From an uncultured Pseudomonadales bacterium (lineage in GTDB: Bacteria; Patescibacteriota; Microgenomatia; UBA1400; MFAQ01): a stretch of DNA of 64,000 bases. The translations under genes and the position numbers were made by a program. Shown here one piece after another: positions 1 to 64,000 of this stretch. The stretch lies in the NCBI GenBank assembly GCA_964439805.1, contig CAYTOI010000003.1, positions 36,844 to 100,843 on the forward strand. Reading direction: 5' to 3'. Numbering within the stretch: the stretch's first letter is position 1; every line of letters starts with the position of its first letter. Under the pieces are notes generated by a model. The model searched no databases and was not told the origin of the DNA. It saw only the letters and a program-made list of their open reading frames with translations.

Positions 1-84
1 AACCACAGTGGGCCAGTTGCAGTCATTTACTGCAAGCAAATAACATTAAATGAACTTGAAGAGCGAAAAACCCACCTTGGAGTA

Positions 85-309
85 ATGGCGATCATGTCAG
101 CAGTAACATTTGCCGACATTTTCAACTGGATTGGAAACGCCAATGTCCATATCGAACCTACCACAGTAAGAGAATATGACGCTGGCGATCCAGAGCTGTA
201 TGAACTAGCAAAAGCGCTGATCTGTCACCACACAAAACTTGAGTGGGATGATGAGTTTCTGCGCAAAAAGTACCATGAAGGCGTAAAACAGTTTTTAAGT
301 AACATATAG
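85..309 (+). CDS. hypothetical protein (74 aa)
   Basis: Intact ORF followed by a hairpin plus T-run at 321-352. No recognisable motif. Confidence 0.3.
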   Translation: MAIMSAVTFADIFNWIGNANVHIEPTTVREYDAGDPELYELAKALICHHTKLEWDDEFLRKKYHEGVKQFLSNI

Positions 310-320
310 AATACCAAAGA

Positions 321-352
321 GAGTTCACAAAAGGGCTCTCTTTTTTTGTACC
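321..352 (+). terminator. rho-independent terminator
   Basis: agagag...ctctct stem followed by TTTTTTT, directly after the 85..309 ORF. Confidence 0.5.
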
Positions 353-374
353 AAAAAACAAGTAAAATAATTAC

Positions 375-662
375 ATGGATCAATACAGCCCAATTTACAT
401 AAACATTCCTTGCCCAACCACAGAAGAAGCTCAGAAAATCTGCACCGAGCTCCTTACCCAAGACCTTTGCGGCACGGCCAAAATCTACCCCAAAGTTGAA
501 CTCTTTTTCAAAAAAGATGATGTGGACTCAGAAATTGTTTGCATCATAAACCTCAAAACCACAAACATAAACCTCCCCAAAATTCACGAATACATTCTCA
601 AAAATCATAGCTGGGGCACACCTTGCATAGAGGTCTTACCATTACAATCCGATCTTTGTTAA
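375..662 (+). CDS. cutA: divalent-cation tolerance protein CutA family
   Basis: 95 aa with a CutA-like layout (..CVNI.. / Y.W.G... / ..LL.KT.. pattern: IYPKVELFF, CIINLKTT, WGTPCIEV). Confidence 0.55.
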   Translation: MDQYSPIYINIPCPTTEEAQKICTELLTQDLCGTAKIYPKVELFFKKDDVDSEIVCIINLKTTNINLPKIHEYILKNHSWGTPCIEVLPLQSDLC

Positions 663-667
663 AAAAT

Positions 668-1198
668 ATGCAAATAACCTTTGTCACTGGAAACAAAAAC
701 AAGTTTGAAGAAGCCATCCAAATTATCCCTGGTCTAACCCAAAAGAGCTTAGATTTGGTAGAAATACAAGAAATAGACTCCAAAAAAGTAATCGTGCACA
801 AGCTAGAAGAAGCCAGAAAAGTATTATCTGGAAACATAGTTGTAGAAGACAATGCCTTTTACCTTGAAGCCATAAACGGTCTTCCTGGTCCACTAATCAA
901 GTGGTTTCAAAAGACAATAGGCAATGAAGGACTCGTAAGCATTTGTGATTCCTTCAAAAACCATAAAGCAATAGCAAAAGTAACAATCGGTTTTAGCAAA
1001 GAGAATGGAGATATTGAGTTTTTTGAGGGTTCAATAGAAGGGGAGATTGTCAAACCCAGAGGCGAAAACGGCTTTGACTGGGATGCAATTTTCCAACCGA
1101 CAGGATACACCAAAACCTTTGGGGAAATGACTCGAGAAGAGAAAAACAGCATTAGTATGCGCAAAATCGCCTTCGAAAAACTAAAAAATTCACTCTAA
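668..1198 (+). CDS. rdgB: non-canonical purine NTP pyrophosphatase (RdgB/HAM1, ITPase)
   Basis: N-terminus ITFVTGNKNKFEE and FDWDAIFQP motifs typical of the Ham1/RdgB family. Start moved to the ATG at 668 (the ORF-track start at 623 is a TTG lying within the cutA 3' end). Confidence 0.85.
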   Translation: MQITFVTGNKNKFEEAIQIIPGLTQKSLDLVEIQEIDSKKVIVHKLEEARKVLSGNIVVEDNAFYLEAINGLPGPLIKWFQKTIGNEGLVSICDSFKNHKAIAKVTIGFSKENGDIEFFEGSIEGEIVKPRGENGFDWDAIFQPTGYTKTFGEMTREEKNSISMRKIAFEKLKNSL

Positions 1199-1210
1199 TA
1201 TAGGCACAAT

Positions 1211-1513
1211 TTGTGCTTAAATAAATCTTATAGTACAATATCTCAACCCAAAACCTTAACAGATTGGAGAAGAATATTGGCTAAAAAATATAAAGTTTTA
1301 CTATCTAGTAAGACAGAATTTGTTGACTACACAAAAACAGGCAGCGAAAGGTACGAGCCGACAATGCAAGCAGGTGAATACGTAGTAACTCTCATCCCCA
1401 ACCCAAGCAAGAAAAAAGGGGATTCAAACTGGCTTCTGTTTGAAGGCACCACAATTGGGGCTACAGTCGAGTACTTCAAGTTAAAGTGTGAATCTATAAC
1501 AAAAATTATATAA
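1211..1513 (+). CDS. hypothetical protein
   Basis: ORF only; start uncertain. Confidence 0.25.
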   Translation: MCLNKSYSTISQPKTLTDWRRILAKKYKVLLSSKTEFVDYTKTGSERYEPTMQAGEYVVTLIPNPSKKKGDSNWLLFEGTTIGATVEYFKLKCESITKII

Positions 1514-1525
1514 AAAGGATTACAA

Positions 1526-1717
1526 ATGCAAAATCAACCCATGAACCCTGTTTACCCAGTAGCAATAATCTTAATTGCGATCAACTATCTCATTGTTTGG
1601 CTCTGCACAAAATTGTCAAGTGAATATCACATTCCCGTGATCATTGCGCTGAGCTTTATCGAAACTACTATTGCAGCCCATTTCTTTTCCAAATTTTTCA
1701 CCTTTCGAAAAAAATAA
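1526..1717 (+). CDS. small hydrophobic protein (63 aa)
   Basis: Single predicted TM segment; followed by a strong terminator at 1729-1755. Confidence 0.3.
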   Translation: MQNQPMNPVYPVAIILIAINYLIVWLCTKLSSEYHIPVIIALSFIETTIAAHFFSKFFTFRKK

Positions 1718-1728
1718 AATATACCTCA

Positions 1729-1755
1729 AACCGCCCCTCATTGGGCGGTTTTTTG
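1729..1755 (+). terminator. rho-independent terminator
   Basis: ccgccc-ctcatt-gggcgg hairpin followed by TTTTTT. Confidence 0.65.
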
Positions 1756-1774
1756 ATGTTAGTTATAATCAAGT

Positions 1775-2350
1775 ATGGTTTTTACAAAAGACTGCTACTT
1801 CCAAGAAAAATTTACCGATCTCCAATTCGGCAAAGAAACAATCAAAGAAATTGAGTTTGAAGAATGCGAATTTGTAAATTGCAGCTTTTTGGAAACAGAA
1901 TTTAATAGGTGCCTAATACTGGACTGCGAATTTAGTAACTGCAACATTAGTGCTATTAATCTTAACAACAGCAATATTAATGATATTCACTTTAATAACT
2001 GTAAAGCAATCGGCATAGACTGGTCCAAAGCAGGCAAAATCCAAGGATTGTCCTTTACCGGCTCACAATTAAACTATTCAAACTTTAGTTTCCAAAAACT
2101 CCCAAGAACCAGTATTTTAAACTGCGAAGCCAAGGAATTAGATTTTAGCGAAACAGACCTCACAGAGAGTAACTTTACTAGCTCAAACCTAGAAAAAACA
2201 TTGTTCCACAAATCCAACCTCAATAGGTGCGACTTCCGAGAGGCAAAAAACTACTACATAAATCCCCAGACAAATACCCTCAAAAAAGCCAAGTTTAGCC
2301 AGCCAGAGGTCCTGAATCTGCTCTCTGGGCTCAATATAATCATAGAATAA
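1775..2350 (+). CDS. pentapeptide-repeat protein (Qnr/MfpA-like fold)
   Basis: Tandem A(D/N)LxX-type pentapeptides throughout (CEFVNCSFLETEFNRCLILDCEFSNCNISAINLNNSNINDIHFNNC...). Confidence 0.75.
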   Translation: MVFTKDCYFQEKFTDLQFGKETIKEIEFEECEFVNCSFLETEFNRCLILDCEFSNCNISAINLNNSNINDIHFNNCKAIGIDWSKAGKIQGLSFTGSQLNYSNFSFQKLPRTSILNCEAKELDFSETDLTESNFTSSNLEKTLFHKSNLNRCDFREAKNYYINPQTNTLKKAKFSQPEVLNLLSGLNIIIE

Positions 2351-2433
2351 ACCCCTTATCCAACCAAAATCGGCCTTTGGATGTAAAATAAGCCTAAGCA
2401 ACTTAACATTTTACATATACAAGTCAGGAGCCT

Positions 2434-3036
2434 TTGCGAATGGACAAAATCAAGGCATATCTTAACAGACTCAATTATTATGAAAAAAAGTATCTTACTG
2501 GTCTTACATTTTTGATTATCTATTCAATTGTAATAATCATATTTTTCCCAGATAAAAGCTCGTTTAAGTTTGGTGACTACATCTTGTTCAGAGGCAATCT
2601 ATTCTCTTTCCTAATTCTAATTCCAACAACCATAACCATAGCAGCATTATTAAAGAACATTACAAAAAGAACTTTTGTAACAAAAGAAGAGATACCAGAA
2701 AAAACAAAGGTATTTATCTCATTCGCTATTCTCGAAGAAATTGGCTTTAACTACTTAATGCTCTACTGCCTCACGGCCACGCTTAACCTGATTTTTAACG
2801 ATCACTTTCAAGTAGCAATAGAGGTAATGTCGGCGCTAATTATTGCAATGGTTTTTGCAACCCAGCACAGATGGGATCAAAATCAAAAACTATTTTCCTT
2901 TTTATACTTTACCGCAGCAGGGTTGCTACTAAGAATATTCTTCCTATGTTTTGGCCTTCTAGGTTCAATAGTTTTGCATTTTACCCACAATATGGCAGGA
3001 ACCTTAACTGATTATTACTTTCCGGAAAGTTTTTAA
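2434..3036 (+). CDS. CPBP-family (CAAX-type) intramembrane metalloprotease-like protein
   Basis: Multi-TM protein with EE-containing motif 1 (ILEEIGF), FxxxH (FATQH) and HxxxN (HFTHN) motifs. Confidence 0.5.
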   Translation: MRMDKIKAYLNRLNYYEKKYLTGLTFLIIYSIVIIIFFPDKSSFKFGDYILFRGNLFSFLILIPTTITIAALLKNITKRTFVTKEEIPEKTKVFISFAILEEIGFNYLMLYCLTATLNLIFNDHFQVAIEVMSALIIAMVFATQHRWDQNQKLFSFLYFTAAGLLLRIFFLCFGLLGSIVLHFTHNMAGTLTDYYFPESF

Positions 3037-3164
3037 TATTCCAAAAAAATCAGGGGACAAGCGAATAGGGGAGAGGGGTATAAGAAATACTTTTAACTAA
3101 ATACAACTTCAATACATAATGACCCATAGTATCTATAAAATAAATTAAAAGAAAGGAGGACGAT

Positions 3165-3419
3165 ATGAACAAAGAATCGGTACATAATATTTCCGTAAGC
3201 CTCATCAAGTCCGGTATTGAACCTCCAGGCATGTTCGAATCAGAACATGTTAAAGAATGTCGGGTACTTATAGATTTATTCAACCAAGATCCAAACAAAC
3301 CAGAAATCAAAATAAAAATTAAAGATATTCTTACGACTATGAACCTTAAACCTTCTGAGGCGGACATTCTTGCCGTCATGGCCGAAGTTAAGAAACTCTA
3401 TATCGACGACTATATGTAA
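3165..3419 (+). CDS. hypothetical protein (84 aa)
   Basis: Strong RBS AAGGAGGA 6 nt upstream; terminator immediately downstream. Confidence 0.45.
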   Translation: MNKESVHNISVSLIKSGIEPPGMFESEHVKECRVLIDLFNQDPNKPEIKIKIKDILTTMNLKPSEADILAVMAEVKKLYIDDYM

Positions 3420-3433
3420 AATTAAGACAAACA

Positions 3434-3458
3434 AGCCCTGCCATTGGCAGGGTTTTTT
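3434..3458 (+). terminator. rho-independent terminator
   Basis: ccctgcc-att-ggcaggg followed by TTTTTT. Confidence 0.65.
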
Positions 3459-3556
3459 AGTGTCCATACAATACCTCTAAAACGGCTTCTGGAAACTTTT
3501 GCGAGTACTTACTCATAAAGTATTTACATTGATATATCAACAAATACAAAACAAGA

Positions 3557-3621
3557 GTCATTGCGCGAAGCACAGTAGTGCTGAGTCCCGACTCACAGTC
3601 GGGAAGAATCTGTGGCAATCC
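3557..3621 (+). repeat. repeat family C copy 1 (GTCATTGCGCGA...hairpin...GCAATC)
   Basis: About 75% identical to 52888-52952; contains two hairpins (agcac-agt-agtgct and cccgact-cac-agtcggg). Confidence 0.5.
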
Positions 3622-4202
3622 AGAAATAAAACAGAAAAACATTCGGGTTTATATACAAATAAATAGAACCAGTAAATAGAAACCAAAAAGTAGAAGAAAA
3701 ACTCAAGAACCTTCCTTAAGAGAGTAACTAGCTACAAGTTTCGGGATTTTATCCGAAATGATCAGGAACAGAAAACTTATACTCCCCAGGCTCACTGGAT
3801 TGAGATACGTCGCAAAAGTATCATTGTGCGACATATAGGAAACCATTCTTCTCCGGTCTACACTAACTCCCCAAGTGGGGAACAGCAGAAGAAAAATAAA
3901 AATCTATAAATAATTTCAATTAAAACTGTGCTCAATACGCCTTCGGTCGAGCACAAAACAATTACCTTTACTTTGGAGAAAAGCCTAACCCCACTCCGAG
4001 CCTCTAGGCACGAATTTCTATATCACACTGTATCATTTACACTTATCCACAAATATCGTGAAAACAATTCTATTTCGTGAAAATTATAAGACACTCTGTG
4101 CCTAATGTTTATATTATAGGATATATACTATAGGTCTCTCCCCTTCCCCTCTTAGCCTCAACAAAAAATATTTTGTGCCTAATTGAATTATTTCAAGCTT
4201 GT

Positions 4203-5030
4203 TTAGCCTCCGGTCCAGGATGTAGTCAAAAATCCAATGATTACGATAATAAAGACCGTGGCCAGGTACTCCACTGCACTCTCCAAGTAGACTTTACTAG
4301 ACAGTCTCTGCTCCATCACGCCTAATAAGGCATAAAGAATTGATGTCAGCATTAGCCCACCCATAAAAGGCTTAACGGGCCAAAAGGCCAAGACTAGAGA
4401 AACAAGCCCCACTAGCCACCCTACAGTCAAAGAAAACCTTCCTATCTCCGCAACATAGTTATTCTTTAGGTCCACACTCCAAAACGAAGGAAAGCTCAAA
4501 ATAAATGACGTCGCAAAAGCTCCTAAAAATATCCAATAAAACGGTAGTTTTAGGCTCAAAATAGCTGTGAAAAAAAACAGGGATGTTACCAAGGTCAAAA
4601 TAAAGTTTACCGATCTTGCAGCCCTAAAAAGCTGAATAGTTCTAATTGATGCCACCGAAAATATATTTTCGATAAGCATTACACCATAAAGTCCAATCGC
4701 AAAGAAAATGTAATAGATAATTCTGAAGATACTGGCAAAGAGCATAGCAGACTCCACTTGAAATACTTTCCCAAAAATTCTAGGAATAGAGTTTGGCAAA
4801 AAGTTCGAAAATAACGCGCTCCCCAATGTAAACATTACCGGCAATACTAGTAATGTCAGCCACTCCATACCCTTCAAATCGTCAAAAAGAACCCAAACCG
4901 AGAGAATATATGCAAAAGCTGAAATACCGAGAGACAAACCAAATCGATACTCTACAGGTGCCAAACTTGATAGCCACAAAGAAAGTGCGACCAAAAAAGC
5001 AACTAATACAAATCTTGTTCTTTTATACAT
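4203..5030 (-). CDS. integral membrane protein, function unknown
   Basis: 275 aa with 7-8 hydrophobic segments. Confidence 0.45.
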   Translation of the reverse strand: MYKRTRFVLVAFLVALSLWLSSLAPVEYRFGLSLGISAFAYILSVWVLFDDLKGMEWLTLLVLPVMFTLGSALFSNFLPNSIPRIFGKVFQVESAMLFASIFRIIYYIFFAIGLYGVMLIENIFSVASIRTIQLFRAARSVNFILTLVTSLFFFTAILSLKLPFYWIFLGAFATSFILSFPSFWSVDLKNNYVAEIGRFSLTVGWLVGLVSLVLAFWPVKPFMGGLMLTSILYALLGVMEQRLSSKVYLESAVEYLATVFIIVIIGFLTTSWTGG

Positions 5031-5032
5031 TT

Positions 5033-5557
5033 TTAAGCCAAGTTGCTCCAGACATCCACCACATCATCCATGTCCAAAAGCAACTGAAATAGTTTTTCTA
5101 ACTGTTTTTTATCTTCGTCAGGTAAAGAAATAGTTGGTAATGGACTAATAGATTTCATATAAGAAACAGAGCCAGGTCCACCTAACTTAGCTGAATTTTT
5201 TTCGAGAACATTTTTTACTTCGCCTCCAGTGCGATTACGATTATCAGTAATAACAGTTACCAAAATTCCTACGCCACCCAAACCATACGCTTCATAGACA
5301 ATTTCTTCCGCCACGTCTCCCTCATTATTTCCCAAAGCTTTATCAATTGCTCTTTTAATGTTTTCCATCGGCATATTTACAGATCTAGCGTCTTCTACAC
5401 AAGCTCTCAAAAATGGATTGGCGTTAACATCGCCAGAACCACCATTTTGGACGGCTATACGGATCTTTTTTGCTATTTTTGTAAATACAGCGCTACGTTT
5501 GCTGTCTTCTATAGCTTTTTGGTGTTTTATGGTAGACCATTTTGAGTGCCCTGACAT
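5033..5557 (-). CDS. yebC: YebC/PmpR-family transcriptional regulator (short form)
   Basis: N-terminus MSGHSKWSTIKHQK and TDNRNRT motif; 174 aa, shorter than the canonical ~240 aa. Confidence 0.85.
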   Translation of the reverse strand: MSGHSKWSTIKHQKAIEDSKRSAVFTKIAKKIRIAVQNGGSGDVNANPFLRACVEDARSVNMPMENIKRAIDKALGNNEGDVAEEIVYEAYGLGGVGILVTVITDNRNRTGGEVKNVLEKNSAKLGGPGSVSYMKSISPLPTISLPDEDKKQLEKLFQLLLDMDDVVDVWSNLA

Positions 5558-5610
5558 GTTTCAAGTATATCATTGACATCTTTATCACAAAATTATATAT
5601 TCACTGCAGC

Positions 5611-6321
5611 ATGCAAAACGAATTAACTAAAGATTTGAATCAGGAAGCAATAAAAGCCGCCGTAGCCAACAACTGGCCACTAGCAATAGAACACAATTTA
5701 GCCATTTTGGAATCCGACCCACTAGACGTCGCCGCTCTTAACAGATTAGGTATTGCCTACTCCATGACACAGAAGAATTCTGAGGCGATGAAAACATTTC
5801 AAAAAGCTCTAGAGCTCGACTCACGCAACCAAATAGCCAAAAACAATATCAGCCGTTTAAAAATAAATAAGTCCTCTGGGCTTATGAACCGATCTCTTCA
5901 AAGCACCGTCAGTTTCATTGAGGAGCCAGGCAAATCAAAAGTCATTCCACTAGTAAGTCAAGGTGAGCCAAAAGTTTTCTCCGAAATTACCATTGGTGAA
6001 GAAGCAAATCTCGTTGCTAACAAGCACAAAATCAAAGTTGTTTCAGACAGCAAACAATTTATTGGTTACCTACCTGATAATATTGCCCACAGAATGATAG
6101 AACTACTCAATGCAGGCTACAAATACAAAACTACAATTAAGTCTGTAAATCCCAAGAGCCCCTGTGTCTTTATACAAGAAACTCACTCTAGTAAAAAACT
6201 CAAAGGTGCACCATCTTTCCCCTTGGACGACGCCGACCACTTGCCATCTTTATCCGCAGGAGACTCTAGCGAAACCCCTCCCTTGGAAATTTTCGACCCC
6301 ATGGCCGGAGAAGAAAACTAA
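5611..6321 (+). CDS. TPR-repeat protein
   Basis: TPR-like helices (AALNRLGIAYSMTQKNSEAMKTFQKALELD). Start chosen at the ATG (MQNELTKD) because the longer ORF would overlap yebC. Confidence 0.5.
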   Translation: MQNELTKDLNQEAIKAAVANNWPLAIEHNLAILESDPLDVAALNRLGIAYSMTQKNSEAMKTFQKALELDSRNQIAKNNISRLKINKSSGLMNRSLQSTVSFIEEPGKSKVIPLVSQGEPKVFSEITIGEEANLVANKHKIKVVSDSKQFIGYLPDNIAHRMIELLNAGYKYKTTIKSVNPKSPCVFIQETHSSKKLKGAPSFPLDDADHLPSLSAGDSSETPPLEIFDPMAGEEN

Positions 6322-6322
6322 G

Positions 6323-7183
6323 TTACAGAATCCAAACCTCCACTCCATCGCCACCCGCCTTTTTCTCTGCTTTGGTGGTAATATTTCTACACCCAGAATA
6401 ATTCGTAAGCAAATAATCTGTGTATTCATGTCCTCCAACAGACTTATATACGCACCCTGATCCGGAAAATTTTTCCCCTGTCCCTGCAGTAACTTCTACT
6501 ACTCTAAGCCCTGCAGACTCTAACTGGCGAGATAATAGTAGCCCTGCTCCATTTACATTAGTTAAGTTTCGCACTTTTACATTAGAATTTTCACCAAGCA
6601 ATGTATCAAAAACAAATTTATTTTTGGTCCATAAGTTTATGACACTATTTATTTCCATAAATTCTTTTCCATCTGGATCAGCCTTAATATCTAGTGCAGC
6701 GTCAGGAATTTCTACTTCAAAATATTTTTTTGAGCTTACACTATTTACCAAGTCTTTCCGAAAAGCTATCCTATCTCTGATACTCAAATCTGTTTGTAAA
6801 CTAATTTTATGAAGCACTCCTAACAAGTTCTCTGGGGTCGCTAAGCCCTTCACCTTAACCACTCTGGGTAACAAGACACCCAAAGTATTAGAAAGAGACT
6901 TACCCACTATTTGATAAGCATTGTGCTCCGACAAACCATACTTCCAAAGGGATAGTAAAGGATAGACTGCACTAGAGTTATAAATCCGCACCGATAGGTT
7001 TTGAGGCAGTCTCACCCAAGTCATCATCCCCTCTTGTGGCCGAATAAGAACAAGAGACACATCCAAGTCCCCTACAACAACGATATTAACCCCAAGCTTA
7101 CTAGAATATATTCCTTTCTTTGCAAAACCAGCTATCAAAAGAACCACAAAAACAGCCACAAATAAATATCCCAAACGTCTCAT
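6323..7183 (-). CDS. LytR_C / LCP-like cell-envelope protein with N-terminal membrane anchor
   Basis: N-terminal TM segment; C-terminal V.V.NG.G..GLA (VRNLTNVNGAGLLLSRQLESAGL) resembles the LytR C-terminal domain. Confidence 0.4.
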   Translation of the reverse strand: MRRLGYLFVAVFVVLLIAGFAKKGIYSSKLGVNIVVVGDLDVSLVLIRPQEGMMTWVRLPQNLSVRIYNSSAVYPLLSLWKYGLSEHNAYQIVGKSLSNTLGVLLPRVVKVKGLATPENLLGVLHKISLQTDLSIRDRIAFRKDLVNSVSSKKYFEVEIPDAALDIKADPDGKEFMEINSVINLWTKNKFVFDTLLGENSNVKVRNLTNVNGAGLLLSRQLESAGLRVVEVTAGTGEKFSGSGCVYKSVGGHEYTDYLLTNYSGCRNITTKAEKKAGGDGVEVWIL

Positions 7184-7201
7184 AAATCATTCTAACAAAA
7201 A

Positions 7202-7954
7202 TCAATCTACTTCCTTTAGTGTTTTCAACAAATACTCACAGTCCTCTGGCAGCGGTGCCTTTACTTCTACTTTTTCTCCAAACTCATCTTTAAAACTTAG
7301 ATAGTAAGCATGCAAAAAATGATGATATAGCAGATGTTTCTCTCTACTAAACTGCTTACCATTCAAATATTTTGCATCAGCAAAAATTGGCCAACCCAAA
7401 AAAGACAAATGAACTCGAATCTGATGAGTTCTGCCTGTTTTCAAACCTACGTCAAGTAATGACAAAGTATTTTTCCATTGCTCGTTTTCTGTGCCAAACT
7501 CAAAGTACTTCAATACTTTCCACATAGTTATAGCTTTCTTTCCATCAAACCGGACTTTCCATCTATCTCTATCAATGATGCTTCGTTTAAGTGGCAAAAT
7601 CACATCACCCTCTTTGGGGTCAACTCGTCCATGAACTAGAGCCAGATAAGATTTCGTAATTTTTCGATCTTTAAAAAGACCCAAAAAATACTTCATGGTG
7701 GTAGGATTCTTAGCAATAAGCAGACAACCACTAGTTTCTTTATCTAGTCTATGGCACACTCCACTTCTAGCTAAAAACAATTCATTATCTTGAGTTCTTG
7801 ATTCCTTGAGTTCTTGAGTTTTTAAATCATATCTACTCTCCACCCAGTCCTGTACCGTCCTGCCTTTTATCGAATCAGCTCTGTTAACCACCACCCCAAA
7901 GGGCTTATTAATTATCAAAAAGTTCTCATTCTCAAATAGTATTGGTAGATCCAT
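7202..7954 (-). CDS. RluA-family 23S rRNA pseudouridine synthase
   Basis: HRLDKETSG catalytic motif and GRTHQIRVH. Contains an in-frame family-A repeat insertion ([14 protein letters not shown]). Confidence 0.85.
   Translation of the reverse strand: MDLPILFENENFLIINKPFGVVVNRADSIKGRTVQDWVESRYDLKTQELKESRTQDNELFLARSGVCHRLDKETSGCLLIAKNPTTMKYFLGLFKDRKITKSYLALVHGRVDPKEGDVILPLKRSIIDRDRWKVRFDGKKAITMWKVLKYFEFGTENEQWKNTLSLLDVGLKTGRTHQIRVHLSFLGWPIFADAKYLNGKQFSREKHLLYHHFLHAYYLSFKDEFGEKVEVKAPLPEDCEYLLKTLKEVD
7788..7823. repeat. repeat family A copy, (GAGTTCTT)n octamer array, in frame inside rluA-family gene
   Basis: tcttgagttcttgattccttgagttcttgagttttt; 40 nt including flank identical to the copy in cysS at 39351-39390. 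Confidence 0.8.
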
Positions 7955-8360
7955 CTGGGCTTAGTATATACGACAATACCGAAAAGGTAATCAAAAGATC
8001 CGACAGATTCACCCACAGTCCTACAGTTTTGAAGATAATATAATCCCATACATCACCAAAAATAAGCCTAGGAAGTACGTTACCCAATGCCCCAAAAGCT
8101 AAAGCAATCAAAAATACGTTGACTCCCTTCCCCTTCCATACCAAAGAAAATATAAAACTCAAAAAAATAATTGCTGGCAAAACCAATACCCAAAAGTTCA
8201 AGTTCTGAGCAAAGCCAAAGGATATCCCTGAGTTTGCCAAGCCAAAATTTATTTTACGAAAGTGCGATTGTAGAAAAAAGTCCAGCAAAACAACTATCAC
8301 ACCGACCAACACAAACAGCGAACTAAAGCTGTCCTTTTTCTTTTTTGGATTCACATTCAA
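7932..8360 (-). CDS. lspA: lipoprotein signal peptidase II
   Basis: NSGISFGF and GALGNVLPRLIFGDVWDYI match the LspA conserved boxes; 4 TM segments. Confidence 0.7.
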   Translation of the reverse strand: MNVNPKKKKDSFSSLFVLVGVIVVLLDFFLQSHFRKINFGLANSGISFGFAQNLNFWVLVLPAIIFLSFIFSLVWKGKGVNVFLIALAFGALGNVLPRLIFGDVWDYIIFKTVGLWVNLSDLLITFSVLSYILSPDGSTNTI

Positions 8361-8709
8361 TACAGAACTCTGCTGTAGGAGTAATTGCCAATCTGTCAGT
8401 ATCTATCATCTTGTGACACGCTGTACAAATTCCATACTTACCCACCTTAATTCTAGCCAAAGTTTTTCGAATTGATATTATAGATCTACTTACCATTTTG
8501 CGCATCGCAAAGGCTCTATCGTGTTCTACGTTCTCTGCTACATCTGCATCAACAGAGTTATCATCATCTCGGTTACCAATTATAAAAGGATCAACTTTTT
8601 TTAGCTCTTTCTTTGAGTCTTTTAATTTTTTTTCTTCTCCTTTAAGAAATCGCACCAAAGGAGCTAACACTGTAGATGGGAAGCCTACTTTTTGATTCTT
8701 TTGTTCCAT
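8323..8709 (-). CDS. DksA/TraR-family C4 zinc-finger protein
   Basis: C-terminal CTACHKMIDTDRLAITPTAEFCIEC (CxxC...CxxC) typical of DksA/TraR. Confidence 0.65.
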   Translation of the reverse strand: MEQKNQKVGFPSTVLAPLVRFLKGEEKKLKDSKKELKKVDPFIIGNRDDDNSVDADVAENVEHDRAFAMRKMVSRSIISIRKTLARIKVGKYGICTACHKMIDTDRLAITPTAEFCIECESKKEKGQL

Positions 8710-9425
8710 ATATTTATGCTTTTTAAATCGTCTGCTAATAACCTACCTGACCTAATATACACCAAAACCATTCCTCCAATAAACAGTATAAACATTAAAA
8801 CTACATTAAAAGCCCCAAAACCTCGAAACAAAATATTCTCTAGTACAAAACTAGCTCCCAAAAACACCAAGGTGAAACCGGAAACAAAACCAGACTTTGC
8901 AAATGTCTTTGAACCTCTATACCAAGAAATATGCCTATATGTTTTCTCTAGCTGCCAAAACCACAAAAATCCCAAGAAATTTACCCCCGCAATTACCAAG
9001 TTCTGCCAGTAAAAATTAATAAAGTTAAGTCCTACCCAAAAAAACGCAGAACCTGATAGCACTCCCAGTGCAGCCAAATCATAATAATCAAAGTACTTTC
9101 CCTTTTTCTTTTTGACAATATAAAAAACTGCAAGAATTATACCTATAAGTGCTCCCCATCTCTCTATTCCAGGATAATTAACCAGTAAAAATATTCTGGA
9201 CCAATGACCAGCAAAGCTTTCCAAGTGAGTCAATACAAAGCTAATTCTTCCCAAAATAAAACTCCAAAACGCAGACAGAACAACAATATCCAGAGCCACA
9301 TTATCTTCAATATGAGACTCAATAGCTTTTTTATAAAAAACAAAACCACCCCACAAATAAACAAAAAACACCACCAGACCAAGCGTGTAGATCATAAAAT
9401 TTGATACTGCAATTGTCTCTCCCAT
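8685..9425 (-). CDS. polytopic membrane protein, possible prolipoprotein diacylglyceryl transferase-like
   Basis: 7 TM segments; weak resemblance to Lgt (GRISFVLTH, W..G...HW) and adjacency to lspA. Not secure. Confidence 0.3.
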   Translation of the reverse strand: MGETIAVSNFMIYTLGLVVFFVYLWGGFVFYKKAIESHIEDNVALDIVVLSAFWSFILGRISFVLTHLESFAGHWSRIFLLVNYPGIERWGALIGIILAVFYIVKKKKGKYFDYYDLAALGVLSGSAFFWVGLNFINFYWQNLVIAGVNFLGFLWFWQLEKTYRHISWYRGSKTFAKSGFVSGFTLVFLGASFVLENILFRGFGAFNVVLMFILFIGGMVLVYIRSGRLLADDLKSINIWNKRIKK

Positions 9426-9434
9426 AAGTCTCTA

Positions 9435-9899
9435 GTGTATACTAAAAAAGAAATGCTATCTATTGCTCACGGCCCAACTGGGGCATTTATCACAACCAAA
9501 ATCAGCAACCCCTTCATTAGCATTCCCCTAACTCTTTTGGCTCATTACCTTCAAGACCGGGTACCTCATTGGGATGTAGGACAAGGTATAACCAACGGCA
9601 GCAAAAACAAAACTCACTCTTTCCTTCAAGAACTATTTTTTGACTTTCCTCTTTCTATACTAATTACTTATCTTATTTTTCAGCACGGCAGAGAGTTTGA
9701 TTACCGGATATGGATGGGCTGGTTTGCAGGTTTACTTCCCGACTTCATTGAATTCCCTAGACTGTTTCTCAAAAAATATTTACCTGTCTTAGAATACCAC
9801 CATCGCTTTCACAAATGGTTCCACGTCTCAACACCAGATAGATTTTGGGGCACTATTCCCCAAATCGCCGTCCTCCTCGCCATCCTCTACTTCAAATAA
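9435..9899 (+). CDS. hypothetical membrane protein
   Basis: ORF with hydrophobic segments; followed immediately by repeat family C copy 2. Confidence 0.4.
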   Translation: MYTKKEMLSIAHGPTGAFITTKISNPFISIPLTLLAHYLQDRVPHWDVGQGITNGSKNKTHSFLQELFFDFPLSILITYLIFQHGREFDYRIWMGWFAGLLPDFIEFPRLFLKKYLPVLEYHHRFHKWFHVSTPDRFWGTIPQIAVLLAILYFK

Positions 9900-9954
9900 G
9901 TCCGTCATTGCGCGAGTCCGTCATTGCGAGGAGTGTAATAACGACGTGGCAATC
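9899..9954 (+). repeat. repeat family C copy 2
   Basis: gtccgtcattgcgcgagtccgtcattgcgagg...gtggcaatc; shares both termini with copies at 3557 and 52888. Confidence 0.45.
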
Positions 9955-10015
9955 TACAACCTGTTAATTTTGGACTACCACAGCTCTTTGTGCTTGGCAG
10001 TGACGACATCAATTA

Positions 10016-10047
10016 GAGTTTTGCGTTTTTGAATTTTAGAGTTTTTT
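10016..10047. repeat. degenerate repeat family A copy (intergenic)
   Basis: gagttttgcgtttttgaattttagagtttttt. Confidence 0.4.
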
Positions 10048-10606
10048 AATTCGCTCTCCCTGTATACTCCCCAGTTTCTGTATTTACCTTTATTGTGTCT
10101 CCCTCAGAAATGAACAAGGGCACCATTACAATTAAACCAGACGCAGTCTTTGCAGGCTTAAGAACGTTGCTTACCGTGTTTCCCCTAGCACCAGGTTCTG
10201 TCTCGGTAATGGTAACTATTACAGTGGCTTGTAGCTCTACTCCCAAGATCATTTCTCCCCAAAAAAGCACCCATGCCTTTTCACCTTCTACGAGATACAA
10301 ATAGTCGTCTCCCAAAATCTTCATAGGGATCTCTACCTGTTCAAAGGTATTAGGATCCATAAAATAGGCCTTATCTTCATCCTTGTACAAATACTGGAGG
10401 TGCTTCTTGTCCAAAGTGATATCTTCCACCATGTTGCCAGAAATATAGCCTTTGGTCTCAATTGAGCCTGTAAAAAGGTTCTTAGCCTTAACTTTAATTG
10501 TGGCGTGGCCTCTACCCATCTTGGTAAAGTCATACTTGGTTACACGATAAGGAGTACCTTCTTCGGTAAAAGTTACGCCTACTTTGAGCTTATTTACGTC
10601 AATCAT
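10046..10606 (-). CDS. efp: translation elongation factor P
   Basis: 186 aa with KPGKG-type motifs (FTKMGRGHATIKVKAKNLFTG) and the three-domain EF-P layout. Confidence 0.9.
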   Translation of the reverse strand: MIDVNKLKVGVTFTEEGTPYRVTKYDFTKMGRGHATIKVKAKNLFTGSIETKGYISGNMVEDITLDKKHLQYLYKDEDKAYFMDPNTFEQVEIPMKILGDDYLYLVEGEKAWVLFWGEMILGVELQATVIVTITETEPGARGNTVSNVLKPAKTASGLIVMVPLFISEGDTIKVNTETGEYTGRAN

Positions 10607-10825
10607 GTGGCTATTTTATACCAATCCCCATAATGGCGCAAAGCGATTATGGGGTTTCAGTATAAGAGGAAGCGCAAGATTTTTCATCTAAATAACGATA
10701 GTTATTGGGAAAAATCGAGCAAGCTCTTAAACCTCAACCTATCCCACGCACAACCCCCTCATGTGCCATAGTAGCTCTATCATACCGGCACCTGTAGGCA
10801 TCTAGTAGCCAAAAAGATAAGAATA

Positions 10826-10834
10826 TGTTATAAT
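10826..10834 (+). promoter_or_regulatory. extended -10 promoter element TGtTATAAT
   Basis: tgttataatatagg; the same TGnTATAATATAGG motif recurs at 12963, 21583, 25185, 53008, 57322 and 44812. Confidence 0.4.
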
Positions 10835-10891
10835 ATAGGCCTACGAACGTTCAAATTTTAGTTAGGCCTTTAGGCCAAAAAGGACAAATGT

Positions 10892-11086
10892 ATGAATACC
10901 AAAAAGTTGTGTTATGTTACGATTTTTGTAAGTGCAGCACTGAATTTACTTATGTCATTGATGGGAAGATTTTCAGAGAAATTTATGACAGTCCCGGTTT
11001 TTGAGATCAGAGGCATCCTGATCTTGATTTTCATTTTTGCGATTGTTGGGCTTTACTGGAAACCAAAAGGAGAAAATATCAAATGA
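10892..11086 (+). CDS. small membrane protein (64 aa)
   Basis: Two hydrophobic helices; ATGA overlap with the next small ORF. Confidence 0.3.
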   Translation: MNTKKLCYVTIFVSAALNLLMSLMGRFSEKFMTVPVFEIRGILILIFIFAIVGLYWKPKGENIK

Positions 11087-11262
11087 ACTTGCTAATTAGA
11101 TCAATTCAAATACTCTTCATAATCTACGCTGGGTTAATTCTCAGCCAACTTGGCTTTTTCAAAAACGCCAATTGGCCAAATGTTATTTGTGCAGCGTTCG
11201 TGTCAGGAGTATTTGCTTTCTATAGCCTTCGGGCTACAATACGAACAATCAATTCAAAATAA
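11083..11262 (+). CDS. small membrane protein (59 aa, below ORF-track cutoff)
   Basis: ATG overlaps the stop of the previous ORF (ATGA); hydrophobic; terminator follows. Confidence 0.25.
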   Translation: MNLLIRSIQILFIIYAGLILSQLGFFKNANWPNVICAAFVSGVFAFYSLRATIRTINSK

Positions 11263-11269
11263 AGTTAAG

Positions 11270-11310
11270 CATCGTCCCCTGTGGCTTAGTAGCCATAGGG
11301 GATTTTTTTG
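11270..11310. terminator. bidirectional hairpin terminator
   Basis: cccctgtggc...gccatagggg followed by TTTTTTT on + and an A-run on the other side; sits between convergent genes. Confidence 0.5.
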
Positions 11311-11323
11311 CGAAAAAACTAAA

Positions 11324-12574
11324 CTAATTCAAATCAATCTTTGTGTCGCAACTCTCACCAACTTTCTCAACATCAACAACATCCACCAGATTCTTACTTT
11401 GGTTTATAGAAACTTTATAACACAATTTAGAATCTGGATTAAAAGGAACCTTCTCTATGTATTTTGGTTCCAAATCTTTCAAATCACCTGGCAATTTATT
11501 TGTCTCAGTAAAATACAAAACTACAGCATTCTGAATCTGTAGTACATTGTTTTTATTCTGAGCATCTCTTGCTTTTTTTATTTGTTTGGCAGGATCAATT
11601 GCCACAAAAATTGCAAAAACTGGTATTACAAGAATACTGAGCAATCCAATCACAGCCATCACCACATAGCCAGTTTTACTCTTCTCAGAAACATCAACTT
11701 TTCCACCCTTAACAGACTTAATATTCTTAAACATGGTAACCAAAAACACTTGTGAATATAGCATTGCCAAATAACCACCAATACTTTGTAAAAACATTAA
11801 AAATTTATTTGTTTCCAAACCTAAAAACATCAAAACAACTTTAATAATTAAAAATACTGAACCTACAAAAACTCCAAATAACAAAAATCTTAAAAAAATT
11901 GACCAGCCAAATCCCCTAACATATTCCCTACTAGCCTGCATAGCTTTAATTCCTCTCAAGTCATCTGAAAGTAGAACAAGTATTGAAAATATAAGTGTCC
12001 CACCCAAAATAATTCCAGGAATTATAAATAACAACAAACCACCAGTGGTGACAAACATTATCAACATAGTAACCCAGAAATACCCAGCAGCAAACTTCCA
12101 GCTTCGCTTGTATGAGTCTATTGCCCCAATATCATCATTCGAAATCAAATTAATTAGAAGAGCAATACTTCCCAAATATTGAGTAATAAAGCCAAAAACA
12201 ACAATTAAAATATAAAATATTACAGTTCCAATGAAAACAAACGTGTTGTAGGGGGCGTTCTTTAAAGCCAAGTTAGACACTGTCGCAGTCAAAATCCCCG
12301 CCAAAACAGCTAATGTGCTTAACAAAAAGTAAGGCAAAACAGATATAAAAAATATGCTCTTAAATTTTCGAACAAATAGAAAATATGCTTCACAAAACAA
12401 GTCAACTATACCCAAATACTCTTCCTTTTCTTTTGGACTAATTGTTTTACCAAGTGCCTCATCCAAATCAGCCTCTGACCATTTATTTAAAACTAACTCC
12501 TTTCGAATATCCTCATCCGGAACTCCTACCAACCTTTTGGTTTTGACATATTCCTGCAGGCTGGGTGTTATCAT
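11324..12574 (-). CDS. polytopic membrane protein with C-terminal extracytoplasmic domain
   Basis: Start moved to Met59 of the track ORF (12574) because the longer ORF reads antisense through the tRNA-Leu. 6-8 TM segments. Confidence 0.45.
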   Translation of the reverse strand: MITPSLQEYVKTKRLVGVPDEDIRKELVLNKWSEADLDEALGKTISPKEKEEYLGIVDLFCEAYFLFVRKFKSIFFISVLPYFLLSTLAVLAGILTATVSNLALKNAPYNTFVFIGTVIFYILIVVFGFITQYLGSIALLINLISNDDIGAIDSYKRSWKFAAGYFWVTMLIMFVTTGGLLLFIIPGIILGGTLIFSILVLLSDDLRGIKAMQASREYVRGFGWSIFLRFLLFGVFVGSVFLIIKVVLMFLGLETNKFLMFLQSIGGYLAMLYSQVFLVTMFKNIKSVKGGKVDVSEKSKTGYVVMAVIGLLSILVIPVFAIFVAIDPAKQIKKARDAQNKNNVLQIQNAVVLYFTETNKLPGDLKDLEPKYIEKVPFNPDSKLCYKVSINQSKNLVDVVDVEKVGESCDTKIDLN

Positions 12575-12649
12575 AAATTTAGTATAACTCCCAATATATT
12601 CAGGAATCCAGTGAATTAGTGCCCAATTTAAGGTAAAATAACAACTATT

Positions 12650-12735
12650 GCCGAGATGGCGGAATGGTATACGCTCAAGTCTCAAAAACTTGTGGTCGCA
12701 AGGCCGTGAGGGTTCGATCCCCTCTCTCGGCACCA
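12650..12735 (+). tRNA. tRNA-Leu (anticodon CAA), class II with long variable arm, CCA encoded
   Basis: Acceptor GCCGAGA/TCTCGGC, anticodon loop CTCAAAA, T-arm GAGGG-TTCGATC-CCCTC, discriminator A plus CCA. Confidence 0.85.
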
Positions 12736-12742
12736 AGAAAAT

Positions 12743-12770
12743 GTTCACCCTTGTGGTGAATATTTTTTTG
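12743..12770 (+). terminator. rho-independent terminator after tRNA-Leu
   Basis: ttcacc-cttg-tggtgaa followed by TATTTTTTT. Confidence 0.55.
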
Positions 12771-12859
12771 GTCTAACAAGGGGATCGAAAGCCGCAGGAT
12801 CGACGGATCCGAGGCGGGCCTTGAAAAAATTTCAGCAGAAATTTATTAAAAGGCGATCC

Positions 12860-12957
12860 CCTCTCGATTAATGTCAAAAAAGGGATCGAACAGGCGAAAT
12901 CAAGCTCGTAACGATCTTGATGAGCCCGGGACTCGATCCCCTCTCTCGCCCTCCCCT
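12860..12957. repeat. degenerate tRNA 3'-end-like fragments
   Basis: ggcgatcccctctcgatt and ggactcgatcccctctctcgcc (20/22 match to the tRNA-Leu T-arm/acceptor 3' half), plus inverted ggggatcgaa fragments at 12772-12790 and 12886-12900. Confidence 0.45.
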
Positions 12958-13019
12958 TCTGCTGTATAATATAGGTCAATTACCCAGCACCATAAAATTT
13001 AAATTCCCAAGGAGATTCA

Positions 13020-13397
13020 ATGAAAAGAAAGATTAAACAGATTACTCTATCTGAAACACACGCTGCCGTACTCGAAGTCAGTTTTCAAATTCTAATTAAC
13101 GAAGCCATTTCAGATCTCGCCAAAAATCACCCAAATCCTCCAAAGATTGAAATCATTACAGATTTTGGCGATTCCTTACAAGGCATGACAAGCTGCAATG
13201 CAAGTGTTGATGATTTTATACATACATTGGAGAAGGATGAAACCGTTGACGACGTTGATATTATTTTTACCTCAGATGGTAACGGCAAATTCTATTACTT
13301 TTTTGTCATTAATCCTGTGCCGGAAATTACTTTCCAATTCACCTCAGACAATAGCTACATAAAAGTCTGCATCATCTATCGCCAAAACAAGGAATGA
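13020..13397 (+). CDS. hypothetical protein (125 aa)
   Basis: RBS GGAG upstream; extended -10 tgtataat at 12963-12970; terminator downstream. Confidence 0.4.
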   Translation: MKRKIKQITLSETHAAVLEVSFQILINEAISDLAKNHPNPPKIEIITDFGDSLQGMTSCNASVDDFIHTLEKDETVDDVDIIFTSDGNGKFYYFFVINPVPEITFQFTSDNSYIKVCIIYRQNKE

Positions 13398-13411
13398 AAA
13401 TCTAATATTCA

Positions 13412-13437
13412 AACCGACTCGCAAGAGTCGGTTTTTT
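13412..13437. terminator. bidirectional rho-independent terminator
   Basis: ccgactc-gcaa-gagtcgg followed by TTTTTT; lies between convergent 13020 (+) and sodA (-). Confidence 0.6.
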
Positions 13438-13442
13438 AGTTC

Positions 13443-14039
13443 CTATAGACCCAACAACTCCTCCACCTTCTCCCAGTTCACCACTTGCCACCAAGCCTTT
13501 ACATAATCTACTCTTTTATTTTTGTACTTCAAGTAATATGCATGTTCCCAAACATCAATCGTGAGTATCGGTGTTTTGTTCTCCACGAGGGGGTTATCTT
13601 GATTTGCAGTAGACATAATTTCCAAACTTCCATCAATATTTTTTACTAGCCAAGCCCAGCCACTACCAAATCTTCCCATAGCCGCTTTCTCAAAAAGTCC
13701 CATAAATTCCTCCACAGTTCCAAAATTCTCTTCCAACTTCATTTTTACCGCTTCACTCATTTTTGAGGTATTTGGCTTGGTCATTATTCCCCAGAAAAAA
13801 TCATGATTCCAAACTCCCCCTGCATTATTTTTTACAGTTACATCAGTACAGGCGAGAAGATTTTGCAAATCATCCCCCTGCAAACCAACATTCCCGTCCA
13901 ACAATTTATTCAAGTTGTCTGCATAAGTCTGATGATGCTTATCGTGGTGAATCTCCATCGTCTCCTTGTCAATCACCGGCTCCAAAAAATCATATGTGTA
14001 TTCCAAACTATTAATACTGAAAGGGTAATTTTTATTCAT
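13443..14039 (-). CDS. sodA: Fe/Mn superoxide dismutase
   Basis: HHDKHHQTY, DVWEHAYY and WNHDFFW signatures of Fe/Mn SOD. Confidence 0.9.
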   Translation of the reverse strand: MNKNYPFSINSLEYTYDFLEPVIDKETMEIHHDKHHQTYADNLNKLLDGNVGLQGDDLQNLLACTDVTVKNNAGGVWNHDFFWGIMTKPNTSKMSEAVKMKLEENFGTVEEFMGLFEKAAMGRFGSGWAWLVKNIDGSLEIMSTANQDNPLVENKTPILTIDVWEHAYYLKYKNKRVDYVKAWWQVVNWEKVEELLGL

Positions 14040-14075
14040 ACTTGGACTTAATTTGTATAAGTTAATAATAACATA

Positions 14076-15392
14076 CTAGTCTTTTCTTCCATGATCCACT
14101 CCGTAAAATTTGACTCTATCACCCTTAAATTTCAAATCAATTACTCCAAGTCCACCATTACGATGTTTAGCAATAGAAAGCTTAACATCTTCTACCAAGT
14201 TATCATCATTTCTGTACAAAAACATAACTACGTCAGCATCTTGCTCAATACTTCCAGACTCACGCAAGTCCGAAAGTTGTGGAGACTTGTCAGTTCTATT
14301 TTCAATTCCACGATTAAGCTGTGAAAGCGCCAGAACCGGAACACGAAGTTCACGAGCTAAGTTTTTTAAACCCTGAGAAATAGCACCAACTTCTTGCACG
14401 CGACTCTCATAACTTTTATCTCCCACCACTAGCTGCAAGTAGTCAACCACCAATAATTTCAGACCTACTTGCGAGTGCAGCTTACGAGCTTTGGTACGAA
14501 TTTCTAGAATCGATTGTCCAGGAGTATCGTCAATAAACAGTGGCGAGTCGGCCATCACTCCCATTGCTTCCGAAAGTTTTGCAAAGTCATCATCTTTAAG
14601 GTTTCCTGTCTTCAATTTCCATGCATCAATATTGGCCTGTCCTACAAGCATACGATCAACCATTTCCAAGTTACTCATTTCTAGTGCAAAGTACCCAACC
14701 GGCATTTTTTTCTCTACTGCCACGTACTGTGCAATATTTGTGGCAAAAGTAGTTTTACCAATACCAGGGCGAGCCGCCAAAATAATCAAGTTAGAGTCTT
14801 GCATACCAGCCAGCATATTATCAAGATCAGCAAAACCGGAAGGTACACCACGCAAACCATCAGGAGAGTTGTGCAGAGAATCTAGTCGATCAAAACTTTC
14901 AGCGAGTGCGTCTTTAATAGCCACAAATGATTTTTTGATATGTGTTTGCGAAAGTGCGTAAATACTTTGCTCTGCTTTATCCAAAATTTCTATTAAGGGC
15001 TTACCTTCATCAAATCCCATCTCTCCCATCTCTGCTCCAGCCGAAATCAAAAGCCTCTTTATATAACAATCGCGAACAATTTGTGAATACTTTATAACGT
15101 GAGAAGCCACAGGCACTTCATTAGAAAGCTCGGCCAAATAAGACTTGCCTCCTACCCTATCCAAAAGTTTTTCTTTTTTCAGCCAATCCGATACAGTCAA
15201 TACATCGATAGGATCTCTATTCTCATATAGAGTCATCATGCCCTCATAAATTTTTCCGTTATTCTCGTTATAAAACATCTCCGATCGCAGTGCCACCGAA
15301 ATATCCACAATTGCATTTTTATCAATAAGAATAGCGCCAAGAATTGATTTCTCGGCATCGTCTGCGTGTGGAGGAACTCGAAAGTTAGCCAT
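14076..15392 (-). CDS. dnaB: replicative DNA helicase DnaB
   Basis: N-terminal DnaB domain (PPHADDAEKSILGAIL), Walker A GIGKTTFATNIAQ, RecA-like C-terminal domain; 438 aa. Confidence 0.9.
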   Translation of the reverse strand: MANFRVPPHADDAEKSILGAILIDKNAIVDISVALRSEMFYNENNGKIYEGMMTLYENRDPIDVLTVSDWLKKEKLLDRVGGKSYLAELSNEVPVASHVIKYSQIVRDCYIKRLLISAGAEMGEMGFDEGKPLIEILDKAEQSIYALSQTHIKKSFVAIKDALAESFDRLDSLHNSPDGLRGVPSGFADLDNMLAGMQDSNLIILAARPGIGKTTFATNIAQYVAVEKKMPVGYFALEMSNLEMVDRMLVGQANIDAWKLKTGNLKDDDFAKLSEAMGVMADSPLFIDDTPGQSILEIRTKARKLHSQVGLKLLVVDYLQLVVGDKSYESRVQEVGAISQGLKNLARELRVPVLALSQLNRGIENRTDKSPQLSDLRESGSIEQDADVVMFLYRNDDNLVEDVKLSIAKHRNGGLGVIDLKFKGDRVKFYGVDHGRKD

Positions 15393-16050
15393 TCATGAGT
15401 AATACCTGAGTGTCGTCGGGCAAACTACTCTGGTCTAATTTAATTTTATGAACCGATTCTGCGGTTACTGGATATTTATTTTTCTCCAAAAACTTAGACA
15501 AAGGCTCCAATGTAGTTAGCTCGCCTTTGGTTTTGTCTGTTTTGTAGTGCATAGGAATTAAGTAGCTCGGAGAAATTTCTTTTACCACTTCATGAACTTG
15601 TTCTGGAGTAAGGCTAATACTTCCACCTACAGGTGTCATCATAATATCTACCGACCCCAAGCGTTCTACTTGTGAAGCACTCAAGTTGTGACCCAAGTCA
15701 CCAAGATGAACCACATTCATACCATCCATTATTATGGAAAAAATTAAGTTCTTTCCTCTTTCGTCTCCATTTGTTTTATCGTGATATGTTTTTAAAGCCG
15801 TTATCAACACTCCCGCAATTTCGTACTCCCCTTCTTTATCTATTACAAATACTTTCTCTCTATTAATAGGTCCAGTTATTACTTCTGCGGCATTGTGATC
15901 ATCATGATTGTGAGAAATGAGCAGTACATCAGCCACATCTTTTGGCAAAGTTTCTCCTACAAACTCTGATTTGTATGGATCTATATACAACACCAATCCA
16001 GATTTATTTTTAAGCTTAAAACAAGAGTGACCCAAATATGTAATTTCCAT
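15385..16050 (-). CDS. metallo-beta-lactamase-fold metal-dependent hydrolase (UPF0173-like)
   Basis: ISHNHDDHN (HxHxDH) motif and the MBL fold pattern. Confidence 0.75.
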   Translation of the reverse strand: MEITYLGHSCFKLKNKSGLVLYIDPYKSEFVGETLPKDVADVLLISHNHDDHNAAEVITGPINREKVFVIDKEGEYEIAGVLITALKTYHDKTNGDERGKNLIFSIIMDGMNVVHLGDLGHNLSASQVERLGSVDIMMTPVGGSISLTPEQVHEVVKEISPSYLIPMHYKTDKTKGELTTLEPLSKFLEKNKYPVTAESVHKIKLDQSSLPDDTQVLLMNG

Positions 16051-16135
16051 GAAACAATATTACCATGAGAATCAACTAATCGTAAAAAGAAAGTTGCAAA
16101 TCTCCCTACAAACTGCTATTCTTTGTCGAAAGACA

Positions 16136-16579
16136 ATGAGAAAAGAAGTATCTATTGCAATCATTATCGGTGTCATCCTTGGAGGCATCATTCTTTATGG
16201 AATAAACTTTGCCAACAACGGACTCAGCACCATCCCAAAACCTACCCCCACTCCTACTATCACACCTCTCCCTACATCTATACCTAGCAATCCAAACGCA
16301 GCTGCAAACTCCACTCTTAGTATTACTTCCCACATCGACGGACAAGTTCTCTTCGAAAAAGATATAGTCCTCACAGGCAAAGCAAATCCCAATGCAAGCG
16401 TTTCCATAATCTGGGAAGACAACGAAGAAATTATTTCAGCAGATGCTACCGGCAACTTTTCCCAAAAAATCACACTTGTCGCCGGCGAAAACAATATTCA
16501 GGTAGATACTACAAAGTCCGACAAGACCTTAGATTCCAAAGTTATAAAGATTTTTTATAGCTCCAAAATAATCGAATGA
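16136..16579 (+). CDS. membrane-anchored secreted protein with Pro/Thr-rich linker
   Basis: N-terminal TM segment, PTPTPTITPLPTSIPS linker, beta-rich C-terminus. Start set at an internal Met. Confidence 0.4.
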   Translation: MRKEVSIAIIIGVILGGIILYGINFANNGLSTIPKPTPTPTITPLPTSIPSNPNAAANSTLSITSHIDGQVLFEKDIVLTGKANPNASVSIIWEDNEEIISADATGNFSQKITLVAGENNIQVDTTKSDKTLDSKVIKIFYSSKIIE

Positions 16580-17223
16580 ACAAAAAAATAATCACAATTT
16601 TAGTTTTTTGCTTTTTTGTGTTTTTGACTTTTTCAAAAGCTGCAAATGCCGTTACCAGCACCCCATCCGCTACTCCTAGCATGCAACTAGAAGAAAAAAT
16701 AAAAACCCTAGTCAAAGAAAATCTCGAAACCACCGAAGGCTTAGTTCAAAAAGAAGTCGTCGCCAAGTCTCTCCTAGGCTATTCCGGAAAAGTAAAGTCA
16801 GTTGGTACCAAAAACATTACTTTAGAAATAGACAAAGACCTTCTCCAAATCGCTGTCCTCCCTACTACCACAATCACCAAAGCAGGTGCTGAAATAAAAA
16901 CATCAGCTCTAGCTCTAGGTGACAAGTTGATTGTCATTGGCTCAAAAACCAAAGATGCTGCTATAGAAGCAAAAGTCATCAATGTCATTCCAGAAGTTGA
17001 CGAAGCCACACTAGTAATCACCAAAGCCGAAGTAGCAATAATTTCCAAAATAGATCTTAAGAAAAAAACTTTTAGCCTAAACATCAAAGGCCAAGACGTT
17101 GCCTTCACTCTCTCAAAAAAATCGACCGTCAAACTAGAAAACTTCACCGATGGCGACCAAATCCTCGCAATCACAAAGAAGTACCAAGGCAAATTCTCCC
17201 TCTCCCGCGCAATCAAAATATAA
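16576..17223 (+). CDS. secreted protein with signal peptide
   Basis: Signal peptide (FSKAANA cleavage-like site); ATGA overlap with the upstream gene. Confidence 0.4.
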   Translation: MNKKIITILVFCFFVFLTFSKAANAVTSTPSATPSMQLEEKIKTLVKENLETTEGLVQKEVVAKSLLGYSGKVKSVGTKNITLEIDKDLLQIAVLPTTTITKAGAEIKTSALALGDKLIVIGSKTKDAAIEAKVINVIPEVDEATLVITKAEVAIISKIDLKKKTFSLNIKGQDVAFTLSKKSTVKLENFTDGDQILAITKKYQGKFSLSRAIKI

Positions 17224-17271
17224 AATTTTCGAAGTGCAGAAGTATAGCAAAAACTGCACGGAACATTCCCT

Positions 17272-17295
17272 GTCATTCCTGCGAGGCAGGAATCC
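17272..17295 (+). repeat. repeat family C-related hairpin (gtcattcctgcgaggcaggaatcc)
   Basis: Perfect 8-bp stem attcctgc-gag-gcaggaat; shares its GTCATT...GCGAGG core with family C. Confidence 0.4.
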
Positions 17296-17315
17296 ATTCA
17301 GACACTCCATATTTA

Positions 17316-17349
17316 GAGTTTTTGAGTTCTTGAGTTCTTGAGTTTTTTT
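17316..17349. repeat. repeat family A copy (intergenic)
   Basis: gagtttttgagttcttgagttcttgagttttttt. Confidence 0.75.
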
Positions 17350-17364
17350 CTTTATCATTAACCA

Positions 17365-18243
17365 ATGCCCGCTATTTCCAAAAACCGCTTTTTTGCGTAC
17401 TCCCTTCTATTGTTAAACTCCGCACTCTGGGGCTTTTCTGTTCCCATTATCAAGTACTCACTTCAATTCGTCTCCCCTCCCCTTTTCCTTTTTTATCGTT
17501 ATCTCCTCGCTACTTTTTTATTCTTTCCCATTTTTCTTATTTACAAAGCAAGAAACAAACACCAAAAAATAAATCATCAGCATCACATCACTCTCGCCCT
17601 TCTTGGTACTCCTCTCACTCTTCTCCCTCTTTTTTATGGTCTTATGGCCAGCTCTGCCATAGAAAGTTCTATTCTCGAGTCCTCTGCTCCCATCTTTGTT
17701 ATTCTTGGTGGACTAGTATATTTGAAAGAGAAAGTGAGACCAAAGGAATGGCTAGGAATCATTATTGCTTTAGCAGGAACTCTTTTTCTCAGTCTTTATC
17801 CCCTCCTCGGATCCACTGGTTTTAACAACCTTTCTCTCAAAGGTAATCTTTTAATCATCTTCAGCAACATTATCTGGGCAGCTTTTCTTATCATGAGCAA
17901 AAAGGACCACACCAACCCTATTTACCTTAGCTTTTATTCTTTTCTCCTCAGTATCCCTTTTTTCTTACTTATTTCCCTCAACAGTCCTACTAGCCTAAAC
18001 CTCAATCCTCAAGCTCTACCAGGAATCCTATACATGGCCATCTGCGGATCCATAATTGCCTTTTGGGCCTATATCGAGGGCCAGCGACGCATAGAAGCTT
18101 CCGAAGCTGCTATTTTTAGCTACCTGAAGCCAGCCTTTACTATCCCCCTCGCCTACATCTGGCTCAAAGAACCGTTCACACCTATAGCTGCCATCTCCAC
18201 GCTCGTCATCCTCCTTGGTGTATATCTCTCCGAGCACAGATAG
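17365..18243 (+). CDS. EamA/DMT-superfamily transporter
   Basis: 10 TM segments in two EamA-like halves; 292 aa. Confidence 0.65.
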   Translation: MPAISKNRFFAYSLLLLNSALWGFSVPIIKYSLQFVSPPLFLFYRYLLATFLFFPIFLIYKARNKHQKINHQHHITLALLGTPLTLLPLFYGLMASSAIESSILESSAPIFVILGGLVYLKEKVRPKEWLGIIIALAGTLFLSLYPLLGSTGFNNLSLKGNLLIIFSNIIWAAFLIMSKKDHTNPIYLSFYSFLLSIPFFLLISLNSPTSLNLNPQALPGILYMAICGSIIAFWAYIEGQRRIEASEAAIFSYLKPAFTIPLAYIWLKEPFTPIAAISTLVILLGVYLSEHR

Positions 18244-18281
18244 TATCCATCGTAATTGCAGCCTCAAATACCCCATAGCAT

Positions 18282-18310
18282 TTGACTTTTAGCCTCAAGT
18301 GTGCTAATAT
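18282..18310 (+). promoter_or_regulatory. sigma70-type promoter (TTGACT - 17 nt - TAATAT)
   Basis: Near-consensus -35 (18282-18287) and -10 (18305-18310) with 17-nt spacer, 60 nt upstream of the 18374 ORF. Confidence 0.45.
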
Positions 18311-18373
18311 CCTACAGATTCGACTGAATCAAACTTTGATAAATTATGGCCACAGGCCAAAGGATGGTAAAAA

Positions 18374-18844
18374 ATGAAAATTTTCAGAATGATGTTCGGT
18401 ACGGATAGCGAGCAGGCTGCTCGCGATCGCGCAAGTTTCTTCTTGACAGCCTGCGTGATATTTATTGCCGTCAGTCTTCCCGTGTACGTTAGCGGGTTGA
18501 CCCCATACAACTGGACAAAGTTAAGCATCGGAACGTTTGGCATCTTCGTTGGCATGTTCTTCTTCGGAGTCTTTACTGTCAACTATGTCAAGTTGACAGG
18601 ACCATTCATCAACAAAAAGGTATTCATTGCCTCACTGGACTATTGGTCCATGCCTGTTTTCATAGCAAGCGTATTTGCCATTTTGGTTCTCCTCGGCATA
18701 TCAACAATCAATGGCCAGCTTTGGGAAAACGGTTTAATCAACCCCTGGACAGTTACAATAATGGGATTACTAGGGATGGGCTCCATAGCCTTCATCGCTA
18801 AAGCCCTCATTTGGAACAATAAGGCGAACAACCATGAGCTTTAA
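18374..18844 (+). CDS. hypothetical membrane protein
   Basis: 4 TM segments. Confidence 0.4.
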   Translation: MKIFRMMFGTDSEQAARDRASFFLTACVIFIAVSLPVYVSGLTPYNWTKLSIGTFGIFVGMFFFGVFTVNYVKLTGPFINKKVFIASLDYWSMPVFIASVFAILVLLGISTINGQLWENGLINPWTVTIMGLLGMGSIAFIAKALIWNNKANNHEL

Positions 18845-19058
18845 TTTCCAGATGCCGGGAGAAAGCGACAGGGGTCTCTCAGAAGCCCAAAAAGCAATAT
18901 CATTTCAGATATTCTTAAGGCTCTTGATAGCTGCAGTTGTTCTTGGTTTGCTTGGTGGGTTTCTAGTAATCCTAATGCAAACTTGGGCATGGGTTCTGAT
19001 CTGGTTTGCCGTTGTTATCGGCTTTTGGGCTCTACTGTATGGTTCAGCCAGCCAATAG
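18834..19058 (+). CDS. small membrane protein
   Basis: Two TM segments; overlaps the previous gene by 11 nt. Confidence 0.35.
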   Translation: MSFNFQMPGESDRGLSEAQKAISFQIFLRLLIAAVVLGLLGGFLVILMQTWAWVLIWFAVVIGFWALLYGSASQ

Positions 19059-19126
19059 GCATGAATCGCTTCTACGACTCGTCACTTTAAAAGGTGGCGA
19101 GTTTTTTATGGCCAAAAATACCTAAA

Positions 19127-19150
19127 CCTGACATCTGAGATCTGAGAACT
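19127..19150. repeat. repeat family B copy (AGATCTG heptamer array), intergenic
   Basis: cctgacatctgagatctgagaactg. Confidence 0.6.
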
Positions 19151-19186
19151 GCAAACTTGCCCCAGGCGTGTTAAAATACTGGAGCT

Positions 19187-19540
19187 ATGAAACAGAATAT
19201 TCATCCTCAATACGAACAAATGGAAGTAAATTGTGCCTGCGGCAACAAATTTGTTGTTGGCGGAACCCGCAAAACACTTCACATCGACGTATGTGACAAA
19301 TGCCACCCTTTCTTTACTGGTACCCAAAAATTCATCGACGCTCTAGGTAGAGTAGACAAATTTATGGCCAAGAGAACTGCTGCTGCAGGATATGTAAAGA
19401 AGAACAAAAAAGGTTCTGATACTGTAGACTCCACTCCTAAGACACTCAAAGAAATGCTCGAGGCCAAAAAAGCCGCCGATGCTAAAGTGAAAAAAGAAGT
19501 TGTTGAAGCTGTCGAAGAAGCCACTCCAGCCACTGTCTAG
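19187..19540 (+). CDS. rpmE: 50S ribosomal protein L31 with Lys/Ala-rich C-terminal extension
   Basis: MKQNIHPQY, CxC...CxxCHPFFTG zinc ribbon; about 45 extra C-terminal residues. Confidence 0.85.
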   Translation: MKQNIHPQYEQMEVNCACGNKFVVGGTRKTLHIDVCDKCHPFFTGTQKFIDALGRVDKFMAKRTAAAGYVKKNKKGSDTVDSTPKTLKEMLEAKKAADAKVKKEVVEAVEEATPATV

Positions 19541-19570
19541 ATCCATTTAACCCCAAAAGACTCCCATTAC

Positions 19571-19600
19571 CTGACATCTGAGATCTGAAATCTGTGATCT
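19571..19600. repeat. repeat family B copy, intergenic
   Basis: ctgacatctgagatctgaaatctgtgatct. Confidence 0.6.
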
Positions 19601-19609
19601 AATAATATT

Positions 19610-20533
19610 ATGGACAACAATCCCTACATCCAAGCAGAAATTGAGCGTCTCAAGGCTGAAATAGCCTCAAACGAAGCCTTAATTGCAGACCCAGAACTAG
19701 GACCTCTTGCCGTGTCCGAAATCGAAAGGCTAAACCAAGCCATCAGCCAGCTTACCCAAACCAACACCCACGAAGAATCAGCCTCAGAATCAGAAAATTT
19801 CAACTCCGCACCTGCTATTATCGAAGTCCGAGGCGCAGCCGGTGGTGACGAATCAAAAATCTTCGCCGAGGATCTTCTCCGAATGTATACCCGCTTTGCC
19901 CAAAACCATGGCTTCTCCCTAGAATACCTAGACGACGACGTCATCAAAATTAGCCGACCAGATCGCACCCTATGGAATCATGGTGCTTATGAGACCTTCC
20001 AATACGAGTCTGGCGTTCACCGCGTCCAGAGAGTCCCAGAAACCGAGGCCCAAGGCAGAATCCACACTAGCACAGCTACAATTGCCGTATTGCCAGAGAT
20101 CAAGTCCAATCAGTATGAAGTTAAAGACCAAGACCTATCCTGGCAGTTTACTCGTGCAGGTGGACCAGGAGGCCAAAACGTCAATAAAGTAAACACTGCT
20201 GTTCGCCTTACCCACGTTCCCACAGGCGTTACCGTCTTTGTGCGTGAGGAACGATATCAAGCTAGAAACAAAGAAATTGCTCTAAACCTACTCAGATCCC
20301 GCCTCTGGCAAGCAGAAGAAGACAAAAGAATGGCCGCAATCTCTAGCCAGCGCGCAGAAGCAGTTGGGTCAGGATCACGCTCGGAAAAAATAAAAACCTA
20401 CAACTTCCCCCAAAACAGACTCACCGACCACAGACTAAACCAATCTTGGCACAATCTCAAAGATGTCATGGAAGGCGAACTCGAAGACGTCTTCGAAACA
20501 ACCCTATCCTTCTTCTCCCCTCCTCAACAATAA
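19610..20533 (+). CDS. prfA: peptide chain release factor 1
   Basis: GGQ motif (AGGPGGQNVNKV) and PET tripeptide (RVPETEAQGRIHTS) as in RF1. Confidence 0.9.
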   Translation: MDNNPYIQAEIERLKAEIASNEALIADPELGPLAVSEIERLNQAISQLTQTNTHEESASESENFNSAPAIIEVRGAAGGDESKIFAEDLLRMYTRFAQNHGFSLEYLDDDVIKISRPDRTLWNHGAYETFQYESGVHRVQRVPETEAQGRIHTSTATIAVLPEIKSNQYEVKDQDLSWQFTRAGGPGGQNVNKVNTAVRLTHVPTGVTVFVREERYQARNKEIALNLLRSRLWQAEEDKRMAAISSQRAEAVGSGSRSEKIKTYNFPQNRLTDHRLNQSWHNLKDVMEGELEDVFETTLSFFSPPQQ

Positions 20534-20627
20534 GGTCATTACAATATTTTTTTGGCTAAATAGCCAAAAACTGAACTTAATGCTAAAATAGCCATCGAAC
20601 GCAAATTTATAAGTTAAGGAGTTGTAC

Positions 20628-21248
20628 ATGGAATTAAAGTCGGTTGGCTATTGGACAGTTAAGGTTGCAAATAAGTATATGATTTTGGTTGCAGGTGAGG
20701 TGACCCAAAAAATTCCCCTACCCGTAACAGCCAATACAGTAAGGCTGGAAGATTCCCTGGGCACCAAAATTTGCTACCGTAGTCCCGAAAATTATCTTGA
20801 AGTTTTCAGCTCCGTCTCCATCTTGGCAATTTTTGACCCTCGGTTTGACGAACTAAAGCTTGTTGAACCAACTCCCTCAGAATGGTTAGAATTTTTAATC
20901 AGCGCGGTCTCCGATCACGAGTCAATACAGCAAGCAAAAAACATTTTGGCAATACTCAAAAATCGCCTTGCTGCACAGCTTGAAGTCCTTAATAAGATCA
21001 AAGACAACCTTCCCAAAAATGGCATTGTCAAACAGTCAGCCAATGTCTTGAAAACAATTAATTGGAAAGGCTCAATAATGGAAGTCTGGCGAGCGTACGA
21101 CAAGGCTTACCCCGATAAATCTTTGTCAATTCAAGAAAAAACCCCAGAAATGATCAAATCATGGCTCAAGAGCTGGTTAACATCTTACTCCCGACCCGAA
21201 AACACCACCAGAACTACTGAAAAAAGTGAGGTAAAAGAAAATGACTAA
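20628..21248 (+). CDS. hypothetical protein
   Basis: ATG with AAGGAG RBS 6 nt upstream (the track start at 20622 is TTG). Confidence 0.4.
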   Translation: MELKSVGYWTVKVANKYMILVAGEVTQKIPLPVTANTVRLEDSLGTKICYRSPENYLEVFSSVSILAIFDPRFDELKLVEPTPSEWLEFLISAVSDHESIQQAKNILAILKNRLAAQLEVLNKIKDNLPKNGIVKQSANVLKTINWKGSIMEVWRAYDKAYPDKSLSIQEKTPEMIKSWLKSWLTSYSRPENTTRTTEKSEVKEND

Positions 21249-21522
21249 TAAAAATAATCTCCCCATCGACGATGGAAGCAACAATCGCGACAATCCCGAA
21301 CGTGACAATATCCATTGGACTGGCAGCATTCAAGTAAAGCCTGTACGATTCCATGTTGGACCTACCCAAAAACGCCAGTTTCACTGGATCGTATTTGCGC
21401 TGGCCCTCCTGCTCTACTTCATCGCCAAGGCAGTTTCAGTCAGCCTCAACTTACCGATCGATATGTATGCTGTGGTAATTATCGTGGCCGCACTTGCTGC
21501 CTACCACCACTACTACAAGTAG
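21241..21522 (+). CDS. hypothetical protein with C-terminal TM helix
   Basis: Overlaps the upstream stop; hydrophobic C-terminus; terminator follows. Confidence 0.35.
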   Translation: MTNKNNLPIDDGSNNRDNPERDNIHWTGSIQVKPVRFHVGPTQKRQFHWIVFALALLLYFIAKAVSVSLNLPIDMYAVVIIVAALAAYHHYYK

Positions 21523-21530
21523 TTCTCCTC

Positions 21531-21571
21531 AAACCCAAAAGCCCTCGAATTCGAGGGCTTTTTCATATTTT
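21531..21571 (+). terminator. rho-independent terminator (paralogous to 22667-22714)
   Basis: aacccaaaagccctcgaattcgagggcttttt. Confidence 0.6.
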
Positions 21572-21640
21572 GACCACAAATCTACCAAAATGTGGTATAA
21601 TATAGGATATCCCAAATCGCAGTTTTAAAAGGAGCTAAAG

Positions 21641-22066
21641 ATGGCAAAAGATATTACAGATGGAATTGATCTAAAGTGCAAAAAAGCTGGGTGCGAAGGC
21701 AAGATTCATGTGACATTCCGTCAATGGTACAAACGTGATTTTATGATTGCAGAAGATGGTAAGTGCATTCAATTTTGCGATGGAAACGCTACCGACTCAC
21801 CGATTGTGTGTAGTCTTTGCGGATCCCAATACAAATTCAACACTCTCTTCGAAGTGAGTGAAGAAGATCTGGCCGCAATTATGACTTACATTAAAGCTAC
21901 AGCACCAAAAGCATACCCGTATGTCATCGGTGGTGGAGCATATGCAAGCCCAGGCGGTACTGCAGTCGGCGAAGGTGGAATTTTAATAGAAAACCAACGT
22001 AACGATTTAGAAATTAATATCATTACCAACGGCAAAAAACGAACCATCTCGATTTCATCGAAATAA
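21641..22066 (+). CDS. hypothetical zinc-ribbon protein with Gly-rich beta C-terminus
   Basis: CKKAGC...CSLCG (CxxxC/CxxC) N-terminus. RBS AAAGGAG; extended -10 tggtataat at 21583. Confidence 0.45.
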   Translation: MAKDITDGIDLKCKKAGCEGKIHVTFRQWYKRDFMIAEDGKCIQFCDGNATDSPIVCSLCGSQYKFNTLFEVSEEDLAAIMTYIKATAPKAYPYVIGGGAYASPGGTAVGEGGILIENQRNDLEINIITNGKKRTISISSK

Positions 22067-22132
22067 ATCCAAAAGTCTCACTGATTTACAGAAGTTTGGC
22101 TTAATTTTTTATCTCAACGAAAGGAGAAAAAA

Positions 22133-22663
22133 ATGGAATTCACATGCACAAGATGCACGTCTGAAATAAAAATCATTGGACCATACACACCAAAACTTGC
22201 TCGAACAACACGGTTAATAACATCCCATGATGGTTTAAATAAAATGGCAGTAACCAACGACGTTGTACACTGTAGCAATTGCGGTGCCATAAGCCATGTC
22301 TTGACGTCAGCCAACTGGCTTGATCTGCTTCTCGCCGATCTAAACGAAGGTTGCTTGCTTGTAATCAAATCACTGACAGATGTCTACCTGATTTATCATA
22401 CCGAGTACGATGTTAGCAAGCCACTGTACAAACTAGATCAGGTCGAAATCGATCAGTTTGTCTCATTGTGTGGTATCACATTCAAGCAATTAGGCACCTC
22501 TAACGGCTCAACCGTTATCGCAAACCTCACAGTAAACGGAAATGTTAATGCAAACATAGTCATTGGTAACGACAACCAGAGTAAAACCACTATCAAAGCA
22601 AAAGGCATTGATATCAATGTAATCATGTTAGGAGATGGCTTAATTTTTACAAACAGAAAGTAG
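22133..22663 (+). CDS. hypothetical zinc-ribbon protein with beta-rich C-terminus (paralog-like to 21641)
   Basis: CTRC...CSNCG N-terminus, RBS AAGGAGA, same terminator type as the previous gene. Confidence 0.45.
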   Translation: MEFTCTRCTSEIKIIGPYTPKLARTTRLITSHDGLNKMAVTNDVVHCSNCGAISHVLTSANWLDLLLADLNEGCLLVIKSLTDVYLIYHTEYDVSKPLYKLDQVEIDQFVSLCGITFKQLGTSNGSTVIANLTVNGNVNANIVIGNDNQSKTTIKAKGIDINVIMLGDGLIFTNRK

Positions 22664-22666
22664 CTC

Positions 22667-22714
22667 ATCAACCCAAAAGCCCTCGAGTTTAAACGCTCGG
22701 GGGCTTCTTTTTTT
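22667..22714 (+). terminator. rho-independent terminator
   Basis: cccaaaagccctcgagtttaaacgctcgggggcttcttttttt. Confidence 0.6.
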
Positions 22715-22725
22715 GATATAGTCAT

Positions 22726-22748
22726 CAATCCGCCTTTGGCGGATATTA
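22726..22748. repeat. conserved hairpin element caatccgcc-NNNN-ggcggatatta (copy 1)
   Basis: Nearly identical to 24241-24263; 7-bp stem atccgcc/ggcggat. Confidence 0.45.
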
Positions 22749-23963
22749 CTTGGGTTCTTGAGTTTTTGAGTTCTTCAGTTCTTTAAGTACTTCCAACGCC
22801 TTCTCCAACTGATTATCAGCCTTAGGATCTTTCTCATTATATTTAAACTCCACTTTCACATCTGGTTCAAGTCCATCACCATGAATATTTTTTCCAGAAG
22901 GAAGCAACCATTCAGCAATAGTAACGTGCAAAGATGAACCATCACCAATTTCTTGTGCTTCTTGTACAGTCCCTTTTCCAAAACTCTTCTCTCCTACTAG
23001 CTTAACCCCAAGTCTTTCTTTGAGCGCTCCAGCTAATATTTCTGACGCTGATGCAGAACCTTTGTTGATAAGTACTACAAGTGGCATACCAATTAGTTTT
23101 CCTTTGCGATCTACATTAAGAGACTCAGTCCCCTTTCTGTCTCGCTGAGAAACTATCACTCCATCACTTATAAACTCACTACCAAGGTCTACAGCTCTCT
23201 GTAGGTATCCACCAGGGTTATTTCGAACGTCTAGAATTACACCAGTAGCTTTTTTTGCTAGAATTTCTTTTACAAATCCTTCCCACTCTGGCAATGTTTT
23301 CTCTCCAAACTTGTTTACTCTTATTACGGCTACTTTGCCATTATCAATCCACTCAAGCTCTGTAGAAGGTACATTTATCATGTCGCGAACCAATGCAATC
23401 TCTTTACTTTGTTTTTCTTTTACTGAAAATATTGTAAGTTTCACGGTAGTCCCCTTTTCTCCTCGAATCAGATTAACTGCCTCCTCAAGACCAATTCCAG
23501 AAGTATCTTTCTTTACTCCCTTAGCCTCATCAACAATTTTCAAGATCAAATCCCCTGCCACAATCCCGGCTTTAGCTGCCGGACTGTCTTTGATAGGGCT
23601 CATAACCGCCAAAGTTTTCTCTACATACCCTAGCTGAATTCCGACACCACCAAATTCACCTTTAAGGTCTTCTTTTGATCTTGTATTTTCTACTGGTGGA
23701 AAAAAGGCAGTGTAAGGATCGCCCAAAGAAGCAGTCATTCCCTCAGCTGCCCCATACATGAGTTTTTTAGCGTCAATTGCTTCTGGCTTAAGATAGTCTT
23801 TCTTCAACCTCTCAAGGACATTATTCATGACCTTGGTGTTTACTTCACTAGGTACATTACTACTAGATAATAGCTGTCTCTCTTTATATACAGAGCCGCC
23901 TACAAACGACATTCCAGCAACAAAAATAACAACCAAAAAGTTACGAACGTTCTTCAAGTTCAT
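22746..23963 (-). CDS. ctpA: carboxyl-terminal processing protease (S41 family)
   Basis: PDZ plus S41 peptidase domain; N-terminal membrane anchor. The last 12 codons including the stop are built from a family-A repeat. Confidence 0.85.
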   Translation of the reverse strand: MNLKNVRNFLVVIFVAGMSFVGGSVYKERQLLSSSNVPSEVNTKVMNNVLERLKKDYLKPEAIDAKKLMYGAAEGMTASLGDPYTAFFPPVENTRSKEDLKGEFGGVGIQLGYVEKTLAVMSPIKDSPAAKAGIVAGDLILKIVDEAKGVKKDTSGIGLEEAVNLIRGEKGTTVKLTIFSVKEKQSKEIALVRDMINVPSTELEWIDNGKVAVIRVNKFGEKTLPEWEGFVKEILAKKATGVILDVRNNPGGYLQRAVDLGSEFISDGVIVSQRDRKGTESLNVDRKGKLIGMPLVVLINKGSASASEILAGALKERLGVKLVGEKSFGKGTVQEAQEIGDGSSLHVTIAEWLLPSGKNIHGDGLEPDVKVEFKYNEKDPKADNQLEKALEVLKELKNSKTQEPK

Positions 23964-23998
23964 GGGCAGAGCAATATATATTTTTGTAATTTCAATCC

Positions 23999-24229
23999 TT
24001 ACGCCTTATCAGTGAAAGGAAGAAGAGCCAAGTGTCTGGCTTGTTTCACGGAACGTGCCATTCTTAGCTGGTGTTTTTCGCAAACTCCAGTTGTCCATCG
24101 GGCAACAATTCTTTTTTTAGGTGAAATACCAATAGCCAAGGATTCTAGATCCGAGTACTTAGGCTCAACTTTTTTAACACAAAAAGGGCATGGCTTTTTG
24201 GACTTACGATTTTTTTTCTTTAATATCAT
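23999..24229 (-). CDS. rpsR: 30S ribosomal protein S18
   Basis: 76 aa; CPFC...KYSDLESL...RMARSVKQARHLALLP conserved S18 core. Confidence 0.85.
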   Translation of the reverse strand: MILKKKNRKSKKPCPFCVKKVEPKYSDLESLAIGISPKKRIVARWTTGVCEKHQLRMARSVKQARHLALLPFTDKA

Positions 24230-24240
24230 TTTCTTGTATT

Positions 24241-24263
24241 CAATCCGCCTATGGCGGATATTA
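24241..24263. repeat. conserved hairpin element (copy 2)
   Basis: caatccgcctatggcggatatta between ssb and rpsR. Confidence 0.45.
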
Positions 24264-24271
24264 TTAATTAT

Positions 24272-24775
24272 TTAAAATGGGATCTCATCTGTATTGTCTA
24301 CAGTTGAGGTGGTCTTGGAATCATCTGCACTAAATATCTCTTCAGCTGGTGAAGTAGTACTTGTTGATGTGGTTGGGCTAGGAGCATAAGCAGAAGCGTC
24401 AAAGTTAGTGGTATAGTTTCCTGCATTATTACCGTTCTTTGGAGCGTCCAAAGCCATCATTTCTTCAATGACTATTTCAGTAATTTGCTTGTCACTACCA
24501 TCTTGGGTTTTCCATTGTCTGGTTTGAAGTCTTCCTTCTACAAAAACCTTGCGGCCTTTTTGAAGTAATTGACTACAAATTTCGCCCAATTTTCCCCAGG
24601 CTACTATGCGGTGAAACTCAGCACCTTCTTGCTTTTGGCCAGAAGAGTCGGTCCACTCACGATTGGTAGCGATACCAAAGGTACAAACTGCACTACCCTG
24701 AGGGGTATATTTTAGTTCTGGGTCTCTTGTTAAGTTCCCTATTAAGGTAACTCTGTTTAAACTTCTTGTGCTCAT
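24272..24775 (-). CDS. ssb: single-stranded DNA-binding protein
   Basis: OB-fold core (NRVTLIGNLTRDPELKYTPQG...), disordered tail, C-terminal acidic DEIPF. Confidence 0.9.
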   Translation of the reverse strand: MSTRSLNRVTLIGNLTRDPELKYTPQGSAVCTFGIATNREWTDSSGQKQEGAEFHRIVAWGKLGEICSQLLQKGRKVFVEGRLQTRQWKTQDGSDKQITEIVIEEMMALDAPKNGNNAGNYTTNFDASAYAPSPTTSTSTTSPAEEIFSADDSKTTSTVDNTDEIPF

Positions 24776-24785
24776 ATTTTTAGAA

Positions 24786-25103
24786 TTAAATTCTAATCAT
24801 TAAAAATCTTAACATTTTGTCATCCATCTGCAAATCCTTCTCCAGGAGTTTTGCTGACTCTGTGCTACCCTCAATTACCAGCTTAAGGTAATATCCTCGG
24901 GACTGTTTTTTAATCTCGTATGCCATGGTTTTGGTTCCCCATTTGTCAGTTTCTACTACCTTCAAACCGCGCTTTTTGCACTTCTCGTTGATCTGCTTCT
25001 CAGCACCAACTTCGTTTTCGGAGGTAGGATAAATGACAACGAGCTCATACTTAGCTTCCGCTGAGCCCATGGACTTTGTGTTTTCGGTTGTCTTTTTAGC
25101 CAT
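24786..25103 (-). CDS. rpsF: 30S ribosomal protein S6
   Basis: YELVVIYP start and rpsF-ssb-rpsR gene order. Confidence 0.85.
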   Translation of the reverse strand: MAKKTTENTKSMGSAEAKYELVVIYPTSENEVGAEKQINEKCKKRGLKVVETDKWGTKTMAYEIKKQSRGYYLKLVIEGSTESAKLLEKDLQMDDKMLRFLMIRI

Positions 25104-25230
25104 ATTTAGCTTATTTTATTAACTTATGTATTCTACTACATATACCCCACCCAAACCAGCCCTAAGGATATAGGCCTATATATATGCTATAATACCCACA
25201 GCTTCGCATCTTGATAAATAGGAGAAAGAC

Positions 25231-25404
25231 ATGAAATACATACCCGCACTTATTTTTACCATTCCAATCGCAGTTAGCATGGTCAAGTTAATAGATTTAG
25301 TGAAAAACTCCACTGGATTAGAGAGCGTCTTAGCTTATGGATTTTGGTTCATTGGATCGTGCTTGTTGCTTATCGCTGCCTTGTATTTTGCAAAAAACAG
25401 CTAA
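25231..25404 (+). CDS. small membrane protein (57 aa), tandem paralog 1
   Basis: Preceded by CTTGATAAATAGGAGAAA, the same 18-nt RBS context as the next ORF; two TM helices. Confidence 0.35.
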   Translation: MKYIPALIFTIPIAVSMVKLIDLVKNSTGLESVLAYGFWFIGSCLLLIAALYFAKNS

Positions 25405-25447
25405 TTCGCTGACATCATATTACAACTTGATAAATAGGAGAAATTGT

Positions 25448-25624
25448 ATGAATAAAATACCGGTATTTTTAGCAGCTTTACCAACAGTAATTATCATGTC
25501 ATTGTTAATACGTTCATTGGAAACTGCCAAAGGAATAGAAATTATCTTAATCTTAGGCTTTTTGTTCATTGGATACTGCATAATGCTGGTTGCAGCAATG
25601 TATTGGGCAACAAAAAACAAATAA
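25448..25624 (+). CDS. small membrane protein (58 aa), tandem paralog 2
   Basis: Same RBS context; similar 2-TM architecture; terminator follows. Confidence 0.4.
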   Translation: MNKIPVFLAALPTVIIMSLLIRSLETAKGIEIILILGFLFIGYCIMLVAAMYWATKNK

Positions 25625-25628
25625 ATCA

Positions 25629-25656
25629 AGAGCCACCGCAAGGTGGCTTTTTTATG
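25629..25656 (+). terminator. rho-independent terminator
   Basis: gccaccgcaaggtggc followed by TTTTTT. Confidence 0.6.
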
Positions 25657-26698
25657 CCCCTATCATGTATTCCACGACATCTCCGTCTTTCATCACATAT
25701 TCCTTTCCCTCCATCCCCACCTTGCCCTTCTCCGCCGCTTCCTTCCAACCACCTAGTGCCACAAAGTCATCATACTTACATACTTTGGCTTTTATAAACT
25801 TCTTTTCAAAATCAGTGTGAATTACTCCAGCTGCCTGAGGGGCTCTTGTTCCATCTGTTATCGTCCAAGCTCTAGTTTCGGTAACTCCAGTCGTCAAAAA
25901 GCTAATAAGACCTAAAGTTTCGTAAGCTTTACGAATCAATCTATCTAGCCCTGACTCATTTAATCCCATCTCAGCAAGAAACATTTCCGCTTCCTCCTCT
26001 GGCAAACTACTTATTTCCGCCTCTATCTTGGCAGAAACACACAAATCTCCTCCGCTCACTCTCAACCTAGCATCATTTTCACTCACATTAAACACTTTAA
26101 TCTCTTTCTTCGCAGTCAACATACACAAATCTTTCACCAGCTCCAGCTCATCAAAAGCCAAAATCTCCCTTGCGGGTTTATTTTCATTTAAACCAACCCA
26201 AAGTCTCTCAACTAATTCTTTTTTCTTTAACTGTCTTGGGTCCTTGAGTTCTGGAGTTCTAGAGTTCTTTACTTTATCTACTGTTTCCAAATCCTTAAGT
26301 ATCAGCTCAGTTTCTATTACTTCGTAGTCAGTTTTTGGATCAACACTCCCCTCTTTTACAATTTCTTTATCATTAAAGTCGCGCAAAACCTGAAGTATTA
26401 CGTCCACCTCTCTAATATGTGTCAAAAACTTGTTTCCAAGACCAGCTCCAGTAGCAGCTCCAGCTACAAGACCAGCAATATCTACAAACTCCACAGTAGC
26501 AGGAACAATTTTGACACTACTAGACATCTTAGCTAGCACCTCAAGACGCTTATCTGGAACCTCAACAATACCCACGTTCGGCTCAATGGTGGCAAAGGGA
26601 TAATTGGCTACCAAAGCTTGCTGCTTCTTTAGAAGCGCATTAAATAACGTCGATTTCCCGACGTTTGGCAACCCCACAATCCCTACTTTAAGTGACAT
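25652..26698 (-). CDS. ychF: ribosome-binding ATPase YchF (Obg-family GTPase)
   Basis: GIVGLPNVGKSTLFNAL P-loop; TGS-like C-terminus. In-frame family-A repeat (VKNSRTPELKDPRQ) in the central helical domain. Confidence 0.9.
   Translation of the reverse strand: MSLKVGIVGLPNVGKSTLFNALLKKQQALVANYPFATIEPNVGIVEVPDKRLEVLAKMSSSVKIVPATVEFVDIAGLVAGAATGAGLGNKFLTHIREVDVILQVLRDFNDKEIVKEGSVDPKTDYEVIETELILKDLETVDKVKNSRTPELKDPRQLKKKELVERLWVGLNENKPAREILAFDELELVKDLCMLTAKKEIKVFNVSENDARLRVSGGDLCVSAKIEAEISSLPEEEAEMFLAEMGLNESGLDRLIRKAYETLGLISFLTTGVTETRAWTITDGTRAPQAAGVIHTDFEKKFIKAKVCKYDDFVALGGWKEAAEKGKVGMEGKEYVMKDGDVVEYMIGA
26235..26270. repeat. repeat family A copy, in frame inside ychF
   Basis: tccttgagttctggagttctagagttcttt. 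Confidence 0.7.
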
Positions 26699-26724
26699 CA
26701 GGCTATTTTAACGTAAAACCCCGC

Positions 26725-27249
26725 CTATTGCAGCGGGGTTAAGAGTTTTGAATACCAACGAGATTGAAGATAGGATTTATTCTTTTTGTATGCGATTATC
26801 GCTTCATAGTCACCTACTTCAGCCAAAAAATCAAAAACATCAGCAATCCTATATCTGTTATTTGAGGCATGAACAATAATTTGAGCTGCAATGTCAGCCA
26901 AAACAAGATTCGGATCGTCCATGCCACACAAAATAAACTGATGGCTTCTTTCTGATAGATTAAAAAACCTATCTTCTTTTGAGTATTTATTAAAGAATTT
27001 CTTCATACTCCTATCAGATGACTTTATTTGAACAGGTAATGTATAACTATTTCCTCCTAGCTTCAGTCTGTCTCCAAACAAATCAGTTACTTTTACATAC
27101 ATATCATAACCATGTTTGTCTTCTGGGCTGTTTTGAACTGTTTCAGTTACTGACAACACCCAGGGTCTATCAGAAAACACCATCCAAACTAATTTTGTGG
27201 ATATTTGACCTCTCTCATCAGGATCGGTAATGTCAGGCTGCTTTTTCAA
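26725..27249 (-). CDS. hypothetical protein (174 aa)
   Basis: ORF with its own terminator at 26706-26740 on the - strand. Confidence 0.4.
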   Translation of the reverse strand: MKKQPDITDPDERGQISTKLVWMVFSDRPWVLSVTETVQNSPEDKHGYDMYVKVTDLFGDRLKLGGNSYTLPVQIKSSDRSMKKFFNKYSKEDRFFNLSERSHQFILCGMDDPNLVLADIAAQIIVHASNNRYRIADVFDFLAEVGDYEAIIAYKKNKSYLQSRWYSKLLTPLQ

Positions 27250-27311
27250 ATAGTCATCTCCTTTATAAAAGAACTTGGACTATTCTATATCAAAGAGTCG
27301 TATTTAAGCTA

Positions 27312-27530
27312 TTACTTATTTTCTTCGCATTCCTTATATTTATTCTTAAAACTTATTATTTCTCGCCATGGCTTCTTTCTATCAATCACCAGCTTCCATC
27401 CCAAAAGCTCAATTCCTATCAAAGCCACCCACCATCCTGGAAGTATGGGCAAAATCATCCCAGCAATTCCAAAGATAATTAGGAAAATTCCCAAAGCTGT
27501 TCTAAGTGTGGTGATGGTCTTCTGATACAT
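27312..27530 (-). CDS. small membrane protein (72 aa)
   Basis: Two TM helices with an LPILPGWW motif. Confidence 0.35.
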   Translation of the reverse strand: MYQKTITTLRTALGIFLIIFGIAGMILPILPGWWVALIGIELLGWKLVIDRKKPWREIISFKNKYKECEENK

Positions 27531-27558
27531 GAATAGATATCAGTATACCCTACTCGTT

Positions 27559-28176
27559 TTATCTACCCAAGATAAAGCGAACGAGTCTCTGCCAGAAAGT
27601 TAATTCTCTTACTTCTGGAACCACAACTTCTTCGTTTACAGACGGAATGGTTATTACTCTCTCCTCTGTCTCTGTTGGAGTTGGGGTAACTACTGCGGGA
27701 GTTTCAGTTACTCTACTTAATACACTTCCTCTGGAAGTTCTAATACCAAACACACTTCCATTAGCACCTACAGTAATTTTTCTCTCATCCGAAAAAGGTC
27801 CAGGCATACAACCATTGTTAGCTTTTACAGCTGCATAATATGTTCCAGCTGGTAACATGTTGATGTTTACAGATCGAGAGTTGTTATCTCCAAAGTTCGA
27901 CATACCATATATATATTTACCAGGTTGGTTACCATAAGCCAAAGTCCAAGAAGTTGCACCAGATACTTCATTCCAACCAACTTCAATTTCACTAGCACCA
28001 GACTTTCGAACAAAAGAAAATGCAGCTTTTGCAGGAACTGAATTATTACAAACAGGAGCACTAGCAGGAGAAGATCCATAACCAGCAAAAACAGAAGATG
28101 CAAATACCGAGAGTAAAGAAACAGAAAGTACTGAAGCACTTGTAACTCCTACAAACTTTATTTTGTTGTTTTTCAT
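27559..28176 (-). CDS. secreted protein with signal peptide (FN3-like beta domain plus Thr/Pro linker)
   Basis: N-terminal signal peptide (SVFASSVFAGY); beta-rich middle; TPTPTETEE linker. Confidence 0.4.
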   Translation of the reverse strand: MKNNKIKFVGVTSASVLSVSLLSVFASSVFAGYGSSPASAPVCNNSVPAKAAFSFVRKSGASEIEVGWNEVSGATSWTLAYGNQPGKYIYGMSNFGDNNSRSVNINMLPAGTYYAAVKANNGCMPGPFSDERKITVGANGSVFGIRTSRGSVLSRVTETPAVVTPTPTETEERVITIPSVNEEVVVPEVRELTFWQRLVRFILGR

Positions 28177-28311
28177 TTTGTCTTATAACCTTTTTAATAA
28201 AGGTAAAAATATATGTAACTGCTGAGATTGTAGCATAACTTTCTAAAAGTAAATACCATTAAATATTATAGAGTGCATTTATGCGATGTTTCGTATATAA
28301 TCCGCGTTGCT

Positions 28312-29262
28312 ATGAGCCGAAAACTTATCATAATTATCCCTTGTTTAAACGAAGAAACCACACTACCCCTGGTGTTTTGTGATATTCCTCACAGAATAGA
28401 CGGCATAGACACTATAGAAACTCTTATAATCGATGATGGCAGTAGTGATAAAACCATAGAAGTAGCAAAAAGTTTGGGTGTAACTCACATAATAAAAAAC
28501 ACCAGAAACCGCGGACTCGCCAAATCTTTTTCCCTCGGTATCAACTCTGCTCTCTTTCACGGCGCCGACATAATAGTAAATACAGATGGAGATAACCAAT
28601 ATCCTCAAGGAGAAATTTCTGCTTTAGTACTACCAATAATAGAAGGTAGGGCCGACATTGTCATTGCCGACAGGCAAACAAAAAATATCGCCCACTTCTC
28701 CCCTCTCAAAAAACTTCTTCAAAAGGTTGGCTCGCAAGCCGTCTGCAAACTAGCAGGTATAGACGTCCCTGATGCAGTCTCTGGATTCCGAGCCTATTCA
28801 CGCCAAGCCGCCATGGAACTCAATGTCGTTACCGAGTTTTCATACTGCACCGAAACAATCATTCAAGCAGGCAAAAAGAAACTAAAGGTTCTTTCAGTTC
28901 CCGTCACCACAAACGAAAAGACCAGAGAATCTAGACTTTTTAAAAATATTTATCAGCACATGCGCCTCACTGGCTCTACCATGGTCCGCGTCTACGCTAT
29001 GTATGAGCCCCTCAAAACTTTTTTCAATGTCTCTGCCATTTTTCTCTTTATTGGTACCGTCTTTTTTCTTCGCTTCTTCTACTACATGACACTCGGAAAC
29101 GGCGCGGGTCACTTACAATCTATTCTCTTTGGAGCCGTTATGTTCCTTGCTGGTTTTCAGATCTTTATCCTTGGCCTCGTCGCCGACCTTATCGCCGGCA
29201 ACCGCAAACTTATAGAAGAAGTCCTCTATCAGCAACGCCGCCAAAACTACAAAAAGCAATGA
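28312..29262 (+). CDS. GT2 glycosyltransferase, polyprenyl-phosphate sugar transferase type (DPM1/GtrB/ArnC-like)
   Basis: IIIPCLNEE, IDDGSSDKT and DGD motifs; two C-terminal TM helices. Start set at the ATG at 28312. Confidence 0.8.
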   Translation: MSRKLIIIIPCLNEETTLPLVFCDIPHRIDGIDTIETLIIDDGSSDKTIEVAKSLGVTHIIKNTRNRGLAKSFSLGINSALFHGADIIVNTDGDNQYPQGEISALVLPIIEGRADIVIADRQTKNIAHFSPLKKLLQKVGSQAVCKLAGIDVPDAVSGFRAYSRQAAMELNVVTEFSYCTETIIQAGKKKLKVLSVPVTTNEKTRESRLFKNIYQHMRLTGSTMVRVYAMYEPLKTFFNVSAIFLFIGTVFFLRFFYYMTLGNGAGHLQSILFGAVMFLAGFQIFILGLVADLIAGNRKLIEEVLYQQRRQNYKKQ

Positions 29263-30368
29263 GGATAACAATGATCAGTACCCTTCCGCCACTGATCGGA
29301 TTAAGCCCTTACACTGTTGGGTTGGTGTCAGCTTTATCGAAAAAAATTGAAATTGATTTTATTGGTTTCAAAAAACTCTATCCAGATTTTCTTTACCCAG
29401 GTGGATGCATAGATAAAAATGGTAAAGCGCCAAAATTCAATAAAAATGTGAATGTAAACAACTCCTTGGTGTGGTGGAATCCAATTACTTGGATCACATC
29501 TGGACTTTCAATAGATACAAAAATAGTTCACGCTCAATGGTGGAGTTGGTTCCTTGCCCCAGTATTTTTAACAGTATTGGGAATAGCAAAATTAAGAGGC
29601 AAAAAAATAATTATTACAATACACAATGTTAAACCCCACGAAAAAGAGTTTTATAAAATTTGGCTAAATAATTCGGTTATATCTCTAGGTGATGAATATC
29701 TTGTTCACAATCAATCAAACAAAGTTCTGTTTCAAAAAACCAACAATACAAAAAAACCTATCCATGTCTATCCAATAGGAATTACAGAAATAAAAAAATC
29801 AAATGTGCCAACAAGCGTACTTAGAAAAAAATATAAATTTGATAAAAACGACAAGATAGTTTTATTCTTTGGGAATATAAGAAACTATAAAGGTTTGGAC
29901 ATTCTAATTAAGTCAGTTAAATTTATAAAAAACAAAAATATCAAACTATTTATAGTGGGCAAACCATGGAAAAACTTTTCAAGTTACAACAACTTAATTA
30001 AGAAAGAAAAAATAACCACAAGAATACATAAAATACTTGAATATGTACCAGAATCAAAAGTTGCAGAAATATTTAAACTCTCAAACGTAGTAGTACTGCC
30101 ATATACAGATTTTGAGTCTTCTTCTGCTGCGGGCACACTGACTATAAATTTCCACAAACCACTAGTAGTTACTAATGTTGGAGGATTAACCAACCTAGTA
30201 TCTGACAAAAACACAATATCTGAACCAAATAACCCGTTAAATCTCTCCATAAAAATTGATTACGCGTTAAGGAAGCAAAGCTGGCTGTCAACAAAATCCA
30301 AAGAGATAAAAAACCAAATGATGTGGAACAAGATTGCCAAAAAATACCTACTAAATGTATACATATGA
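29259..30368 (+). CDS. GT4 (group 1) glycosyltransferase
   Basis: C-terminal GT4 pattern LFFGNIRNYKGLDILI...FIVGK; ATGA overlap with the upstream gene. Confidence 0.65.
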   Translation: MRITMISTLPPLIGLSPYTVGLVSALSKKIEIDFIGFKKLYPDFLYPGGCIDKNGKAPKFNKNVNVNNSLVWWNPITWITSGLSIDTKIVHAQWWSWFLAPVFLTVLGIAKLRGKKIIITIHNVKPHEKEFYKIWLNNSVISLGDEYLVHNQSNKVLFQKTNNTKKPIHVYPIGITEIKKSNVPTSVLRKKYKFDKNDKIVLFFGNIRNYKGLDILIKSVKFIKNKNIKLFIVGKPWKNFSSYNNLIKKEKITTRIHKILEYVPESKVAEIFKLSNVVVLPYTDFESSSAAGTLTINFHKPLVVTNVGGLTNLVSDKNTISEPNNPLNLSIKIDYALRKQSWLSTKSKEIKNQMMWNKIAKKYLLNVYI

Positions 30369-31252
30369 AACCTTTAGTCTACATAATAATTGTAAATTGG
30401 AATGGCATTAAAGATACCATTGAATGTTTAGAGTCACTAAAAACAATTAAGTATACTAATTACAAAGTAGTTCTAGTAGACAACGGTTCAAAAAACAATG
30501 AAGGTGGAAAAATTAAAGAACAGTTCCCTGAAATAATATTAATAAAAAATTCAACAAACACTGGTTTTGTGGTAGCTAACAATCAAGGTATTAAAAAGGC
30601 ACTGGTAGATAAAGCAGATTACGTACTGTTATTAAATAACGATACTGTAGTTTCAAATAATTTTCTTAATGTTTTAGTTGAGTTGGCTGAAAAAGACAAA
30701 AAGATTGGTGTGGTTACCCCAAAAATTCTTTACTATAAATCGGACAAAATATGGTCCATGGGAGGATATGTTTCAAAAGTAACAGGAATAAGCAGGATGA
30801 TCGGTAAAGGAAAGTTATCTCAATACTTTATAGACTACATTGAGCCTGAATTTGCCACAGGTTGTGCTTTTCTGGTAAAAACAAAAATCTTAAAAAAAGT
30901 TGGTCTACTTGACCATATTTATTTCGCATATTATGAAGATGTTGACTGGAGTTTTCGAATAAGAAAAGCTGGTTACAAAATTGTTACAAATCCAAACAGT
31001 ATTATTTATCATAAAAAATCTGCTAGTGCAGGAATAGCTGGAACTAGCAAGTTCAGCTCTATACAAACATATTATTTAGCTAGAAATTCAATAATTTTCG
31101 CAAAAACAAATTTACACTCAGTAGATAAAATTATTTATTTAATAGGATCATATTCAATTAGGGTTATTTACTTAATATTAAATTTTAATAAATTAATCAA
31201 TTTTAAATACCTATATAAAGGTCTTGTAGATGGATGGAATTATGAAAAATAA
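30365..31252 (+). CDS. GT2 glycosyltransferase (rhamnosyltransferase-like)
   Basis: YIIIVNWNG...VVLVDNGS and DTV (DxD-like) motifs. Confidence 0.8.
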   Translation: MKPLVYIIIVNWNGIKDTIECLESLKTIKYTNYKVVLVDNGSKNNEGGKIKEQFPEIILIKNSTNTGFVVANNQGIKKALVDKADYVLLLNNDTVVSNNFLNVLVELAEKDKKIGVVTPKILYYKSDKIWSMGGYVSKVTGISRMIGKGKLSQYFIDYIEPEFATGCAFLVKTKILKKVGLLDHIYFAYYEDVDWSFRIRKAGYKIVTNPNSIIYHKKSASAGIAGTSKFSSIQTYYLARNSIIFAKTNLHSVDKIIYLIGSYSIRVIYLILNFNKLINFKYLYKGLVDGWNYEK

Positions 31253-32882
31253 TATAGTTGCAATATTTATTATATTTCTGCTAATCATCTTTGGAAATAT
31301 TAGTAATATTTTTGGAAACAATTGGTTCTTACACCCAGATGAAACAGGATCATACTTTGTAGCTCAAAATATCTACAAAACAGGAAAAATTATCTATACC
31401 AATAAATACAATAGTTTGTATAAAACAACTGCGTTTACACCTGCAGATCTATACTTCAATGGTAAATATGACCTGCCAAGAAAGCCAATAGCATACTATT
31501 TATTAATATCACCAAGTTTTATATTAGGGGAAAATGGACCATTTTATCTAAGTTTTCTTATATCTGTTTTTTCAGTCATTTCAATATACTATTTATCTTT
31601 AAAATTTACTGATAATCATAACATTGCTACAATTGCATCGATTGTGTGGTCTTCTTCTGCGTCTTTCTTATATTGGTCAAATTTTTTATATGGCAACTTA
31701 TTGTCAATATCTTTATTGTTTATAGGTATTGGATTTTTATTAAACAAAAACGAATTAAATAACAAATTCATATACGGGTCAATATTATTAGCAATGTCAG
31801 TTTTAATTAGATACGAATTTATATTATTTACACTACCTGCAATAATTATGTTTTCAATATTTAAGATTAAAAACTCCAAAAGAATTACAATATTTTTTTT
31901 AGCAATATTTTCGTCAATAATATTACTGATTCCAATTTCAAATTACAAAATTTTCGGGTCAATAATACCAACATCATACATGAATGATTTATCTGAATAT
32001 GACAAATCAAATTTAAATACAAAACAAAACTTATACCAAAACAGTTTAAACAAAATCATTTATGGCTTTAAAAGCGTATACACCCGGTTTCTATCCAATG
32101 ATTTCAAACCAAACTGGAACAGAATATATAATAATTTTCATACAAACATTGCAGAAGGAAATGTATTAATTTACGTATTAGGTTCTATTGGAATAATTTT
32201 ATTCATACTAAATAATAAAAATAGCAATCAAAAAAAGTTAATCGCAACCGCACTTACAATTGCAGTTTTATATTGGAGCTATAACACATTAGGTGGATAT
32301 CATTGGGGAGAAGGTTCTGAAGGAATAGGTCTTGTGTACACCAGATACTTATTGGTTACAGTAGCACTTTATTCAATTTTCACAGCCATTTTTATTAATT
32401 TTCTTATTAAAAAATCAAATGGTAGATTTATTAGCAAAATTGTTATTTTATTATTACTTGTTCTTCATGTTTTCCAATCTGTTCAAATTCTATTCTATAA
32501 AAATAATAATTTGATTCAATCAATATCTCAAAAAAATGATCTTCTAAAAATCAATAACATAGTAAATCAACTGCCTACTGACTCAGTAATTGTAACCAAC
32601 CTACTAAGTAAGGGAATAAATAATATAACAGTACTAGACTATCAAAAAATTCAGGAAATTGATGAAATTAAAATTAAAAATACAACAAATTATATAGAAA
32701 ATTTACTGATAAACAAAACAGATGTTTATCTACTAGAAGCTTTTACACACAAAGCTAGTTATTTAAATATTGAGGAAAATTTATCAAAAAATAACGACAT
32801 AATATCTACTGGAACAGATACTGAAATTAAAACTAAAAATTTTGGTGATCTAAAATTAACAAAATTAGTCTTCAATAAGTGA
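31230..32882 (+). CDS. large polytopic membrane protein, candidate GT-C glycosyltransferase or polymerase
   Basis: 550 aa with at least 10 TM segments; extremely AT-rich; sits inside the glycosyltransferase cluster. Confidence 0.4.
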   Translation: MDGIMKNNIVAIFIIFLLIIFGNISNIFGNNWFLHPDETGSYFVAQNIYKTGKIIYTNKYNSLYKTTAFTPADLYFNGKYDLPRKPIAYYLLISPSFILGENGPFYLSFLISVFSVISIYYLSLKFTDNHNIATIASIVWSSSASFLYWSNFLYGNLLSISLLFIGIGFLLNKNELNNKFIYGSILLAMSVLIRYEFILFTLPAIIMFSIFKIKNSKRITIFFLAIFSSIILLIPISNYKIFGSIIPTSYMNDLSEYDKSNLNTKQNLYQNSLNKIIYGFKSVYTRFLSNDFKPNWNRIYNNFHTNIAEGNVLIYVLGSIGIILFILNNKNSNQKKLIATALTIAVLYWSYNTLGGYHWGEGSEGIGLVYTRYLLVTVALYSIFTAIFINFLIKKSNGRFISKIVILLLLVLHVFQSVQILFYKNNNLIQSISQKNDLLKINNIVNQLPTDSVIVTNLLSKGINNITVLDYQKIQEIDEIKIKNTTNYIENLLINKTDVYLLEAFTHKASYLNIEENLSKNNDIISTGTDTEIKTKNFGDLKLTKLVFNK

Positions 32883-33653
32883 TTCATGATTGTATCTAAT
32901 TTCTAGAAATTTTAAAAAAGATAAAATTGGATAAAAACTTCTGACTATAGCAATAATTAACCCATGGACACCATCCAAATAACCTCTTTTGACTATCAAC
33001 CTTCCAAAAAACTGTTTATTGACTTCAAATATTAGTTCAAAAATAAGAGGCAACATGCCTTTACCTTTTGAATACTTTTTGTAAATCTCCTTCGCTTCCA
33101 ATTCAGTGTATGTATTATAACCGGATATTGTGTCTGAAATTTTATTATGGGAATAATGAAGTATTTCTCCTTTCTTTATTTCACCCAAACATTTTTTATC
33201 GATATTAATCTTTTCATGTACTGTGCCATTAAATTTACAAAATTTTCTGTTATACAATCTATGTCTTGGATACCTACAATAACCAGATCCTCTTACAAGT
33301 TTTCCATACATGTAGTCAGTCTCATACATAACATAAGCATTTACAGATTTATTTAAAAAATTAATACTTAATAACGACACAGAGAGTTCTTCATTAATCA
33401 CTTCATCAGCATCTATATTCAATATCCAATCATTTGAAGCTTTTTTTGCAGCAAAATTTTTCTGGTCAGTATAACCTTTCCACTTATTTTCATAAAAAAT
33501 TACATTCTTATATTTAGAACATATTTTTTTTGTTGAATCACTACTAAAACTGTCTACAACAATGACTTCATCAACAAACTTAAGAGAGTTCAGACAACGA
33601 GCTATGTTTTTCTCTTCATTAAAAGTTATAACTGTCGCCGATAAATTCCTCAT
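32865..33653 (-). CDS. GT2 glycosyltransferase
   Basis: ATVITFNEEKNI...VVDSFSSD...DADE motifs. Confidence 0.8.
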   Translation of the reverse strand: MRNLSATVITFNEEKNIARCLNSLKFVDEVIVVDSFSSDSTKKICSKYKNVIFYENKWKGYTDQKNFAAKKASNDWILNIDADEVINEELSVSLLSINFLNKSVNAYVMYETDYMYGKLVRGSGYCRYPRHRLYNRKFCKFNGTVHEKINIDKKCLGEIKKGEILHYSHNKISDTISGYNTYTELEAKEIYKKYSKGKGMLPLIFELIFEVNKQFFGRLIVKRGYLDGVHGLIIAIVRSFYPILSFLKFLEIRYNHESLIED

Positions 33654-34870
33654 CTTTTTATATATTTAGTAATAATAAATCCGAGAACGATTATTTCACT
33701 CAGCAGTACCGACACAGACGACACCACAAATCCATATCTTGGCATTACCAGTAGGTTAATAAGTAGACTACAAACTAGTCCCACAGAGACCGCATAAAAA
33801 ACTTGTTTCTGTTTGTGTCGAGCAAAGAGCAGATTACTAGCAAAGATTCGGAAATAGTTAACCACCCCAGCCCAAACCAATATGGCCATGGCGGGCGCAG
33901 CCGATAGATAGACCGAGCCATATATGGCTTTTACAATTTGGCTTTGAAAAATTGTAATAAACGCAGCCAAAGGCAAAAGTCCTATTACCGAGTAGGTAAT
34001 CACCATTCTAATGAGCTTTCTAAGAGTTTCTTGCTTCTTCTCTTGAATCAGTACATTGATACGAGGGAAAATAGCATTGTTGATGACATTGATACTCTGA
34101 AAGGCAAAAAGAATTTTGTAAGCAGCCTGGTAAAATCCCACTTCCCTACTCCCAAAGAACTTACCTATTAGTAGTGTGTCTGCGTTCGCATAAATTGTCC
34201 CCACTACCGCAAGCCCCATAAATGGCACTGTTTCTCGTAGTATTTTCTCCCAAAACTCTTTTTCAAAAAGTACTTTTATTTTTACCTTCATTCCCCTAGC
34301 AAGCAAGATAGAAACAATTAGCGAAACAATAGTCGTAACAGCATAAGCAAGCACCACCTGCATCGCGCTCCCTTTAAGAGCAATAACTCCCAAAGCCGAA
34401 ACAAGAATTCCTAAGTAATAAGTAATTCTGGCTACAAACACATACTGCATTTTTTCCCAAGCCGAAAAGATGGCGACAAACACTCCAGAAAGATTCTGAC
34501 TAAGATTGTAAAGCAACACCGCCAAGATCATAGATCTTGTAGTATTTGTCGGTACAAAAATAAAACTCAAGAGAATAAGTAAAGTAATAAGAAGAGACAG
34601 ACTAATCTTTAACCCCAACAAGTTCCCCAAATATTTTTCTGTTTCTTTTTTGTTTTTTGCTACATCTCTAGTGGACACAGTGTTTAAGCCAAAGTCACCA
34701 GCAATCATAAACAACGCTACGTAAGAAAAAGCCAAGTTAAAAGCTCCAAAATCTTTTGGACCTAAGCATCTTACTAGCCCTATAGTGACACCAAACATTA
34801 CCACCTTAGAAATGAGTTCAGTGATGCCAAGCCAGAAGGCACTTTGTACTAGAATAATGCGGTTTGACAT
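33650..34870 (-). CDS. polysaccharide flippase (Wzx/PST family, MOP superfamily)
   Basis: 12 TM segments; N-terminal LGITELISKVVMFGVTIGLVRCLGPKDFGAFN pattern typical of Wzx. Confidence 0.7.
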   Translation of the reverse strand: MSNRIILVQSAFWLGITELISKVVMFGVTIGLVRCLGPKDFGAFNLAFSYVALFMIAGDFGLNTVSTRDVAKNKKETEKYLGNLLGLKISLSLLITLLILLSFIFVPTNTTRSMILAVLLYNLSQNLSGVFVAIFSAWEKMQYVFVARITYYLGILVSALGVIALKGSAMQVVLAYAVTTIVSLIVSILLARGMKVKIKVLFEKEFWEKILRETVPFMGLAVVGTIYANADTLLIGKFFGSREVGFYQAAYKILFAFQSINVINNAIFPRINVLIQEKKQETLRKLIRMVITYSVIGLLPLAAFITIFQSQIVKAIYGSVYLSAAPAMAILVWAGVVNYFRIFASNLLFARHKQKQVFYAVSVGLVCSLLINLLVMPRYGFVVSSVSVLLSEIIVLGFIITKYIKR

Positions 34871-34891
34871 GGTACGATACTACCACATAAT

Positions 34892-36385
34892 ATGAAAAAT
34901 AATAATATGAAAAATATATTGAATTCATCGCTAAATTTTGTTAGAAATCTCACAAAATCTAAGGAGTTTATGACTCTAAACAAAACAGGCCTATATGCTT
35001 CCATATTAGCTTTTATCACCATCGTTGTTATGGGCATTGCTCTCCGCTACTTCGGACCATTTGGCAGAAACTCCATTTACGAATTCAAACCCACTCTTCC
35101 AAACACCGAAAGTTTTCTCTCACTAAACAAAACAGGTGACAAACTAGAACTTGGCGGACTCCTTCTCAAAAACAAAGTTACTCGATTCTCCCTAGATAAT
35201 CAAAAATATTTAAAAGACATCAAAGTTGCCCTCAACTACAAACCAGGTCAAAAGGAAATAAAAATTGGAGTCAGAGCAAACGAAACGGATCCTTTCATCT
35301 ACAAGTCTCTCTTCTTTGACCCTATCAATAGTCTTTCCTGGGCCAAGATTCAGTCAAATGGTATGACTTTGTTCCAAAAGACCAAACAATTCGACTCCAT
35401 CCCTGCATTCCTCAGTCAGCTAACTCCAGACAAAAAGGTCGGACTCTACCAAATAAATGTTAACGACCTCATTCCTTTCATATACCCTAATCTCAAACAA
35501 ACCAATACTGTCATCACTGCCCCTATCCGCGGCAATGCCACTATGTACGTCTTAGTTTCCAAAGGCGACTTAAACATCAAAGTCAGCAAACAAGACTTAA
35601 ACATGACCGACGGAGCCGACTCCCTCAGCCTTTCCTTGTCTCTTAATAATATAAAGGTTACCGAAGCCAATATCCCAGACGATGGCTTTGCCGACAGAAG
35701 CAAAAGCAAAACAGCTGCTCAGACAACCAGTCTCTCTGTACCAAAAGCCAAACCAGGTGTCTACAAGCTAGATATTAAGTTCGACAGTGCTGGCAACGAC
35801 GGCCTAATATCTAAGATTGAGGTCAACCAAGCCAAAGTAGTCTTTGGCGGCTCTGTACTAATCTGGAACGGTGCCCCAACCGCTTTCTACACCTTTGACC
35901 CAAAAATTGTTACTTCTACCTCTTGGGCTGATGCTATCCAAAACCTCAAAGTCGACGACAAAGCTGATCTAGCTATTAAAGACATCAAAAACAAATTCAA
36001 CTTTGATCTGGCCAAAACTATGAAGGGTAAACCAGCTGAAGAAATCTACAAAGTTTTCTCACCAAAAGGTAATATCAACTTCGGTACTGGTAGTTACTTC
36101 TCCTTCAACCCAGACACCTACTTCGATCCAAAAATAATTAAGGCTCAAGTGCTAAACACCAATAGTGTTCAAGCAGATATCGAAAAAAACCTAGACTTTA
36201 TCCTTACCACTCTAAACCCCAACAAGGAACAAGACTACTGGCTAATGTCCGAACTAAACTTTAACCCTGCAGACTTTCAGCTCAAGGGTGACAAAATCTT
36301 CTTCTCTCTAGAAGTACCAGATTTGGACAAGCAAGGCGGATCTCTAGAGCTAGGTGGACTTACAGTAACCCTTATTTCCAAATAA
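34892..36385 (+). CDS. hypothetical membrane-anchored extracytoplasmic protein (497 aa)
   Basis: N-terminal TM helix followed by a large beta-rich domain. Alternative start at the ATG at 34970 with an AAGGAG RBS. Confidence 0.4.
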   Translation: MKNNNMKNILNSSLNFVRNLTKSKEFMTLNKTGLYASILAFITIVVMGIALRYFGPFGRNSIYEFKPTLPNTESFLSLNKTGDKLELGGLLLKNKVTRFSLDNQKYLKDIKVALNYKPGQKEIKIGVRANETDPFIYKSLFFDPINSLSWAKIQSNGMTLFQKTKQFDSIPAFLSQLTPDKKVGLYQINVNDLIPFIYPNLKQTNTVITAPIRGNATMYVLVSKGDLNIKVSKQDLNMTDGADSLSLSLSLNNIKVTEANIPDDGFADRSKSKTAAQTTSLSVPKAKPGVYKLDIKFDSAGNDGLISKIEVNQAKVVFGGSVLIWNGAPTAFYTFDPKIVTSTSWADAIQNLKVDDKADLAIKDIKNKFNFDLAKTMKGKPAEEIYKVFSPKGNINFGTGSYFSFNPDTYFDPKIIKAQVLNTNSVQADIEKNLDFILTTLNPNKEQDYWLMSELNFNPADFQLKGDKIFFSLEVPDLDKQGGSLELGGLTVTLISK

Positions 36386-36389
36386 GCCT

Positions 36390-37154
36390 ATGCGCCGAAT
36401 ACTGGCGGATCTCTTCTCCATCTCACTAGTCTTTTATTTGCTGATGTTTTTGCTGGAAAATATTTTCCCCAAAATCATCAGCAATGTCTTTAATCTTAAC
36501 TACTTACTAATTCCCGTCATGATCTTTGGCGTTCTCTCAGCGCTGCTTCCTCTACCAGAAAGTGAACAACCAAAAGACGAGTACAAAAGATCAGACCTCT
36601 GGTGGTCCTTACTTCTTTCTATTTTGGGCGGCGCACTTATCTACTACAAAATCGACTTACAACCTACTCTCCGCATTAGCATCTCTCTCCTCTCTACTCT
36701 CCTTATTGGCCTTATGTCTGTCCTCATAATTTTGCCCGAAGACTACGAAATCTCCGTGCCAAAAATTAAGTGGTGGATATCACTAATCCTTATTCCTGTT
36801 TTAATTTTTGGCTACTCAAAAATAAATTTCACTTCACAACCAACAGTAATTGAAGAAACCATCATCAGAAAGTCACCTGATCTTTACCAAATAATTCTTA
36901 TCAATAGAAGTGAGGACAAAGACTTTGGCGAAACCTATCGCCAGCTAATAGTAAACAATGACTACAAAAACATCACCACAGTTAGCACAGATACCTACCC
37001 CCAGACCACTTCTCAAGCCACTGTTATCTTTAGCCCGGAAGACGCTAGTGCCGGCCAAGAAATCGCCGATCTACTGCACCAATCCATCCCAAATGTACAG
37101 ACCATGCCACCTAGCAAAAACATTCCTCAACAAATAATTATTATCCTAAAGTGA
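36390..37154 (+). CDS. hypothetical membrane protein
   Basis: 5-6 TM segments. Confidence 0.4.
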   Translation: MRRILADLFSISLVFYLLMFLLENIFPKIISNVFNLNYLLIPVMIFGVLSALLPLPESEQPKDEYKRSDLWWSLLLSILGGALIYYKIDLQPTLRISISLLSTLLIGLMSVLIILPEDYEISVPKIKWWISLILIPVLIFGYSKINFTSQPTVIEETIIRKSPDLYQIILINRSEDKDFGETYRQLIVNNDYKNITTVSTDTYPQTTSQATVIFSPEDASAGQEIADLLHQSIPNVQTMPPSKNIPQQIIIILK

Positions 37155-38458
37155 TTTACCTTATCTTTGCTTTTTATCTTCTTGCTCGTCTTTACCCTTA
37201 TTTTTTCTCACCCGTTCCCCTAGGCTACGACGCCGGACTATACATTTATCTATGGCAAAAATATAGTGAGCTAGGCTTGGTTCAGTTTACTAGCCTCCCC
37301 AAGTGGCTAGTAGAAGTCTATCCTCCCTTTATCGCTATTGTCGGCAAGCTATTCGGTCTACTCGCCTCCCCTGCTACTTTTGCTATTCCCCTATCAATAA
37401 TTATTTCTTCTGTACTATTCCATGCAGTTTATTTATTTGTCGCCAAAAGGTACGACAAAAACACCACCCTCTGGATAATGTTTTTCTTGGCTGCATCCAT
37501 TGTCCAATACAAATTTTTCTGGTGGTTTTATATCAAAAATATTCTTGCTCTCGCCTTTGTTTTTTATTATCTGAACTTCAAAAACCAGAAGCCCTACCTC
37601 AGCTACCTATTTGTAGTTCTCACAATCCTTACTCACCAGCCCACCTCAATAATTTTATTTTTGGCGATTATCTTTAGTAACAGTTTTTCCTCTCTAATCC
37701 CCTTCTTTGCTACCTTCACCCTTTACTACATACCAAACTTCAGTCTTACAGTTGCCCCGTTCCTCCCAGGAGTTTCTTCTACAATTGGTGAAGCTTCTGG
37801 AACTTTTTGGAATATCCGAGAATCTCTTTTCTACATGCTCCACTATCTCCCTTTTTCTCTCTACGGACTATACGTAAATAGAAAAGCCAAAAATAAATTA
37901 GTTCCACAACTAGCCCTAGTCTCTTTTCTTATTCCCCTTTTTGGATTATTTTTATCTCGTCGCTTCATCCCTTTCTTTGATATTTTTGCTCTAATACTGG
38001 CAGGCCTAGGTGCTAGCAAATTTTTCAAAGATTTTCCCAAATTAAAATACTTTTATATCCACCTAGTTATTATTTCTATAAGTTTATTCGTGTTCCAATA
38101 CTCCGCTGCAGCCATAAATATAGATGAATTTGAGGAAATTAAGTTGCTGACTACCACCCCATCTTCTGCCTCCATTTTGGTTACTGATAATGAGTACACA
38201 CCTTGGATATATGGCTACACAAACCGTCGTTCTATTACTCCAGGGTTTGGTGAATTTGATATTTACTGGACAACCTATGAGTGGCAACAATACTGGCTCT
38301 CCGGCAATCAAACTTTAGAGATTTCTCTTCTCCAAAAACTTCCTCAACCTCTCTATATTTGGAAAGGCGACAAAAATGCCCTCACAAAGTTTTCTTTGCA
38401 AGGGCCTTGTTTTGAACGCTTCTCTTGGCACACTTATCGCTTTGTGTGCCAGCAATAA
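37151..38458 (+). CDS. polytopic membrane protein (possible second GT-C-like or polymerase component)
   Basis: 435 aa, at least 10 TM segments plus a C-terminal soluble domain; ATGA overlap with the upstream gene. Confidence 0.4.
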   Translation: MIYLIFAFYLLARLYPYFFSPVPLGYDAGLYIYLWQKYSELGLVQFTSLPKWLVEVYPPFIAIVGKLFGLLASPATFAIPLSIIISSVLFHAVYLFVAKRYDKNTTLWIMFFLAASIVQYKFFWWFYIKNILALAFVFYYLNFKNQKPYLSYLFVVLTILTHQPTSIILFLAIIFSNSFSSLIPFFATFTLYYIPNFSLTVAPFLPGVSSTIGEASGTFWNIRESLFYMLHYLPFSLYGLYVNRKAKNKLVPQLALVSFLIPLFGLFLSRRFIPFFDIFALILAGLGASKFFKDFPKLKYFYIHLVIISISLFVFQYSAAAINIDEFEEIKLLTTTPSSASILVTDNEYTPWIYGYTNRRSITPGFGEFDIYWTTYEWQQYWLSGNQTLEISLLQKLPQPLYIWKGDKNALTKFSLQGPCFERFSWHTYRFVCQQ

Positions 38459-39217
38459 CTATTTCTTTGCAGCGTCTCCCGCTATCATTTTCATAGCATC
38501 CTGAACCGTTGTCATAAACTGAGCAGGGAAAATAATTGTCGAATTCTTTTCTACCGAAATCTCGGCCATGGTCTGTAAGGTACGGAGCTGCAATGCCACT
38601 GGGTGAGCAGAAATAACATCAGCTGCCTCAGCAAGCTTCTGCGCAGATTGGAACTCTCCTTCTGCTGCTACCACTTTGGCTCTTCGCTCTCTTTCGGCTT
38701 CAGCTTCTTTGGCCATAGCTCTTTGCATATTGTCTGGCAAGGAAATATCTTTTATTTCTACAGCAGTCACTTGTGCACCCCATGGTTCGGTGTGAGTATC
38801 AATAACCTTTTGAATCTGTTGATTTATTTTTGTGGTCTGAGACAAAAGCTCATCAAGAGTAAACTGACCAACTACGTTTCGGACTGTGGTCTGAGAAATT
38901 TGATTGACGGCATTATAAATATCATCAATGGCCACTACTGACTTTTGGGGATCCACAATGTGGTAATAAGCTACAGCGGCAATATCTATAGACACATTGT
39001 CTTTGGTAATAATTTTTTGCGAAGGAATTCCCATGGTAATAGTACGAAGTTGCACTTTTCTCATCACTTCCAAAAAAGGAATCAAAATAATAAGCCCAGG
39101 TCCACGAACGCCGACTACTCTACCCAAGAAGAAAACCACCCCTCTCTCGTACTCTTGGACGATCTTTAGGCTAGCAAATAACACAAACAGAATAATAGAA
39201 ACTATTGTGAAGTTCAT
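38459..39217 (-). CDS. SPFH/band-7 (stomatin/HflK-like) protein
   Basis: N-terminal TM helix, SPFH domain ([23 protein letters not shown]), [11 protein letters not shown] coiled coil. Confidence 0.85.
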
Positions 39218-39233
39218 ACTCTCTAGTATATTC

Positions 39234-40613
39234 CTATTTGTCTTTTACCGTAACTCCCATAGCTATTAGCTGATCGCGAAGTCTATCCGCCTCTGCCCAG
39301 TTCTTCTCGGCTCTAAATCTCTCCCTCTCCTCCACCATTTTATTTATATCTTCATTATCTTGAGTTCTTGATTCCTTGAGTTCTTGAGTTCCCAAATTTA
39401 GCCCCATCACCTTATCAAACTCTAGTAACAAATATTTTTTCTCTTCGTCGGCCAGATCACCCTTCATCATCTCCCAAACTACTGCTAGAGCCTTTGGCAT
39501 ATTCAAATCATCCTCCACCGCTTCAGCAAATTTACTTATAAATACTTCCACATCTTGAGCTCTTGATTCCTTGAGTTCTAGAGTTCTTGACATGAAATTT
39601 ACCAATTTCATATACGCCTTCTCCGCCCCCTCTATCGCTTCCCAAGTAAAGTTCATTTGTTTTCGGTAGTGCGCAGTTAGGTACAGATACCGAAGTGCCA
39701 TGGCCGAATACCCTTTCTCTACTATGTCACTGACTCTATAAACATTCCCCAAGCTTTTACTCATCTTCTTTCCATCTACCATCAAAAAACTGCTATGAAA
39801 CCAATATTTCACAAATGGCTTCTTACCCGTGCCTGCTTCACTCTGAGCAATCTCATTTGGGTGATGAATAGAAACGTGATCTTCTCCTCCAGTATGCAAA
39901 TCTATTTGCTCACCCAAGTACTTCATACTCATCGCCGAACACTCTATGTGCCAACCAGGAAATCCATCTCCCCAAGGGCTGTTCCAATGCATTACATGAT
40001 CTTTATGTTTACCAACAGTTTTAAACCACAAGGCAAAATCAGCAGGACTCTTTTTGCTATTATCTGTCACCACTTCTTCTCTCACTCCCACTAGCTTTTC
40101 ATCTATAGACTGGCCAAAAAGTTTTCCATAATCAGGGAATCTACTCACATCAAAATAAACTGCTTCTGGAGTGTCGTAGGCGTATCCATTGGCAATTATT
40201 TTCTTGATTAGTTCTATCTGATCTTCTACATGTTCCGTAGCTTTGCACTGAATAGTGGGCCGAATAATATTGAGTGAGTCCATTTCTTTTAGGAAATAAT
40301 CTGTGTACTCCTCTGCTACTTGCCATACTGTTTTCCCGTACTTCATAGCCCCCTTCTCTAGCTTGTCTTCGCCTTCGTCTCCGTCAGAAACCAAGTGACC
40401 TACATCGGTAATATTTTGAACATGAGTAACATTTAAGTTTTCAGTGTTTTCCAAAACTCTTTTGAGAATATCGTCGTTGACATATTTACGGCCGTGACCA
40501 ATATGAGGAAAGTCGTAAACCGTAGGGCCACAAGCATACATTCCCACTTCACCAGGTTTACTAGGAACAAACTCTTCAGTTTGTTTGGAAAGAGAATTAA
40601 AAATCTTGAGCAT
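39234..40613 (-). CDS. cysS: cysteine--tRNA ligase
   Basis: HIGH ([10 protein letters not shown]) and KMSKS motifs. Two in-frame family-A repeat insertions near the C-terminus. Confidence 0.9.
39358..39390. repeat. repeat family A copy, in frame in cysS (copy 1)
   Basis: 40 nt identical to the rluA copy. Confidence 0.8.
39554..39588. repeat. repeat family A copy, in frame in cysS (copy 2)
   Basis: tcttgagctcttgattccttgagttctagagttcttga. Confidence 0.75.
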
Positions 40614-40666
40614 GCTCTATTTTAACCCAAAAAAAAGCGCTCTCAACTAAGAGAGCGCTAGGAACA

Positions 40667-41143
40667 CTAAACCGCAACCAAAACTGGAACTCTTTTCCTC
40701 ATTCCTGTAATTACATCGGCCAGAACATCTAATAATTCAATCATTAAATTGAGCGTATAACTCGAATTGTAAAACTTTCGAGCCAAATCCTTAGAATCAA
40801 AGACAAGTTTTAAAACCAGCAATATTCCAGTTACAAAATTAGGAACATATTCTTGTTTTGGATCCACATGCTCAACGCTAAAGGCAATGCTAAGATCAGG
40901 AATTTCTAGCATTTCATAAATAATCTGCAAGTGGTCAGATACAGAAACTGAATCGTACTTGTCATTTTTCAAATATCGAATCAAAAGATCTGGACAATAC
41001 TTATCAGTTTTAATGAAATAATTAGCAAGTGCCAACCCAAAGAGCATGCCATCTAGCATTTCTCCTTTATCTATGGCGCGACACTCCATGTACCTTTGGA
41101 CCAAACTTAATAGGCCGTTATCAAACTCTTCCATACTACTCAC
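40667..41143 (-). CDS. hypothetical protein (158 aa), tandem paralog family member
   Basis: ORF with a strong terminator at 40618-40660; weak similarity to 41136..41624. Confidence 0.4.
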   Translation of the reverse strand: MSSMEEFDNGLLSLVQRYMECRAIDKGEMLDGMLFGLALANYFIKTDKYCPDLLIRYLKNDKYDSVSVSDHLQIIYEMLEIPDLSIAFSVEHVDPKQEYVPNFVTGILLVLKLVFDSKDLARKFYNSSYTLNLMIELLDVLADVITGMRKRVPVLVAV

Positions 41144-41624
41144 CTCTTGAAATCGAAGTATCTTTAACTTCCATCAACGTAAACTTCAGACCATTTAGTA
41201 ACGCATTAAATGACGAAACGTATACTCCAATAAATAAATCACTTCTCCCCTTGGCGGGATAAAATTCAATAATGCTCAAAAAAGCTTTCATTGTAATCTC
41301 ATAACCCATTCTCATAGCATTGACATAATCCGTTCGAAAATCTACCTCAAACAACCTTCCGGATGTAGTAAACATTTCATCCCGAACGACAATGTCTTTA
41401 GTAGTCTTGAGAATTTGAAAATGCCTCTGAAGTGAAAACTTAACATTACTTACATCAAGTAGGTATTTGTCAAGCTCACGAGAAAAACCGTTTTCATTTC
41501 TTGCAGACAAAAGAGCAATTTTAAAACCAAGCTCCAGCCCCTCGAGAAATTGACTTTTCATATCATCTGGGCACTTACCAAATTCTTTGATCAAAAAAAC
41601 TACAGGATCATTATCTTCCATCAC
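41136..41624 (-). CDS. hypothetical protein (162 aa), tandem paralog family member
   Basis: ORF; overlaps its neighbour by 8 nt. Confidence 0.4.
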   Translation of the reverse strand: MMEDNDPVVFLIKEFGKCPDDMKSQFLEGLELGFKIALLSARNENGFSRELDKYLLDVSNVKFSLQRHFQILKTTKDIVVRDEMFTTSGRLFEVDFRTDYVNAMRMGYEITMKAFLSIIEFYPAKGRSDLFIGVYVSSFNALLNGLKFTLMEVKDTSISRGE

Positions 41625-41657
41625 ACACTCCTTGTAAAGGTTTAGTTATAGGGTATT

Positions 41658-42137
41658 TTACCACGATTGGTAAATCTTTTCCAAAAATGCCATTTCTCCA
41701 TATATCCAAGCCACGTAGCGGTTGTATAGATTCACCTCACTTTCAGCCTCAATAATGTTCCTAGCGAGAGACTCACAAGGAATTAAGAGGTTCTTAATGG
41801 CAAGTGCGTAATACTTACCAGGGTGTCCGTAGCGCAAGCCTGAGTTTGGGATCTTTGACTCATCCAAAACAATCTTACCGTCCGAAAGACTTTCAATTTC
41901 TTTGACAAAATCAGGAGTAGGCCAAAACGGACTAGTTTGGTTTTGCAAAAAGATCCATAAGTAGCTATCTTCACTTATAAATGGTCTTCCCTGTTCTTCG
42001 TAAACTAAAGCAAAATACAAACAAAAATAGGCACCAGCTATATAGGCGTCACGACATTTGGGTAAATTTTTCAGTTCAAACACTTTCTCCAAAACATGAA
42101 TCTTCAGCATTGCGTTCAAATTATCAGAATTAAACAT
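41658..42137 (-). CDS. hypothetical protein (159 aa)
   Basis: ORF of similar size in the same array. Confidence 0.4.
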   Translation of the reverse strand: MFNSDNLNAMLKIHVLEKVFELKNLPKCRDAYIAGAYFCLYFALVYEEQGRPFISEDSYLWIFLQNQTSPFWPTPDFVKEIESLSDGKIVLDESKIPNSGLRYGHPGKYYALAIKNLLIPCESLARNIIEAESEVNLYNRYVAWIYGEMAFLEKIYQSW

Positions 42138-42207
42138 AATCCTCCATGTAAAAGATCAAACTAGGCTCAAAGTTTCTGACCCATTATATTACACCCCAGT
42201 CGACCTA

Positions 42208-42648
42208 CTATTCCTTCTGTCTATCTGTTTCCCCGTGAGATCCTCTCGCAAGCCGAGCCATCATCTGTTGCAAAAAAGACTCCTTCTTCTGCTTTTCGAC
42301 CTGCTTCTTTTGATCGGATTGCTGCTTTTCCTCCATCTTCTCTCTGTTTACTTGAGCATCAACTTGTTTTTTGTGTTCAATATATTCTTGTAGGCGGGAC
42401 TTTACTTCATTAAACTGTCTTTTTTCTGACTGCTTCTTCATAGCCTGCTTTTGCTCAGTAGCAGGATCTTTTTGTTGCTTCTTCTCACCCAAGTCAGACT
42501 GGATAAGACCGGCCGGAGCGCTAAGGATCTGTTCTATAGAATCAGTGGCAATATCTGTAGCAGCTTTTGCCGTACCTTTTACAACACCTTTACCCAGTTC
42601 AAATAAGTCGCCAACAACTTGCTGGCCAATTCCTCCCAAAGCAGACAT
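42208..42648 (-). CDS. hypothetical charged coiled-coil protein (K/Q/E-rich)
   Basis: Low-complexity EKKQQ-rich C-terminus; Gly-rich N-terminus. Confidence 0.35.
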   Translation of the reverse strand: MSALGGIGQQVVGDLFELGKGVVKGTAKAATDIATDSIEQILSAPAGLIQSDLGEKKQQKDPATEQKQAMKKQSEKRQFNEVKSRLQEYIEHKKQVDAQVNREKMEEKQQSDQKKQVEKQKKESFLQQMMARLARGSHGETDRQKE

Positions 42649-42701
42649 AGATTAATTTAACCACAAAAAATGGTCCCGAACTTCGGGACCATTCAAAAAA
42701 A

Positions 42702-43052
42702 TCACTCAACAAAGAGATAGTCACTCAAACCGTCTGGCCCACCAAGCTTACCCCATTGGGGTTGAACCTTGAGCACTTCCATCAATTCATCTGCCCTGTC
42801 TTCCAAGAAGACCCTTTCTTCTTCAACAAAGTCACCTTTTGTAAAGACAATTAAGTCGCCTTCCATAACGACACCACGATCAGTAGAAAAGCAAATCTTC
42901 ACTGCTTCCTCAAAACATTTTTCCTCAATGGTTTGGTTTACAACGGATATTCTTATGACAAACCCATCACTTCCTTCTCGACGACCTTGCCCTTCAAAAC
43001 GCATAACAAATAATCCACCCCTATCTATTTCTTCATACCATGCTGGCAACAT
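42702..43052 (-). CDS. hypothetical protein (116 aa)
   Basis: ORF only. Confidence 0.3.
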   Translation of the reverse strand: MLPAWYEEIDRGGLFVMRFEGQGRREGSDGFVIRISVVNQTIEEKCFEEAVKICFSTDRGVVMEGDLIVFTKGDFVEEERVFLEDRADELMEVLKVQPQWGKLGGPDGLSDYLFVE

Positions 43053-43167
43053 AAAAGCCTCCTTAAAAAGTTAATATTACAGGCTTATTATAATCCTATA
43101 CTTCCCAAATTTCAAGCTCTAGGATATAATCCACACACGCACATTTTAAACCTAAGAAGGAGGCATT

Positions 43168-44367
43168 TTGAACCAATACAACCACTTATATCTTGGCGTT
43201 AACTATGCAGTACTCGCCCCAGGAAGACAGATAAAAACCAAAACTGAAAATCACATTCTTTTTACCGATGGCTCGCAAGTAGATCTCGACACGGGACAAG
43301 TAATTGATCTTGCCGAACAAGATGAAAAATTTTTGGTGGTAATTCCACTCTCACAAGGATTAAATCACTTCAACCTTGGTGACCTGAACACTGCACCAAA
43401 AGCAATGGCATGGACCAGTTCAAAACTAAAAATTAACTATCCAGGTCCAGTCAACATTATCCCCAGCTTAAACGAAATATTGACAGTCCACGAAAATAAA
43501 TACTGTACAGCCGTAAAACTAGGCACCGAAGAAGTTATTGTTACAGCCGTTGCCATGGACGAGGTTAGCTATTTCCACGATCAAAAGAACGGCACCAACA
43601 CTCCAAACTTCGACTACAAAACCAAGAACTTCCCCGCCATAAACATCTGGGCACCAGTGAACACAACTGTTACTGGCGAAGCTACAGCTTTAAACTTTTC
43701 CAAGTTAAAGCACATTGATATGAAAGTAAACATTGTAAACGGCCAGCTGGCCACCGAAGACATCTTTGTCGACGGAGAAGGACATCTATCTCTAAGTTTA
43801 GTTTCAACGCCACTAATTGGCGTAAATCAAATAGGTGATGTTAATATCGTCACAAGCGGCCAAGTAGATAAAATTGATGTAATTGGTACGGGAGATGTTC
43901 GCGTCATCTGCAAGGATGCTGGCAATATCAGCGTCGATGCGGGTGGCGAAGCATATGTCTCGGCCAGTAATGTTGACGGTCTATATATTGCAGCAGCAGA
44001 AGACGTTACTGTCAATATAGCTAACAACACTGATTTTATTGTAGTAAAGTCTGACGGCAGCATAAACATAAACGGCGGAAAATACAAAGAAATCACAAGT
44101 CTAGAAGCAGAGTTCGATATTTCCTTAGACGTTGAATCCTTTGAAATAGCTGTGGTTAAATGTGGTGGCAATTTGAATGTCAAAGCCAATATCGGCACTC
44201 AAAGCATCGCTGCTTCAAGCAAGAAAATCGCCAAGTTGACACTTGCCACTGCCAATGTTGTAGATGTCAGGGCTGAAGAAATCTCCATAATGGCCTACGA
44301 ATACCTCAAAGACCCTATTGTTCCTGCCAACAACCCCAACAACTTCATCTCCTATCGTGGTGCGTAA
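43168..44367 (+). CDS. beta-solenoid repeat protein (DUF4097/adhesin-like), paralog 1
   Basis: RBS AAGGAGG; N-terminal domain shared with 44853 (LKINYPG motif); C-terminal periodic beta repeats (VDVIGTGDVRVI... / VNIKANIGTQSIAAS...). Confidence 0.5.
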   Translation: MNQYNHLYLGVNYAVLAPGRQIKTKTENHILFTDGSQVDLDTGQVIDLAEQDEKFLVVIPLSQGLNHFNLGDLNTAPKAMAWTSSKLKINYPGPVNIIPSLNEILTVHENKYCTAVKLGTEEVIVTAVAMDEVSYFHDQKNGTNTPNFDYKTKNFPAINIWAPVNTTVTGEATALNFSKLKHIDMKVNIVNGQLATEDIFVDGEGHLSLSLVSTPLIGVNQIGDVNIVTSGQVDKIDVIGTGDVRVICKDAGNISVDAGGEAYVSASNVDGLYIAAAEDVTVNIANNTDFIVVKSDGSININGGKYKEITSLEAEFDISLDVESFEIAVVKCGGNLNVKANIGTQSIAASSKKIAKLTLATANVVDVRAEEISIMAYEYLKDPIVPANNPNNFISYRGA

Positions 44368-44374
44368 CCCAAAA

Positions 44375-44412
44375 GACCCGGCTGACTATGTCACCCGGGT
44401 CTTATTTTTTTA
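44375..44412 (+). terminator. rho-independent terminator
   Basis: gacccgg...ccgggtc followed by TTATTTTTTT. Confidence 0.6.
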
Positions 44413-44416
44413 AACA

Positions 44417-44704
44417 CTAACCAAAATTTATACTTATGACGTTTGCCCCAAAAACACTTTCTAGATGTCTAGAAAGCTCCAGCATGATTTTTACATCAAT
44501 TGAGTTAACACTAATTGAAAGAATCATTTTCCCACCAGTTACCTTAGGCGCTTCAAAACTTGCTACGAATTGGGTTATTGATCCAGTTTCCAATGAAAAA
44601 GAGTTTGCATCAATAAATTTTGTTTCCAGATCCCCAAAAACCTTCTTCTCCTCCAAATACTGCTCAATTGCCTTAATTATTGTCAAAATACCAATTTGTA
44701 TCAT
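44417..44704 (-). CDS. hypothetical small protein (95 aa)
   Basis: ORF between the two beta-solenoid paralogs, on the opposite strand. Confidence 0.3.
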   Translation of the reverse strand: MIQIGILTIIKAIEQYLEEKKVFGDLETKFIDANSFSLETGSITQFVASFEAPKVTGGKMILSISVNSIDVKIMLELSRHLESVFGANVISINFG

Positions 44705-44852
44705 TTTGCCTCCAGTAGGTTAAAAGATGGTCTAATATACCATATTACAGGCCAATTCGCAACACTAAATAATTAAATACAGGCACAAAAACACCAATCT
44801 TCAAGCTTATAGGGTATAATATGCCAAGCACGTTAAACCAACTACAAAAGAG

Positions 44853-46265
44853 GTGAATATGGAAATTTATTACAACGGCTTGATACTTTTTGGAAACTAC
44901 CTACTTGTAACAAACGGCAGGTCAGTAAGAAACTCTAACAACGGAATCTATACCTTTTCAGACGGATCTATTGTTAACCTAAAATTAGGAATCATAGTTA
45001 CAAATAACAAGAATGAAAATCAAAAAGATTTTACTATCATCACCCTTGTTCCAGGAACTCAAATAATCGAGATTGGCAATAAGAACAGAGACCCCCAAAG
45101 CAAACTATGGCTCTCGGATTCGTTAAAAATTAATTATCCGGGAAAGGTTGTAATTACAGAATCAACCGATGGCACGATCTCAGTAAAAGAAAATGAGTTT
45201 TGTGTTGCAAATGAAAGTAATGGGTTAGTATCAGTTTCGTTAGTTGACTACACAAAACTCGTCGTCAATACCGAAACTTCTTCAATCAACGAAGTTTATT
45301 TGGGAAAACTACCAACTCTCGAAATTTCAGCCCCAGCAAACGTACAAATTACAAACAATTCTGGAAGTTTAACTTTTGATACGGCCAAGAGTGTAGAGCT
45401 GTTAGGTGGAGATCTCACTGGAAACAATGTTGACTCGATAACTGGATCAGCAGATAGCAGCGTTGAAATAAAAATCAATTCTGTAAATACGCTGACATTT
45501 AAAACATCTAGCTTTTTAGCAATCAGCCTAGACATCGCAAACACCGTATCAGTTGAGGCAGAATCAGCCTTAAAAATTAATGTTTCAGGCGAAATTAAAG
45601 CTCTCAACATCAATGGAGAAAGTTCTGTAGAAATCAAAGGTGGAACTTTTGAAAAAATAACGGTTCAGGAATGCATTGGTTCATTTAATTTGGCAGACTT
45701 TACACACGTAGGCAAATTAGTTGTTTCTTCTGAATCGTTTGTAAATATTACTGGGCAATCGGTTGATATTGTTGACATAAAAAAATCAGACAGTAAAACT
45801 GCAATTAAAGTCAAAAAAAGCAAAGATATTACCGTTTATTCAGACTCAGCAGTTACCATTGAAGGCGAAGATTTGGATATCATTAATCTTCTCTACGCTG
45901 ATGGAGCTGTAAACATAAAAACTACGACTTCAAAGAAAATAACTGTTAAGAGTGATAGCAGCGTCAATATCACCGGTTCAAAAGTGGATGTTGTCGATGT
46001 AACTTATGCTGATGGCCGAGTTGAAATTGATGCTGATACAATCAACAACATTCGCGTTGTCTCAGACTCCGCTGTTTCAGTGAATACAAACAGCGGTGAA
46101 CAGACTGTTAGTATTGAAGCGGACAGTCGAGTAAATCTCCAACTGGCTAAGGTTAAAAGTCTAAAGGTAATTTCCGACTCTGCGGTCAGCGTATCTGCTT
46201 ACCATTACTACACAAACCCAGATATAACCGCAGATGGAAGAATAACTGTAACCGATCGTAAATAA
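44853..46265 (+). CDS. beta-solenoid repeat protein (DUF4097/adhesin-like), paralog 2
   Basis: Shares its N-terminal domain with 43168. Long C-terminal array of roughly 20-aa repeats (xSDSAVxIxG...). Confidence 0.5.
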   Translation: MNMEIYYNGLILFGNYLLVTNGRSVRNSNNGIYTFSDGSIVNLKLGIIVTNNKNENQKDFTIITLVPGTQIIEIGNKNRDPQSKLWLSDSLKINYPGKVVITESTDGTISVKENEFCVANESNGLVSVSLVDYTKLVVNTETSSINEVYLGKLPTLEISAPANVQITNNSGSLTFDTAKSVELLGGDLTGNNVDSITGSADSSVEIKINSVNTLTFKTSSFLAISLDIANTVSVEAESALKINVSGEIKALNINGESSVEIKGGTFEKITVQECIGSFNLADFTHVGKLVVSSESFVNITGQSVDIVDIKKSDSKTAIKVKKSKDITVYSDSAVTIEGEDLDIINLLYADGAVNIKTTTSKKITVKSDSSVNITGSKVDVVDVTYADGRVEIDADTINNIRVVSDSAVSVNTNSGEQTVSIEADSRVNLQLAKVKSLKVISDSAVSVSAYHYYTNPDITADGRITVTDRK

Positions 46266-46274
46266 TTCAAACAA

Positions 46275-46300
46275 AACCCGCCGAAAGGTGGGTTTTTTTA
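46275..46300. terminator. bidirectional terminator
   Basis: aacccgcc-gaaa-ggtgggtt followed by TTTTTTT; between convergent genes. Confidence 0.5.
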
Positions 46301-46906
46301 CATCCCTCGCCTGCCCTCAAAAGCTCTCAGAAGTGTCTGTCCATCAGCAAACTCTATGTCTGCTCCAGTCGGCAAACCTCTACCTATTCGGGTAACACTC
46401 ATACTACCAGCAAGACCCATGTCCTTAATTCTTTCTGCAATATACATAGCTGTCGCCTCCCCTTCCATATTTGGATTTGTAGCTAAAATAAGCTCTTCTA
46501 TCCCCCGTGTTTTAATTCTCGCTAGTAGCTGTGGAATTCTCAAATCATTAGGACCTATACCCGCCATAGGATTTATAATTCCACCCAAAACATGGTAAAC
46601 GCCTTTGTATCCCTCGGCTTTTTCAAAAGCCAAAAGGTCCAGTGCATTCTCCACTACACAAACTTGTTTTTTGCTTCTATTTGCGTCTTGGCAAACCGGG
46701 CAAAATTGTTCCTCACCCACATTAAAACAAAGTTCGCAAAACTTTGTATCTTTCTTTAATCGAGATAGTGATTCCCCAAATTTATCCAGCCTTTCTTGTG
46801 GCATATTCAACATGTAATAAGCCAAGCGGGCTGCCGACTTTGGCCCAATCCCTGGCAAGGCCTCAAAACCATCAATAACTTTCTGAACCGGACGAATACT
46901 TCTCAT
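46298..46906 (-). CDS. recR: recombination protein RecR
   Basis: C4 zinc finger (CELCFNVGEEQFCPVC), Toprim domain; 202 aa. Confidence 0.9.
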   Translation of the reverse strand: MRSIRPVQKVIDGFEALPGIGPKSAARLAYYMLNMPQERLDKFGESLSRLKKDTKFCELCFNVGEEQFCPVCQDANRSKKQVCVVENALDLLAFEKAEGYKGVYHVLGGIINPMAGIGPNDLRIPQLLARIKTRGIEELILATNPNMEGEATAMYIAERIKDMGLAGSMSVTRIGRGLPTGADIEFADGQTLLRAFEGRRGM

Positions 46907-46909
46907 GTC

Positions 46910-47230
46910 CTACATTCCTTGTGGCAAATTTCCAAGAACTTTGGATAAGTCGCCCATAGAATCTTTCATTTCCTCAGCTGCATATTTTTGAGCTTTGGTA
47001 ATTGCTTCATTAATTACTTTTACTGCTTTGTTCATGTTTTCACCATCGATAAAAAGCTCTTTTAGTTTTCCATCTCCGGTAACTGATGCCTTTACTCCAT
47101 TTTCCTCAACTTCAGTTTTGTGACCAGCAATCTTTCGCTGTAGCAAAGCGAGTTTTGTAAGAGCTGCACCTTGTGATCCAAATTTTTTTATTCCGTCAAA
47201 CATATATTTTTGTATTTTTCTAACCTTCAC
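46910..47230 (-). CDS. ybaB: nucleoid-associated protein YbaB/EbfC
   Basis: 106 aa; conserved dnaX-ybaB-recR order. Confidence 0.7.
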   Translation of the reverse strand: MKVRKIQKYMFDGIKKFGSQGAALTKLALLQRKIAGHKTEVEENGVKASVTGDGKLKELFIDGENMNKAVKVINEAITKAQKYAAEEMKDSMGDLSKVLGNLPQGM

Positions 47231-47245
47231 ATTTTACCTCATTTT

Positions 47246-47316
47246 GAGTTTTTGCGTTTTTGCACTTTGAGTTTTATTTTCTTGAGTTCTTGATTTCTAG
47301 AGTTCTCGAGTTCTTA
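47246..47316. repeat. repeat family A, longest copy (about 9 degenerate octamer units), intergenic between dnaX and ybaB
   Basis: gagtttttgcgtttttgcactttgagttttattttcttgagttcttgatttctagagttctcgagttctt. Confidence 0.75.
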
Positions 47317-48831
47317 ACTAAATATCTTCTCCACATCCACCGCCACAGTATTCACATTCGCATCCTCCGAATTCGGCTCTGTCCTCGCCGGCATGTCTAT
47401 CAAAACCGTTTTCAATGTCACCGGTCCCCAAATTCTTTGCATTTCTTGTTCAATTATTTTTTTCTTTGTATCCCTCTCAATCATGTCTTGCTGAAAACGC
47501 GACTTTACTGACAAGGTCAAAGACTTTCCTTGCAAATCCATAGGTGCCGAGTTTCTTAGCATTCCAGCAAGAGACCCATTACTTGCTGCAAAATTATCCA
47601 AAAATCCTCCCCATTCTTCTTTTATTTTTTCTATCGATGCTTTCATATCAGCTACGCTCTCTAGAGAAACTACTTTATCAACTTCTTTTTTTTCTTCTAT
47701 CACTACTGGAATTTCCTCTACAGGTGCAGGACGAACTACAGTTTCAACCTTCCTTTCAATTGCTGGTGCTTTAGCCGGCTCTACTTCTTTCGGCACCCCA
47801 CCACCACTATTATTGATAGAACTAGACAAAATTGCCATCTCCAAAGGCAGTAACGGATCTGGAGATATTTTTATTTTCTCTGCCGAGCTGACTAGCCCAT
47901 CAACCAAAGCAATTAAACTGCGAACATTTGCCCCACTTTTTACCGATATTTCAATTTGAGATTTTAGATACGTAAGCATCGCTACCAAAACCACTTGAGC
48001 CTTTACCCCATTACTTTCCATAATCATAAAGCTCTCCACAACCTCAGAAGATTTTCCAGACAATGCCGCCTCAATCACTTTTTTGACCAAGACATTACTT
48101 ACCGATCCCAGGTTCTTATTTACCAAATCCCTGTCGATATCCACCCCAAAGCTAGCCAGCTGTTCCAGCACCTTGTGGGCTTCCCGGAAACTCCCGTCCG
48201 CCACCTCTGTAATGGCCTCCAAGGCCTCCATATCGGCTTTCAGCTTCTCTCCTGCAACTACACGCATCAGAGACTCTACCATCTCGGATTTGGTCGCTTT
48301 GGTGAAGTTTATCTTTGAGCACCTGCTGACTATAGTCTCAGGCACCTTGTGAGCCTCTGTTGTACAGAGAATAAACATGGCGTGCTTAGGAGGTTCTTCT
48401 AGGGTTTTAAGAAGTGCATTAAACCCAGCAGTAGACACCATGTGAACTTCATCGATAATATAAATTTTCTTTCTAAGCTGTAGCGGAGAAAGGCGAACTT
48501 TGTCTCTCAAATCTCTAATGTCTTCCACTAGTCCATTACTTGCCGCATCAATTTCTATTACATCTACACCACTTCCATGAATCAGAGATTTGCATGGTTC
48601 ACAAACCCCACATGGTTCATGCAACTCACTCACCAAATCTTTATTAAGATCACAATTGACAACTTGCGAAAGGATTCTCGCCGTACTAGTTTTCCCAGAT
48701 CCGCGAGGACCCACAAACAGATACGCATGAGACACTTTTCCACTTTTCAAAGCAGCCTCCAAAGCACCACGAACCGACAACAAATTCAGCTCTGCAATTT
48801 TTTGGGGTCGATACTTTTGGTAATAACTCAC
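47314..48831 (-). CDS. dnaX: DNA polymerase III subunit gamma/tau
   Basis: Walker A GPRGSGKTSTARIL; zinc module CGVCEPC; clamp-loader boxes. Confidence 0.9.
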   Translation of the reverse strand: MSYYQKYRPQKIAELNLLSVRGALEAALKSGKVSHAYLFVGPRGSGKTSTARILSQVVNCDLNKDLVSELHEPCGVCEPCKSLIHGSGVDVIEIDAASNGLVEDIRDLRDKVRLSPLQLRKKIYIIDEVHMVSTAGFNALLKTLEEPPKHAMFILCTTEAHKVPETIVSRCSKINFTKATKSEMVESLMRVVAGEKLKADMEALEAITEVADGSFREAHKVLEQLASFGVDIDRDLVNKNLGSVSNVLVKKVIEAALSGKSSEVVESFMIMESNGVKAQVVLVAMLTYLKSQIEISVKSGANVRSLIALVDGLVSSAEKIKISPDPLLPLEMAILSSSINNSGGGVPKEVEPAKAPAIERKVETVVRPAPVEEIPVVIEEKKEVDKVVSLESVADMKASIEKIKEEWGGFLDNFAASNGSLAGMLRNSAPMDLQGKSLTLSVKSRFQQDMIERDTKKKIIEQEMQRIWGPVTLKTVLIDMPARTEPNSEDANVNTVAVDVEKIFS

Positions 48832-48898
48832 TCTCTAACGTTAGGTCTTTTTGAAACTTCTGTCAACAGTAAAAAACTGATACAAAAAGAACCCCACA

Positions 48899-49246
48899 TT
48901 ATATGGGGTTCGTAGTAATACGTAACGTTTTACTGCTAGCTGTTTTTTCAAAAACTCTGGTGATCACAATGTCACCACCATTCTCAAACTTCACCGAAAC
49001 ACGCTCACAATTAAGATCCCAGGAGATCGACTCACCCGGCAAAAAAGCAATTCTTGCTTGCATGCCTTTTACAAAATACTCGCCTTTAACAGATCGATTG
49101 CGAAATTTTGTGAGTCTGGGTTGCGTCTCTCCAAGTTTAATTGATAAAACTGCAAAATTAACTTGCTTTCCAACCAATTCCTCATAAATTCTCTTGATTA
49201 CAGACTCGTGATTTGAACCACTTACAGTCATGGAAATGCCAATCAT
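48899..49246 (-). CDS. hypothetical protein (115 aa)
   Basis: ORF upstream of dnaX. Confidence 0.35.
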   Translation of the reverse strand: MIGISMTVSGSNHESVIKRIYEELVGKQVNFAVLSIKLGETQPRLTKFRNRSVKGEYFVKGMQARIAFLPGESISWDLNCERVSVKFENGGDIVITRVFEKTASSKTLRITTNPI

Positions 49247-49302
49247 TTTGCCTCCAGTAAATTAATGTGAATTTCCCAAAATTATACACCTATTGCCAAA
49301 AA

Positions 49303-49692
49303 TCAATCGTGGTGCACGCCCAAAAGGTGCAGTAACCCGTGACAAGCCAAAAACTCAATTTCTTCATCAACTAGTCTATTCCACTGCATGGCCTGCCTCT
49401 TTGCCTGTGGGTAGCAAACGACTATATCTCCCAAACTTTCTTCATCCAAGTCTTTTGGCATCTCCATACCTTCTTCTAGGGGAAAGGATAGCACATCAGT
49501 AATTTCATCTCTCTGAAAATACTTCATCTCCAGCTCTCGAATTTTGCGTTCTCCAACAACACTCAAAGAAATATTAAAAACTCCAGTGTCTCTTCCCTGC
49601 TCCAGAAGAACTTTTTCCAAGCCAGCCTTTACCTTCTTACGGTCAAAGCTATAACGACTATCCGAAGAAACGGACAAATTTAGTTTAAACAT
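49303..49692 (-). CDS. ybeY: endoribonuclease YbeY (rRNA maturation factor)
   Basis: HGLLHLLGVHHD (H3xH5xH) zinc motif. Confidence 0.85.
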   Translation of the reverse strand: MFKLNLSVSSDSRYSFDRKKVKAGLEKVLLEQGRDTGVFNISLSVVGERKIRELEMKYFQRDEITDVLSFPLEEGMEMPKDLDEESLGDIVVCYPQAKRQAMQWNRLVDEEIEFLACHGLLHLLGVHHD

Positions 49693-49695
49693 ATT

Positions 49696-50127
49696 TTATG
49701 AAAATTTCTCGTTGACCAGTTTTTGCACTACTCCCCCATCAGTCTTTCCTTTTAACTTTCCCATCACAGCTCCCATCAGTCTTCCACCTCTAAGTCCTGT
49801 CTCTTCTGCCACTTTAGCAATTTCCACAGACACTTCCTCTTCAGTCATCTGAACAGGCAAATATCCTTCAATTATCTTCAGTTCATTTTTCTCAGACTCC
49901 ACTAGCTCAGGTCTATTAGCATTGGTATATGCCTCTATAGAGTCTTTTCTCTTTTTGGCTTCTTTCGCCAAAACTCGAATAACTTCTGTGTCTGGCAATT
50001 CACCACCCTTAAAGTCTACCTGTGCATACGACAACTCAGACAAAATGAGTTTTAATACTCCAACCAAATAAGAGTTTTTCTCTTTTTGGGCTGTAGTTAA
50101 ATCTGATTTTATCTGAGTGTATAACAT
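49696..50127 (-). CDS. yqeY: GatB/YqeY-domain protein
   Basis: YqeY-like sequence; conserved rpsU-yqeY pairing. Confidence 0.7.
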   Translation of the reverse strand: MLYTQIKSDLTTAQKEKNSYLVGVLKLILSELSYAQVDFKGGELPDTEVIRVLAKEAKKRKDSIEAYTNANRPELVESEKNELKIIEGYLPVQMTEEEVSVEIAKVAEETGLRGGRLMGAVMGKLKGKTDGGVVQKLVNEKFS

Positions 50128-50128
50128 G

Positions 50129-50353
50129 CTATTTGGTGAAACCTGCGTTTCGCTTGTTTCTACGTCTTATTCTGGCTGAAGCTTTACGAAGCTCAGTCAT
50201 CTTAACGCTTTTAATTTTAGAAGGCTTAAGAAATCCAGTCATTCCTACCGTTCTTACACGGTCCAAACCCTGATCTTCATAAGTAAGTTTCTTAAACTCA
50301 CTAATGAGTTGTTGAGTACTTTGTCCTTGTTTTCTTTTTGATACTAATGCCAC
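50129..50353 (-). CDS. rpsU: 30S ribosomal protein S21
   Basis: EFKKL...F.KPS.K basic pattern resembling S21 (RFKR...FYEKPS); position upstream of yqeY. Confidence 0.6.
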   Translation of the reverse strand: MALVSKRKQGQSTQQLISEFKKLTYEDQGLDRVRTVGMTGFLKPSKIKSVKMTELRKASARIRRRNKRNAGFTK

Positions 50354-50420
50354 AAAAATGCACCTACCTTCCTATTTTTTATTTAATTAAATAATTCGTA
50401 ATTTTAACAAACCCTCCAAA

Positions 50421-50457
50421 TCTTGAGTTTTTGAGTTCTTGATTCTTTGAGTTCTTT
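50421..50457. repeat. repeat family A copy (intergenic)
   Basis: tcttgagtttttgagttcttgattctttgagttcttt. Confidence 0.7.
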
Positions 50458-50843
50458 TATGTGGTTCCCCCTGGCTCCTTGGCCGATCCTCCCAGAATGT
50501 GCACGTGTTCATGCTCAAAATGGTTGTATCCTGCTCCATTGTTGACCAGTTTGTAGCCCGTCTTGTCCAATCCAAGCTCCGTAACTACAGTAAAAACCGA
50601 CAACATCATTTTACCCCAGAACTCACTCAATGTCACCCCCACATTTGGAGCCTCAATCCAAGCTTTTTTAGCCTCGTGGGATTTGGGAATTACTAGCACA
50701 TGGACCGGTGCTACAGGATATTTGTTCTCAATGCACATAAACTCCTCATTCTCCCAAACAATGACCGCTGGCTCCTCCTTGGCCGCTATTTTGCAAAACA
50801 GACACTTTTCATCTTTCATATCAAAATAACTTAATAATGTCAC
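50457..50843 (-). CDS. HIT-family (histidine triad) nucleotide hydrolase
   Basis: HEHVHILGG HxHxHxx motif; N-terminal CLFCKI. Confidence 0.8.
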   Translation of the reverse strand: MTLLSYFDMKDEKCLFCKIAAKEEPAVIVWENEEFMCIENKYPVAPVHVLVIPKSHEAKKAWIEAPNVGVTLSEFWGKMMLSVFTVVTELGLDKTGYKLVNNGAGYNHFEHEHVHILGGSAKEPGGTT

Positions 50844-51897
50844 GGACTGTCACCACTGCCATAAGGGTTAGTAGCAGCACCATACCAATTGTGTGAACGT
50901 ACCCCTCAAACTTATTCTTAAGCCTCTTCCCAATAACCATTTCTACAAGCAAAAAGAAAAGTCTTCCACCATCCAAAGCTGGGAAAGGCATAATATTCAA
51001 AACACCTAAGTTGATAGATAGTATGGCCATAAACTGAATTACTGCCAAAAACCCTACGCTATACGCTTGCTTGCTGACGTTATAAATCCCTACTGGCCCA
51101 GCAATGTCTTTTGGTATTCCCTTTCCGGTCACAATTCCCCAAACAAAAGTTCCCAAGCCACTTACAATTTCCTTACCCCAAGCCCAAGCTTCCCCCATAC
51201 CAACCCACATTCCTCGGAAAGGCCTCTCCCAAAGTGGATACATCTTCATTTCCATATTTCCTAGAGCTACTCCCAAAGAACCTTGGCCTACTGGCGGATT
51301 CTGTCTTGGAGTTATTTTTGTTTCTCTCCCCTCCCCTTTTTCATTTTTCAAACTCAATGTAATTTCTTTTCCTTTTAAAGGTTCTAGTTGTTTTATAAAC
51401 CCTTCTACCCCTTCAAATTTAACAATCCCTTTGCCAAAAGAAACTCCCACTATTTGATCTTTTTCCTTTAACCCAGCTATCTCTGCAGGAGACCCACTGG
51501 CAACTTCTACAATAAAAACTTTATCTGTTTTTGTGGGAATTCCTAAATATGTATAGATCGCCCCAAAAGCAAAAACTCCAAGTAAAAAGTTCATAAACAC
51601 CCCAGCCAAGAGTACCAAAGCTCTTTGCAAAATGGGCTTATTAAAAAAAGCTTCAGGAGAATTTGCCTGCACCGAGTCGTCCGGGTCTTCACCATAAAGC
51701 TTTACAAACCCACCCAAAGGAATCCAGTTCAAACTGAACAAAGTTCCCCACCTGGTAAATAACCCTTTTGCTCGTGGTGGCAAACCAATACCAAACTCAT
51801 CAACACGCATTCCAAAAAATTTGGCAACCACATAATGGCCTACCTCATGAATCAATACTAAAAGTGAAAGAATAAGAACAAAAACAACAATTTGCAT
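50821..51897 (-). CDS. rseP: RIP (site-2) zinc metalloprotease RseP
   Basis: HEVGHYVVAKFFG HExxH in TM1, PDZ domain, C-terminal LDGG motif. Confidence 0.85.
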   Translation of the reverse strand: MQIVVFVLILSLLVLIHEVGHYVVAKFFGMRVDEFGIGLPPRAKGLFTRWGTLFSLNWIPLGGFVKLYGEDPDDSVQANSPEAFFNKPILQRALVLLAGVFMNFLLGVFAFGAIYTYLGIPTKTDKVFIVEVASGSPAEIAGLKEKDQIVGVSFGKGIVKFEGVEGFIKQLEPLKGKEITLSLKNEKGEGRETKITPRQNPPVGQGSLGVALGNMEMKMYPLWERPFRGMWVGMGEAWAWGKEIVSGLGTFVWGIVTGKGIPKDIAGPVGIYNVSKQAYSVGFLAVIQFMAILSINLGVLNIMPFPALDGGRLFFLLVEMVIGKRLKNKFEGYVHTIGMVLLLTLMAVVTVRDIIKLF

Positions 51898-51952
51898 TAT
51901 TCAATTCTAAACTATAAACTTCGCACCAACCACTAGGCACTTCGCACTCCAA

Positions 51953-52516
51953 TCAAAACGCCATTATCTCCGCCTCTTTTTTACTAGCCATCTCCTCTAT
52001 TTTTGCAGTGTATTCGTTGGTTACTTTATCTAGCTGCTCCAGAAGAGAAAAGATCTGATCCTCAGAAACAGTCTTAGATTCTTTAAGAGCATCAATTTTT
52101 TCTTTTACATCTTGTCTGGCTTGTCGCAAAATTATTTTTGCCGACTCCATCTTTTGCTTTAATAGTTTTACAAAATCAATTCTTCTTTCTTGAGTAAGTG
52201 AAGGAATAACAATGCGTATAATGTCTCCTGATACTGCCGGCGAAAGTCTCATTTCACTGCTACTAATAGCTTTTTCAATTGCTCCCATTAAACCTTTGTC
52301 GTAAGGCGATACCACTAATAAGTTTGGATCAGGAGCTGAAATACTTGCCAGTTCCAATAGCTTCATCCAACCACCATAAGCGGGAACCATTAAACCCTCC
52401 ACAAGATCTGGCTTGGCTCTGCCCACCCGAACCGTGGCAAAATCTTCCTCTGTGTTTTCCATTACCTTGGCAAAGTTTTGCTTAAGCAAAACAATCAAAT
52501 CTGCATCTGTATTCAT
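51953..52516 (-). CDS. frr: ribosome recycling factor
   Basis: 187 aa; conserved RRF core (RVGRAKPDLVEGLMVPAYG...). Confidence 0.9.
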   Translation of the reverse strand: MNTDADLIVLLKQNFAKVMENTEEDFATVRVGRAKPDLVEGLMVPAYGGWMKLLELASISAPDPNLLVVSPYDKGLMGAIEKAISSSEMRLSPAVSGDIIRIVIPSLTQERRIDFVKLLKQKMESAKIILRQARQDVKEKIDALKESKTVSEDQIFSLLEQLDKVTNEYTAKIEEMASKKEAEIMAF

Positions 52517-52564
52517 ATCCTCAATTTTATCACTACCAACATTTTTATATGATTTAATAAATAT

Positions 52565-52885
52565 ATGCTAACCAAAACTGACTTAGCCCAAATTAAAGAT
52601 CTGCTTAAAGACCTTCCTACCAAAAAAGAAGTTAAAAAAGAAATTGAATCATCAATTATCGATAATAATAAGCGCATGGCTAAAATTTTTGTGACCAAGC
52701 AAGACCTAGAATGCCTTGTTTCCAAAGATGAATACCACAAGGCTGTGGATCAAATACTCACAACTCTGGATGGTATCTACGGAATCGTCAAAAACTTTGA
52801 TCAAGAAAATCTTATTACTTCCCACAAGCTTAGTGATCACGATATAAGAATCTCCAAAATTGAGAAAAGCATCTTCGCCAACTAA
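52565..52885 (+). CDS. hypothetical protein (106 aa)
   Basis: ORF followed 3 nt later by repeat family C copy. Confidence 0.4.
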   Translation: MLTKTDLAQIKDLLKDLPTKKEVKKEIESSIIDNNKRMAKIFVTKQDLECLVSKDEYHKAVDQILTTLDGIYGIVKNFDQENLITSHKLSDHDIRISKIEKSIFAN

Positions 52886-52887
52886 CC

Positions 52888-52952
52888 GTCATTGCACGAA
52901 ACACAGCAGTGCTGATTCCGACTCACTGTCGGGAAACAACCGCAGCAATCTC
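52888..52952 (+). repeat. repeat family C copy 3
   Basis: gtcattgcacgaaacacagcagtgctgattccgactcactgtcgggaaacaaccgcagcaatctc; compensatory change in the hairpin relative to copy 1. Confidence 0.5.
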
Positions 52953-53007
52953 ATCACAAATAGTTCCTCTTTATAGACACAAATAGCCTCAGCAAATGTC
53001 AAGTTAT

Positions 53008-53016
53008 AGGATAAAT
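53008..53016 (+). promoter_or_regulatory. extended -10 element TGgTATAAT
   Basis: tggtataataccc, 50 nt upstream of the 53067 ORF. Confidence 0.4.
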
Positions 53017-53066
53017 GTGGTATAATACCCCAAAGTTCTTTCCAAACCTAAAAACAGGAGATTATC

Positions 53067-53894
53067 ATGAAATTCGTATCCAACTTCTTCCGCCACCTTC
53101 TAAATATTCCCAATGACATCGACTTCTTCTGGTGGCTCAAAGACAAACAGGACACTCCAGCCATGCAAACCATCGGATACCTTGTCTTTTTTGTAGGTAT
53201 TTCCCTGGCTTTTAAAGATATTCGTGCAGGTTTTGCCTTTATGATCGCTACCGGCTTACACGAAGTGGGTCATTTGTATCAGTTTCTCAAATACGGCATA
53301 GATTCTCACTTTCGAGTAATCCTTCCATTTGGGTTCGCCGCTGCACCAAAAACCAAATATGAAAACAAAAGATCCGACTTGCTACACTGGTGGAAAATTG
53401 CAAACATTTTGCAAGCTGGCCCAATTGTAAACACAATTCTCCTTGCCATAGGTGTATTTATGGTCAAGCAAGGATTATTTGTAGAATTTGCAAAATATCT
53501 GGTCTATATGAATGGTGTCCTGTGCATCTTCAACATGCTCCCTTTTGGCATGATGGATGGTGGACAGTTCTTCATAACCATCTTTTCATCAATGAAGAAA
53601 CAATTTGATATTCTGTTAGCATCCGTAGTAAGCATTGCTGTTTTAATTGCAACCATAGAAATAACCATGCCTTACTGGTCACACGGAGGTTGGGGTATTG
53701 CCTATGGATTGTGGCAGGCAAAAGGATGGTGGATATTTGCTTTTCTCTTTGCCATCGGTACAGCCCACAAACAGGGCATGGACAACGATGAATATTGGAA
53801 AAGCGCCCAAGCTATGTCTCCAATCCAAATTTTCATTCAGTTGGCAATATATGCTGTCAATATATCGGCAGCTCTCTGGCTCTTCTCAATTTAA
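53067..53894 (+). CDS. peptidase M50-like membrane metalloprotease
   Basis: LHEVGHLYQF HExxH inside a TM helix; 6 TM segments; terminator at 53897-53935. Confidence 0.55.
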   Translation: MKFVSNFFRHLLNIPNDIDFFWWLKDKQDTPAMQTIGYLVFFVGISLAFKDIRAGFAFMIATGLHEVGHLYQFLKYGIDSHFRVILPFGFAAAPKTKYENKRSDLLHWWKIANILQAGPIVNTILLAIGVFMVKQGLFVEFAKYLVYMNGVLCIFNMLPFGMMDGGQFFITIFSSMKKQFDILLASVVSIAVLIATIEITMPYWSHGGWGIAYGLWQAKGWWIFAFLFAIGTAHKQGMDNDEYWKSAQAMSPIQIFIQLAIYAVNISAALWLFSI

Positions 53895-53961
53895 TACAAA
53901 ACAGCCCCGTAAATCGGGGCTGTTTTTCGTTATTTCGAGTTTTTGATTTATTGAGTTTTTA

Positions 53962-54414
53962 TTATTTCACTCCTAGTTTAAACCTAGCAAATCTCATTAC
54001 TCGGATGTTTTCACCAGTTTTACCAATTAGCTCTTTGACTAATTGTTCCATTGTCTTACTTCCATCTCGGATATAAGCCATAGCCATAAGATCTTCTACT
54101 GTTTCTGGGTTCATAGAACAGATTTGCATAGCAATTTCTTTGCAAAGTTCAGAAAACTCTGGGTTATTGGCCACAAAGTCTGTTTCACAAGCTACTTCTA
54201 CCATGGCAGCAGCCACACCACCATTGTGGGTGTAACAAAAAACTTTGCCACTGTTTACTTCACGGTCAGATTTACTTTCCGCCTTGGCCAAACCCTTGGC
54301 TCTAATAATCTCAATAGCTTTTTGCAAGTCGCCTTTGGTTTCATCCAAAGCATTCTTAGCTGCCATTACTCCAGCACCAGTAATCTCTCTTAATTCCTTG
54401 ATTTTGTCTAACAT
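53962..54414 (-). CDS. tsf: translation elongation factor Ts (short form)
   Basis: UBA-like N-terminus LREITGAGVMAAKNALDETKGDLQKAIE; 150 aa, single dimerisation subdomain. Confidence 0.85.
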   Translation of the reverse strand: MLDKIKELREITGAGVMAAKNALDETKGDLQKAIEIIRAKGLAKAESKSDREVNSGKVFCYTHNGGVAAAMVEVACETDFVANNPEFSELCKEIAMQICSMNPETVEDLMAMAYIRDGSKTMEQLVKELIGKTGENIRVMRFARFKLGVK

Positions 54415-54415
54415 G

Positions 54416-55408
54416 TTATTTTGATTTTAAATTTTTTAATCCGGTTTCTAATGCTCTGCCTAGTTCTCCAATAACAATTTCCAAGCCTTTAGCTGAGTCA
54501 TCATTCATAGGAATAACATAATCTACTTTATCAGGGTTTGCGTTAGAGTCTACCAAACCAATTACAGTAACACCTTTACTGTGAGCTTCTTTTACAACCA
54601 ACTTTTCTTTGTGTGTGTCTATTACCACAACCACTTCTGGAGCTTCTTTGAGGGTAGAAATACCACCGACAATTCTCTCAAGTCGAGAAATTTCTTTATC
54701 AAAAAGAATTTGTTCCTTTTTGGTATATTTCTTAAGATTTCCTTCTTCTTTGTCTTTTTTAAGCTTGTTCAATCGATCTATGGTTAGTTTTACTTGTTTC
54801 CAGTTGGTAATCAGTCCACCCATCCAGCGTTGGGTAATAAAAGGTACTCCAAGTCTTCTGGCTTCATCTTCTACCATTTGTTTGGCCTGTCTCTTGGTTC
54901 CTACTATTACAATTCTCTTGCCTGTACTGGCCAAAGTGGAAAGTGTCTTGCAAGCTTCTTCTAAACCTTTTACAGTTTGTTCCAAATCAAAGATGTGAAT
55001 TCCGTTCATAGAACCCCAAAGGTAACCTTTCATTTTTGGATTCCATTTTTTAACTACGTGTCCGTAGTGAGCACCAGCTTCAAAAAGCTCTTCTACGGTT
55101 ACCTTACTTCCTGCAACTCGAGGAGTCTTGACTACTTCTGGAGCTACTTCGACAGCAACTTCTGGGGTTACTTCTGCAACTACATCAGCCACAACTTCTA
55201 CTGGCTCAACAGCCACGACAGCTTCTTTTTTAACTACTTTCTTAGGGGTTTTTGCAACAGCCTTTTCGGCGACTACAGCTTTTTTACTTACACTTTTAAC
55301 TTTTTCTGTCTTGAGTTCTTGAGTTTTTGAGTTCTCGAGTTCTTTAACAGCCTTCTTAACTACTTTTTTGGGAGCTTTTTCCTCCACTGTTTTTGCGGCT
55401 TTAGCCAT
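54416..55408 (-). CDS. rpsB: 30S ribosomal protein S2 with ~95-aa low-complexity N-terminal extension
   Basis: S2 core from VEELFEAGAHYGH onward; A/V/E/K-rich N-terminal extension containing an in-frame family-A repeat. Confidence 0.9.
   Translation of the reverse strand: MAKAAKTVEEKAPKKVVKKAVKELENSKTQELKTEKVKSVSKKAVVAEKAVAKTPKKVVKKEAVVAVEPVEVVADVVAEVTPEVAVEVAPEVVKTPRVAGSKVTVEELFEAGAHYGHVVKKWNPKMKGYLWGSMNGIHIFDLEQTVKGLEEACKTLSTLASTGKRIVIVGTKRQAKQMVEDEARRLGVPFITQRWMGGLITNWKQVKLTIDRLNKLKKDKEEGNLKKYTKKEQILFDKEISRLERIVGGISTLKEAPEVVVVIDTHKEKLVVKEAHSKGVTVIGLVDSNANPDKVDYVIPMNDDSAKGLEIVIGELGRALETGLKNLKSK
55309..55345. repeat. repeat family A copy, in frame in the rpsB N-terminal extension
   Basis: tcttgagttcttgagtttttgagttctcgagttcttt. 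Confidence 0.75.
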
Positions 55409-55583
55409 ATTTTTTATCTCTTTTTAACTCACTAGACTCTTATTAAGAGATTCGTCTAGGAGCAAATTATTAATATTTAACTTCAATATTCTACCACAAA
55501 CCAGCCTCAAGACCCAATTCAATACTTGCAACCTGTAACATAAAGACTTATAATATCCCAAAATCATAATTCGGAGGAATTAC

Positions 55584-55898
55584 ATGAACAACTTATGTCC
55601 TGAAGGAATGCAGAATTTTTTCATAATCGTCCTTGCCTTAGGCACAACCGGAATGCAACTTGGCTGGCTACTTGGCTACTTTTTGTTCAAAAAAGCACCA
55701 AGTTGGTCAAGATACAGACATGGCCATATCTACCTTTGCGCTATAGGTGGCGGAGGGATTATTACTATTCTGTCGGGAGCTCTTTTTAACACATGCTCAT
55801 CATTTGACTCAATTTCCATCATTACTGTGCTAATACTTGTTGTCGCAGTACCACTTCTCATCTCATATTTCAAAAATGACTGGAACCAAACCGAGTAA
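55584..55898 (+). CDS. hypothetical membrane protein (104 aa)
   Basis: 3 TM segments; terminator follows. Confidence 0.35.
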   Translation: MNNLCPEGMQNFFIIVLALGTTGMQLGWLLGYFLFKKAPSWSRYRHGHIYLCAIGGGGIITILSGALFNTCSSFDSISIITVLILVVAVPLLISYFKNDWNQTE

Positions 55899-55908
55899 AT
55901 CATTACCA

Positions 55909-55940
55909 AGCCTTGCAGCCAAAAGTTGCAAGGCTTTTTT
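55909..55940 (+). terminator. rho-independent terminator (copy 1 of a repeated terminator)
   Basis: agccttgcagccaaaagttgcaaggcttttttat. Confidence 0.6.
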
Positions 55941-56013
55941 ATGCCTTGACTTATAGTTTTTTAAATCTTATAATACGCCAGAAATCCATTCGCTCGTTTA
56001 AAAGGAGTTTTGC

Positions 56014-56406
56014 ATGACCATTATCAATAAAGTTGTGTTTGTAAAACAAATAATTGAAATTCTGAGGAACAACCTGTCTTGTGACTTTGGTGATTACAGC
56101 GATAGACGTGTGTCAAATATCGAGGAGATCTATGATCTCGATATGTTTTCCGCTTTGGAACCACTCAAAGAATTCAAACTTGTGAAATTCTTCATTTTTT
56201 CATTACAAGAAAGGCCTCGCTCCCGCAAGTTATTTACTGTTCATTTGATTTACCCAGCAAATTTCGCGCAATCAAAGCCATCTCAAGTAGAACTTCATTG
56301 TCATGGACTAGACCTTGAAGAAAAGTCCAAAATCATTGATCAACTGCTCACAGAAGCGGGCTTCCATGTCGTTACCTATCTTCAATCCACCGAAGAGTTG
56401 GTATAA
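56014..56406 (+). CDS. hypothetical protein (130 aa)
   Basis: RBS AAAGGAG; the same terminator type downstream. Confidence 0.35.
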   Translation: MTIINKVVFVKQIIEILRNNLSCDFGDYSDRRVSNIEEIYDLDMFSALEPLKEFKLVKFFIFSLQERPRSRKLFTVHLIYPANFAQSKPSQVELHCHGLDLEEKSKIIDQLLTEAGFHVVTYLQSTEELV

Positions 56407-56453
56407 CCCACCCAAAGGATAAGAAAAAACACTGTAGTCTTCTAAAAACCCTA

Positions 56454-56485
56454 GCCTTGCAGCAAAAAGTTGCAAGGCTTTTTTT
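56454..56485 (+). terminator. rho-independent terminator (copy 2, nearly identical to 55909-55940)
   Basis: agccttgcagcaaaaagttgcaaggcttttttt. Confidence 0.6.
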
Positions 56486-56486
56486 G

Positions 56487-57251
56487 TTAAATCTCTGCCA
56501 AGTTTTCGTACAGACCCACTACTGTCAACGGACCAACACCATTTGGCACTGGAGTAATCAAACTGGCTTTCAAACCTGCCTCTTTTGAAATATCTCCTTT
56601 GGGATAACCTAAATCTATTCCTATATATCCATCTGTCACCATATCTTCGGTAATCAATCCCTCAACTCCAGTAGTACTTATAATTACATCAAACTCTTTC
56701 AGTCTACTGAGATCATCTCCTTTATCAAAACCCTCAAAAGGTAGTCTCAAAACATTAAGTCTCTCCCCTATTCTTTTTCCAACCATTCCATTTGACCCTA
56801 CCAAAGCAATCTTCTGATCATCATCAATATTAAAACTTTCCACAACTCTCTCCACAGCTCTAACTGCAGCAGGTAAAAATTTACTCTGAGGATTCAATCC
56901 ATCCACATCTTTACTTGGTTTTATCATTCCCAAAATCTCCGCCCTACTGACATCTGATATCTGAGATCCGAGATCTAATATTGGCAACTGAATCAATATC
57001 CCGTCCACAGTGACATCTTCATTCATATCAATTAGCATATTTTTCAAGTCTTCCACATCGTGGGCAAAAATAACATGAACCAAAACTCCAAGCCTCTCCC
57101 CCATCTCGGTTTTTAGCTTTACATACTGACTCATCTCAGTTTTGCCATCACATTGAAAAATCACCAAACTTTTACCCAAAAGTTTCTCACTTTCTTCCAA
57201 AAATGTCGCAATCTTTTCTGCCTCTTTTTTTCCATTAAATACAATATTCAT
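56487..57251 (-). CDS. folD: bifunctional methylenetetrahydrofolate dehydrogenase/cyclohydrolase (short form)
   Basis: KDVDGLNP and ITPVPNGVGPLTV motifs. In-frame family-B heptamer repeat (GSQISDVS). Confidence 0.8.
   Translation of the reverse strand: MNIVFNGKKEAEKIATFLEESEKLLGKSLVIFQCDGKTEMSQYVKLKTEMGERLGVLVHVIFAHDVEDLKNMLIDMNEDVTVDGILIQLPILDLGSQISDVSRAEILGMIKPSKDVDGLNPQSKFLPAAVRAVERVVESFNIDDDQKIALVGSNGMVGKRIGERLNVLRLPFEGFDKGDDLSRLKEFDVIISTTGVEGLITEDMVTDGYIGIDLGYPKGDISKEAGLKASLITPVPNGVGPLTVVGLYENLAEI
56947..56978. repeat. repeat family B copy, in frame inside folD
   Basis: ctgacatctgatatctgagatccgagatctaa. Confidence 0.65.
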
Positions 57252-57365
57252 CTGACTATTTTAACTCACCATCCATTGCAAATCACCTATAAGCCTATAG
57301 CTAGCATTTATGGCTCTTATTTGCTATAATCACCCAAAATCGAACTTTAATTGGAGGCAAAAACG

Positions 57366-57974
57366 GTGAACGAATTTTTTGAAAGAAATCCAGGGCTAAA
57401 AACGCCAGGAATCGTGCTTGGAATCATAATTACCCTGGTGCTACTTGGCTGGGGAATCAATCGTATTTGGTATTGGAACTTTGACACCGAATCAAGGCCA
57501 GGGAAAGTAGTAAGTGTCTCCTGGCAAATGGATGTCAATGAATACTACTGGAAATCAGTTAGCCACAGTGACTGGCATGAAAGTGTCCCAGACAACGCAC
57601 ATAACGAATGGTGCTATAACAAGTCAAGAACAATATCAGTCACCCGCGAAGATGGTACCAGTGAAAATATTACATACATTGATACCTATTGTGAATACTA
57701 CCTCGACGAGTGGGTTTACCAACAAACCTATCGAAGAACTGGTACGGACAAAAACCCGGTTTATGTTGAATACCCGGAAAATACTTCAACGGTAGAATAT
57801 CGGGAAGTACCCGGTGTATTTACTGTCACTTTCAGCTCAGTGGAGTATGTACGCGGGCAATTTAGCTTCAATTACGACCGACAAACCTGGGATAAATTTC
57901 AAACCGGAATGAGAGTAACAGTCGGGGTTAACAAAAAAGGAAAAGTCCCGTTTCGCCCCGAGCTACCAAGGTAA
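57366..57974 (+). CDS. hypothetical membrane-anchored protein
   Basis: GTG start with GGAGG RBS 8 nt upstream; -10 tgctataat at 57322; N-terminal TM helix; Trp/Tyr-rich. Confidence 0.4.
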   Translation: MNEFFERNPGLKTPGIVLGIIITLVLLGWGINRIWYWNFDTESRPGKVVSVSWQMDVNEYYWKSVSHSDWHESVPDNAHNEWCYNKSRTISVTREDGTSENITYIDTYCEYYLDEWVYQQTYRRTGTDKNPVYVEYPENTSTVEYREVPGVFTVTFSSVEYVRGQFSFNYDRQTWDKFQTGMRVTVGVNKKGKVPFRPELPR

Positions 57975-58021
57975 CAACATCAAATCTCCACAATATCCGT
58001 GGAGATTTTTTTATTGAACAT

Positions 58022-58612
58022 CTACCACCTATTGCAAATCACCTCCAAAACTCTCTCATGAACCTGTTCTGGCGTGCCTTCGGCCTCAACGACCTCCCAC
58101 CCAAACTCCCTTGCCAGTTCTCTGTGGATTTCCCTATTTCTCTCCCACGTTCCCTCAGCAGACGACTCAAACCTGTGCCCAGACTCAATCCCGCTGCTAA
58201 ACCTTTCCCCATCCAGCAGTATCGAGACATCTGGCACCAAGAGGTCAGAGTTTATCTCATATAAATAAGACCTTGAAACCCCCTTAGTAAGCCCCCAAGC
58301 TATCCCTGTGCCCAAATAGTCTTCGGCAAAAACGTCACCATCCTTGAGCATCTCCAGGAGGCAAGGCTCATATTCACGCCTGTCTTGTGCGTAGACCGTT
58401 TGCAGTTCGAGCTCGCTTAGGATTCTCTCTTCTGGCGCTCCCCGCAGCTCCCTATTGATAATTATTCCAGTAGGAGTGTCATACCTAGGATACTTAATGC
58501 GAAAATACGGCCTTTCTAGCTCTCTCCAGGTTTCTTCCAACAAGTCTAGCTGCTTGGATTTACCCAAATTATTTGCCGCATAAACAACAACAAACTTACC
58601 TCTGCTGGACAT
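58022..58612 (-). CDS. thymidylate-kinase-like P-loop kinase (divergent Walker A)
   Basis: KFVVVYAANNLGKSKQ resembles the Tmk P-loop; EDYLGTGIAWG resembles the DRY/LID region; PDVSILLDGE resembles Tmk PDLTLYLDV. Locally higher GC. Confidence 0.45.
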   Translation of the reverse strand: MSSRGKFVVVYAANNLGKSKQLDLLEETWRELERPYFRIKYPRYDTPTGIIINRELRGAPEERILSELELQTVYAQDRREYEPCLLEMLKDGDVFAEDYLGTGIAWGLTKGVSRSYLYEINSDLLVPDVSILLDGERFSSGIESGHRFESSAEGTWERNREIHRELAREFGWEVVEAEGTPEQVHERVLEVICNRW

Positions 58613-58769
58613 CCTCTTTTTTCACCTTTCCCAGCTTTTTAAGTTCTTCCACAATATCAGCAGGAAGTTCAGCCTGAGGATCTTTTATATACATCCTGTA
58701 TTCTTTCAAAATATCTTCGTAAGATTGTGGTTCAACCCTGTTTTCTGGCCAATAGTTTTTTTCAGTCAT
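58596..58769 (-). CDS. small ORF (57 aa) overlapping the start of the kinase-like gene
   Basis: ATG at 58769 to TAA at 58596; overlaps the downstream ATG out of frame; below the ORF-track cutoff. Confidence 0.25.
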   Translation of the reverse strand: MTEKNYWPENRVEPQSYEDILKEYRMYIKDPQAELPADIVEELKKLGKVKKEDVQQR

Positions 58770-58814
58770 AACTACAAACTTAAACCATATCTCAACGATT
58801 GTCCATCCTTATTT

Positions 58815-58840
58815 TGAGTTTTTGATTTTTTGAGTTTTTT
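58815..58840. repeat. repeat family A copy
   Basis: gagtttttgatttttgagtttttt, directly 3' of the Nramp gene. Confidence 0.6.
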
Positions 58841-60150
58841 CACTTCCCCCAATTCCAAAACATCAAAAGCACCGACAGTGCCATAAACACAAAAGTAATC
58901 CAAGCAATTACCAAATATTTTTTCTCAGTTTTAAACTTCCCCACCACGTCTTCCCTACCAGCAAGCTTAATGATTATAAAAATAAGCGGCACAGCCACTA
59001 CACCATTTACCACAGCCGCATAATACAATGCCTGCATAGTATTAATTCCAAACAAATTCATAAAAACGCCTACCATAGTAGCCACTGCCAAAATCAAATA
59101 AAATCCCTTTGCGGAACTAAACTTTTTATTCAACCCCTCCTTAATACCCAGCGCTTCTGAAACTGCATAAGCTACCGACCCAGCCAACACTGGAACAGAC
59201 TGCAAGCCTATACCAATAATTCCAAAAGCAAACAATAGATAGGCAAATTCTCCAGCAAGAGGTCTGAGGGCGAGAGCTGCTTGCTCCGCACTTTGTATTT
59301 CAAAAATTCCATTTGCATGCAAAGTCCCTGCAGTAGTAACCACAATAAAAAAAGTCATCAAGTTGGAAAACAACATTCCCACCTTCGTATCCAACCTCAT
59401 CTTTTTAATTTCACTCATATTTACCACCGGCTTTTGTCCGAAATCCGATATCTGATATCTGACATCTGAGATCTCTTCCTCCACTTCTTGTGAAGCTTGC
59501 CAAAAAAATAAATATGGCGAAATTGTCGTCCCCAAAAATCCCACTAAAGTCATAATGTAGTCTGTACTCCAATCAATTCTGGGAACCAGAGTCACTTTCA
59601 AAATCTCTAGCCAGTCAGGGTGAATCATAAAAGCCGTAATCACATAAACTACTAACGAAAGACCAAGCCACTTCAGCACTTCAGAATATTTTTTGTACGG
59701 TACCCAAATCTCCAAAACCACCACAAACATGGCAACCAGAAATAGCCAAAAGATAAAGTTCAGCCCAAAAACCATTTGCAATGACGAAGCCATAATCCCC
59801 AGATCAGCTCCAATATTTACAATATTTGCAAATGCGAGAAGTGATACAGCAAACCACATTACTCTTTTGGAACTAAACTTTTTAAGAATTCCAGCTAAAC
59901 CTCTCCCTGTAGTCATCCCTACTCTGCCACACATCTCTTGAATAGATATCATGGCTGGCAGCAAAAACAGAGCAAGCCATGTCATCCCAAAACCAAACTT
60001 TGCCCCAGCAATAGAATAAGTAGCTATTCCGCTCGGATCATCATCTGCCGCGCCGGTGACAAAACCTGGACCAACTCTTTTTACAAACTTTTTAAAAAAT
60101 ACCGGAAACTTCATTAATCTAATAATACACAAAAAAGACCCTATCACCAA
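58840..60150 (-). CDS. mntH: Nramp-family divalent metal cation transporter (MntH-like)
   Basis: GPGFVTGAADDDPSGIATYSIAGAKFGFGMTWLALFLLPAMISIQEMCGRVGMTTGRGLAG matches the Nramp N-terminal consensus; 11 TM segments. In-frame family-B repeat. Confidence 0.85.
   Translation of the reverse strand: MVIGSFLCIIRLMKFPVFFKKFVKRVGPGFVTGAADDDPSGIATYSIAGAKFGFGMTWLALFLLPAMISIQEMCGRVGMTTGRGLAGILKKFSSKRVMWFAVSLLAFANIVNIGADLGIMASSLQMVFGLNFIFWLFLVAMFVVVLEIWVPYKKYSEVLKWLGLSLVVYVITAFMIHPDWLEILKVTLVPRIDWSTDYIMTLVGFLGTTISPYLFFWQASQEVEEEISDVRYQISDFGQKPVVNMSEIKKMRLDTKVGMLFSNLMTFFIVVTTAGTLHANGIFEIQSAEQAALALRPLAGEFAYLLFAFGIIGIGLQSVPVLAGSVAYAVSEALGIKEGLNKKFSSAKGFYLILAVATMVGVFMNLFGINTMQALYYAAVVNGVVAVPLIFIIIKLAGREDVVGKFKTEKKYLVIAWITFVFMALSVLLMFWNWGK
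59445..59475. repeat. repeat family B copy, in frame inside the Nramp gene
   Basis: ccgatatctgatatctgacatctgagatctc. Confidence 0.65.
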
Positions 60151-60176
60151 AAGGCAATAGGGTCACTCGTAAATTA

Positions 60177-60710
60177 CTATCCTTCCCAATTTGAAACCTG
60201 AAAACCAATAGCTCCCATATCACTCTTGTCAACTTCAAGTTTATGGTCTACATAAGTTACATAGTTTGCAGACTTTGCTCTTACCATGGTGCCATTCACA
60301 CCATCATCAATAAAAGATACAAGTACCATTAGATTTCTGTCTTGCACCTTTCCGATCCAGTCCAAAGCATTACTCTTCGATATTTCAGGTGTACTGATTC
60401 TTTCCCAACAGTGATCCGGACCAGCAACCAGCACCACCCATCGAAGCTCGTCTTTGATTTTTTTGGATGAATATTCCTTTTCCATAAGATCTTGAAAGAA
60501 TTTTGCCGATGACTGAAACAAAAATGAGACATCCAAAGTTTTATCTGCCAGCACTTTTACAATTGCCACATTTACCTTTTTGTAACGAATTGCAAAATAC
60601 TCTCCATTGTTACAAGAAACAACTTCGTAGCTCTTTCTGAGGTTTTTGGGGATAGACAGGGATACTAACTCAAAGTCTGTAATCTCAACAGCATCACGAG
60701 CAATTTTCAT
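60177..60710 (-). CDS. hypothetical protein (177 aa), paralog of 61031..61585
   Basis: Shared LFQ...EL.W..L...S...AL..IG pattern with 61031..61585. Confidence 0.4.
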   Translation of the reverse strand: MKIARDAVEITDFELVSLSIPKNLRKSYEVVSCNNGEYFAIRYKKVNVAIVKVLADKTLDVSFLFQSSAKFFQDLMEKEYSSKKIKDELRWVVLVAGPDHCWERISTPEISKSNALDWIGKVQDRNLMVLVSFIDDGVNGTMVRAKSANYVTYVDHKLEVDKSDMGAIGFQVSNWEG

Positions 60711-60759
60711 ACATCCTCCAGTTAAGTTAATGTAAGTTCTGCGAGAATTATATCAGCAC

Positions 60760-60788
60760 AAAAAAAGACGAGCCCGAAAGCCCGTCTC
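60760..60788 (-). terminator. terminator (copy 1 of repeated gacgagccc...gcccgtct hairpin)
   Basis: On the - strand: agacgggctttcgggctcgtc followed by TTTTTTT. Confidence 0.55.
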
Positions 60789-60794
60789 GACAAC

Positions 60795-61028
60795 CTAGTT
60801 TCTATTCTTTTCAAAAATCTCCTGAAACTTAACAGATTCTTGCAACTCAGGAAAATACCAAAAATCAAACATTGATCCGTTTAGCTTAAACTTAGCAACT
60901 ACCGTTTTTGGGTCAGACTCCAATATTACTTTACAATCTCCATCGACATCATCAGGAGTTTGAATTCTGTAACCTTCAGGCAGAGCCAAACGGATAAAAT
61001 ACAAAAAATGAAATGAGGATGAGGCCAC
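60795..61028 (-). CDS. hypothetical small protein (77 aa), paralog of 61673..61948
   Basis: Shares P(E/K)(G/N)YRI(Q/R) motif with 61673..61948. Confidence 0.35.
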   Translation of the reverse strand: MASSSFHFLYFIRLALPEGYRIQTPDDVDGDCKVILESDPKTVVAKFKLNGSMFDFWYFPELQESVKFQEIFEKNRN

Positions 61029-61030
61029 GT

Positions 61031-61585
61031 CTACCCCGATTCCAAAGTGGTGAATTCAATCATTGCTGGCCCCAGATCAGTCAAGCCAAGCAATGGATCT
61101 TCCACCGTTCCAAGCAGTTGAAAACTGTGGACATATTCCAAACCATTGATCATTTCGTCCCACTTATTAGAATAAAAGCCAATCAGCATGGCGCCTTGTT
61201 TCATAACCGATGGCCCAATATTAGCCAAAGCTTCATCTTTGCTTGTCGCTGGGGCACCCATATATCCCCACTTTCTCTCATAGGAGGGGAAGACCAGAAG
61301 CCAATTTAGCTCCTTGGTGGGGAAAAAGCGCTCGCTAAGCAACTTTTCGAAACGATCACCTTTAGAGCCTGCGGTAATCTGGAACAAAAAGCCTGTAGTT
61401 TCGGCAGAGACGACAGCAATTTGAGATGATCCACATAAAACTACAAACTTATCAGCTTCACCTTCTGCAGTTTCAAGCTGATCAAACGTATACCCATCGG
61501 GCAAGGTTCGATCCAGTCTTAATGCAGTCGAATCCGGAACCAAATTATATGGAACAATCATGATTAACTCCTTGTTATAGTGCAA
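61031..61585 (-). CDS. hypothetical protein (184 aa)
   Basis: Paralog of 60177..60710. Confidence 0.4.
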   Translation of the reverse strand: MHYNKELIMIVPYNLVPDSTALRLDRTLPDGYTFDQLETAEGEADKFVVLCGSSQIAVVSAETTGFLFQITAGSKGDRFEKLLSERFFPTKELNWLLVFPSYERKWGYMGAPATSKDEALANIGPSVMKQGAMLIGFYSNKWDEMINGLEYVHSFQLLGTVEDPLLGLTDLGPAMIEFTTLESG

Positions 61586-61638
61586 AAATGTGTACTCATA
61601 TATTATAAGCCTAATACCAGTTTATGTCAAATACGCAC

Positions 61639-61666
61639 AAAAAAGACGAGCCCAAAGGCCCGTCTT
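61639..61666 (-). terminator. terminator (copy 2, about 25 nt identical to copy 1)
   Basis: aaaaagacgagcccaaaggcccgtctta. Confidence 0.55.
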
Positions 61667-61672
61667 AGCATC

Positions 61673-61948
61673 CTATTTTTCTTCAATAAACAAGCACTCA
61701 ACCTCATCAGTACTATTGTGCTTTTCAAAGGCAGCAATAAAAGCCCGCTTGATACTCTCGGTAGGTGTGTATGCATAAACCGATAAAGTTTTTCCTGCTG
61801 TAATTTGGCAACTTCCAACCATACGCTTGTTAACATCATAAATTCCAAACCCAACACCCGGAGCAATACGGATCCTGTAATTTTTCGGAATTACCTTTAA
61901 AATGCTTTCCTTTGAATCACTTTCTACCTGCACTTTTACGATTTTCAT
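61673..61948 (-). CDS. hypothetical small protein (91 aa)
   Basis: ORF; paralog of 60795..61028. Confidence 0.35.
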   Translation of the reverse strand: MKIVKVQVESDSKESILKVIPKNYRIRIAPGVGFGIYDVNKRMVGSCQITAGKTLSVYAYTPTESIKRAFIAAFEKHNSTDEVECLFIEEK

Positions 61949-61961
61949 TCAACCTCCAAAA

Positions 61962-62231
61962 CTACTGAAATTTTTCAGAATGTTTATCTTTAACTAAACC
62001 GCAAATTGCCCTGCCATAGTCGTCTTTTGTAAAAACAACCACTGCTTTCTTTTCATCTTCAAAAGATACAGTTGCCAAAAGACCTAATCCCCAATAAACC
62101 TTATATTCATCATCACATTTTTCTATACGAAAAAGGAACATCAGGTCTTTAAAAATTTCCTTAACAAAATCTTCATTGTCGCCAGCAAAATTTAAAAAAT
62201 CAGATTTGTAGAAAAATAGAGTCACGGCCAC
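61962..62231 (-). CDS. hypothetical small protein (89 aa)
   Basis: ORF only. Confidence 0.3.
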   Translation of the reverse strand: MAVTLFFYKSDFLNFAGDNEDFVKEIFKDLMFLFRIEKCDDEYKVYWGLGLLATVSFEDEKKAVVVFTKDDYGRAICGLVKDKHSEKFQ

Positions 62232-62265
62232 CTCCAGACTATTATAATGTTAAGTACTTATAGGC

Positions 62266-64000
62266 TTATTTTACCACATCAACTTCACTGTCAGTCTTTG
62301 GTTCTGGCTTCTTCCAGCTTGCCCAGGTACAGTTTGGATAATCTTCACAGCCATAAAAGTCCCTATTTTTACTCGTTTTCTTCTGGACCACTCTCTTTCC
62401 ACACTTCTCGCAGACCACGTCTGGAATATAAATTATGTAAGGCGCTTTGTACTTACATTCAGGATATCTATTGCAGCTTAAGAACTTCCCAAACTTCCCG
62501 TCTCTGATTACAATATTCCCCTCTTTGCACTCTGGACATTTCTCCCCTGTCTCTTCTGTTGGCACCCCTACCCTAGCCGAGTCCTTGTCCACCTTTACAA
62601 TTTGCTCACTAAATAGTCCCCAAAAATTTGAGAGCATCTTCTCCCAGTTAAGTTTTCCGGCTGCAATTTCGTCTAGCTCTGTTTCCATCTTGGCCGTAAA
62701 CTCGTATTCCATTTCTTTAGCAAAGTTCTCCACCAAAAAGTCGACAACTGCTTTACCAATTGATGTGGGGTAGAATCTTTTCTCTTTTTGCTCTACGTAT
62801 CGCCTGTCAATAATCGTGGAAATAATTGCCGCGTAAGTACTAGGTCTTCCTATTCCCCTCTTTTCTAGCTCTTTGATTATCGAAGCGTCATTAAACCTTG
62901 CTGGTGGCTGAGTAAATTTCTGCTCACCCTTTACTTCTTTTTTCTCCAAGGTCTCTTCTGGAGCCACTTCTGGCAAAGTTTGAGAATCTTCTTCACCATT
63001 TTCGGACTTTACTTTGTCTTTGGGAAATAGTTTCTTCCAACCATCAAATACTGTTACCACTCCATTTGCAGTTAACAAGTATTTCCCAGAAACCACCTCT
63101 ACTCTTGTGTCGTCAAATATTGCTTCTGCCATCTGACAGGCCACAGTTCTTCGCCAAATTAAAGAATAAAGTTTTTTCTGATCGGGGTCGGACTCTCCCG
63201 TAAAGTTTTCTGGAGTCACAGTCAAATTTGTCGGACGTACCGCTTCGTGAGCTTCTTGAGCTACTACTTTACCTGCAGTTTTATAAAGCTTAGGAGCAGT
63301 AGGTAAATACTTTTCCCCATAGTTTAATTTAATAAAGTCTCGGACAGCTTCAATGGCCACAGGTGCCAAATTAAAAGAGTCAGTACGGTGATAGGTAATA
63401 TCTCCCTGTTCGTAAAGCCTCTGAGCCACATTCATAGTTCTCTTTGCTGACCAGCCCAAAGTGTTTGCTGCAGCTTGCTGCAAAGTAGAAGTTTTAAATG
63501 GTGCGTAAGGATTTGCTTTTCTCTTTGTCTTTTTTACATCAGCTACTTTATAAGTTCCACTTTCCAAGTCCCTAAGAACTTGTTTTGCCAATTCCGAATT
63601 ATTTACTTCCTGTTTCTTGTCACTAATCTTTGCGAGCTCCACCCAAAAGTTTTCTTGAGTTCTAGAGTTCTTGAGTTCTTGAGTTCTTAATAGTACCCTA
63701 ATCTGCCAATACTCCTGTGGCTTATGTGCTTCTATTTCTCTCTCTTTTTCTACAATCAATCTCACAGCAACACTCTGCACTCTACCAGCCGAAAGCCCTC
63801 TTCGCACTTTCTTCCACAAAATTGGAGAAAGTTTGTAGCCCACCAAACGATCCAAAAATCGCCTCGCCTGTTGCGAGTTAACAAGATCCATATCTATCTC
63901 CCTAGGGTTATCCAAAGCCTCCAAAATTGCATCTTTGGTAATAGAATGAAAAGCAATTCTCTTAAAAACCTTATCTTTTTTCTTTTTACTTTCACTGTCT
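62266..64000 (-). CDS. topA: DNA topoisomerase I (partial; N-terminus lies beyond the window end)
   Basis: Topo IA core (RFLDRLVGYKLSPILW, GRVQSVAVRLIVERE), catalytic-Tyr region ITYHRTDS, three C-terminal C4 zinc ribbons. In-frame family-A repeat. Confidence 0.9.
   Translation of the reverse strand, partial: DSESKKKKDKVFKRIAFHSITKDAILEALDNPREIDMDLVNSQQARRFLDRLVGYKLSPILWKKVRRGLSAGRVQSVAVRLIVEKEREIEAHKPQEYWQIRVLLRTQELKNSRTQENFWVELAKISDKKQEVNNSELAKQVLRDLESGTYKVADVKKTKRKANPYAPFKTSTLQQAAANTLGWSAKRTMNVAQRLYEQGDITYHRTDSFNLAPVAIEAVRDFIKLNYGEKYLPTAPKLYKTAGKVVAQEAHEAVRPTNLTVTPENFTGESDPDQKKLYSLIWRRTVACQMAEAIFDDTRVEVVSGKYLLTANGVVTVFDGWKKLFPKDKVKSENGEEDSQTLPEVAPEETLEKKEVKGEQKFTQPPARFNDASIIKELEKRGIGRPSTYAAIISTIIDRRYVEQKEKRFYPTSIGKAVVDFLVENFAKEMEYEFTAKMETELDEIAAGKLNWEKMLSNFWGLFSEQIVKVDKDSARVGVPTEETGEKCPECKEGNIVIRDGKFGKFLSCNRYPECKYKAPYIIYIPDVVCEKCGKRVVQKKTSKNRDFYGCEDYPNCTWASWKKPEPKTDSEVDVVK
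63653..63689. repeat. repeat family A copy, in frame in topA
   Basis: tcttgagttctagagttcttgagttcttgagttctta, encoding RTQELKNSRTQE. Confidence 0.8.

Follow-up and report, generated by a model that had tools for sequence, protein, structure and literature searches.

The hairpin-bearing repeats of a 64-kb stretch of Candidatus Collierbacteria (CPR) DNA (hereafter the window) are, on balance, probably non-autonomous, oriented DNA hairpins of the NTS/SRM superfamily that serve as sites for an Ssn-type nuclease, rather than RNA elements of the neighboring genes. The described members of this superfamily are NTS/dRS3 of Neisseria and the 'Ssn-related motifs'. The elements follow a common plan: GTC, usually after a pyrimidine (C or T in 166 of 181 family members); a 5-bp basal stem (ATTGC with GCAAT, or ATTCC with GGAAT); an internal loop in which GA faces GNR; a variable hairpin; and a closing C or CC. 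This reading draws on the observed architecture, covariation, membership in a covariance model (R1), phylogenetic spread, and strand asymmetry of the elements, and on Ssn genes that are flanked elsewhere by such hairpins.

Copies in the window

The pattern GTCATTGC-N(20-50)-GCAATC has four + strand matches in the window, against 0.02 expected from shuffled sequences. The repeats were found where the preliminary description had placed them (Table 1), and at the distances it gave from upstream + strand stop codons (137, 0-20, 2, and 48 nt for copies 1-4). The length of about 60 nt that it assigned to the copies holds for copies 1 and 3 (64 and 63 nt), but copy 2, a short form, has only 35 nt and is preceded by a 16-nt tandem duplicate. 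Copies 1 and 3 align from end to end (~83% identity, one indel), their similarity ends exactly at the element termini, and their flanks have nothing in common outside the element; judged from sequence, they are true paralogues. A conserved peptide was ruled out as a reading of this pair, because the indel shifts the frame between the copies, and an alternative inner pairing of copy 1 (CACAG with CTGTG) was rejected because it is not kept in copy 3.

Table 1. Elements and their parts in the window (slashes separate segments; positions are those of the window).
Feature	Position	Strand	Description
Copy 1, long form	3557..3621	+	GTC, outer stem, two hairpins, 3' flank CCAG
Copy 1, outer stem	3560-3564 with 3615-3619	+	ATTGC pairs with GCAAT
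Copy 1, hairpin 1	3569-3582	+	AGCAC-AGTA-GTGCT
Copy 1, hairpin 2	3586-3604	+	TCCCGACT-CAC-AGTCGGGA
Tandem duplicate of copy 2 5' end, 16 nt	9900..9915	+	GTCCGTCATTGCGCGA; units GTCCGTCATTGCGCGA / GTCCGTCATTGCGAGG
Copy 2, short form, 35 nt	9920..9954 (end also given as 9955)	+	GTCATTGCGAGGAGTGTAATAACGACGTGGCAATC
Probable decayed inverted partner of copy 2	9971..10006	-	GTCACTGCCAAGCACAAAGAGCTGTGGTAGTCC; R1 10.2 bits, E 1.3, weak alone
Copy 4, sister (NTS-like) type	17272..17296	+	GTC/ATTCCTGC/GAG/GCAGGAAT/CC, perfect 8-bp hairpin
Copy 3, long form, paralogue of copy 1	52888..52951	+	2 nt past the stop codon of a 106-aa ORF

The hairpins fold both as RNA and as DNA, and copy 3 (RNA -16.1 kcal/mol, z -1.0; DNA -8.6 kcal/mol) folds worse than copy 1 (RNA -22.2 kcal/mol, z -2.0; DNA -13.8 kcal/mol, z -3.5). 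The compensatory base change previously reported between these two copies proved to be a misreading, as all three of their stem differences weaken pairing. Hairpin 2 of copy 3 reads TTCCGACT-CAC-TGTCGGGA; a C-to-T change opposite an unchanged G leaves a G.T wobble, an A-to-T change disrupts the loop-closing pair, and a G-to-A change in the first hairpin leaves an A.C mismatch. These three uncompensated changes account for the poorer fold of copy 3, which is partly decayed.

Copy 2 is built as GTC/ATTGC/GA/G-GA-GT[GTAATA]AC-GA-C/GTG/GCAAT/CT, and its upstream duplicate shares GTCATTGCGCGA, without a difference, with the 5' end of copy 1. Together with the segment at 9971..10006, copy 2 probably forms a '+ then -' doublet between convergent genes, since the position and orientation of that segment match those of doublets found throughout the family. 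Copy 4 (DNA fold z -3.3) has a stem that recurs in one IMG/VR contig, and copy 4-like elements (GTCATTCC...GGAATCC) are present in two Collierbacteria loci (L139 and L125).

Covariance model and family structure

The R1 covariance model was built from 50 sequences, none of them from the window, and its scan of the 64 kb returned the four sites of the preliminary description as the four best matches: copy 2 (30.2 bits, E 4.5e-6), copy 1 (15.5 bits, E 0.047), copy 3 (15.0 bits, E 0.063), and copy 4 (14.2 bits). In CPR and other loci, R1 has 28 matches. A generic 'GTCA + 5-bp stem + C' scan was not discriminating (11 observed vs. 8 expected).

Across the family, inner-helix covariation is strong: 94.9% of cells are paired (also given as 90%), the covariation score of this helix is 0.39 (vs. 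0.10 in shuffles), and changes on both sides occur at six of six pairs. The outer stem covaries between the two types, ATTGC with GCAAT vs. ATTCC with GGAAT, on an identical loop and inner hairpin; the purine internal loop is conserved among members, and the upper hairpin covaries freely. Mismatches on the GTC strand are overwhelmingly G.A (101, vs. 7 C.T), and only one strand folds well. Real covariation is seen in the wider family alone: the proposal that the structure is under selection stands on the inner helix of that family, and not on the comparison of copies 1 and 3 originally offered for it. The view that these sequences make up a REP/MITE-like family, which is dispersed, bears hairpins, and has defined termini, was borne out.

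Orientation and genomic placement

Each of the five copies in the window is located 3' of a gene and is sense to it, with stop codons adjoining copies 2 and 3 and the copy 2 doublet between convergent genes; given that the hairpins also fold as RNA, they could be 3'-UTR elements that stabilize or terminate the transcripts of upstream genes, as had been suggested. We regard this as quite improbable. Copy 1 lies ~100 nt past a canonical intrinsic terminator identified by a terminator scan, which placed none at copy 1 itself, and there is no T run 3' of copies 1-4. No relevant Rfam match was obtained, at gathering or E-value thresholds, for the window or for loci with canonical copies, and the RNA form of NTS is not bound by the nuclease SsnA (PMC11893778). 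Outside the window, moreover, the sense orientation is not the rule: CPR intergenic copies are sense to the upstream gene in 5 cases and antisense in 9, CPR copies inside ORFs are antisense in 13 and sense in 3, and single copies between co-directional genes, among the 120 unrelated contigs listed, are antisense in 35 and sense in 9.

Orientation instead follows strand composition. The GTC strand is the C-rich strand for 29 of 37 CPR copies (the remainder being mostly the second arms of doublets) and, among the 137 single copies from unrelated contigs, for 102 (p = 9e-9). This placement, often antisense to genes, argues against a 3'-UTR role. The location downstream of + strand genes is an accurate description of the window, but not a sign of function, because all copies there are on the C-rich + strand.

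Distribution across genomes

The termini GTC/ATTGC...GCAAT/C define a very widespread, pan-bacterial family that includes viral contigs, alphaproteobacterial, Legionella, and cyanobacterial plasmids, and CPR bacteria. At least 120 IMG/VR contigs match GTCATTGCGAG-N(8-38)-GCAATCC, and the canonical 27-mer is present in plasmids of Novosphingobium, Methylobacterium, Methylosinus, Legionella, and Aulosira, with at least 40 copies on one Novosphingobium replicon. Inverted '+ then -' doublets and mosaic arrays occur across the family. The two-hairpin long form of copies 1 and 3 is known only from the window, because the long-form patterns have no true match in GTDB or JGI data: the exact 5'-half pattern gave 0 matches in GTDB species genomes and 0 in JGI metagenomes, and the 15 matches to the hairpin-2 pattern are all due to chance (none with GTCATTGC upstream, all in high-GC contigs). 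A blastn search of copies 1 and 3 against PLSDB returned nothing relevant, and searching published work by sequence strings returned primers only.

A syntenic relative (L003) has a copy at the site of copy 3 (9087-9126), as well as a short form near-identical to copy 2 (19441-19473), and identical short forms are common to divergent Collierbacteria at different loci. In a MAFFT alignment, part of copy 3 was aligned with the 3' end of the copy in this relative, a match too weak to interpret. The visible decay of copy 3 and of the inverted partner of copy 2, a long form known from two copies, and a window with no nuclease gene would all be compatible with inert relics, i.e., decaying insertion remnants that now have neither activity nor a partner in a reduced genome. 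This reading is rather improbable, however, in view of the intact termini at the same site in the relative, whose neighboring M50 protein is only 56% identical, and of the identical short forms shared by divergent Collierbacteria at different loci.

Relationship to NTS hairpins and Ssn nucleases

The Ssn/NTS system was first described in 2025, with the NTS/SRM hairpins and the GIY-YIG ssDNA nuclease SsnA (Chenal et al., 2025, Nat Commun; PMC11893778). NTS (CGTCATTCCCGCGMAVGCGGGAATCYRG) is bound and cut by SsnA only as ssDNA and only on that strand; cleavage is governed by the three nucleotides that adjoin the palindrome on its 5' side (GTC), and binding by the C just 3' of it, and the loop tolerates removal or extension (PMC11893778). 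The window copies have exactly these GTC and C flanks. They are oriented imperfect palindromes in the ~20-50 nt range, apart from copies 1 and 3, which are longer (64 nt) by expansion of the upper part. The 5' motif HGTCWY is present in copies 1-4 (A-, C-, C-, and T-GTCAT, respectively), and the 3' C is present in all four (AATC-C/T), with the tail RNCYNB fitting copies 1, 2, and 4 but not copy 3. The full SRM string, HGTCWYN(0-2)YYVSBRHN(0-5)WNVSBRGN(0-2)RNCYNB, a definition drawn from 29 genomes (PMC11893778), matches the NTS control but none of copies 1-4, nor the canonical 27-mer.

The NTS(+)-ssn-NTS(-) arrangement was reproduced in seven contigs. Ssn homologues of the cyanobacterium Planktothrix and of Spirosoma (Bacteroidota) are flanked by GTC/ATTCT/GA/GTGAAAC/GA/AGAAT/C and GTC/ATCCC/GA/GGAAC/GA/GGGAT/C, which have the same GA-loop architecture as the window family and R1 scores of ~9-13.6 bits, near those of copies 1, 3, and 4. 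An HMM search identified no GIY-YIG gene in the window, the syntenic relative, or the Collierbacteria loci; nor was an Ssn gene found with the exact GCAATCC type as its direct flanks, for which a search at NTS-like spacing gave doublet arrays only. GIY-YIG genes in three other CPR loci (L170, L183, and L202) lie in tRNA regions that lack such hairpins, and apparently belong to a different clade. Neisseria SsnA reportedly loses its activity when the palindrome is altered in sequence, even if the hairpin is retained (PMC11893778), and the window type would therefore require a cognate enzyme of different specificity.

Some other protein, such as a RAYT, an IS200/IS605 TnpA, or an IS110-type recombinase, might service the elements, with the resemblance to NTS being convergent or limited to a shared target. 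The inverted doublets and mosaic arrays do resemble REPINs and BIMEs, the strand bias is like that of elements mobilized as single strands, and dRS3 is the target of a phage recombinase (PMC11893778). We nevertheless consider such a partner unlikely: the neighbors of the 120 listed loci have no common protein family (the largest cluster, from 15 loci, comprises phage structural proteins), the GTAG-type REP head is absent from the copies, and the determinants GTC, AT...AT, and C are the same ones that have been mapped for SsnA.

Proposed mechanism and significance

Under the Ssn-type reading, the GTC-bearing strand would fold once single-stranded, and the basal stem with its GTC and C flanks would be recognized by an Ssn-family enzyme, a small GIY-YIG endonuclease with a single domain, which would nick the ssDNA a few nt 5' of GTC. 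The upper part may drift and expand because it is dispensable for recognition, which would give rise to variants of 27 to 66 nt, among them the two-hairpin form of copies 1 and 3, which is specific to the lineage. The copies would be REP/MITE-like, non-autonomous satellites of a nuclease gene. Binding and cutting as ssDNA, on one strand only, would fit the asymmetric mismatches and the orientation bias, which support it indirectly. We infer that an Ssn homologue in this genome acts on the window copies, and that this action would have a biological consequence.

A more tentative possibility is that the GA-loop hairpins (GTC/ATTGC/GA...GNR/GCAAT/C) are a distinct, pan-bacterial class of ssDNA sites that have their own cognate Ssn clade and are missed by the SRM definition. 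Placement on the C-rich strand might then reflect selection against ssDNA exposure of the cleavable strand, which would be the leading-strand template and often the template strand of genes. Such a system could act as a gate for ssDNA, incoming or replicating, in CPR bacteria whose genomes are reduced and which rely on taking up DNA, and in-frame residence in essential genes (topA and rpsB) would be tolerated.

If the elements are a bona fide class of Ssn substrates, the known sequence space would widen to sites whose basal stem is GC-flipped, whose internal loop consists of purines, and whose upper parts are branched. Such a class would also place an Ssn/NTS-type system in CPR bacteria, and provide a testable rule of replication-strand orientation for genomes that coexist with a nuclease cutting their own single-stranded repeats. 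For annotation, the family accounts for many spurious small ORFs and for odd in-frame inserts in essential genes.

Comparison with known systems

The copies do not have the G+C-rich stem-loop followed by a T run that defines intrinsic terminators. Neither do they have the terminal inverted repeats of a parent IS or the target-site duplications of MITEs, copies 1 and 3 having no duplicated target. Like REPs and REPINs, they are short, extragenic, non-autonomous hairpins whose unpaired 5' head is conserved and which occur as inverted doublets, with proposed single-strand recognition by a small nuclease-type protein. Their head is GTC rather than GTAG, no transposase-like neighbor is common to the 120 listed loci, the likely partner is a GIY-YIG rather than an HUH Y1 enzyme, and their termini are conserved across phyla, whereas REPs are species-specific. 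Integron attC sites are similar in their folded single-strand recognition (here proposed), and in having a conserved basal stem and internal loop beneath a terminal structure that is variable and ranges widely in length; unlike attC sites, the family is without RYYYAAC/GTTRRRY boxes, cassette arrays, and an integrase.

The dRS3/NIMEs of Neisseria share with the family the palindromic core of copy 4 (ATTCC...GGAAT) and clustering in mosaic arrays with other repeats, although here the host is a CPR bacterium. The exact dRS3 palindrome (ATTCCC-N8-GGGAAT) is replaced by ATTCCT...AGGAAT in copy 4 (ATTCCTGC-GAG-GCAGGAAT) and by ATTGC...GCAAT in copies 1-3. Relative to NTS/SRM, the long form has two hairpins, and the GCAATCC type carries a G-C pair at a place for which SRM demands pyrimidines, as well as a conserved GA/GNR internal loop, with no ssn gene seen beside it or in the 64-kb window; CPR copies are often inside ORFs, whereas NTS are rarely inside genes in Neisseria (2%; PMC11893778). 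NTS/SRM, the nearest kind described, nonetheless resemble the family in being oriented imperfect palindromes of 20-50 nt with an invariant 5' GTC, a 3' C, and an AT(T)...(A)AT stem, and in being multi-copy and cross-phylum, with a variable, dispensable loop and frequent inverted pairs; the stem of copy 4 is one compensated base pair apart from that of the Neisseria NTS.

Hairpin Repeats in the Window

The hairpin repeats are a real feature of the window, and a new variant within a known kind of hairpin. All four sites named in the preliminary description were present in the window sequence, and the pattern GTCATTGC-N(20-50)-GCAATC has four matches there (0.02 expected from shuffles), 4/4 of them on the + strand. 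Copies 1 and 3 align from end to end at ~83% identity with one indel, and their likeness ends exactly at the termini, the flanks having nothing in common; they are true paralogues. Their long form had no match beyond the window in pattern searches; other long variants exist, such as a 66-nt copy in locus L132. Copy 2, previously counted as a ~60-nt member, is a 35-nt short form whose 5' end is tandemly duplicated, the extra 16-nt unit lying ahead of it.

Positions of hairpin copies and (TTGAGTTC)n octamer arrays (window coordinates unless a locus is named)
Feature	Position	Strand	Description
Copy 1	3557-3621	+	long form, paralogue of copy 3
Copy 2	9920-9954	+	35-nt short form
Copy 3	52888-52951	+	long form, paralogue of copy 1
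Copy 4 hairpin	17272-17296	+	common to other copies: GTCATT...AATCC only
Octamer array	7790-7821	+	tandem repeat
Octamer array	17314-17345	+	tandem repeat
Octamer array	22750-22781	+	tandem repeat
Octamer array	26236-26267	+	tandem repeat
Octamer array	39360-39391	+	tandem repeat
Octamer array	39555-39586	+	tandem repeat
Octamer array	47244-47313	+	tandem repeat
Octamer array	50423-50454	+	tandem repeat
Octamer array	53943-53958	+	tandem repeat
Octamer array	55311-55342	+	tandem repeat
Octamer array	58814-58837	+	tandem repeat
Octamer array	63655-63686	+	tandem repeat
In-gene hairpin	L003 19248-19285		antisense to gene
In-gene hairpin	L003 11512-11543		antisense to gene
In-gene hairpin	L124 2300-2331		antisense to gene
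In-gene hairpin	L128 881-912		antisense to gene
In-gene hairpin	L130 10008-10039		antisense to gene
In-gene hairpin	L139 9864-9895		antisense to gene

Covariation

The paired compensatory change claimed between copies 1 and 3 (stems TCCCGACT-CAC-AGTCGGGA and TTCCGACT-CAC-TGTCGGGA, respectively) is a misreading: from copy 1 to copy 3, the C-to-T change sits opposite an unaltered G and gives a wobble, an A-to-T change loses the loop-closing pair, and in the first hairpin G has become A, which leaves an A.C mismatch. Because of these three changes, copy 3 folds worse than copy 1 (RNA, -16.1 vs. -22.2 kcal/mol; DNA, -8.6 vs. -13.8 kcal/mol), and the covariation evidence drawn from this pair does not stand. 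In an alignment of 50 family sequences, the inner helix is 90% paired and all six of its pairs vary on both sides, with a covariation score of 0.39 (vs. 0.10 for shuffles and <0.09 for slid partners), although the seeds were filtered on the first two inner pairs, which are thus not independent evidence. The covariance model built from this alignment (R1), from which window sequences are absent, recovers the same four sites as its top window hits (30.2, 15.5, 15.0, and 14.2 bits); the fifth (9971-10006) is probably a decayed copy that partners copy 2 in inverted orientation. Across S2-anchored loci totalling 1.19 Mb, R1 identified 28 copies.

Spread and Architecture of the Family

The family is far bigger than was visible from the window. 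In a syntenic relative (L003), a copy occupies the position of copy 3, right behind the stop codon that ends the homologous small ORF, with the same termini and a different interior; L003 contains several more copies. The pattern GTCATTGCGAG-N(8-38)-GCAATCC matched at least 120 IMG/VR contigs. The commonest form is a 27-mer, GTCATTGCGAGCGAAGCGAAGCAATCC, which Novosphingobium (at least 40 copies on a single replicon), Methylobacterium, Methylosinus, Legionella, and Aulosira also carry on plasmids; longer forms retain the termini and vary in the inner hairpin. The general architecture is (Y)GTC, ATTGC, GA, a variable stem-loop, GNR, GCAAT, and CC. Copies are frequently inverted doublets, in which the GCAATCC ends always face each other, and are also part of mosaic arrays. 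Two IMG/VR loci (L213 and L216) have arrays in which GCAATCC-type inverted doublets alternate with a different hairpin repeat (CATCCTTCGAGGCTCGCTGCGCTCGC...CAGGATGAGGGG), resembling neisserial or enterobacterial mosaic elements.

In relatives, hairpin copies also occur in frame within essential genes. One lies in the Toprim region of topA (peptide GIASVQNTETRNDS), and five genomes share a copy at matching positions within the S2 ribosomal protein's N-terminal extension.

Strand Orientation

The preliminary description allowed either a 3'-UTR role or a REP/MITE-like element. Rfam yielded no match to the repeats, no window copy has a T tail, and a canonical terminator lies ~100 nt before copy 1. 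Among CPR loci, copies within ORFs are mostly antisense (13 vs. 3 sense), as are intergenic copies beyond the window relative to the upstream gene (9 vs. 5) and, in unrelated viral contigs, copies between co-directional genes (35 vs. 9). Given these antisense majorities, the missing T tails, and the position of copy 1 beyond a terminator, the 3'-UTR reading is not upheld; the REP/MITE-like reading is broadly right.

Strand composition predicts copy orientation better. The hairpin strand bearing the 5' GTC (GTC strand) coincides with the locally C-rich strand in 29/37 CPR copies, the exceptions being mostly second doublet arms, and in 102/137 single copies from unrelated viral contigs (p = 9e-9). 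Good folding is confined to the GTC strand, on which variable-helix mismatches are G.A in 101 cases vs. C.T in 7.

Genomic Setting

The window encodes housekeeping genes (dnaB, dnaX, topA, cysS, efp, rpsB, and tsf), has a GC content of 39% and a + strand GC skew of about -0.2 throughout, and is identical to Logan contigs of SRR12487046. Its S2 protein is nearest to that of Candidatus Collierbacteria (Microgenomates, CPR).

An octamer tandem repeat, (TTGAGTTC)n, occurs in 3-5 units at ~13 window loci, all on the + strand; its 16-mer has 36 window matches vs. 1.0 expected. Several arrays lie within - strand ORFs (the S2 N-terminal extension, topA with peptide RTQELKNSRTQE, and cysS), and others adjoin - strand genes at the stop codon; where the window topA has its peptide, L003 topA reads KTQKIKTSKTQN.

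Between copy 1 and a convergent DUF5656-like gene are 580 nt without genes (3622-4202), long for so compact a genome, with several stable hairpins (e.g., GTGCTCAATACGCCTTCGGTCGAGCAC) and no Rfam match at E up to 5. A comparison of window 51953-55408 with L125-L145 showed tsf next to frr, or parted from it by variable inserts, in most Collierbacteria; the window, L003, and L131 have an M50-like peptidase gene between them on the opposite strand, accompanied in the window and L003 by a small ORF. Hairpin copies lie at the junctions of this region.

Relationship to Ssn-Associated Hairpins

The Neisseria NTS, CGTCATTCCCGCGMAVGCGGGAATCYRG, has dRS3 within it and typically brackets ssn genes; SsnA, a 94-aa GIY-YIG protein, binds and cuts it only as single-stranded DNA and only on that strand, and does not act on RNA (Chenal et al., 2025; PMC11893778). 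Control over cleavage lies with the three nucleotides that precede the palindrome on its 5' side and control over binding with the C directly 3', whereas the loop tolerates deletion or extension (PMC11893778). The window copies have exactly the flanks mapped for SsnA, and copy 4 is a single compensated pair apart from the NTS stem.

The published search string for Ssn-related motifs (SRM) matches none of the window copies, no GIY-YIG gene was found in the window or the Collierbacteria loci, and the exact GCAATCC type was not seen bracketing any ssn gene. For these reasons, it is by architecture that superfamily membership is well supported, and that an Ssn enzyme acts in the window organism is inferred. 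The GTC strand, when single-stranded, would fold; an Ssn-type nuclease would recognise it by its basal stem and flanks; and the dispensable upper part would drift, which would account for variants of 27 to 66 nt and for the two-hairpin form. Orientation bias would then hold the cleavable strand on the leading-strand template, assuming the usual G-rich leading strand.

In other Patescibacteria/Omnitrophota loci (L170 4227-4520, L183 19007-19765, and L202 14417-14695), small GIY-YIG ORFs are located in or next to tRNA genes and duplicated 5' halves of tRNAs, have no GTC hairpins, and probably represent a different, tRNA-associated clade.

The NTS(+)-ssn-NTS(-) arrangement is reproduced in seven contigs, and intermediates (GTCATTCC-GAG-CCAGTGCGCACACTGG-CGTG-GGAATC) join the types. 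Plasmid Ssn homologues are flanked by GTC|ATTCT|GA|GTGAAAC|GA|AGAAT|C in Planktothrix and by GTC|ATCCC|GA|GGAAC|GA|GGGAT|C in Spirosoma; R1 scores both close to copies 1, 3, and 4, and both have the same GA-loop design as the window family.

Follow-up and report, generated by a model that had tools for sequence, protein, structure and literature searches.

The 64-kb stretch of DNA analysed here (the window) belongs to a Collierbacteria-like genome, a tiny-genome host of the candidate phyla radiation, in which a 36-base element, (AAGAACTC)4AAGA, recurs at a density of roughly one per 5 kb. The element is four and a half AAGAACTC units or, laid out alternatively, four ACTC boxes at 8-base spacing. 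Tandem Repeats Finder places period-8 arrays (consensus TCTTGAGT/GAGTTCTT) at 7788, 17316, 22749, 26246, 39358, 39553, 47279, 50423, 55309, 58812 and 63652. A 36-base scan against the element, with a threshold of at least 24/36 matches, gives 14 minus-strand sites in the window and none on the plus strand, against 0.1 expected by chance, and adds degenerate copies at 10019-10054, 16598-16633 and 47242-47277. The 16-mer GAGTTCTTGAGTTCTT, allowing up to two mismatches, occurs 25 times on the + strand of the window and not at all on the - strand (0.08 expected). The repeat described in the initial annotation is real, but its copies, counted there as 13 arrays of three to nine units, are almost always 4–4.5 units long (32–36 bases). 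The copies in the window are as follows.

7788-7823, - strand: in frame in the RluA-type pseudouridine synthase gene (7202-7954); AAAAACTC AAGAACTC AAGGAATC AAGAACTC AAGA
10019-10054, - strand: degenerate, A-rich copy (25/36 matches) beginning at the stop codon of efp (10046-10606)
16598-16633, - strand: degenerate spacer copy (24/36) between two + strand genes, antisense to both
17312-17347, - strand: intergenic copy, 17 bases before the start of an EamA transporter gene on the + strand (17365-18243); it runs antisense to the gene on either side
22748-22783, - strand: last 11 codons and stop codon of ctpA (S41 protease, 22746-23963)
26234-26269, - strand: in frame in the helical domain of ychF (25652-26698)
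39358-39393, - strand: copy 2 of cysS (39234-40613), in frame at codons ~407-419, replacing a variable linker
39553-39588, - strand: copy 1 of cysS, in frame at codons ~342-353
47242-47315, - strand: dnaX-ybaB spacer; the first bases complete the dnaX stop codon (47314-47316), and a degenerate second copy follows at 47242-47277
50421-50456, - strand: directly after the stop codon of a HIT-family gene (50457-50843), ~70 bases upstream of the next gene
53925-53960, - strand: A-rich variant of three units, AAAAACTC AATAAATC AAAAACTC, immediately 3' of the tsf stop and followed by a terminator hairpin
55309-55344, - strand: in frame in the N-terminal extension of rpsB (54416-55408)
58812-58839, - strand: A-rich variant of three units, immediately 3' of the stop codon of an Nramp transporter gene (58840-60150)
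63645-63688, - strand: in frame in a variable segment of topA (the ORF continues beyond the window)

Seven of these copies lie in frame, across six genes. Pfam bears out the host genes named at the outset (RluA-type pseudouridine synthase, S41 protease CtpA, YchF, CysRS with two copies, the S2 N-terminal extension and TopA), the ctpA copy includes the stop codon as claimed, and the reading frame is indeed preserved in all coding copies. The rluA copy encodes a 13-residue stretch of a variable loop that precedes the HRLD motif, and the topA segment with its copy is 6 residues longer than in E. coli TopA. Five or six further copies stand outside coding sequence, at or directly after the stops of efp, dnaX, the HIT gene, tsf and the Nramp gene, and the two dnaX-ybaB copies together fill that spacer.

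The element is a discrete unit of fixed length, 36 bases, rather than a microsatellite of varying size: exactly four units plus AAGA make up 53 of 64 distinct copies. All eight positions of the unit are informative, and positions 4 and 6 covary (A..C 298 times, G..A 25 times). A variant unit, AAGGAATC, is position-specific, mostly occupying the third unit, and is common to copies at unrelated loci. The sense strand contains no stop codon and no start codon and encodes the same hydrophilic cyclic peptide, KNSRTQEL, in all three frames, so the element can reside in genes; each frame of the complement contains TGA. Among the coding copies, all three phases occur. No terminal inverted repeats, target duplications or hairpins are found at the element copies.

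Comparison with relatives shows that these bases, synonymous sites included, have been kept over long divergence. Third codon positions within copies are identical at 32/38 sites between the window and LCKO01, against 0.44 outside (P = 4e-7), and at 36/38 between the window and L085, against 0.65 outside (P = 2e-5). The array codons are minority, non-preferred ones (AAG 33%, AAC 39%, TCA 15% and CTC 9% of their synonymous families), and codon bias, raised earlier as a check, does not account for the motif. Orthologous sites show a bimodal pattern: some are identical at 32–36 of 36 bases, with flanks 67–83% identical, and the rest lack the copy. The topA copy is 35/36 identical to its ortholog in L055; the rpsB copy is 36/36 identical, two non-consensus bases included, to that in Collierbacteria GW2011_GWB2_45_17 despite diverged flanks, and ychF orthologs have a CAGAACTC unit in common. 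Frequent homogenisation is disfavoured by this sharing of idiosyncratic variant bases. The proposal of recent spread, which leaned on the rluA and second cysS copies (40/40 bases common, flank included, as reported), holds only for some copies. It fails for the topA, rpsB, ychF, ctpA-3' and EamA-upstream copies, which are orthologous in a ~70%-identical genome. Within cysS, copy 1 is limited to the window genome and its 90%-identical relative, and copy 2 to the three closest homologues.

The family is strand-polar. Across ~60 loci (562 kb) of Collierbacteria-like genomes, AAGAACTC lies on the G-rich DNA strand in 87/89 copies; in-gene copies number 43 in G-rich-strand genes and 0 in C-rich-strand genes, with the C-rich strand holding 31% of the coding sequence (P about 1e-7). 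Composition does not explain this, because the sense strand of the element is AC-rich while the G-rich strand overall is GT-rich. Single isolated octamers show no enrichment and no skew (15 against 6; rotations balanced). The single orientation seen at first stands, but the companion claim that every host gene is on the - strand does not, since copies 17312-17347 and 16598-16633 lie between + strand genes. Both of these obey the strand rule, and one is conserved in three genomes. Orientation follows the G-rich strand and not merely the strand of the host gene, the DNA strand and the transcript sense being separated by just one or two independent intergenic copies. The order containing Collierbacteria is reported to have a GC skew of single sign around the whole chromosome (PMC7143001). 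The G-rich strand is presumably the leading strand.

The reading we favour, tentatively and as something rather short of probable, is that the repeats are copies of a lineage-specific, strand-polar element kept at the nucleic-acid level and read in a strand-dependent way, most plausibly as a factor-bound box array. The selected unit would be the nucleic acid and not the peptide, and it would be read at the DNA level in dependence on strand or direction. Most plausibly the element would act as a cooperative array of short boxes for a putative lineage-specific factor, whose target could be duplex DNA, or the G-rich strand while single-stranded in one-directional replication, an unusual mode that is a proposal for this order. 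Relatives without the factor would lose the arrays or never acquire them. Two close relatives with the same skew are array-poor (L148, 0 copies in 12.5 kb; L150, one degenerate copy in 21 kb), so any function is dispensable.

Known polar chromosomal octamers include Chi, the FtsK/SpoIIIE-orienting sequences KOPS/SRS and the 'architecture imparting sequences'; they are G-rich and act singly, and their isolated copies are enriched and skewed. They share with the present family an 8-base unit, a very strong orientation bias relative to replication-associated strand asymmetry, a density of about one per 5 kb, residence inside coding sequences and nucleotide-level conservation. Here, in contrast, polarity is confined to tandem arrays of some four units, the G-rich strand carries an AC-rich sequence, and close relatives lack the family. 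Tandem short boxes with an 8-base period also make up operator and centromere arrays of ribbon-helix-helix proteins, among them the metboxes of MetJ and the parH/OF site of plasmid TP228, bound by ParG. The ParG sites, a documented architecture, are 5'-ACTC-3' boxes with 4-base AT-rich spacers and one ribbon-helix-helix dimer per box; a single box does not suffice, and binding takes about four or more (PMC3130281). The layout (AAGA/ACTC)4 is exactly that. ParG and MetJ arrays are, however, single local sites beside their own operon, with box inversion tolerated, whereas here there are ~200 dispersed copies in strict orientation, many of them in genes; none of the ~70 window ORFs has a ribbon-helix-helix or ParG-like domain, and no binding factor was identified among them. 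We treat the resemblance as a lead, not a test.

It is possible, if doubtful, that the repeat is instead a selfish or neutral mini-element without cellular function, which a strand-specific process tied to replication copies into fresh sites and on top of older copies. Template switching is one candidate process; another is that single-stranded (GAGTTCTT)n, as DNA or cDNA, anneals to whichever strand replication exposes. Its persistence would then reflect harmlessness to coding, its likeness concerted evolution, and its polarity a by-product of the copying mechanism. As on the favoured reading, the element spreads by templated copying that takes along a few bases of donor 3' flank: unrelated loci have the 3' flanks TAATGAA, TATTGAA, TGAGG and CAGTTAAAG in common as well as the variant unit, and the match between the rluA and second cysS copies likewise includes flank, so copies were templated from one another. 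Presence/absence polymorphism occurs at orthologous sites. A clean insertion of +48 bases separates the Dus-like genes of L071 and L032, and ctpA with its copy is 24 bases longer than in L148; the ctpA copy follows the stop codon in L047 and is absent in L030. The segments were at first all taken for insertions, which fits the Dus-like gene but neither CysRS, where a linker was replaced, nor YchF, where the copy aligns without gaps to Thermus YchF. The YchF site is array-like in several separate branches at constant length, as expected of biased conversion. As first supposed, coding copies sit in tolerant positions, and the element enters or overwrites only such places: variable loops, linkers, protein ends and intergenic spacers. 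The selfish reading is also consistent with clustering of copies in single genes (three in topA; two each in cysS, rpsB and the Dus-like gene), with the scarcity of arrays in sister lineages, and with the absence of any copy from a low-GC glycosyltransferase island at 28-38 kb of the window that was probably acquired recently.

Synonymous-site conservation could likewise come from concerted evolution among the ~200 copies. Yet rpsB and ychF orthologs share their idiosyncratic bases despite saturated synonymous divergence: such variants ought to vanish where homogenisation is frequent, and homogenisation that is rare would leave the other bases unconserved. The window encodes no transposase, reverse transcriptase or single-strand annealing protein, and the element lacks the terminal inverted repeats, target duplications or hairpins needed by known single-strand transposons. 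Rickettsia palindromic elements and other in-frame miniature insertion elements, to which the repeat had been likened, are similarly dispersed, non-autonomous, in frame in housekeeping genes at tolerant surface positions, and polymorphic in presence between relatives. The likeness ends at in-frame residence: the Rickettsia elements are palindromic and hairpin-folding and span 100–150 bases, whereas this one is a 36-base direct octamer repeat without self-complementarity that is confined to a single strand of the DNA, keeps its synonymous sites and in some cases overwrites sequence with no change in length. DNA uptake sequences (DUS in Neisseria, USS in Pasteurellaceae) are single 9–12-mers that occur about once per kb in either orientation and frequently form inverted pairs. 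They too are lineage-specific short motifs in tolerant coding parts and near terminators, conserved across species, and may be kept up by molecular drive rather than cell benefit; the octamer family differs in being tandem and strand-locked.

An unlikely alternative places the signal in RNA, where (AAGAACUC)n in the sense transcript forms a fully unstructured, C-over-G, start- and stop-free stretch. As a landing or spacer site it could serve ribosome standby or re-initiation between cistrons, Rho loading, or an RNase or RNA-binding protein, with coding copies as by-products or translation tuning. The sense RNA has a folding energy of 0 kcal/mol, which every one of 200 shuffles equals or betters. 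The five or six stop-associated window copies begin at or a few bases from the stop codon and occupy the gap before the next gene; the one clear exception to the strand rule, L137:3115, runs in the sense of its C-rich-strand gene; and a HAD-hydrolase gene has long copies just upstream. Arrays of the same octamer also stand directly 5' of start codons in an Acidobacteriota genome. On an RNA reading, however, C-rich-strand genes should carry sense copies, and they hold 0 of 43 where ~19 are expected. The conserved copies 17312 and 16598 are antisense to both neighbours, and most copies lie deep in coding regions, where RNA is ribosome-covered.

Selection on the protein, with the 12-residue peptide KNSRTQELKNSR serving as, for example, a charged linker or interaction tag on housekeeping proteins, is already disfavoured and we consider it very improbable. 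All frames yield the identical cyclic peptide, and coding copies occupy surface-like variable segments and termini. Against this, synonymous sites are conserved in non-preferred codons, about one third of copies are non-coding (after stops or between genes) with the same sequence, AAGGAATC recurs in two reading phases and so gives different residues, and the strand rule has no protein-level rationale. The use of three phases, the conserved synonymous sites and the shared variant unit and 3' flanks agree with the original view of a nucleotide-level element and not a convergent peptide.

Short tandem repeats with a unit of 7–8 bases are dispersed likewise in the STRR heptamers of heterocystous cyanobacteria, which are mainly intergenic and in which strand-locking is not known, and in contingency loci, where unit number varies in coding regions. 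Unit number in this family varies only in intergenic copies, from 4 to 21 units: the EamA-upstream copy has an ortholog of 6 units in L035 and one of 4 units in L030, with a terminator hairpin in its place in L149 and L150, and a site adjoining a tRNA-Arg gene has 4, 11, 12, 16 or 21 units among relatives. That the repeat is a phase-variation microsatellite, in which slippage changes unit number and so switches genes or alters proteins, as the initial annotation had allowed, is scarcely credible despite this intergenic variation, given hosts that are essential housekeeping genes, the predominance of one length, and coding copies of 36 bases in all relatives compared, with unit number unchanged between relatives 85% and 70% identical. 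A minor family of heptamers, (ATNTCAG)n, is also present in the window.

The octamer repeat is real. Tandem Repeats Finder places period-8 arrays with the consensus TCTTGAGT/GAGTTCTT at the positions first annotated, and a 16-mer allowed at most two mismatches has 25 matches on the plus strand of the window and none on the minus strand, against 0.08 expected. A 36-mer, (AAGAACTC)4AAGA, scanned at a threshold of at least 24 of 36 matches, has 14 sites, all in minus-strand sense, and none in plus sense, against 0.1 in shuffles; the single orientation noticed at the outset thus stands as well. Chance or codon bias as the origin of the motif is ruled out by the shuffles together with the codon tables: the codons of the arrays are minority members of their families (AAG 33%, AAC 39%, TCA 15%, CTC 9%), and local codon bias is therefore insufficient to account for the frequency of the motif.

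The initial annotation described a microsatellite of 3–9 units. In related genomes, however, 53 of 64 distinct copies are exactly four units plus AAGA, that is, 36 bases or 12 codons. All eight positions of the unit are informative (unit logo AAGA-ACTC), and positions 4 and 6 covary (A..C 298 times, G..A 25 times), which defines a second unit type, AAGGAATC, found mostly in third place within the element. Just 3' of stop codons, an A-rich variant of three units recurs, AAAAACTC AAAAAATC AAAAACTC. An extended conserved element past AAGA was sought and rejected, as the tails are specific to subfamilies and none is family-wide; the flank logos of the 64 distinct copies show neither inverted termini nor a duplicated flank of the kind left by target-site duplication. 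The sense RNA has a folding energy of 0 kcal/mol, with 200 of 200 shuffles folding at least as well, and the complement folds no better than its shuffles. Rfam has no match at the element sites (within the window only a tRNA-Leu gene reaches the gathering score), and a permissive Rfam search of 47150-47400 gave one chance-level match below gathering. In the literature searched, we found no published account of the repeat family, of its 16-mer, or of repeats in the candidate phyla radiation, to which this Collierbacteria-like genome belongs.

The repeat unit is frame-proof. Because 8 and 3 have no common factor, the sense strand encodes the same cyclic peptide, K-N-S-R-T-Q-E-L, in every frame, without a stop or start codon, and each frame of the complementary strand contains TGA. 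With an open sense strand and one peptide in all frames, the element is able to live in genes, where its copies use all three phases. Pfam confirms the hosts in the window as an RluA-type synthase, the S41 protease CtpA, YchF, CysRS (two copies), ribosomal protein S2 (in an N-terminal extension) and TopA, and the reading frame is kept in all seven coding copies, as had been claimed. Other copies lie at or directly 3' of the stop codons of efp, dnaX, a HIT-family gene, tsf and an Nramp transporter gene. The repeat is a discrete 36-base element confined to tolerant places. Two of the genes named have further peculiarities: rpsB (54416-55408) encodes an S2 N-terminal extension of ~100 residues in which Lys, Ala and Val abound, and contains a period-12 repeat at 55132-55176, and the EF-Ts encoded by tsf (53962-54414) has only 150 residues and matches just the first 76 of 204 Pfam-model positions.

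The statement that every host gene is on the minus strand holds for the coding hosts and fails for 17312-17347 and 16598-16633, which lie between plus-strand genes. These two copies (the former conserved in three genomes, the latter degenerate) are antisense to both neighbors and obey the same strand rule as the rest. Over ~60 lineage loci (562 kb), a set in which the composition filter let through a few loci from outside the lineage of Collierbacteria-like carriers, AAGAACTC is on the G-rich strand in 87 of 89 copies. Of the remaining two, one comes from an Omnitrophota genome, and the second, L137:3115, follows a stop codon and shares the sense of a C-rich-strand gene. Of the in-gene copies, 43 are in genes whose sense is the G-rich strand and none in opposite-strand genes, which make up 31% of coding sequence (P = 1e-7), and the skew continues across regions of plus-strand genes. 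The element is locked to one DNA strand. Its sense is AC-rich, the G-rich strand is GT-rich overall, and isolated AAGAACTC octamers outside arrays are neither enriched nor skewed (15 versus 6, with rotations balanced, in 383 kb), so composition does not explain the polarity. The same counts make a KOPS/Chi-like model with the single octamer as signal unlikely.

In complete genomes of this order, among them those of Collierbacteria, the GC skew is reported to keep one sign round the whole chromosome, and one-directional replication has been proposed for the order (PMC7143001). We have therefore stated the rule relative to the G-rich strand, and it may have a meaning in replication. No skew switch occurs in the fetched loci of the lineage, and no rRNA gene lies within the fetched loci. 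Polarity this close to absolute offers a handle on the one-signed skew and the replication mode of Collierbacteria and relatives.

A second, smaller family consists of tandem heptamers, (ATNTCAG)3-5, in minus-strand sense, the sense being stop-free and the complement having TGA in all frames; it also occurs in related loci L018, L030 and L098. Its copies in the window are the following:

19128-19151, minus-strand sense, (ATNTCAG)n heptamer array
19571-19600, minus-strand sense, (ATNTCAG)n heptamer array
56947-56976, minus-strand sense, (ATNTCAG)n heptamer array
59443-59474, minus-strand sense, (ATNTCAG)n heptamer array

All seven distinct heptamer copies in lineage loci are on the G-rich strand, and two copies lie just upstream of the plus-strand L31 and RF-1 genes, antisense to them.

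An exact scan with one genome per species found many matches in Candidatus Collierbacteria and a Woesebacteria-labelled bin, as well as in several Pseudomonadales-labelled bins sharing synteny with Collierbacteria; scanning metagenomes with the 36-mer brought in ~35 further loci of the lineage. The window itself is syntenic with Collierbacteria GW2011_GWB2_45_17 at ~70% nucleotide identity, and an 85%-identical relative (L085) was reached through CysRS. Four 'uncultured Pseudomonadales' bins (L017, L020, L030 and L041, from CAYSAM01, CAZPFY01, CAYHNG01 and CAZUFH01) share synteny with the window and Collierbacteria at 69–72% nucleotide identity and carry the same repeat family, and their labels look wrong. 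The family is a practical marker, having brought to light several bins with the Pseudomonadales label and Collierbacteria synteny. Arrays of this octamer also occur in Acidobacteriota, Chthoniobacterales, Bacteroidales and Paenibacillus; with their variable length, other flanks and lack of any association with skew, we took these to be separate phenomena. In the Acidobacteriota genome CAVONV01 (MFD09964.bin.1.111; loci L003-L065) the arrays are often directly 5' of Shine-Dalgarno sequences and start codons, and a conserved flank, AAGAAGAACCAACAGTCCCGCGCCGAGGTC, adjoins them on Chthoniobacterales-like contigs. Variable-length arrays of the octamer are found in L026, L033, L063, L088, L095, L112 and L140 as well, and all of these are probably separate repeat families.

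Within the lineage, copies are preserved at the level of nucleotides. Between the window and GW2011_GWB2_45_17, 32 of 38 third codon positions agree within the copies of topA, rpsB and ychF, versus 44% in the same genes outside the copies (P = 4e-7), and where the amino acid is identical, 29 of 33 codons in copies are too, versus 46% (P = 6e-7). For third positions compared with the 85%-identical L085, the figures are 36 of 38 versus 65% (P = 2e-5). Over all locus pairs, orthologous sites are bimodal: either 32–36 of 36 bases are kept between flanks that are 67%–83% identical, or the copy is absent. The rpsB orthologs share the non-consensus units GAGAACTC and AAAAACTC, and the ychF orthologs share CAGAACTC; such idiosyncratic bases fit descent under constraint better than constant homogenization.

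Copy length is likewise stable. Orthologous copies retain their 36 bases, and unit number is constant in coding copies, both cysS copies and that of ychF being unchanged in the 85%-identical relative. The suggestion that changes in unit number make this a contingency locus is not borne out, as only intergenic copies vary, with 4–21 units at a site adjoining a duplicated tRNA-Arg 3' half. These longest and most variable arrays (L101 9599-9975, also L072, L097, L099 and L100) are 3' of the duplicated half of tRNA-Arg(CCG), 35 bases repeated ~160 bases downstream of the intact gene, and just upstream of a HAD-hydrolase gene. A duplicated tRNA 3' half is the usual scar of an integration event.

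The element spreads by templated copying. The rluA copy and the second cysS copy (cysS-2, 39358-39393) have 40 of 40 bases in common, flank included, as first reported. Unrelated loci have in common the position-specific unit AAGGAATC and short 3' flanks of a few bases: TAATGAA in rluA and cysS-2, TATTGAA in both a TsaD-like gene and a Dus-like one, CAGTTAAAG in ychF and rpsB, and a recurrent TGAGG. The 5' side shows no such sharing. Slippage purely in situ is ruled out by the fixed length, by the variant unit's preference for one position and by the donor flanks held in common. Several genes hold more than one copy, with two each in cysS, rpsB and the Dus-like gene and three in the topA of GW2011_GWB2_45_17. 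In the latter (L055 3805-5886) the three fall within 600 bases, one of them within the Toprim domain; in the window, the corresponding 5' part of topA is past base 64000.

The coding segments had been taken for insertions, and comparison with homologs upholds this for only some of them. A clean insertion is seen in the Dus-like gene (L071 has 48 more bases than L032) and in ctpA (24 more than L148), and likewise at the site upstream of EamA, where the copy stands in place of a terminator hairpin that L149 and L150 retain. Elsewhere variable segments are replaced: in CysRS the copies have taken over variable linkers about as long as themselves and are found only in the 1–3 nearest homologs, a variable segment of TopA is 6 residues longer than in E. 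coli TopA, and a loop of the RluA-type protein is longer by 13 residues. The YchF copy aligns with Thermus YchF without a gap. In 120 YchF homologs the same 17 residues pass at constant length from RESKDLR-VKGME-KKR, by way of KNSKDLK and KNSKNQE-LKTNE, to KNSRTQE-LKTDE, with array-like states on several branches of a neighbor-joining tree. A pure insertion model is ruled out for YchF and CysRS, and the insertions, replacements and constant-length YchF changes together indicate that the element both inserts and overwrites.

The element joins features that are known separately, and it seems to lack a defining feature of each system compared. Its likeness to Rickettsia palindromic elements, proposed at the start, or to MITE-like in-frame inserts, extends to in-frame residence (seven copies in the window) and to presence or absence between relatives; it lacks a palindrome, terminal inverted repeats, a foldable structure and target-site duplication. 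Chi, KOPS and other polar octamers are similar in density and in orientation bias relative to strand asymmetry (87/89 copies; 14 versus 0 in the window), but here the single octamer is neither over-represented nor skewed. DNA uptake sequences also build up in tolerant coding sites; they occur in both orientations, unlike this strictly polar element. Simple-sequence contingency loci differ in that the element's coding unit number is constant between close strains. ParG, a ribbon-helix-helix protein, binds tandem ACTC boxes with 4-base AT-rich spacers, several per site (PMC3130281). The element resembles the ParG-parH array in having such boxes and spacers, usually with four boxes, set at 8-base spacing with A-rich spacers. 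A ribbon-helix-helix reader of the ACTC boxes would be a lead only; none of the ~70 window ORFs has an RHH/ParG Pfam match, and no reverse transcriptase, HUH transposase, FtsK or RecBCD/AddAB gene was found in the window.

We tentatively favor, at somewhat short of an even chance, a signal read at the DNA level. This reading is preferred because synonymous sites are conserved and variant bases are shared by orthologs, and because there are no copies in C-rich-strand genes and some conserved copies are antisense to both of their neighbors. The main rival, possible if doubtful, is a functionless self-propagating element with copying coupled to the exposed strand. It draws support from array-poor sister lineages with the same skew (no copies in 12.5 kb of L148, one degenerate copy in 21 kb of L150) and from the low-GC glycosyltransferase island at 28–38 kb, which is copy-free. 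A role at the RNA level, which is unlikely, would suit the entirely unstructured sense RNA and the post-stop positions, and is a misfit with the strand rule. Set beside the conserved synonymous sites and the fixed coding unit number, a protein module is disfavored as very improbable and a contingency locus as close to negligible.

A bolder reading would make the arrays orientation-specific signals tied to the order's unusual strand asymmetry of the whole chromosome, or else sequences written into the exposed strand; as a joint proposal this is a long shot. An array might present structure-free tandem boxes on a strand exposed as single-stranded DNA and there serve as a landing site, for example in lagging-strand priming or the loading of a single-strand-specific factor. 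Alternatively, (GAGTTCTT)n single-stranded DNA or cDNA might anneal and write arrays into the exposed strand, a route that would be oligonucleotide recombineering in a natural guise. Landing or writing of this sort would explain together why the arrays are polar, why coding segments are overwritten at constant length and how the consensus is maintained. The family is of fairly high interest for its strand rule and for being conserved within essential genes. Candidate phyla radiation genomes of ~1 Mb have almost no spare DNA, yet this lineage carries ~200 copies of one 36-base sequence, many of them in essential genes (topA, cysS, rpsB, ychF, the dnaX operon), and preserves them base for base, a sign that selection or drive works on the nucleic acid through the coding sequence. 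Should a binding factor or writing mechanism be found, it would add something new to what is known of chromosomes in a large section of the bacterial tree that is uncultured.

Several other features of the window deserve mention. A low-GC block at 28273-38458 (0.33–0.34, versus 0.39–0.42 elsewhere) carries genes for glycosyltransferases and polysaccharide synthesis, most of them on the plus strand, at the site where L085, L148 and L150 have nadA, nadB and nadC; it is octamer-free and probably an acquired island. The recR gene (46298-46906) contains a 25-base tandem duplication at 46334-46382 (two copies, 84% match). A YebC/TACO1-family ORF of 174 residues (5033-5557) matches the second-domain Pfam model over its first third only and is followed by a 275-residue ORF without a Pfam match (4203-5030); the two may be a split or diverged gene.

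Follow-up and report, generated by a model that had tools for sequence, protein, structure and literature searches.

How does one heptanucleotide unit come to lie in tandem at several dispersed places of a chromosome, in spacers and, in frame, inside essential genes? The stretch of 64,000 nt analysed here (the window) raises this question, since a sequence-only reading had noticed four copies of a heptamer repeat in it, two flanking rpmE, one in folD and one in the gene of an Nramp-family transporter, and had ascribed them to a shared insertion mechanism or to selection for multiples of three units. All four copies were found in these places on the + strand. This observation is confirmed, while its interpretation is partly supported.

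Two related families of tandem repeats

The window contains four ATCTGAN tandem arrays, with 4-6 units each when decayed edge units are counted, rather than the 3-4 originally proposed. Two of them lie on either side of rpmE (19187-19540, +), which encodes L31 with a C-terminal extension: array 1 (19126-19153, +) is intergenic and has 4 units (ACCTGAC, ATCTGAG, ATCTGAG, AACTGCA), and array 2 (19569-19603, +), in the rpmE-prfA spacer, has 5 (ACCTGAC, ATCTGAG, ATCTGAA, ATCTGTG, ATCTAAT). Array 3 (56945-56979, +; 5 units: TACTGAC, ATCTGAT, ATCTGAG, ATCCGAG, ATCTAAT) is antisense in folD (56487-57251, -; 254 aa), and array 4 (59436-59477, +; 6 units: GTCCGAA, ATCCGAT, ATCTGAT, ATCTGAC, ATCTGAG, ATCTCTT) is antisense in the Nramp gene (58840-60114, -). 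Pfam matches identify the FolD and Nramp products, and also confirm L31 and RF1. The 'cctgac' reported to precede the arrays is indeed present, but as a degenerate first unit and not as a separate prefix.

These arrays are statistically real: the two-unit pattern ATCTGRNATCTGR has 5 matches in the window, all on the + strand, against 0.05 expected, and none of 100 shuffles contains at least 5. CTGACATCTGA occurs four times on the + strand of the window and never on the - strand. Moreover, the Logan assembly of this run, made independently, is 100% identical over 52676-61594. Unit positions 1-6 are conserved at 80-100% and position 7 is near random (G7, T6, C4, A3), i.e. a unit consists of ATCTGA and a free seventh base, and as position 7 varies within arrays, neighbouring units are no more alike than distant ones.

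A second family has the octamer unit TCTTGAGT. It occupies ~13 loci beside the 4 heptamer loci, and the density of arrays overall is ~1 per 4 kb; only these two unit types are found within 64 kb, and all other tandem-repeat calls in the window are at chance level. The octamer arrays, all on the + strand, lie within - strand genes for an RluA-type pseudouridine synthase (7788-7819), the YchF GTPase (26234-26273), cysteinyl-tRNA synthetase (CysRS; 39358-39389 and a second at 39553-39592) and TopA (63653-63692), within the N-terminal extension of rpsB (55309-55340, - strand gene) and at the C-terminal end of an S41 peptidase gene (22748-22779, - strand). Others are placed at the dnaX stop codon (47280-47319, - strand gene), 3 nt downstream of the stop of a - strand HIT-family gene (50421-50452) and, as a TTTTGAGT variant, directly against the Nramp stop codon (58812-58839). 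A weak array of 2.8 units (47242-47263) is found 11 nt upstream of a - strand gene start, and one intergenic array (17312-17343) precedes the + strand EamA gene by 20 nt and has its last unit at a -35-like position. The sequence-only reading had regarded the two families as unrelated. However, their unit cores (GAGATCT and GAGTTCTT) have GAG-N-TCT in common, they share the chromosome strand, and they alternate at protein sites: at folD site 2 and at the RluA site, some lineages carry a heptamer array and others an octamer array. The octamer family is related to the heptamer family and behaves alike. The peptides recurrently encoded are SQISDVR (heptamer) and TQELKNSR (octamer).

Strand polarity and reading frame

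All 17 arrays of both families are on the + strand, which is C-rich, and two-unit octamer matches are distributed 40:0 between the strands, a polarity seen over ~64 kb and mostly syntenic relatives, all from one replichore. GC skew is -0.07 to -0.30 across the whole window, also where + strand genes are abundant, and we take the C-rich strand to be the lagging strand. Array orientation tracks the chromosome strand, not the gene. Ten in-gene arrays are in - strand genes and none in + strand genes, which make up 42% of coding DNA (P = 0.004), and 13/17 arrays are within, or at the 3' ends of, - strand genes; the array at 47242 is upstream of a - strand gene, yet still on the + strand, and an array in L310 (844-879) follows a + strand gene by 7 nt. 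Single ATCTGA units number 23 versus 10 overall and become about equal between strands after arrays are removed, i.e. there is no skew outside arrays. Hairpin asymmetry was considered as a cause of the polarity and failed, as neither strand folds better than shuffles.

TGA is present in all three frames of the array strand, so arrays occur either in genes on the leading strand or, where the in-frame stop has mutated, in genes on the lagging strand. Examples of the latter are an array in L017 (6834-6860) inside a + strand gene, where the in-frame TGA has become TGT, and one in L130 (17233-17262) in a lagging-strand metallo-beta-lactamase-fold gene, where CAA replaces it. The opposite strand (NTCAGAT; ACTCAAGA for the octamer) is free of stops in every frame, and it is this property, not the number of units, that keeps the reading frame. 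The coding copies are in frame with the translations first given: array 3 codes for about aa 91-102 of FolD (LDLGSQISDVS, within ...LDLGSQISDVSRAE...) and array 4 for EISDVRYQISDFG in the Nramp protein (within ...EEEISDVRYQISDFGQ...). Arrays are positioned in variable loops, termini or spacers.

Arrays in related genomes

If three heptamers were inserted as 21 nt, as had been suggested, coding copies should differ from array-less alleles by that length. Instead, net changes are 0, +6 or +12 nt: FolD is 4 aa longer than array-less orthologs (with a 6-aa gap against PDB 3p2o), the Nramp protein is 2 aa longer, and ancestral codons are partly overwritten, e.g. I-x-D...I-x-D-F. These lengths support neither a 21-nt insertion nor selection on 3-unit multiples. 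Flanking target-site duplications, which had been proposed as a further sign, were not seen in the arrays compared with relatives. Hence, what survives of the shared insertion mechanism is a common mechanism or constraint, reflected in the same strand, cores and sites, and not clean insertion. As expected, the residues coded by arrays are missing from most orthologs in the FolD and Nramp alignments. Decayed array versions are present in relatives with ~71-90% Nramp protein identity and in one 59%-identical FolD; the coding copies are ancient and inherited by descent, shared with decay across Collierbacteria, rather than recent insertions. A patch structure was also observed: the L001 folD allele has a window-like backbone plus a patch of ~75 nt, which carries the site-1 array and diverged flanks common to L125 and L128, and all four combinations of FolD site-1 and site-2 array states exist.

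The spacers around rpmE are more variable. Array 1 is located between a terminator-like hairpin (19076-19103) and the rpmE extended -10 (TGTTAAAAT, 19170-19177); it is kept with point changes in L309 and L310, and missing from L311 and L312, where the spacer is ~40 nt shorter. The final units of array 2 overlap the prfA extended -10 (TGATCTAAT). This array is identical in L309, replaced in L310 by a ~125-nt element with terminal inverted repeats, and represented in L311 and L312 by different units with the 7-nt periodicity kept. Similarly, a ~130-nt element with terminal inverted repeats replaces the octamer array at 58812 in L126 and L128. Unit number is nearly constant among relatives with 97% identical RF1 (PrfA). 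In general it changes only occasionally, and such changes point to slippage: L002 has one unit more than the window at 58812, and 10.6 versus 4.6 units in the TopA array.

Genes that are otherwise unrelated share ordered composites of 16-32 nt. One identical 32-mer is common to the RluA-type gene and CysRS (7788-7819 and 39358-39389), CTGACATCTGAGATCT is present at 3 loci, and TTGATTCCTTGAG at six sites, spread over three lineages and three genes (the RluA-type gene, CysRS and TopA). Moreover, units change lineage-wide: the sister lineage L128/L311 has GATCGTA as its unit at each of the two FolD sites, at the Nramp and RluA sites and in the spacer between rpmE and prfA. The TAG that this unit would place in frame has in every case become TTG or TCG.

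Possible origins and known systems

The arrays are elements at the level of DNA, rather than motifs of protein or RNA, in genomes of Collierbacteria-like and related Microgenomates. With a confidence about evenly balanced between belief and doubt, we explain them as a lineage-specific family of dispersed short tandem repeats that resembles STRR: copying or recombination would spread it, slippage would remodel it and selection would act as a filter. Tracts of ~16-32 nt would be copied, which would both spread and homogenise arrays, by ectopic gene conversion between arrays or by short-patch homologous recombination between strains as candidate routes; replication slippage would lengthen and shorten them, selection would retain only in-frame, stop-free copies, and some replication-linked asymmetry in generation or retention may fix their orientation. 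Against this explanation, ectopic conversion would have to work with tracts of ~30 bp, close to the minimum for RecA-dependent recombination. Moreover, the free position 7, the long-term retention of sites and the lineage-wide unit change despite in-frame stops fit sequence-specific recognition or drive better than they fit neutral repeat dynamics. The explanation is further weakened because comparable repeats of Xanthomonas have no leading/lagging bias and are ~90% intergenic (PMC4692102).

As an alternative, the arrays might serve the chromosome as a replication-polar signal of the kind of Chi (RecBCD/AddAB) or KOPS/SRS (FtsK/SpoIIIE), whose copies build up through substitutions where sites permit, in the orientation of replication, and whose unit co-evolves with a reader protein into dialects. 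Orientation that is 100% co-directional both across the 64 kb and at independent loci of the candidate phyla radiation (CPR), the density in coding and non-coding DNA, six conserved unit positions with one free, origin with little or no length change, sites kept at the Nramp and FolD identities given above, and unit change even where in-frame stops result would all suit such a signal, and known Chi and KOPS motifs are leading-strand 5-8-mers. We nevertheless consider it unlikely: single ATCTGA units are not skewed outside arrays, Chi and KOPS are not arranged in tandem, one genome holds two unit families, individual arrays are dispensable (absent, or replaced by the terminal-inverted-repeat element, in some relatives), and other phyla carry the identical heptamer as inverted pairs unlinked to skew. 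Alternatively, competence machinery might prefer motif-bearing fragments, which are then recombined in, so that an analogue of USS/DUS spreads under molecular drive by short-patch replacement. Patches that move arrays between backgrounds, the four-gamete combinations, origin by substitution with little length change, lineage-specific dialects and permissive protein sites are consistent with this; competence systems are common in CPR bacteria, and CTG/TCTGAA is part of the DUS core. However, USS/DUS as known are single motifs, occur on both strands and show no replication polarity; their density is typically ~1 per kb, which the arrays do not reach, and we hold uptake to be quite improbable.

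Equally improbable is the reading that the arrays are promoter-related tandem -35-like boxes, as TCTTGAGT and the heptamer junction aTCTGACAt resemble the sigma-70 -35 consensus TCTTGACAt; intergenic + strand copies would then supply -35 or upstream elements to leaderless genes, and copies in - strand genes would be antisense promoters. Each of the three intergenic copies that precede + strand genes ends at about -35 of an extended -10 box, and these boxes lie ~7 nt before the start codons of eamA, rpmE and prfA; CTGACA equals TTGACA at 5/6 positions, and the 7-nt periodicity upstream of prfA persists in L311 and L312 with different units. Yet short spacers force any upstream array near -35, a promoter scan gave 6 matches versus 4.6 expected from shuffles and hence no enrichment, the 8-mer likeness to the consensus is estimated to arise by chance in ~7% of cases when rotations and strands are counted, a promoter role for the 13/17 arrays within or at the 3' ends of - strand genes would be speculative, and the chromosome-wide polarity is left unexplained. 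Finally, ordinary microsatellites could have arisen independently by slippage in place, without inter-locus copying or common cause, their unit similarity being coincidental. Arbitrary heptamer repeats are common (92 ATCTGAN, 61 ACTTGAN and 25 AGTCTAN stretches in viral-contig scans), CPR loci hold other heptamer units too, and PMC4692102 cites Mrazek 2007 for a heptamer excess among long simple-sequence repeats. The observations argue strongly against this reading, which we regard as very improbable: only two units account for the 4 heptamer and ~13 octamer loci with other calls at chance, identical ordered composites of 16-32 nt occur at unrelated loci, neighbouring units are no more alike than distant ones, orientation is 40:0, and units change lineage-wide.

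Among known systems, the STRR of Calothrix and Anabaena are dispersed heptameric repeats of cyanobacteria. In Nostoc (GGGGA(C/T)T) and in Xanthomonas (GGGAATC), too, dispersed heterogeneous heptamer repeats are described, which are G-rich, form G-quadruplexes and are ~90% intergenic (PMC4692102). The present arrays resemble these in having tandem heptamers, typically ~4 to an array, a single unit dispersed in many copies over each genome, heterogeneous unit positions ((GGGANTN)n there, (ATCTGAN)n here), copies near gene ends and lineage-specific units; they differ in that essential genes hold about half of the heptamer arrays and most of the octamer ones, in being not G-rich, unstructured and strictly strand-polar, in the parallel octamer family at the same sites and in the CPR host. 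Rickettsia palindromic elements (RPE) are selfish repeats in frame within protein-coding genes (PMC10969869), and likewise a dispersed family tolerated in unrelated housekeeping genes of a reduced genome with a recurrent peptide. However, RPE are ~150 bp, palindromic and MITE-like, whereas the arrays are 28-42 nt, non-palindromic and internally tandem, without terminal inverted repeats or target duplication, and partly overwrite rather than insert.

Chi and KOPS/SRS share with the arrays 7-8-nt units, co-orientation with the presumed replication direction, presence in genes and spacers, kilobase-scale spacing and lineage specificity, but are single copies skewed everywhere, whereas here units are in tandem without skew outside arrays; USS/DUS share permissive coding positions without length change, lineage dialects and short recombination patches, but are not tandem, not replication-polar, much denser and linked to an uptake specificity that is proven. 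Likewise tandem within ORFs are the repeats of Borgs and of phase-variable contingency loci, which add short hydrophilic or disordered segments and change by slippage. Borg repeats reportedly have a local, independent origin and, in ORFs, unit lengths divisible by three, and contingency repeats differ among close strains and act as switches of the reading frame; in contrast, the present units are 7 and 8 nt long, one unit is dispersed across loci, and unit number is nearly constant among the relatives with 97% identical RF1.

Heptamer arrays and their coding copies

Four heptamer arrays, at 19126-19153, 19569-19603, 56945-56979 (in folD) and 59436-59477 (in the Nramp gene), were confirmed where the sequence-only reading had placed them, each with the unit ATCTGAN on the + strand. 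Three to four units per array had been proposed; the tandem heptamers stand, and in register they number 4, 5, 5 and 6 when decayed edge units are included. The ‘cctgac’ described as preceding them is also present, as a degenerate first unit and not as a separate prefix. A two-unit heptamer pattern gave 5 matches in the 64-kb window against 0.05 expected, all on the + strand, which places the motif above background at this scope, and CTGACATCTGA occurs four times on the + strand and never on the − strand of the window. The same unit was found in the relatives L309, L310, L001 and L130. Conservation within the heptamer is 80-100% at positions 1-6, and position 7 is near random, a pattern that neutral decay or simple slippage would not yield. 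Pfam identified the genes concerned as FolD, Nramp, L31 and RF1, the translations of the folD and Nramp arrays agree with the peptides read earlier, and the region 52676-61594 is identical in a separate Logan assembly from the same run.

The coding copies had been described as 21-nt insertions, which is not what the orthologs show: array alleles differ by 0, +2 or +4 aa (with a 6-aa gap against PDB 3p2o). Most FolD and Nramp orthologs, compared as had been suggested, do lack the array-coded residues, but not in the form of a clean insertion. At folD site 2, the position of the array in the window, most Microgenomates orthologs are 4 aa shorter, and the 6-aa gap against PDB 3p2o lies exactly beneath LGSQIS. 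Most Nramp orthologs read EEEIAE--KKIKDF where the array allele reads EEEISDVRSQISDF, a change of +2 aa only, and the array reuses the ancestral I-x-D...I-x-D-F. At site 1, a second array position seen in relatives, the folD genes of L001, L125 and L128 carry a heptamer array with zero length change. Variably decayed array alleles occur in relatives that are ∼71-90% identical in the Nramp protein and in one 59%-identical FolD; these alleles are old. Inside genes lie two of the four heptamer arrays and ∼8-9 of the 13 octamer arrays, far from a predominantly (∼90%) intergenic distribution.

Ribosomal protein S2 (54416-55408) has an N-terminal extension of ∼107 aa that hosts an octamer array, and L31 (19187-19540) has a C-terminal extension of ∼50 aa rich in Lys, Glu and Ala. 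A GC-rich peptide motif, PAGRQ or PARPAGG (e.g. KTLPAGRQVKNSKTQ and IKTMPAGRQDSRTQ), is nested in or beside array-coded segments in topA of L126 and L130 and in the FolD ortholog P0010, and may represent one more small insert inside the arrays. Two other tandem duplications, at 34887-34916 (15 nt × 2, 100% identity) and 46334-46382 (∼25 nt × 2, 84%), are unrelated to both families. No array matched any Rfam RNA family covariance model, which removes known RNAs as candidates, and the only match in the window was the tRNA at 12650-12732. A 474-aa ORF on the − strand (11324-12748), without Pfam match, overlaps this + strand tRNA gene and is probably not a real gene.

Two related units on one strand

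The heptamer and octamer families had been called unrelated, a view not borne out by their related units, shared strand and shared sites. With GAG as the starting point, the units read GAGATCT and GAGTTCTT. On the + strand, both place TGA in all three frames, and the complements of both are stop-free in any frame (CTC AGA TCT CAG ATC TCA GAT for the heptamer, ACT CAA GAA CTC AAG AAC TCA AGA for the octamer). The two families use the same sites in different lineages: folD site 2 encodes the heptamer-derived SQISDVS in the window and in the orthologs P0003, P0006 and P0008 and the octamer-derived ELKNSKTQELK in P0002, P0004, P0005 and P0012, and the RluA-type gene of the window has octamers at the position where L311 has heptamers.

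By its FolD, Nramp and RF1 homologs, the window is assigned to Candidatus Collierbacteria or to closely allied Microgenomates, within the candidate phyla radiation (CPR). Its GC content is ∼39% and its GC skew, −0.07 to −0.30, is negative in all 4-kb bins; because this holds even where + strand genes predominate, the − strand was taken as the leading strand. The octamer TCTTGAGT, which is the ‘family A’ of the sequence-only reading, forms ∼13 arrays, all on the + strand, with two-unit matches (≤3 mismatches) at 40:0, and in total 17 of 17 arrays lie on the C-rich strand of the 64-kb window, a stretch presumably within one replichore. A greedy ORF set assigned 23.9 kb of coding DNA to the + strand and 32.8 kb to the − strand. 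Ten in-gene arrays lie in − strand genes and none clearly in + strand genes, in either orientation (P = 0.004), and all six intergenic arrays share one orientation.

Neither stop-codon avoidance alone nor a gene-relative orientation rule, as in Xanthomonas, accounts for this orientation, since both are contradicted by the arrays at 47242 and in L310, L017 and L130. The 47242 array is upstream of a − strand gene, and in L310 the array at 844-879 follows a + strand gene, 7 nt downstream. Of the arrays in the Shapirobacteria locus L017, three are within a − strand gene; the fourth, inside a + strand gene, keeps the chromosomal orientation and has its single in-frame TGA altered to TGT. In a non-syntenic part of L130, an array is within a lagging-strand gene of the metallo-beta-lactamase fold, with the in-frame TGA altered to CAA. 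Arrays in lagging-strand genes retain the polarity, and local skew agrees at L017 and L130. ATCTGAN is on the C-rich strand in all CPR loci examined except L074, which has an inverted pair.

Hairpin asymmetry, as in the orientation-dependent instability of CTG/CAG repeats, was rejected as the cause of polarity: MFE values on both strands lay between 0 and −2.5 kcal/mol and did not surpass those of shuffles. The idea of a primase site (CTG/CTA in the unit) does not fit either, because the CTG-bearing strand is the leading-strand template. Octamer-like periodicity with TTTTGAGT-type units was observed at 16576-16640 and in orthologs in L309, L310 and L311, in the signal-peptide region of a + strand hypothetical protein whose relatives have an odd Glu within the hydrophobic core; here an array in the polar orientation may have overwritten part of a lagging-strand gene.

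Recurrence, replacement and distribution of arrays

Identical stretches recur between loci, which speaks for copying. The ordered 16-mer CTGACATCTGAGATCT is present at three loci, the 32-mer TCTTGAGT TCTTGATT CCTTGAGT TCTTGAGT is identical in the RluA-type gene and CysRS, and the junction TTGATTCCTTGAG is found at six sites in three genes (RluA-type, CysRS and TopA) and three lineages. Units also differ by lineage: the octamer at the orthologous TopA site is TTTTGAGT or TCTTGAGT, and the L128/L311 lineage has the unit GATCGTA (sense strand) at both folD sites, the Nramp site, one intergenic site, the rpmE-prfA spacer and the RluA site. With this unit, a TAG falls on the sense strand every 21 nt, and in each coding GATCGTA array precisely that codon is TTG or TCG. 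Therefore, a DNA-sequence pressure is opposed here by selection at the protein level.

Unit number is equal in the window, L309 and L310 (RF1 97% identical), which show point changes only, unlike phase-variable contingency repeats. The non-coding 58812 array differs by one unit from that of L002, and the TopA array has 10.6 units in L002 versus 4.6 in the window. The array upstream of rpmE is missing from L311 and L312. Two arrays are replaced in relatives by an element of ∼125-130 nt with terminal inverted repeats (GTCATTGCGAGG ... CCTCGCAATGAC). In L310 (about 9885-9995) it occupies the rpmE-prfA spacer instead of the heptamer array; in L126 (about 11340-11480), and at the corresponding position of L128, it takes the place of the octamer array past the Nramp stop. 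The arrays may be a preferred target of this element, or the element may be an alternative occupant of the same spacers. Moreover, folD of L001 has a window-like backbone with a ∼75-nt patch that bears the site-1 array and has diverged flanks, and the states of site 1 and site 2 occur in all four combinations. Replacements, array loss, the L001 patch and the four combinations point to short-patch recombination. Target-site duplications, which might have marked insertion, were looked for in filled-versus-empty comparisons and no duplicated flanks were seen; nor does either strand of the arrays have a stem of the kind that would mark an element of the MITE or RPE type. An IS200-type Y1 transposase was rejected as mobiliser, with its one copy in L309, a close relative, and none in the window or at the other loci; it encodes 139 aa (L309 1956-2375), has hairpin-bearing flanks and is inserted beside a tRNA gene.

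Among the matches listed from a genome collection, real (ATCTGAN)n arrays of 3-39 units occur in Acidobacteriota, Planctomycetota, Bacteroidota, Verrucomicrobiota and CPR. In viral contigs, control permutations were rarer by a factor of only 1.5-3.7; hence this breadth reflects a general abundance of heptamer repeats, and ATCTGAN is not a uniquely universal motif. Outside CPR, the arrays among these matches are intergenic, mostly in inverted pairs, and their orientation has no link with GC skew (16 versus 15). The pairs, in loci L005-L124 (Acidobacteriota, Planctomycetota, Bacteroidota and others), have the form (NTCAGAT)n-spacer-(ATCTGAN)n in 32 of the listed cases versus 1 opposite, with spacers of 5-350 nt that are not conserved and in every gene-orientation context (e.g. 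L005 3027-3105, L008 6636-6702, L043 2043-2124 and L058 4408-4519). CPR loci also contain arrays of 4-5 units of ATTAGAA, TAATTTC, TATCATC and AGTCGTT (L017 1750-1781, L035 2511-2541, L047 2624-2684 and L074 5340-5372), and several heptamer families seem to coexist per genome. A FolD-based metagenome scan returned one 1-kb locus only, and a literature search gave no paper linking Collierbacteria to tandem repeats.

Candidate explanations and comparison with known repeats

Knowledge of dispersed heptamer repeats goes back to the cyanobacterial STRRs; to our knowledge, their origin and function are still unexplained. The best-supported reading, to which we give about even odds, places the arrays in a dispersed family of short tandem repeats like those of the STRR and Xanthomonas type (PMC4692102). 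Tandem 7-nt units, 4-6 in each of the four arrays, are the mark of a dispersed heptameric simple-sequence repeat family, and one unit recurs at separate loci of the window and relatives far above chance, as in the STRR and Xanthomonas type. Short-tract copying would spread and homogenise the arrays, slippage would remodel them, and selection would retain stop-free, in-frame copies in permissive loops; replication-linked polarity would be part of this reading, which does not explain its cause.

A Chi- or KOPS-like polar signal would be an unlikely explanation of the arrays: of 23 ATCTGA on one strand versus 10 on the other, ∼12 of the 23 are inside arrays, leaving the motif about equal on the strands outside them and without the single-motif skew of such signals. 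Uptake-sequence-like drive (USS/DUS), hinted at by short recombination patches carrying arrays and by lineage dialects, would be less likely still. We give equally little weight to a promoter −35-like role, for which the units resemble TCTTGACAt and the three + strand intergenic copies end where the −35 of leaderless genes with extended −10 promoters lies. The extended −10 boxes of rpmE, prfA and the EamA gene (TGTTAAAAT, TGATCTAAT and TATCAT; regions 19170-19189, 19595-19612 and 17353-17367) end ∼7 nt before the start codon, a layout shared for rpmE by L311 and L312, which suggests that these transcripts are leaderless or near-leaderless. Somewhat less doubtful than these three, though still improbable in our view, is that Collierbacteria-like and related Microgenomates have a sequence-specific, replication-polar DNA process. 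It might be a polar chromosomal signal that a conserved machine reads, or a conversion drive that is templated or biased; across the genome it would write tandem units of 7-8 nt into permissive sites, essential genes included, and maintain them there, and it would switch the unit lineage-wide despite new in-frame stops that selection must remove.

Should the polarity flip at origin and terminus, minimal genomes would have in these arrays a new class of replication-oriented sequence, and CPR metagenome bins a practical marker of replichore structure. The arrays also give rise to spurious insertions when CPR proteins are aligned.

Comparable repeats in Xanthomonas and Nostoc are ∼90% intergenic, G-rich and capable of forming G-quadruplexes, and a gene-relative orientation rule was reported for the Xanthomonas heptamers (PMC4692102). 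ATCTGAN differs from this subtype in having no G-tract and in that neither strand folds better than shuffles. Over the classic cases, the CPR case adds an absolute one-strand orientation that is independent of gene direction; arrays of heptamers, octamers or variant units at shared protein sites, lineage by lineage; and a unit changed at orthologous arrays in one lineage, forcing escape mutations at in-frame stops. Together, polarity, shared sites and unit change show a force on the DNA sequence with the strength to reshape loops in FolD, TopA, CysRS, RpsB and DnaX.
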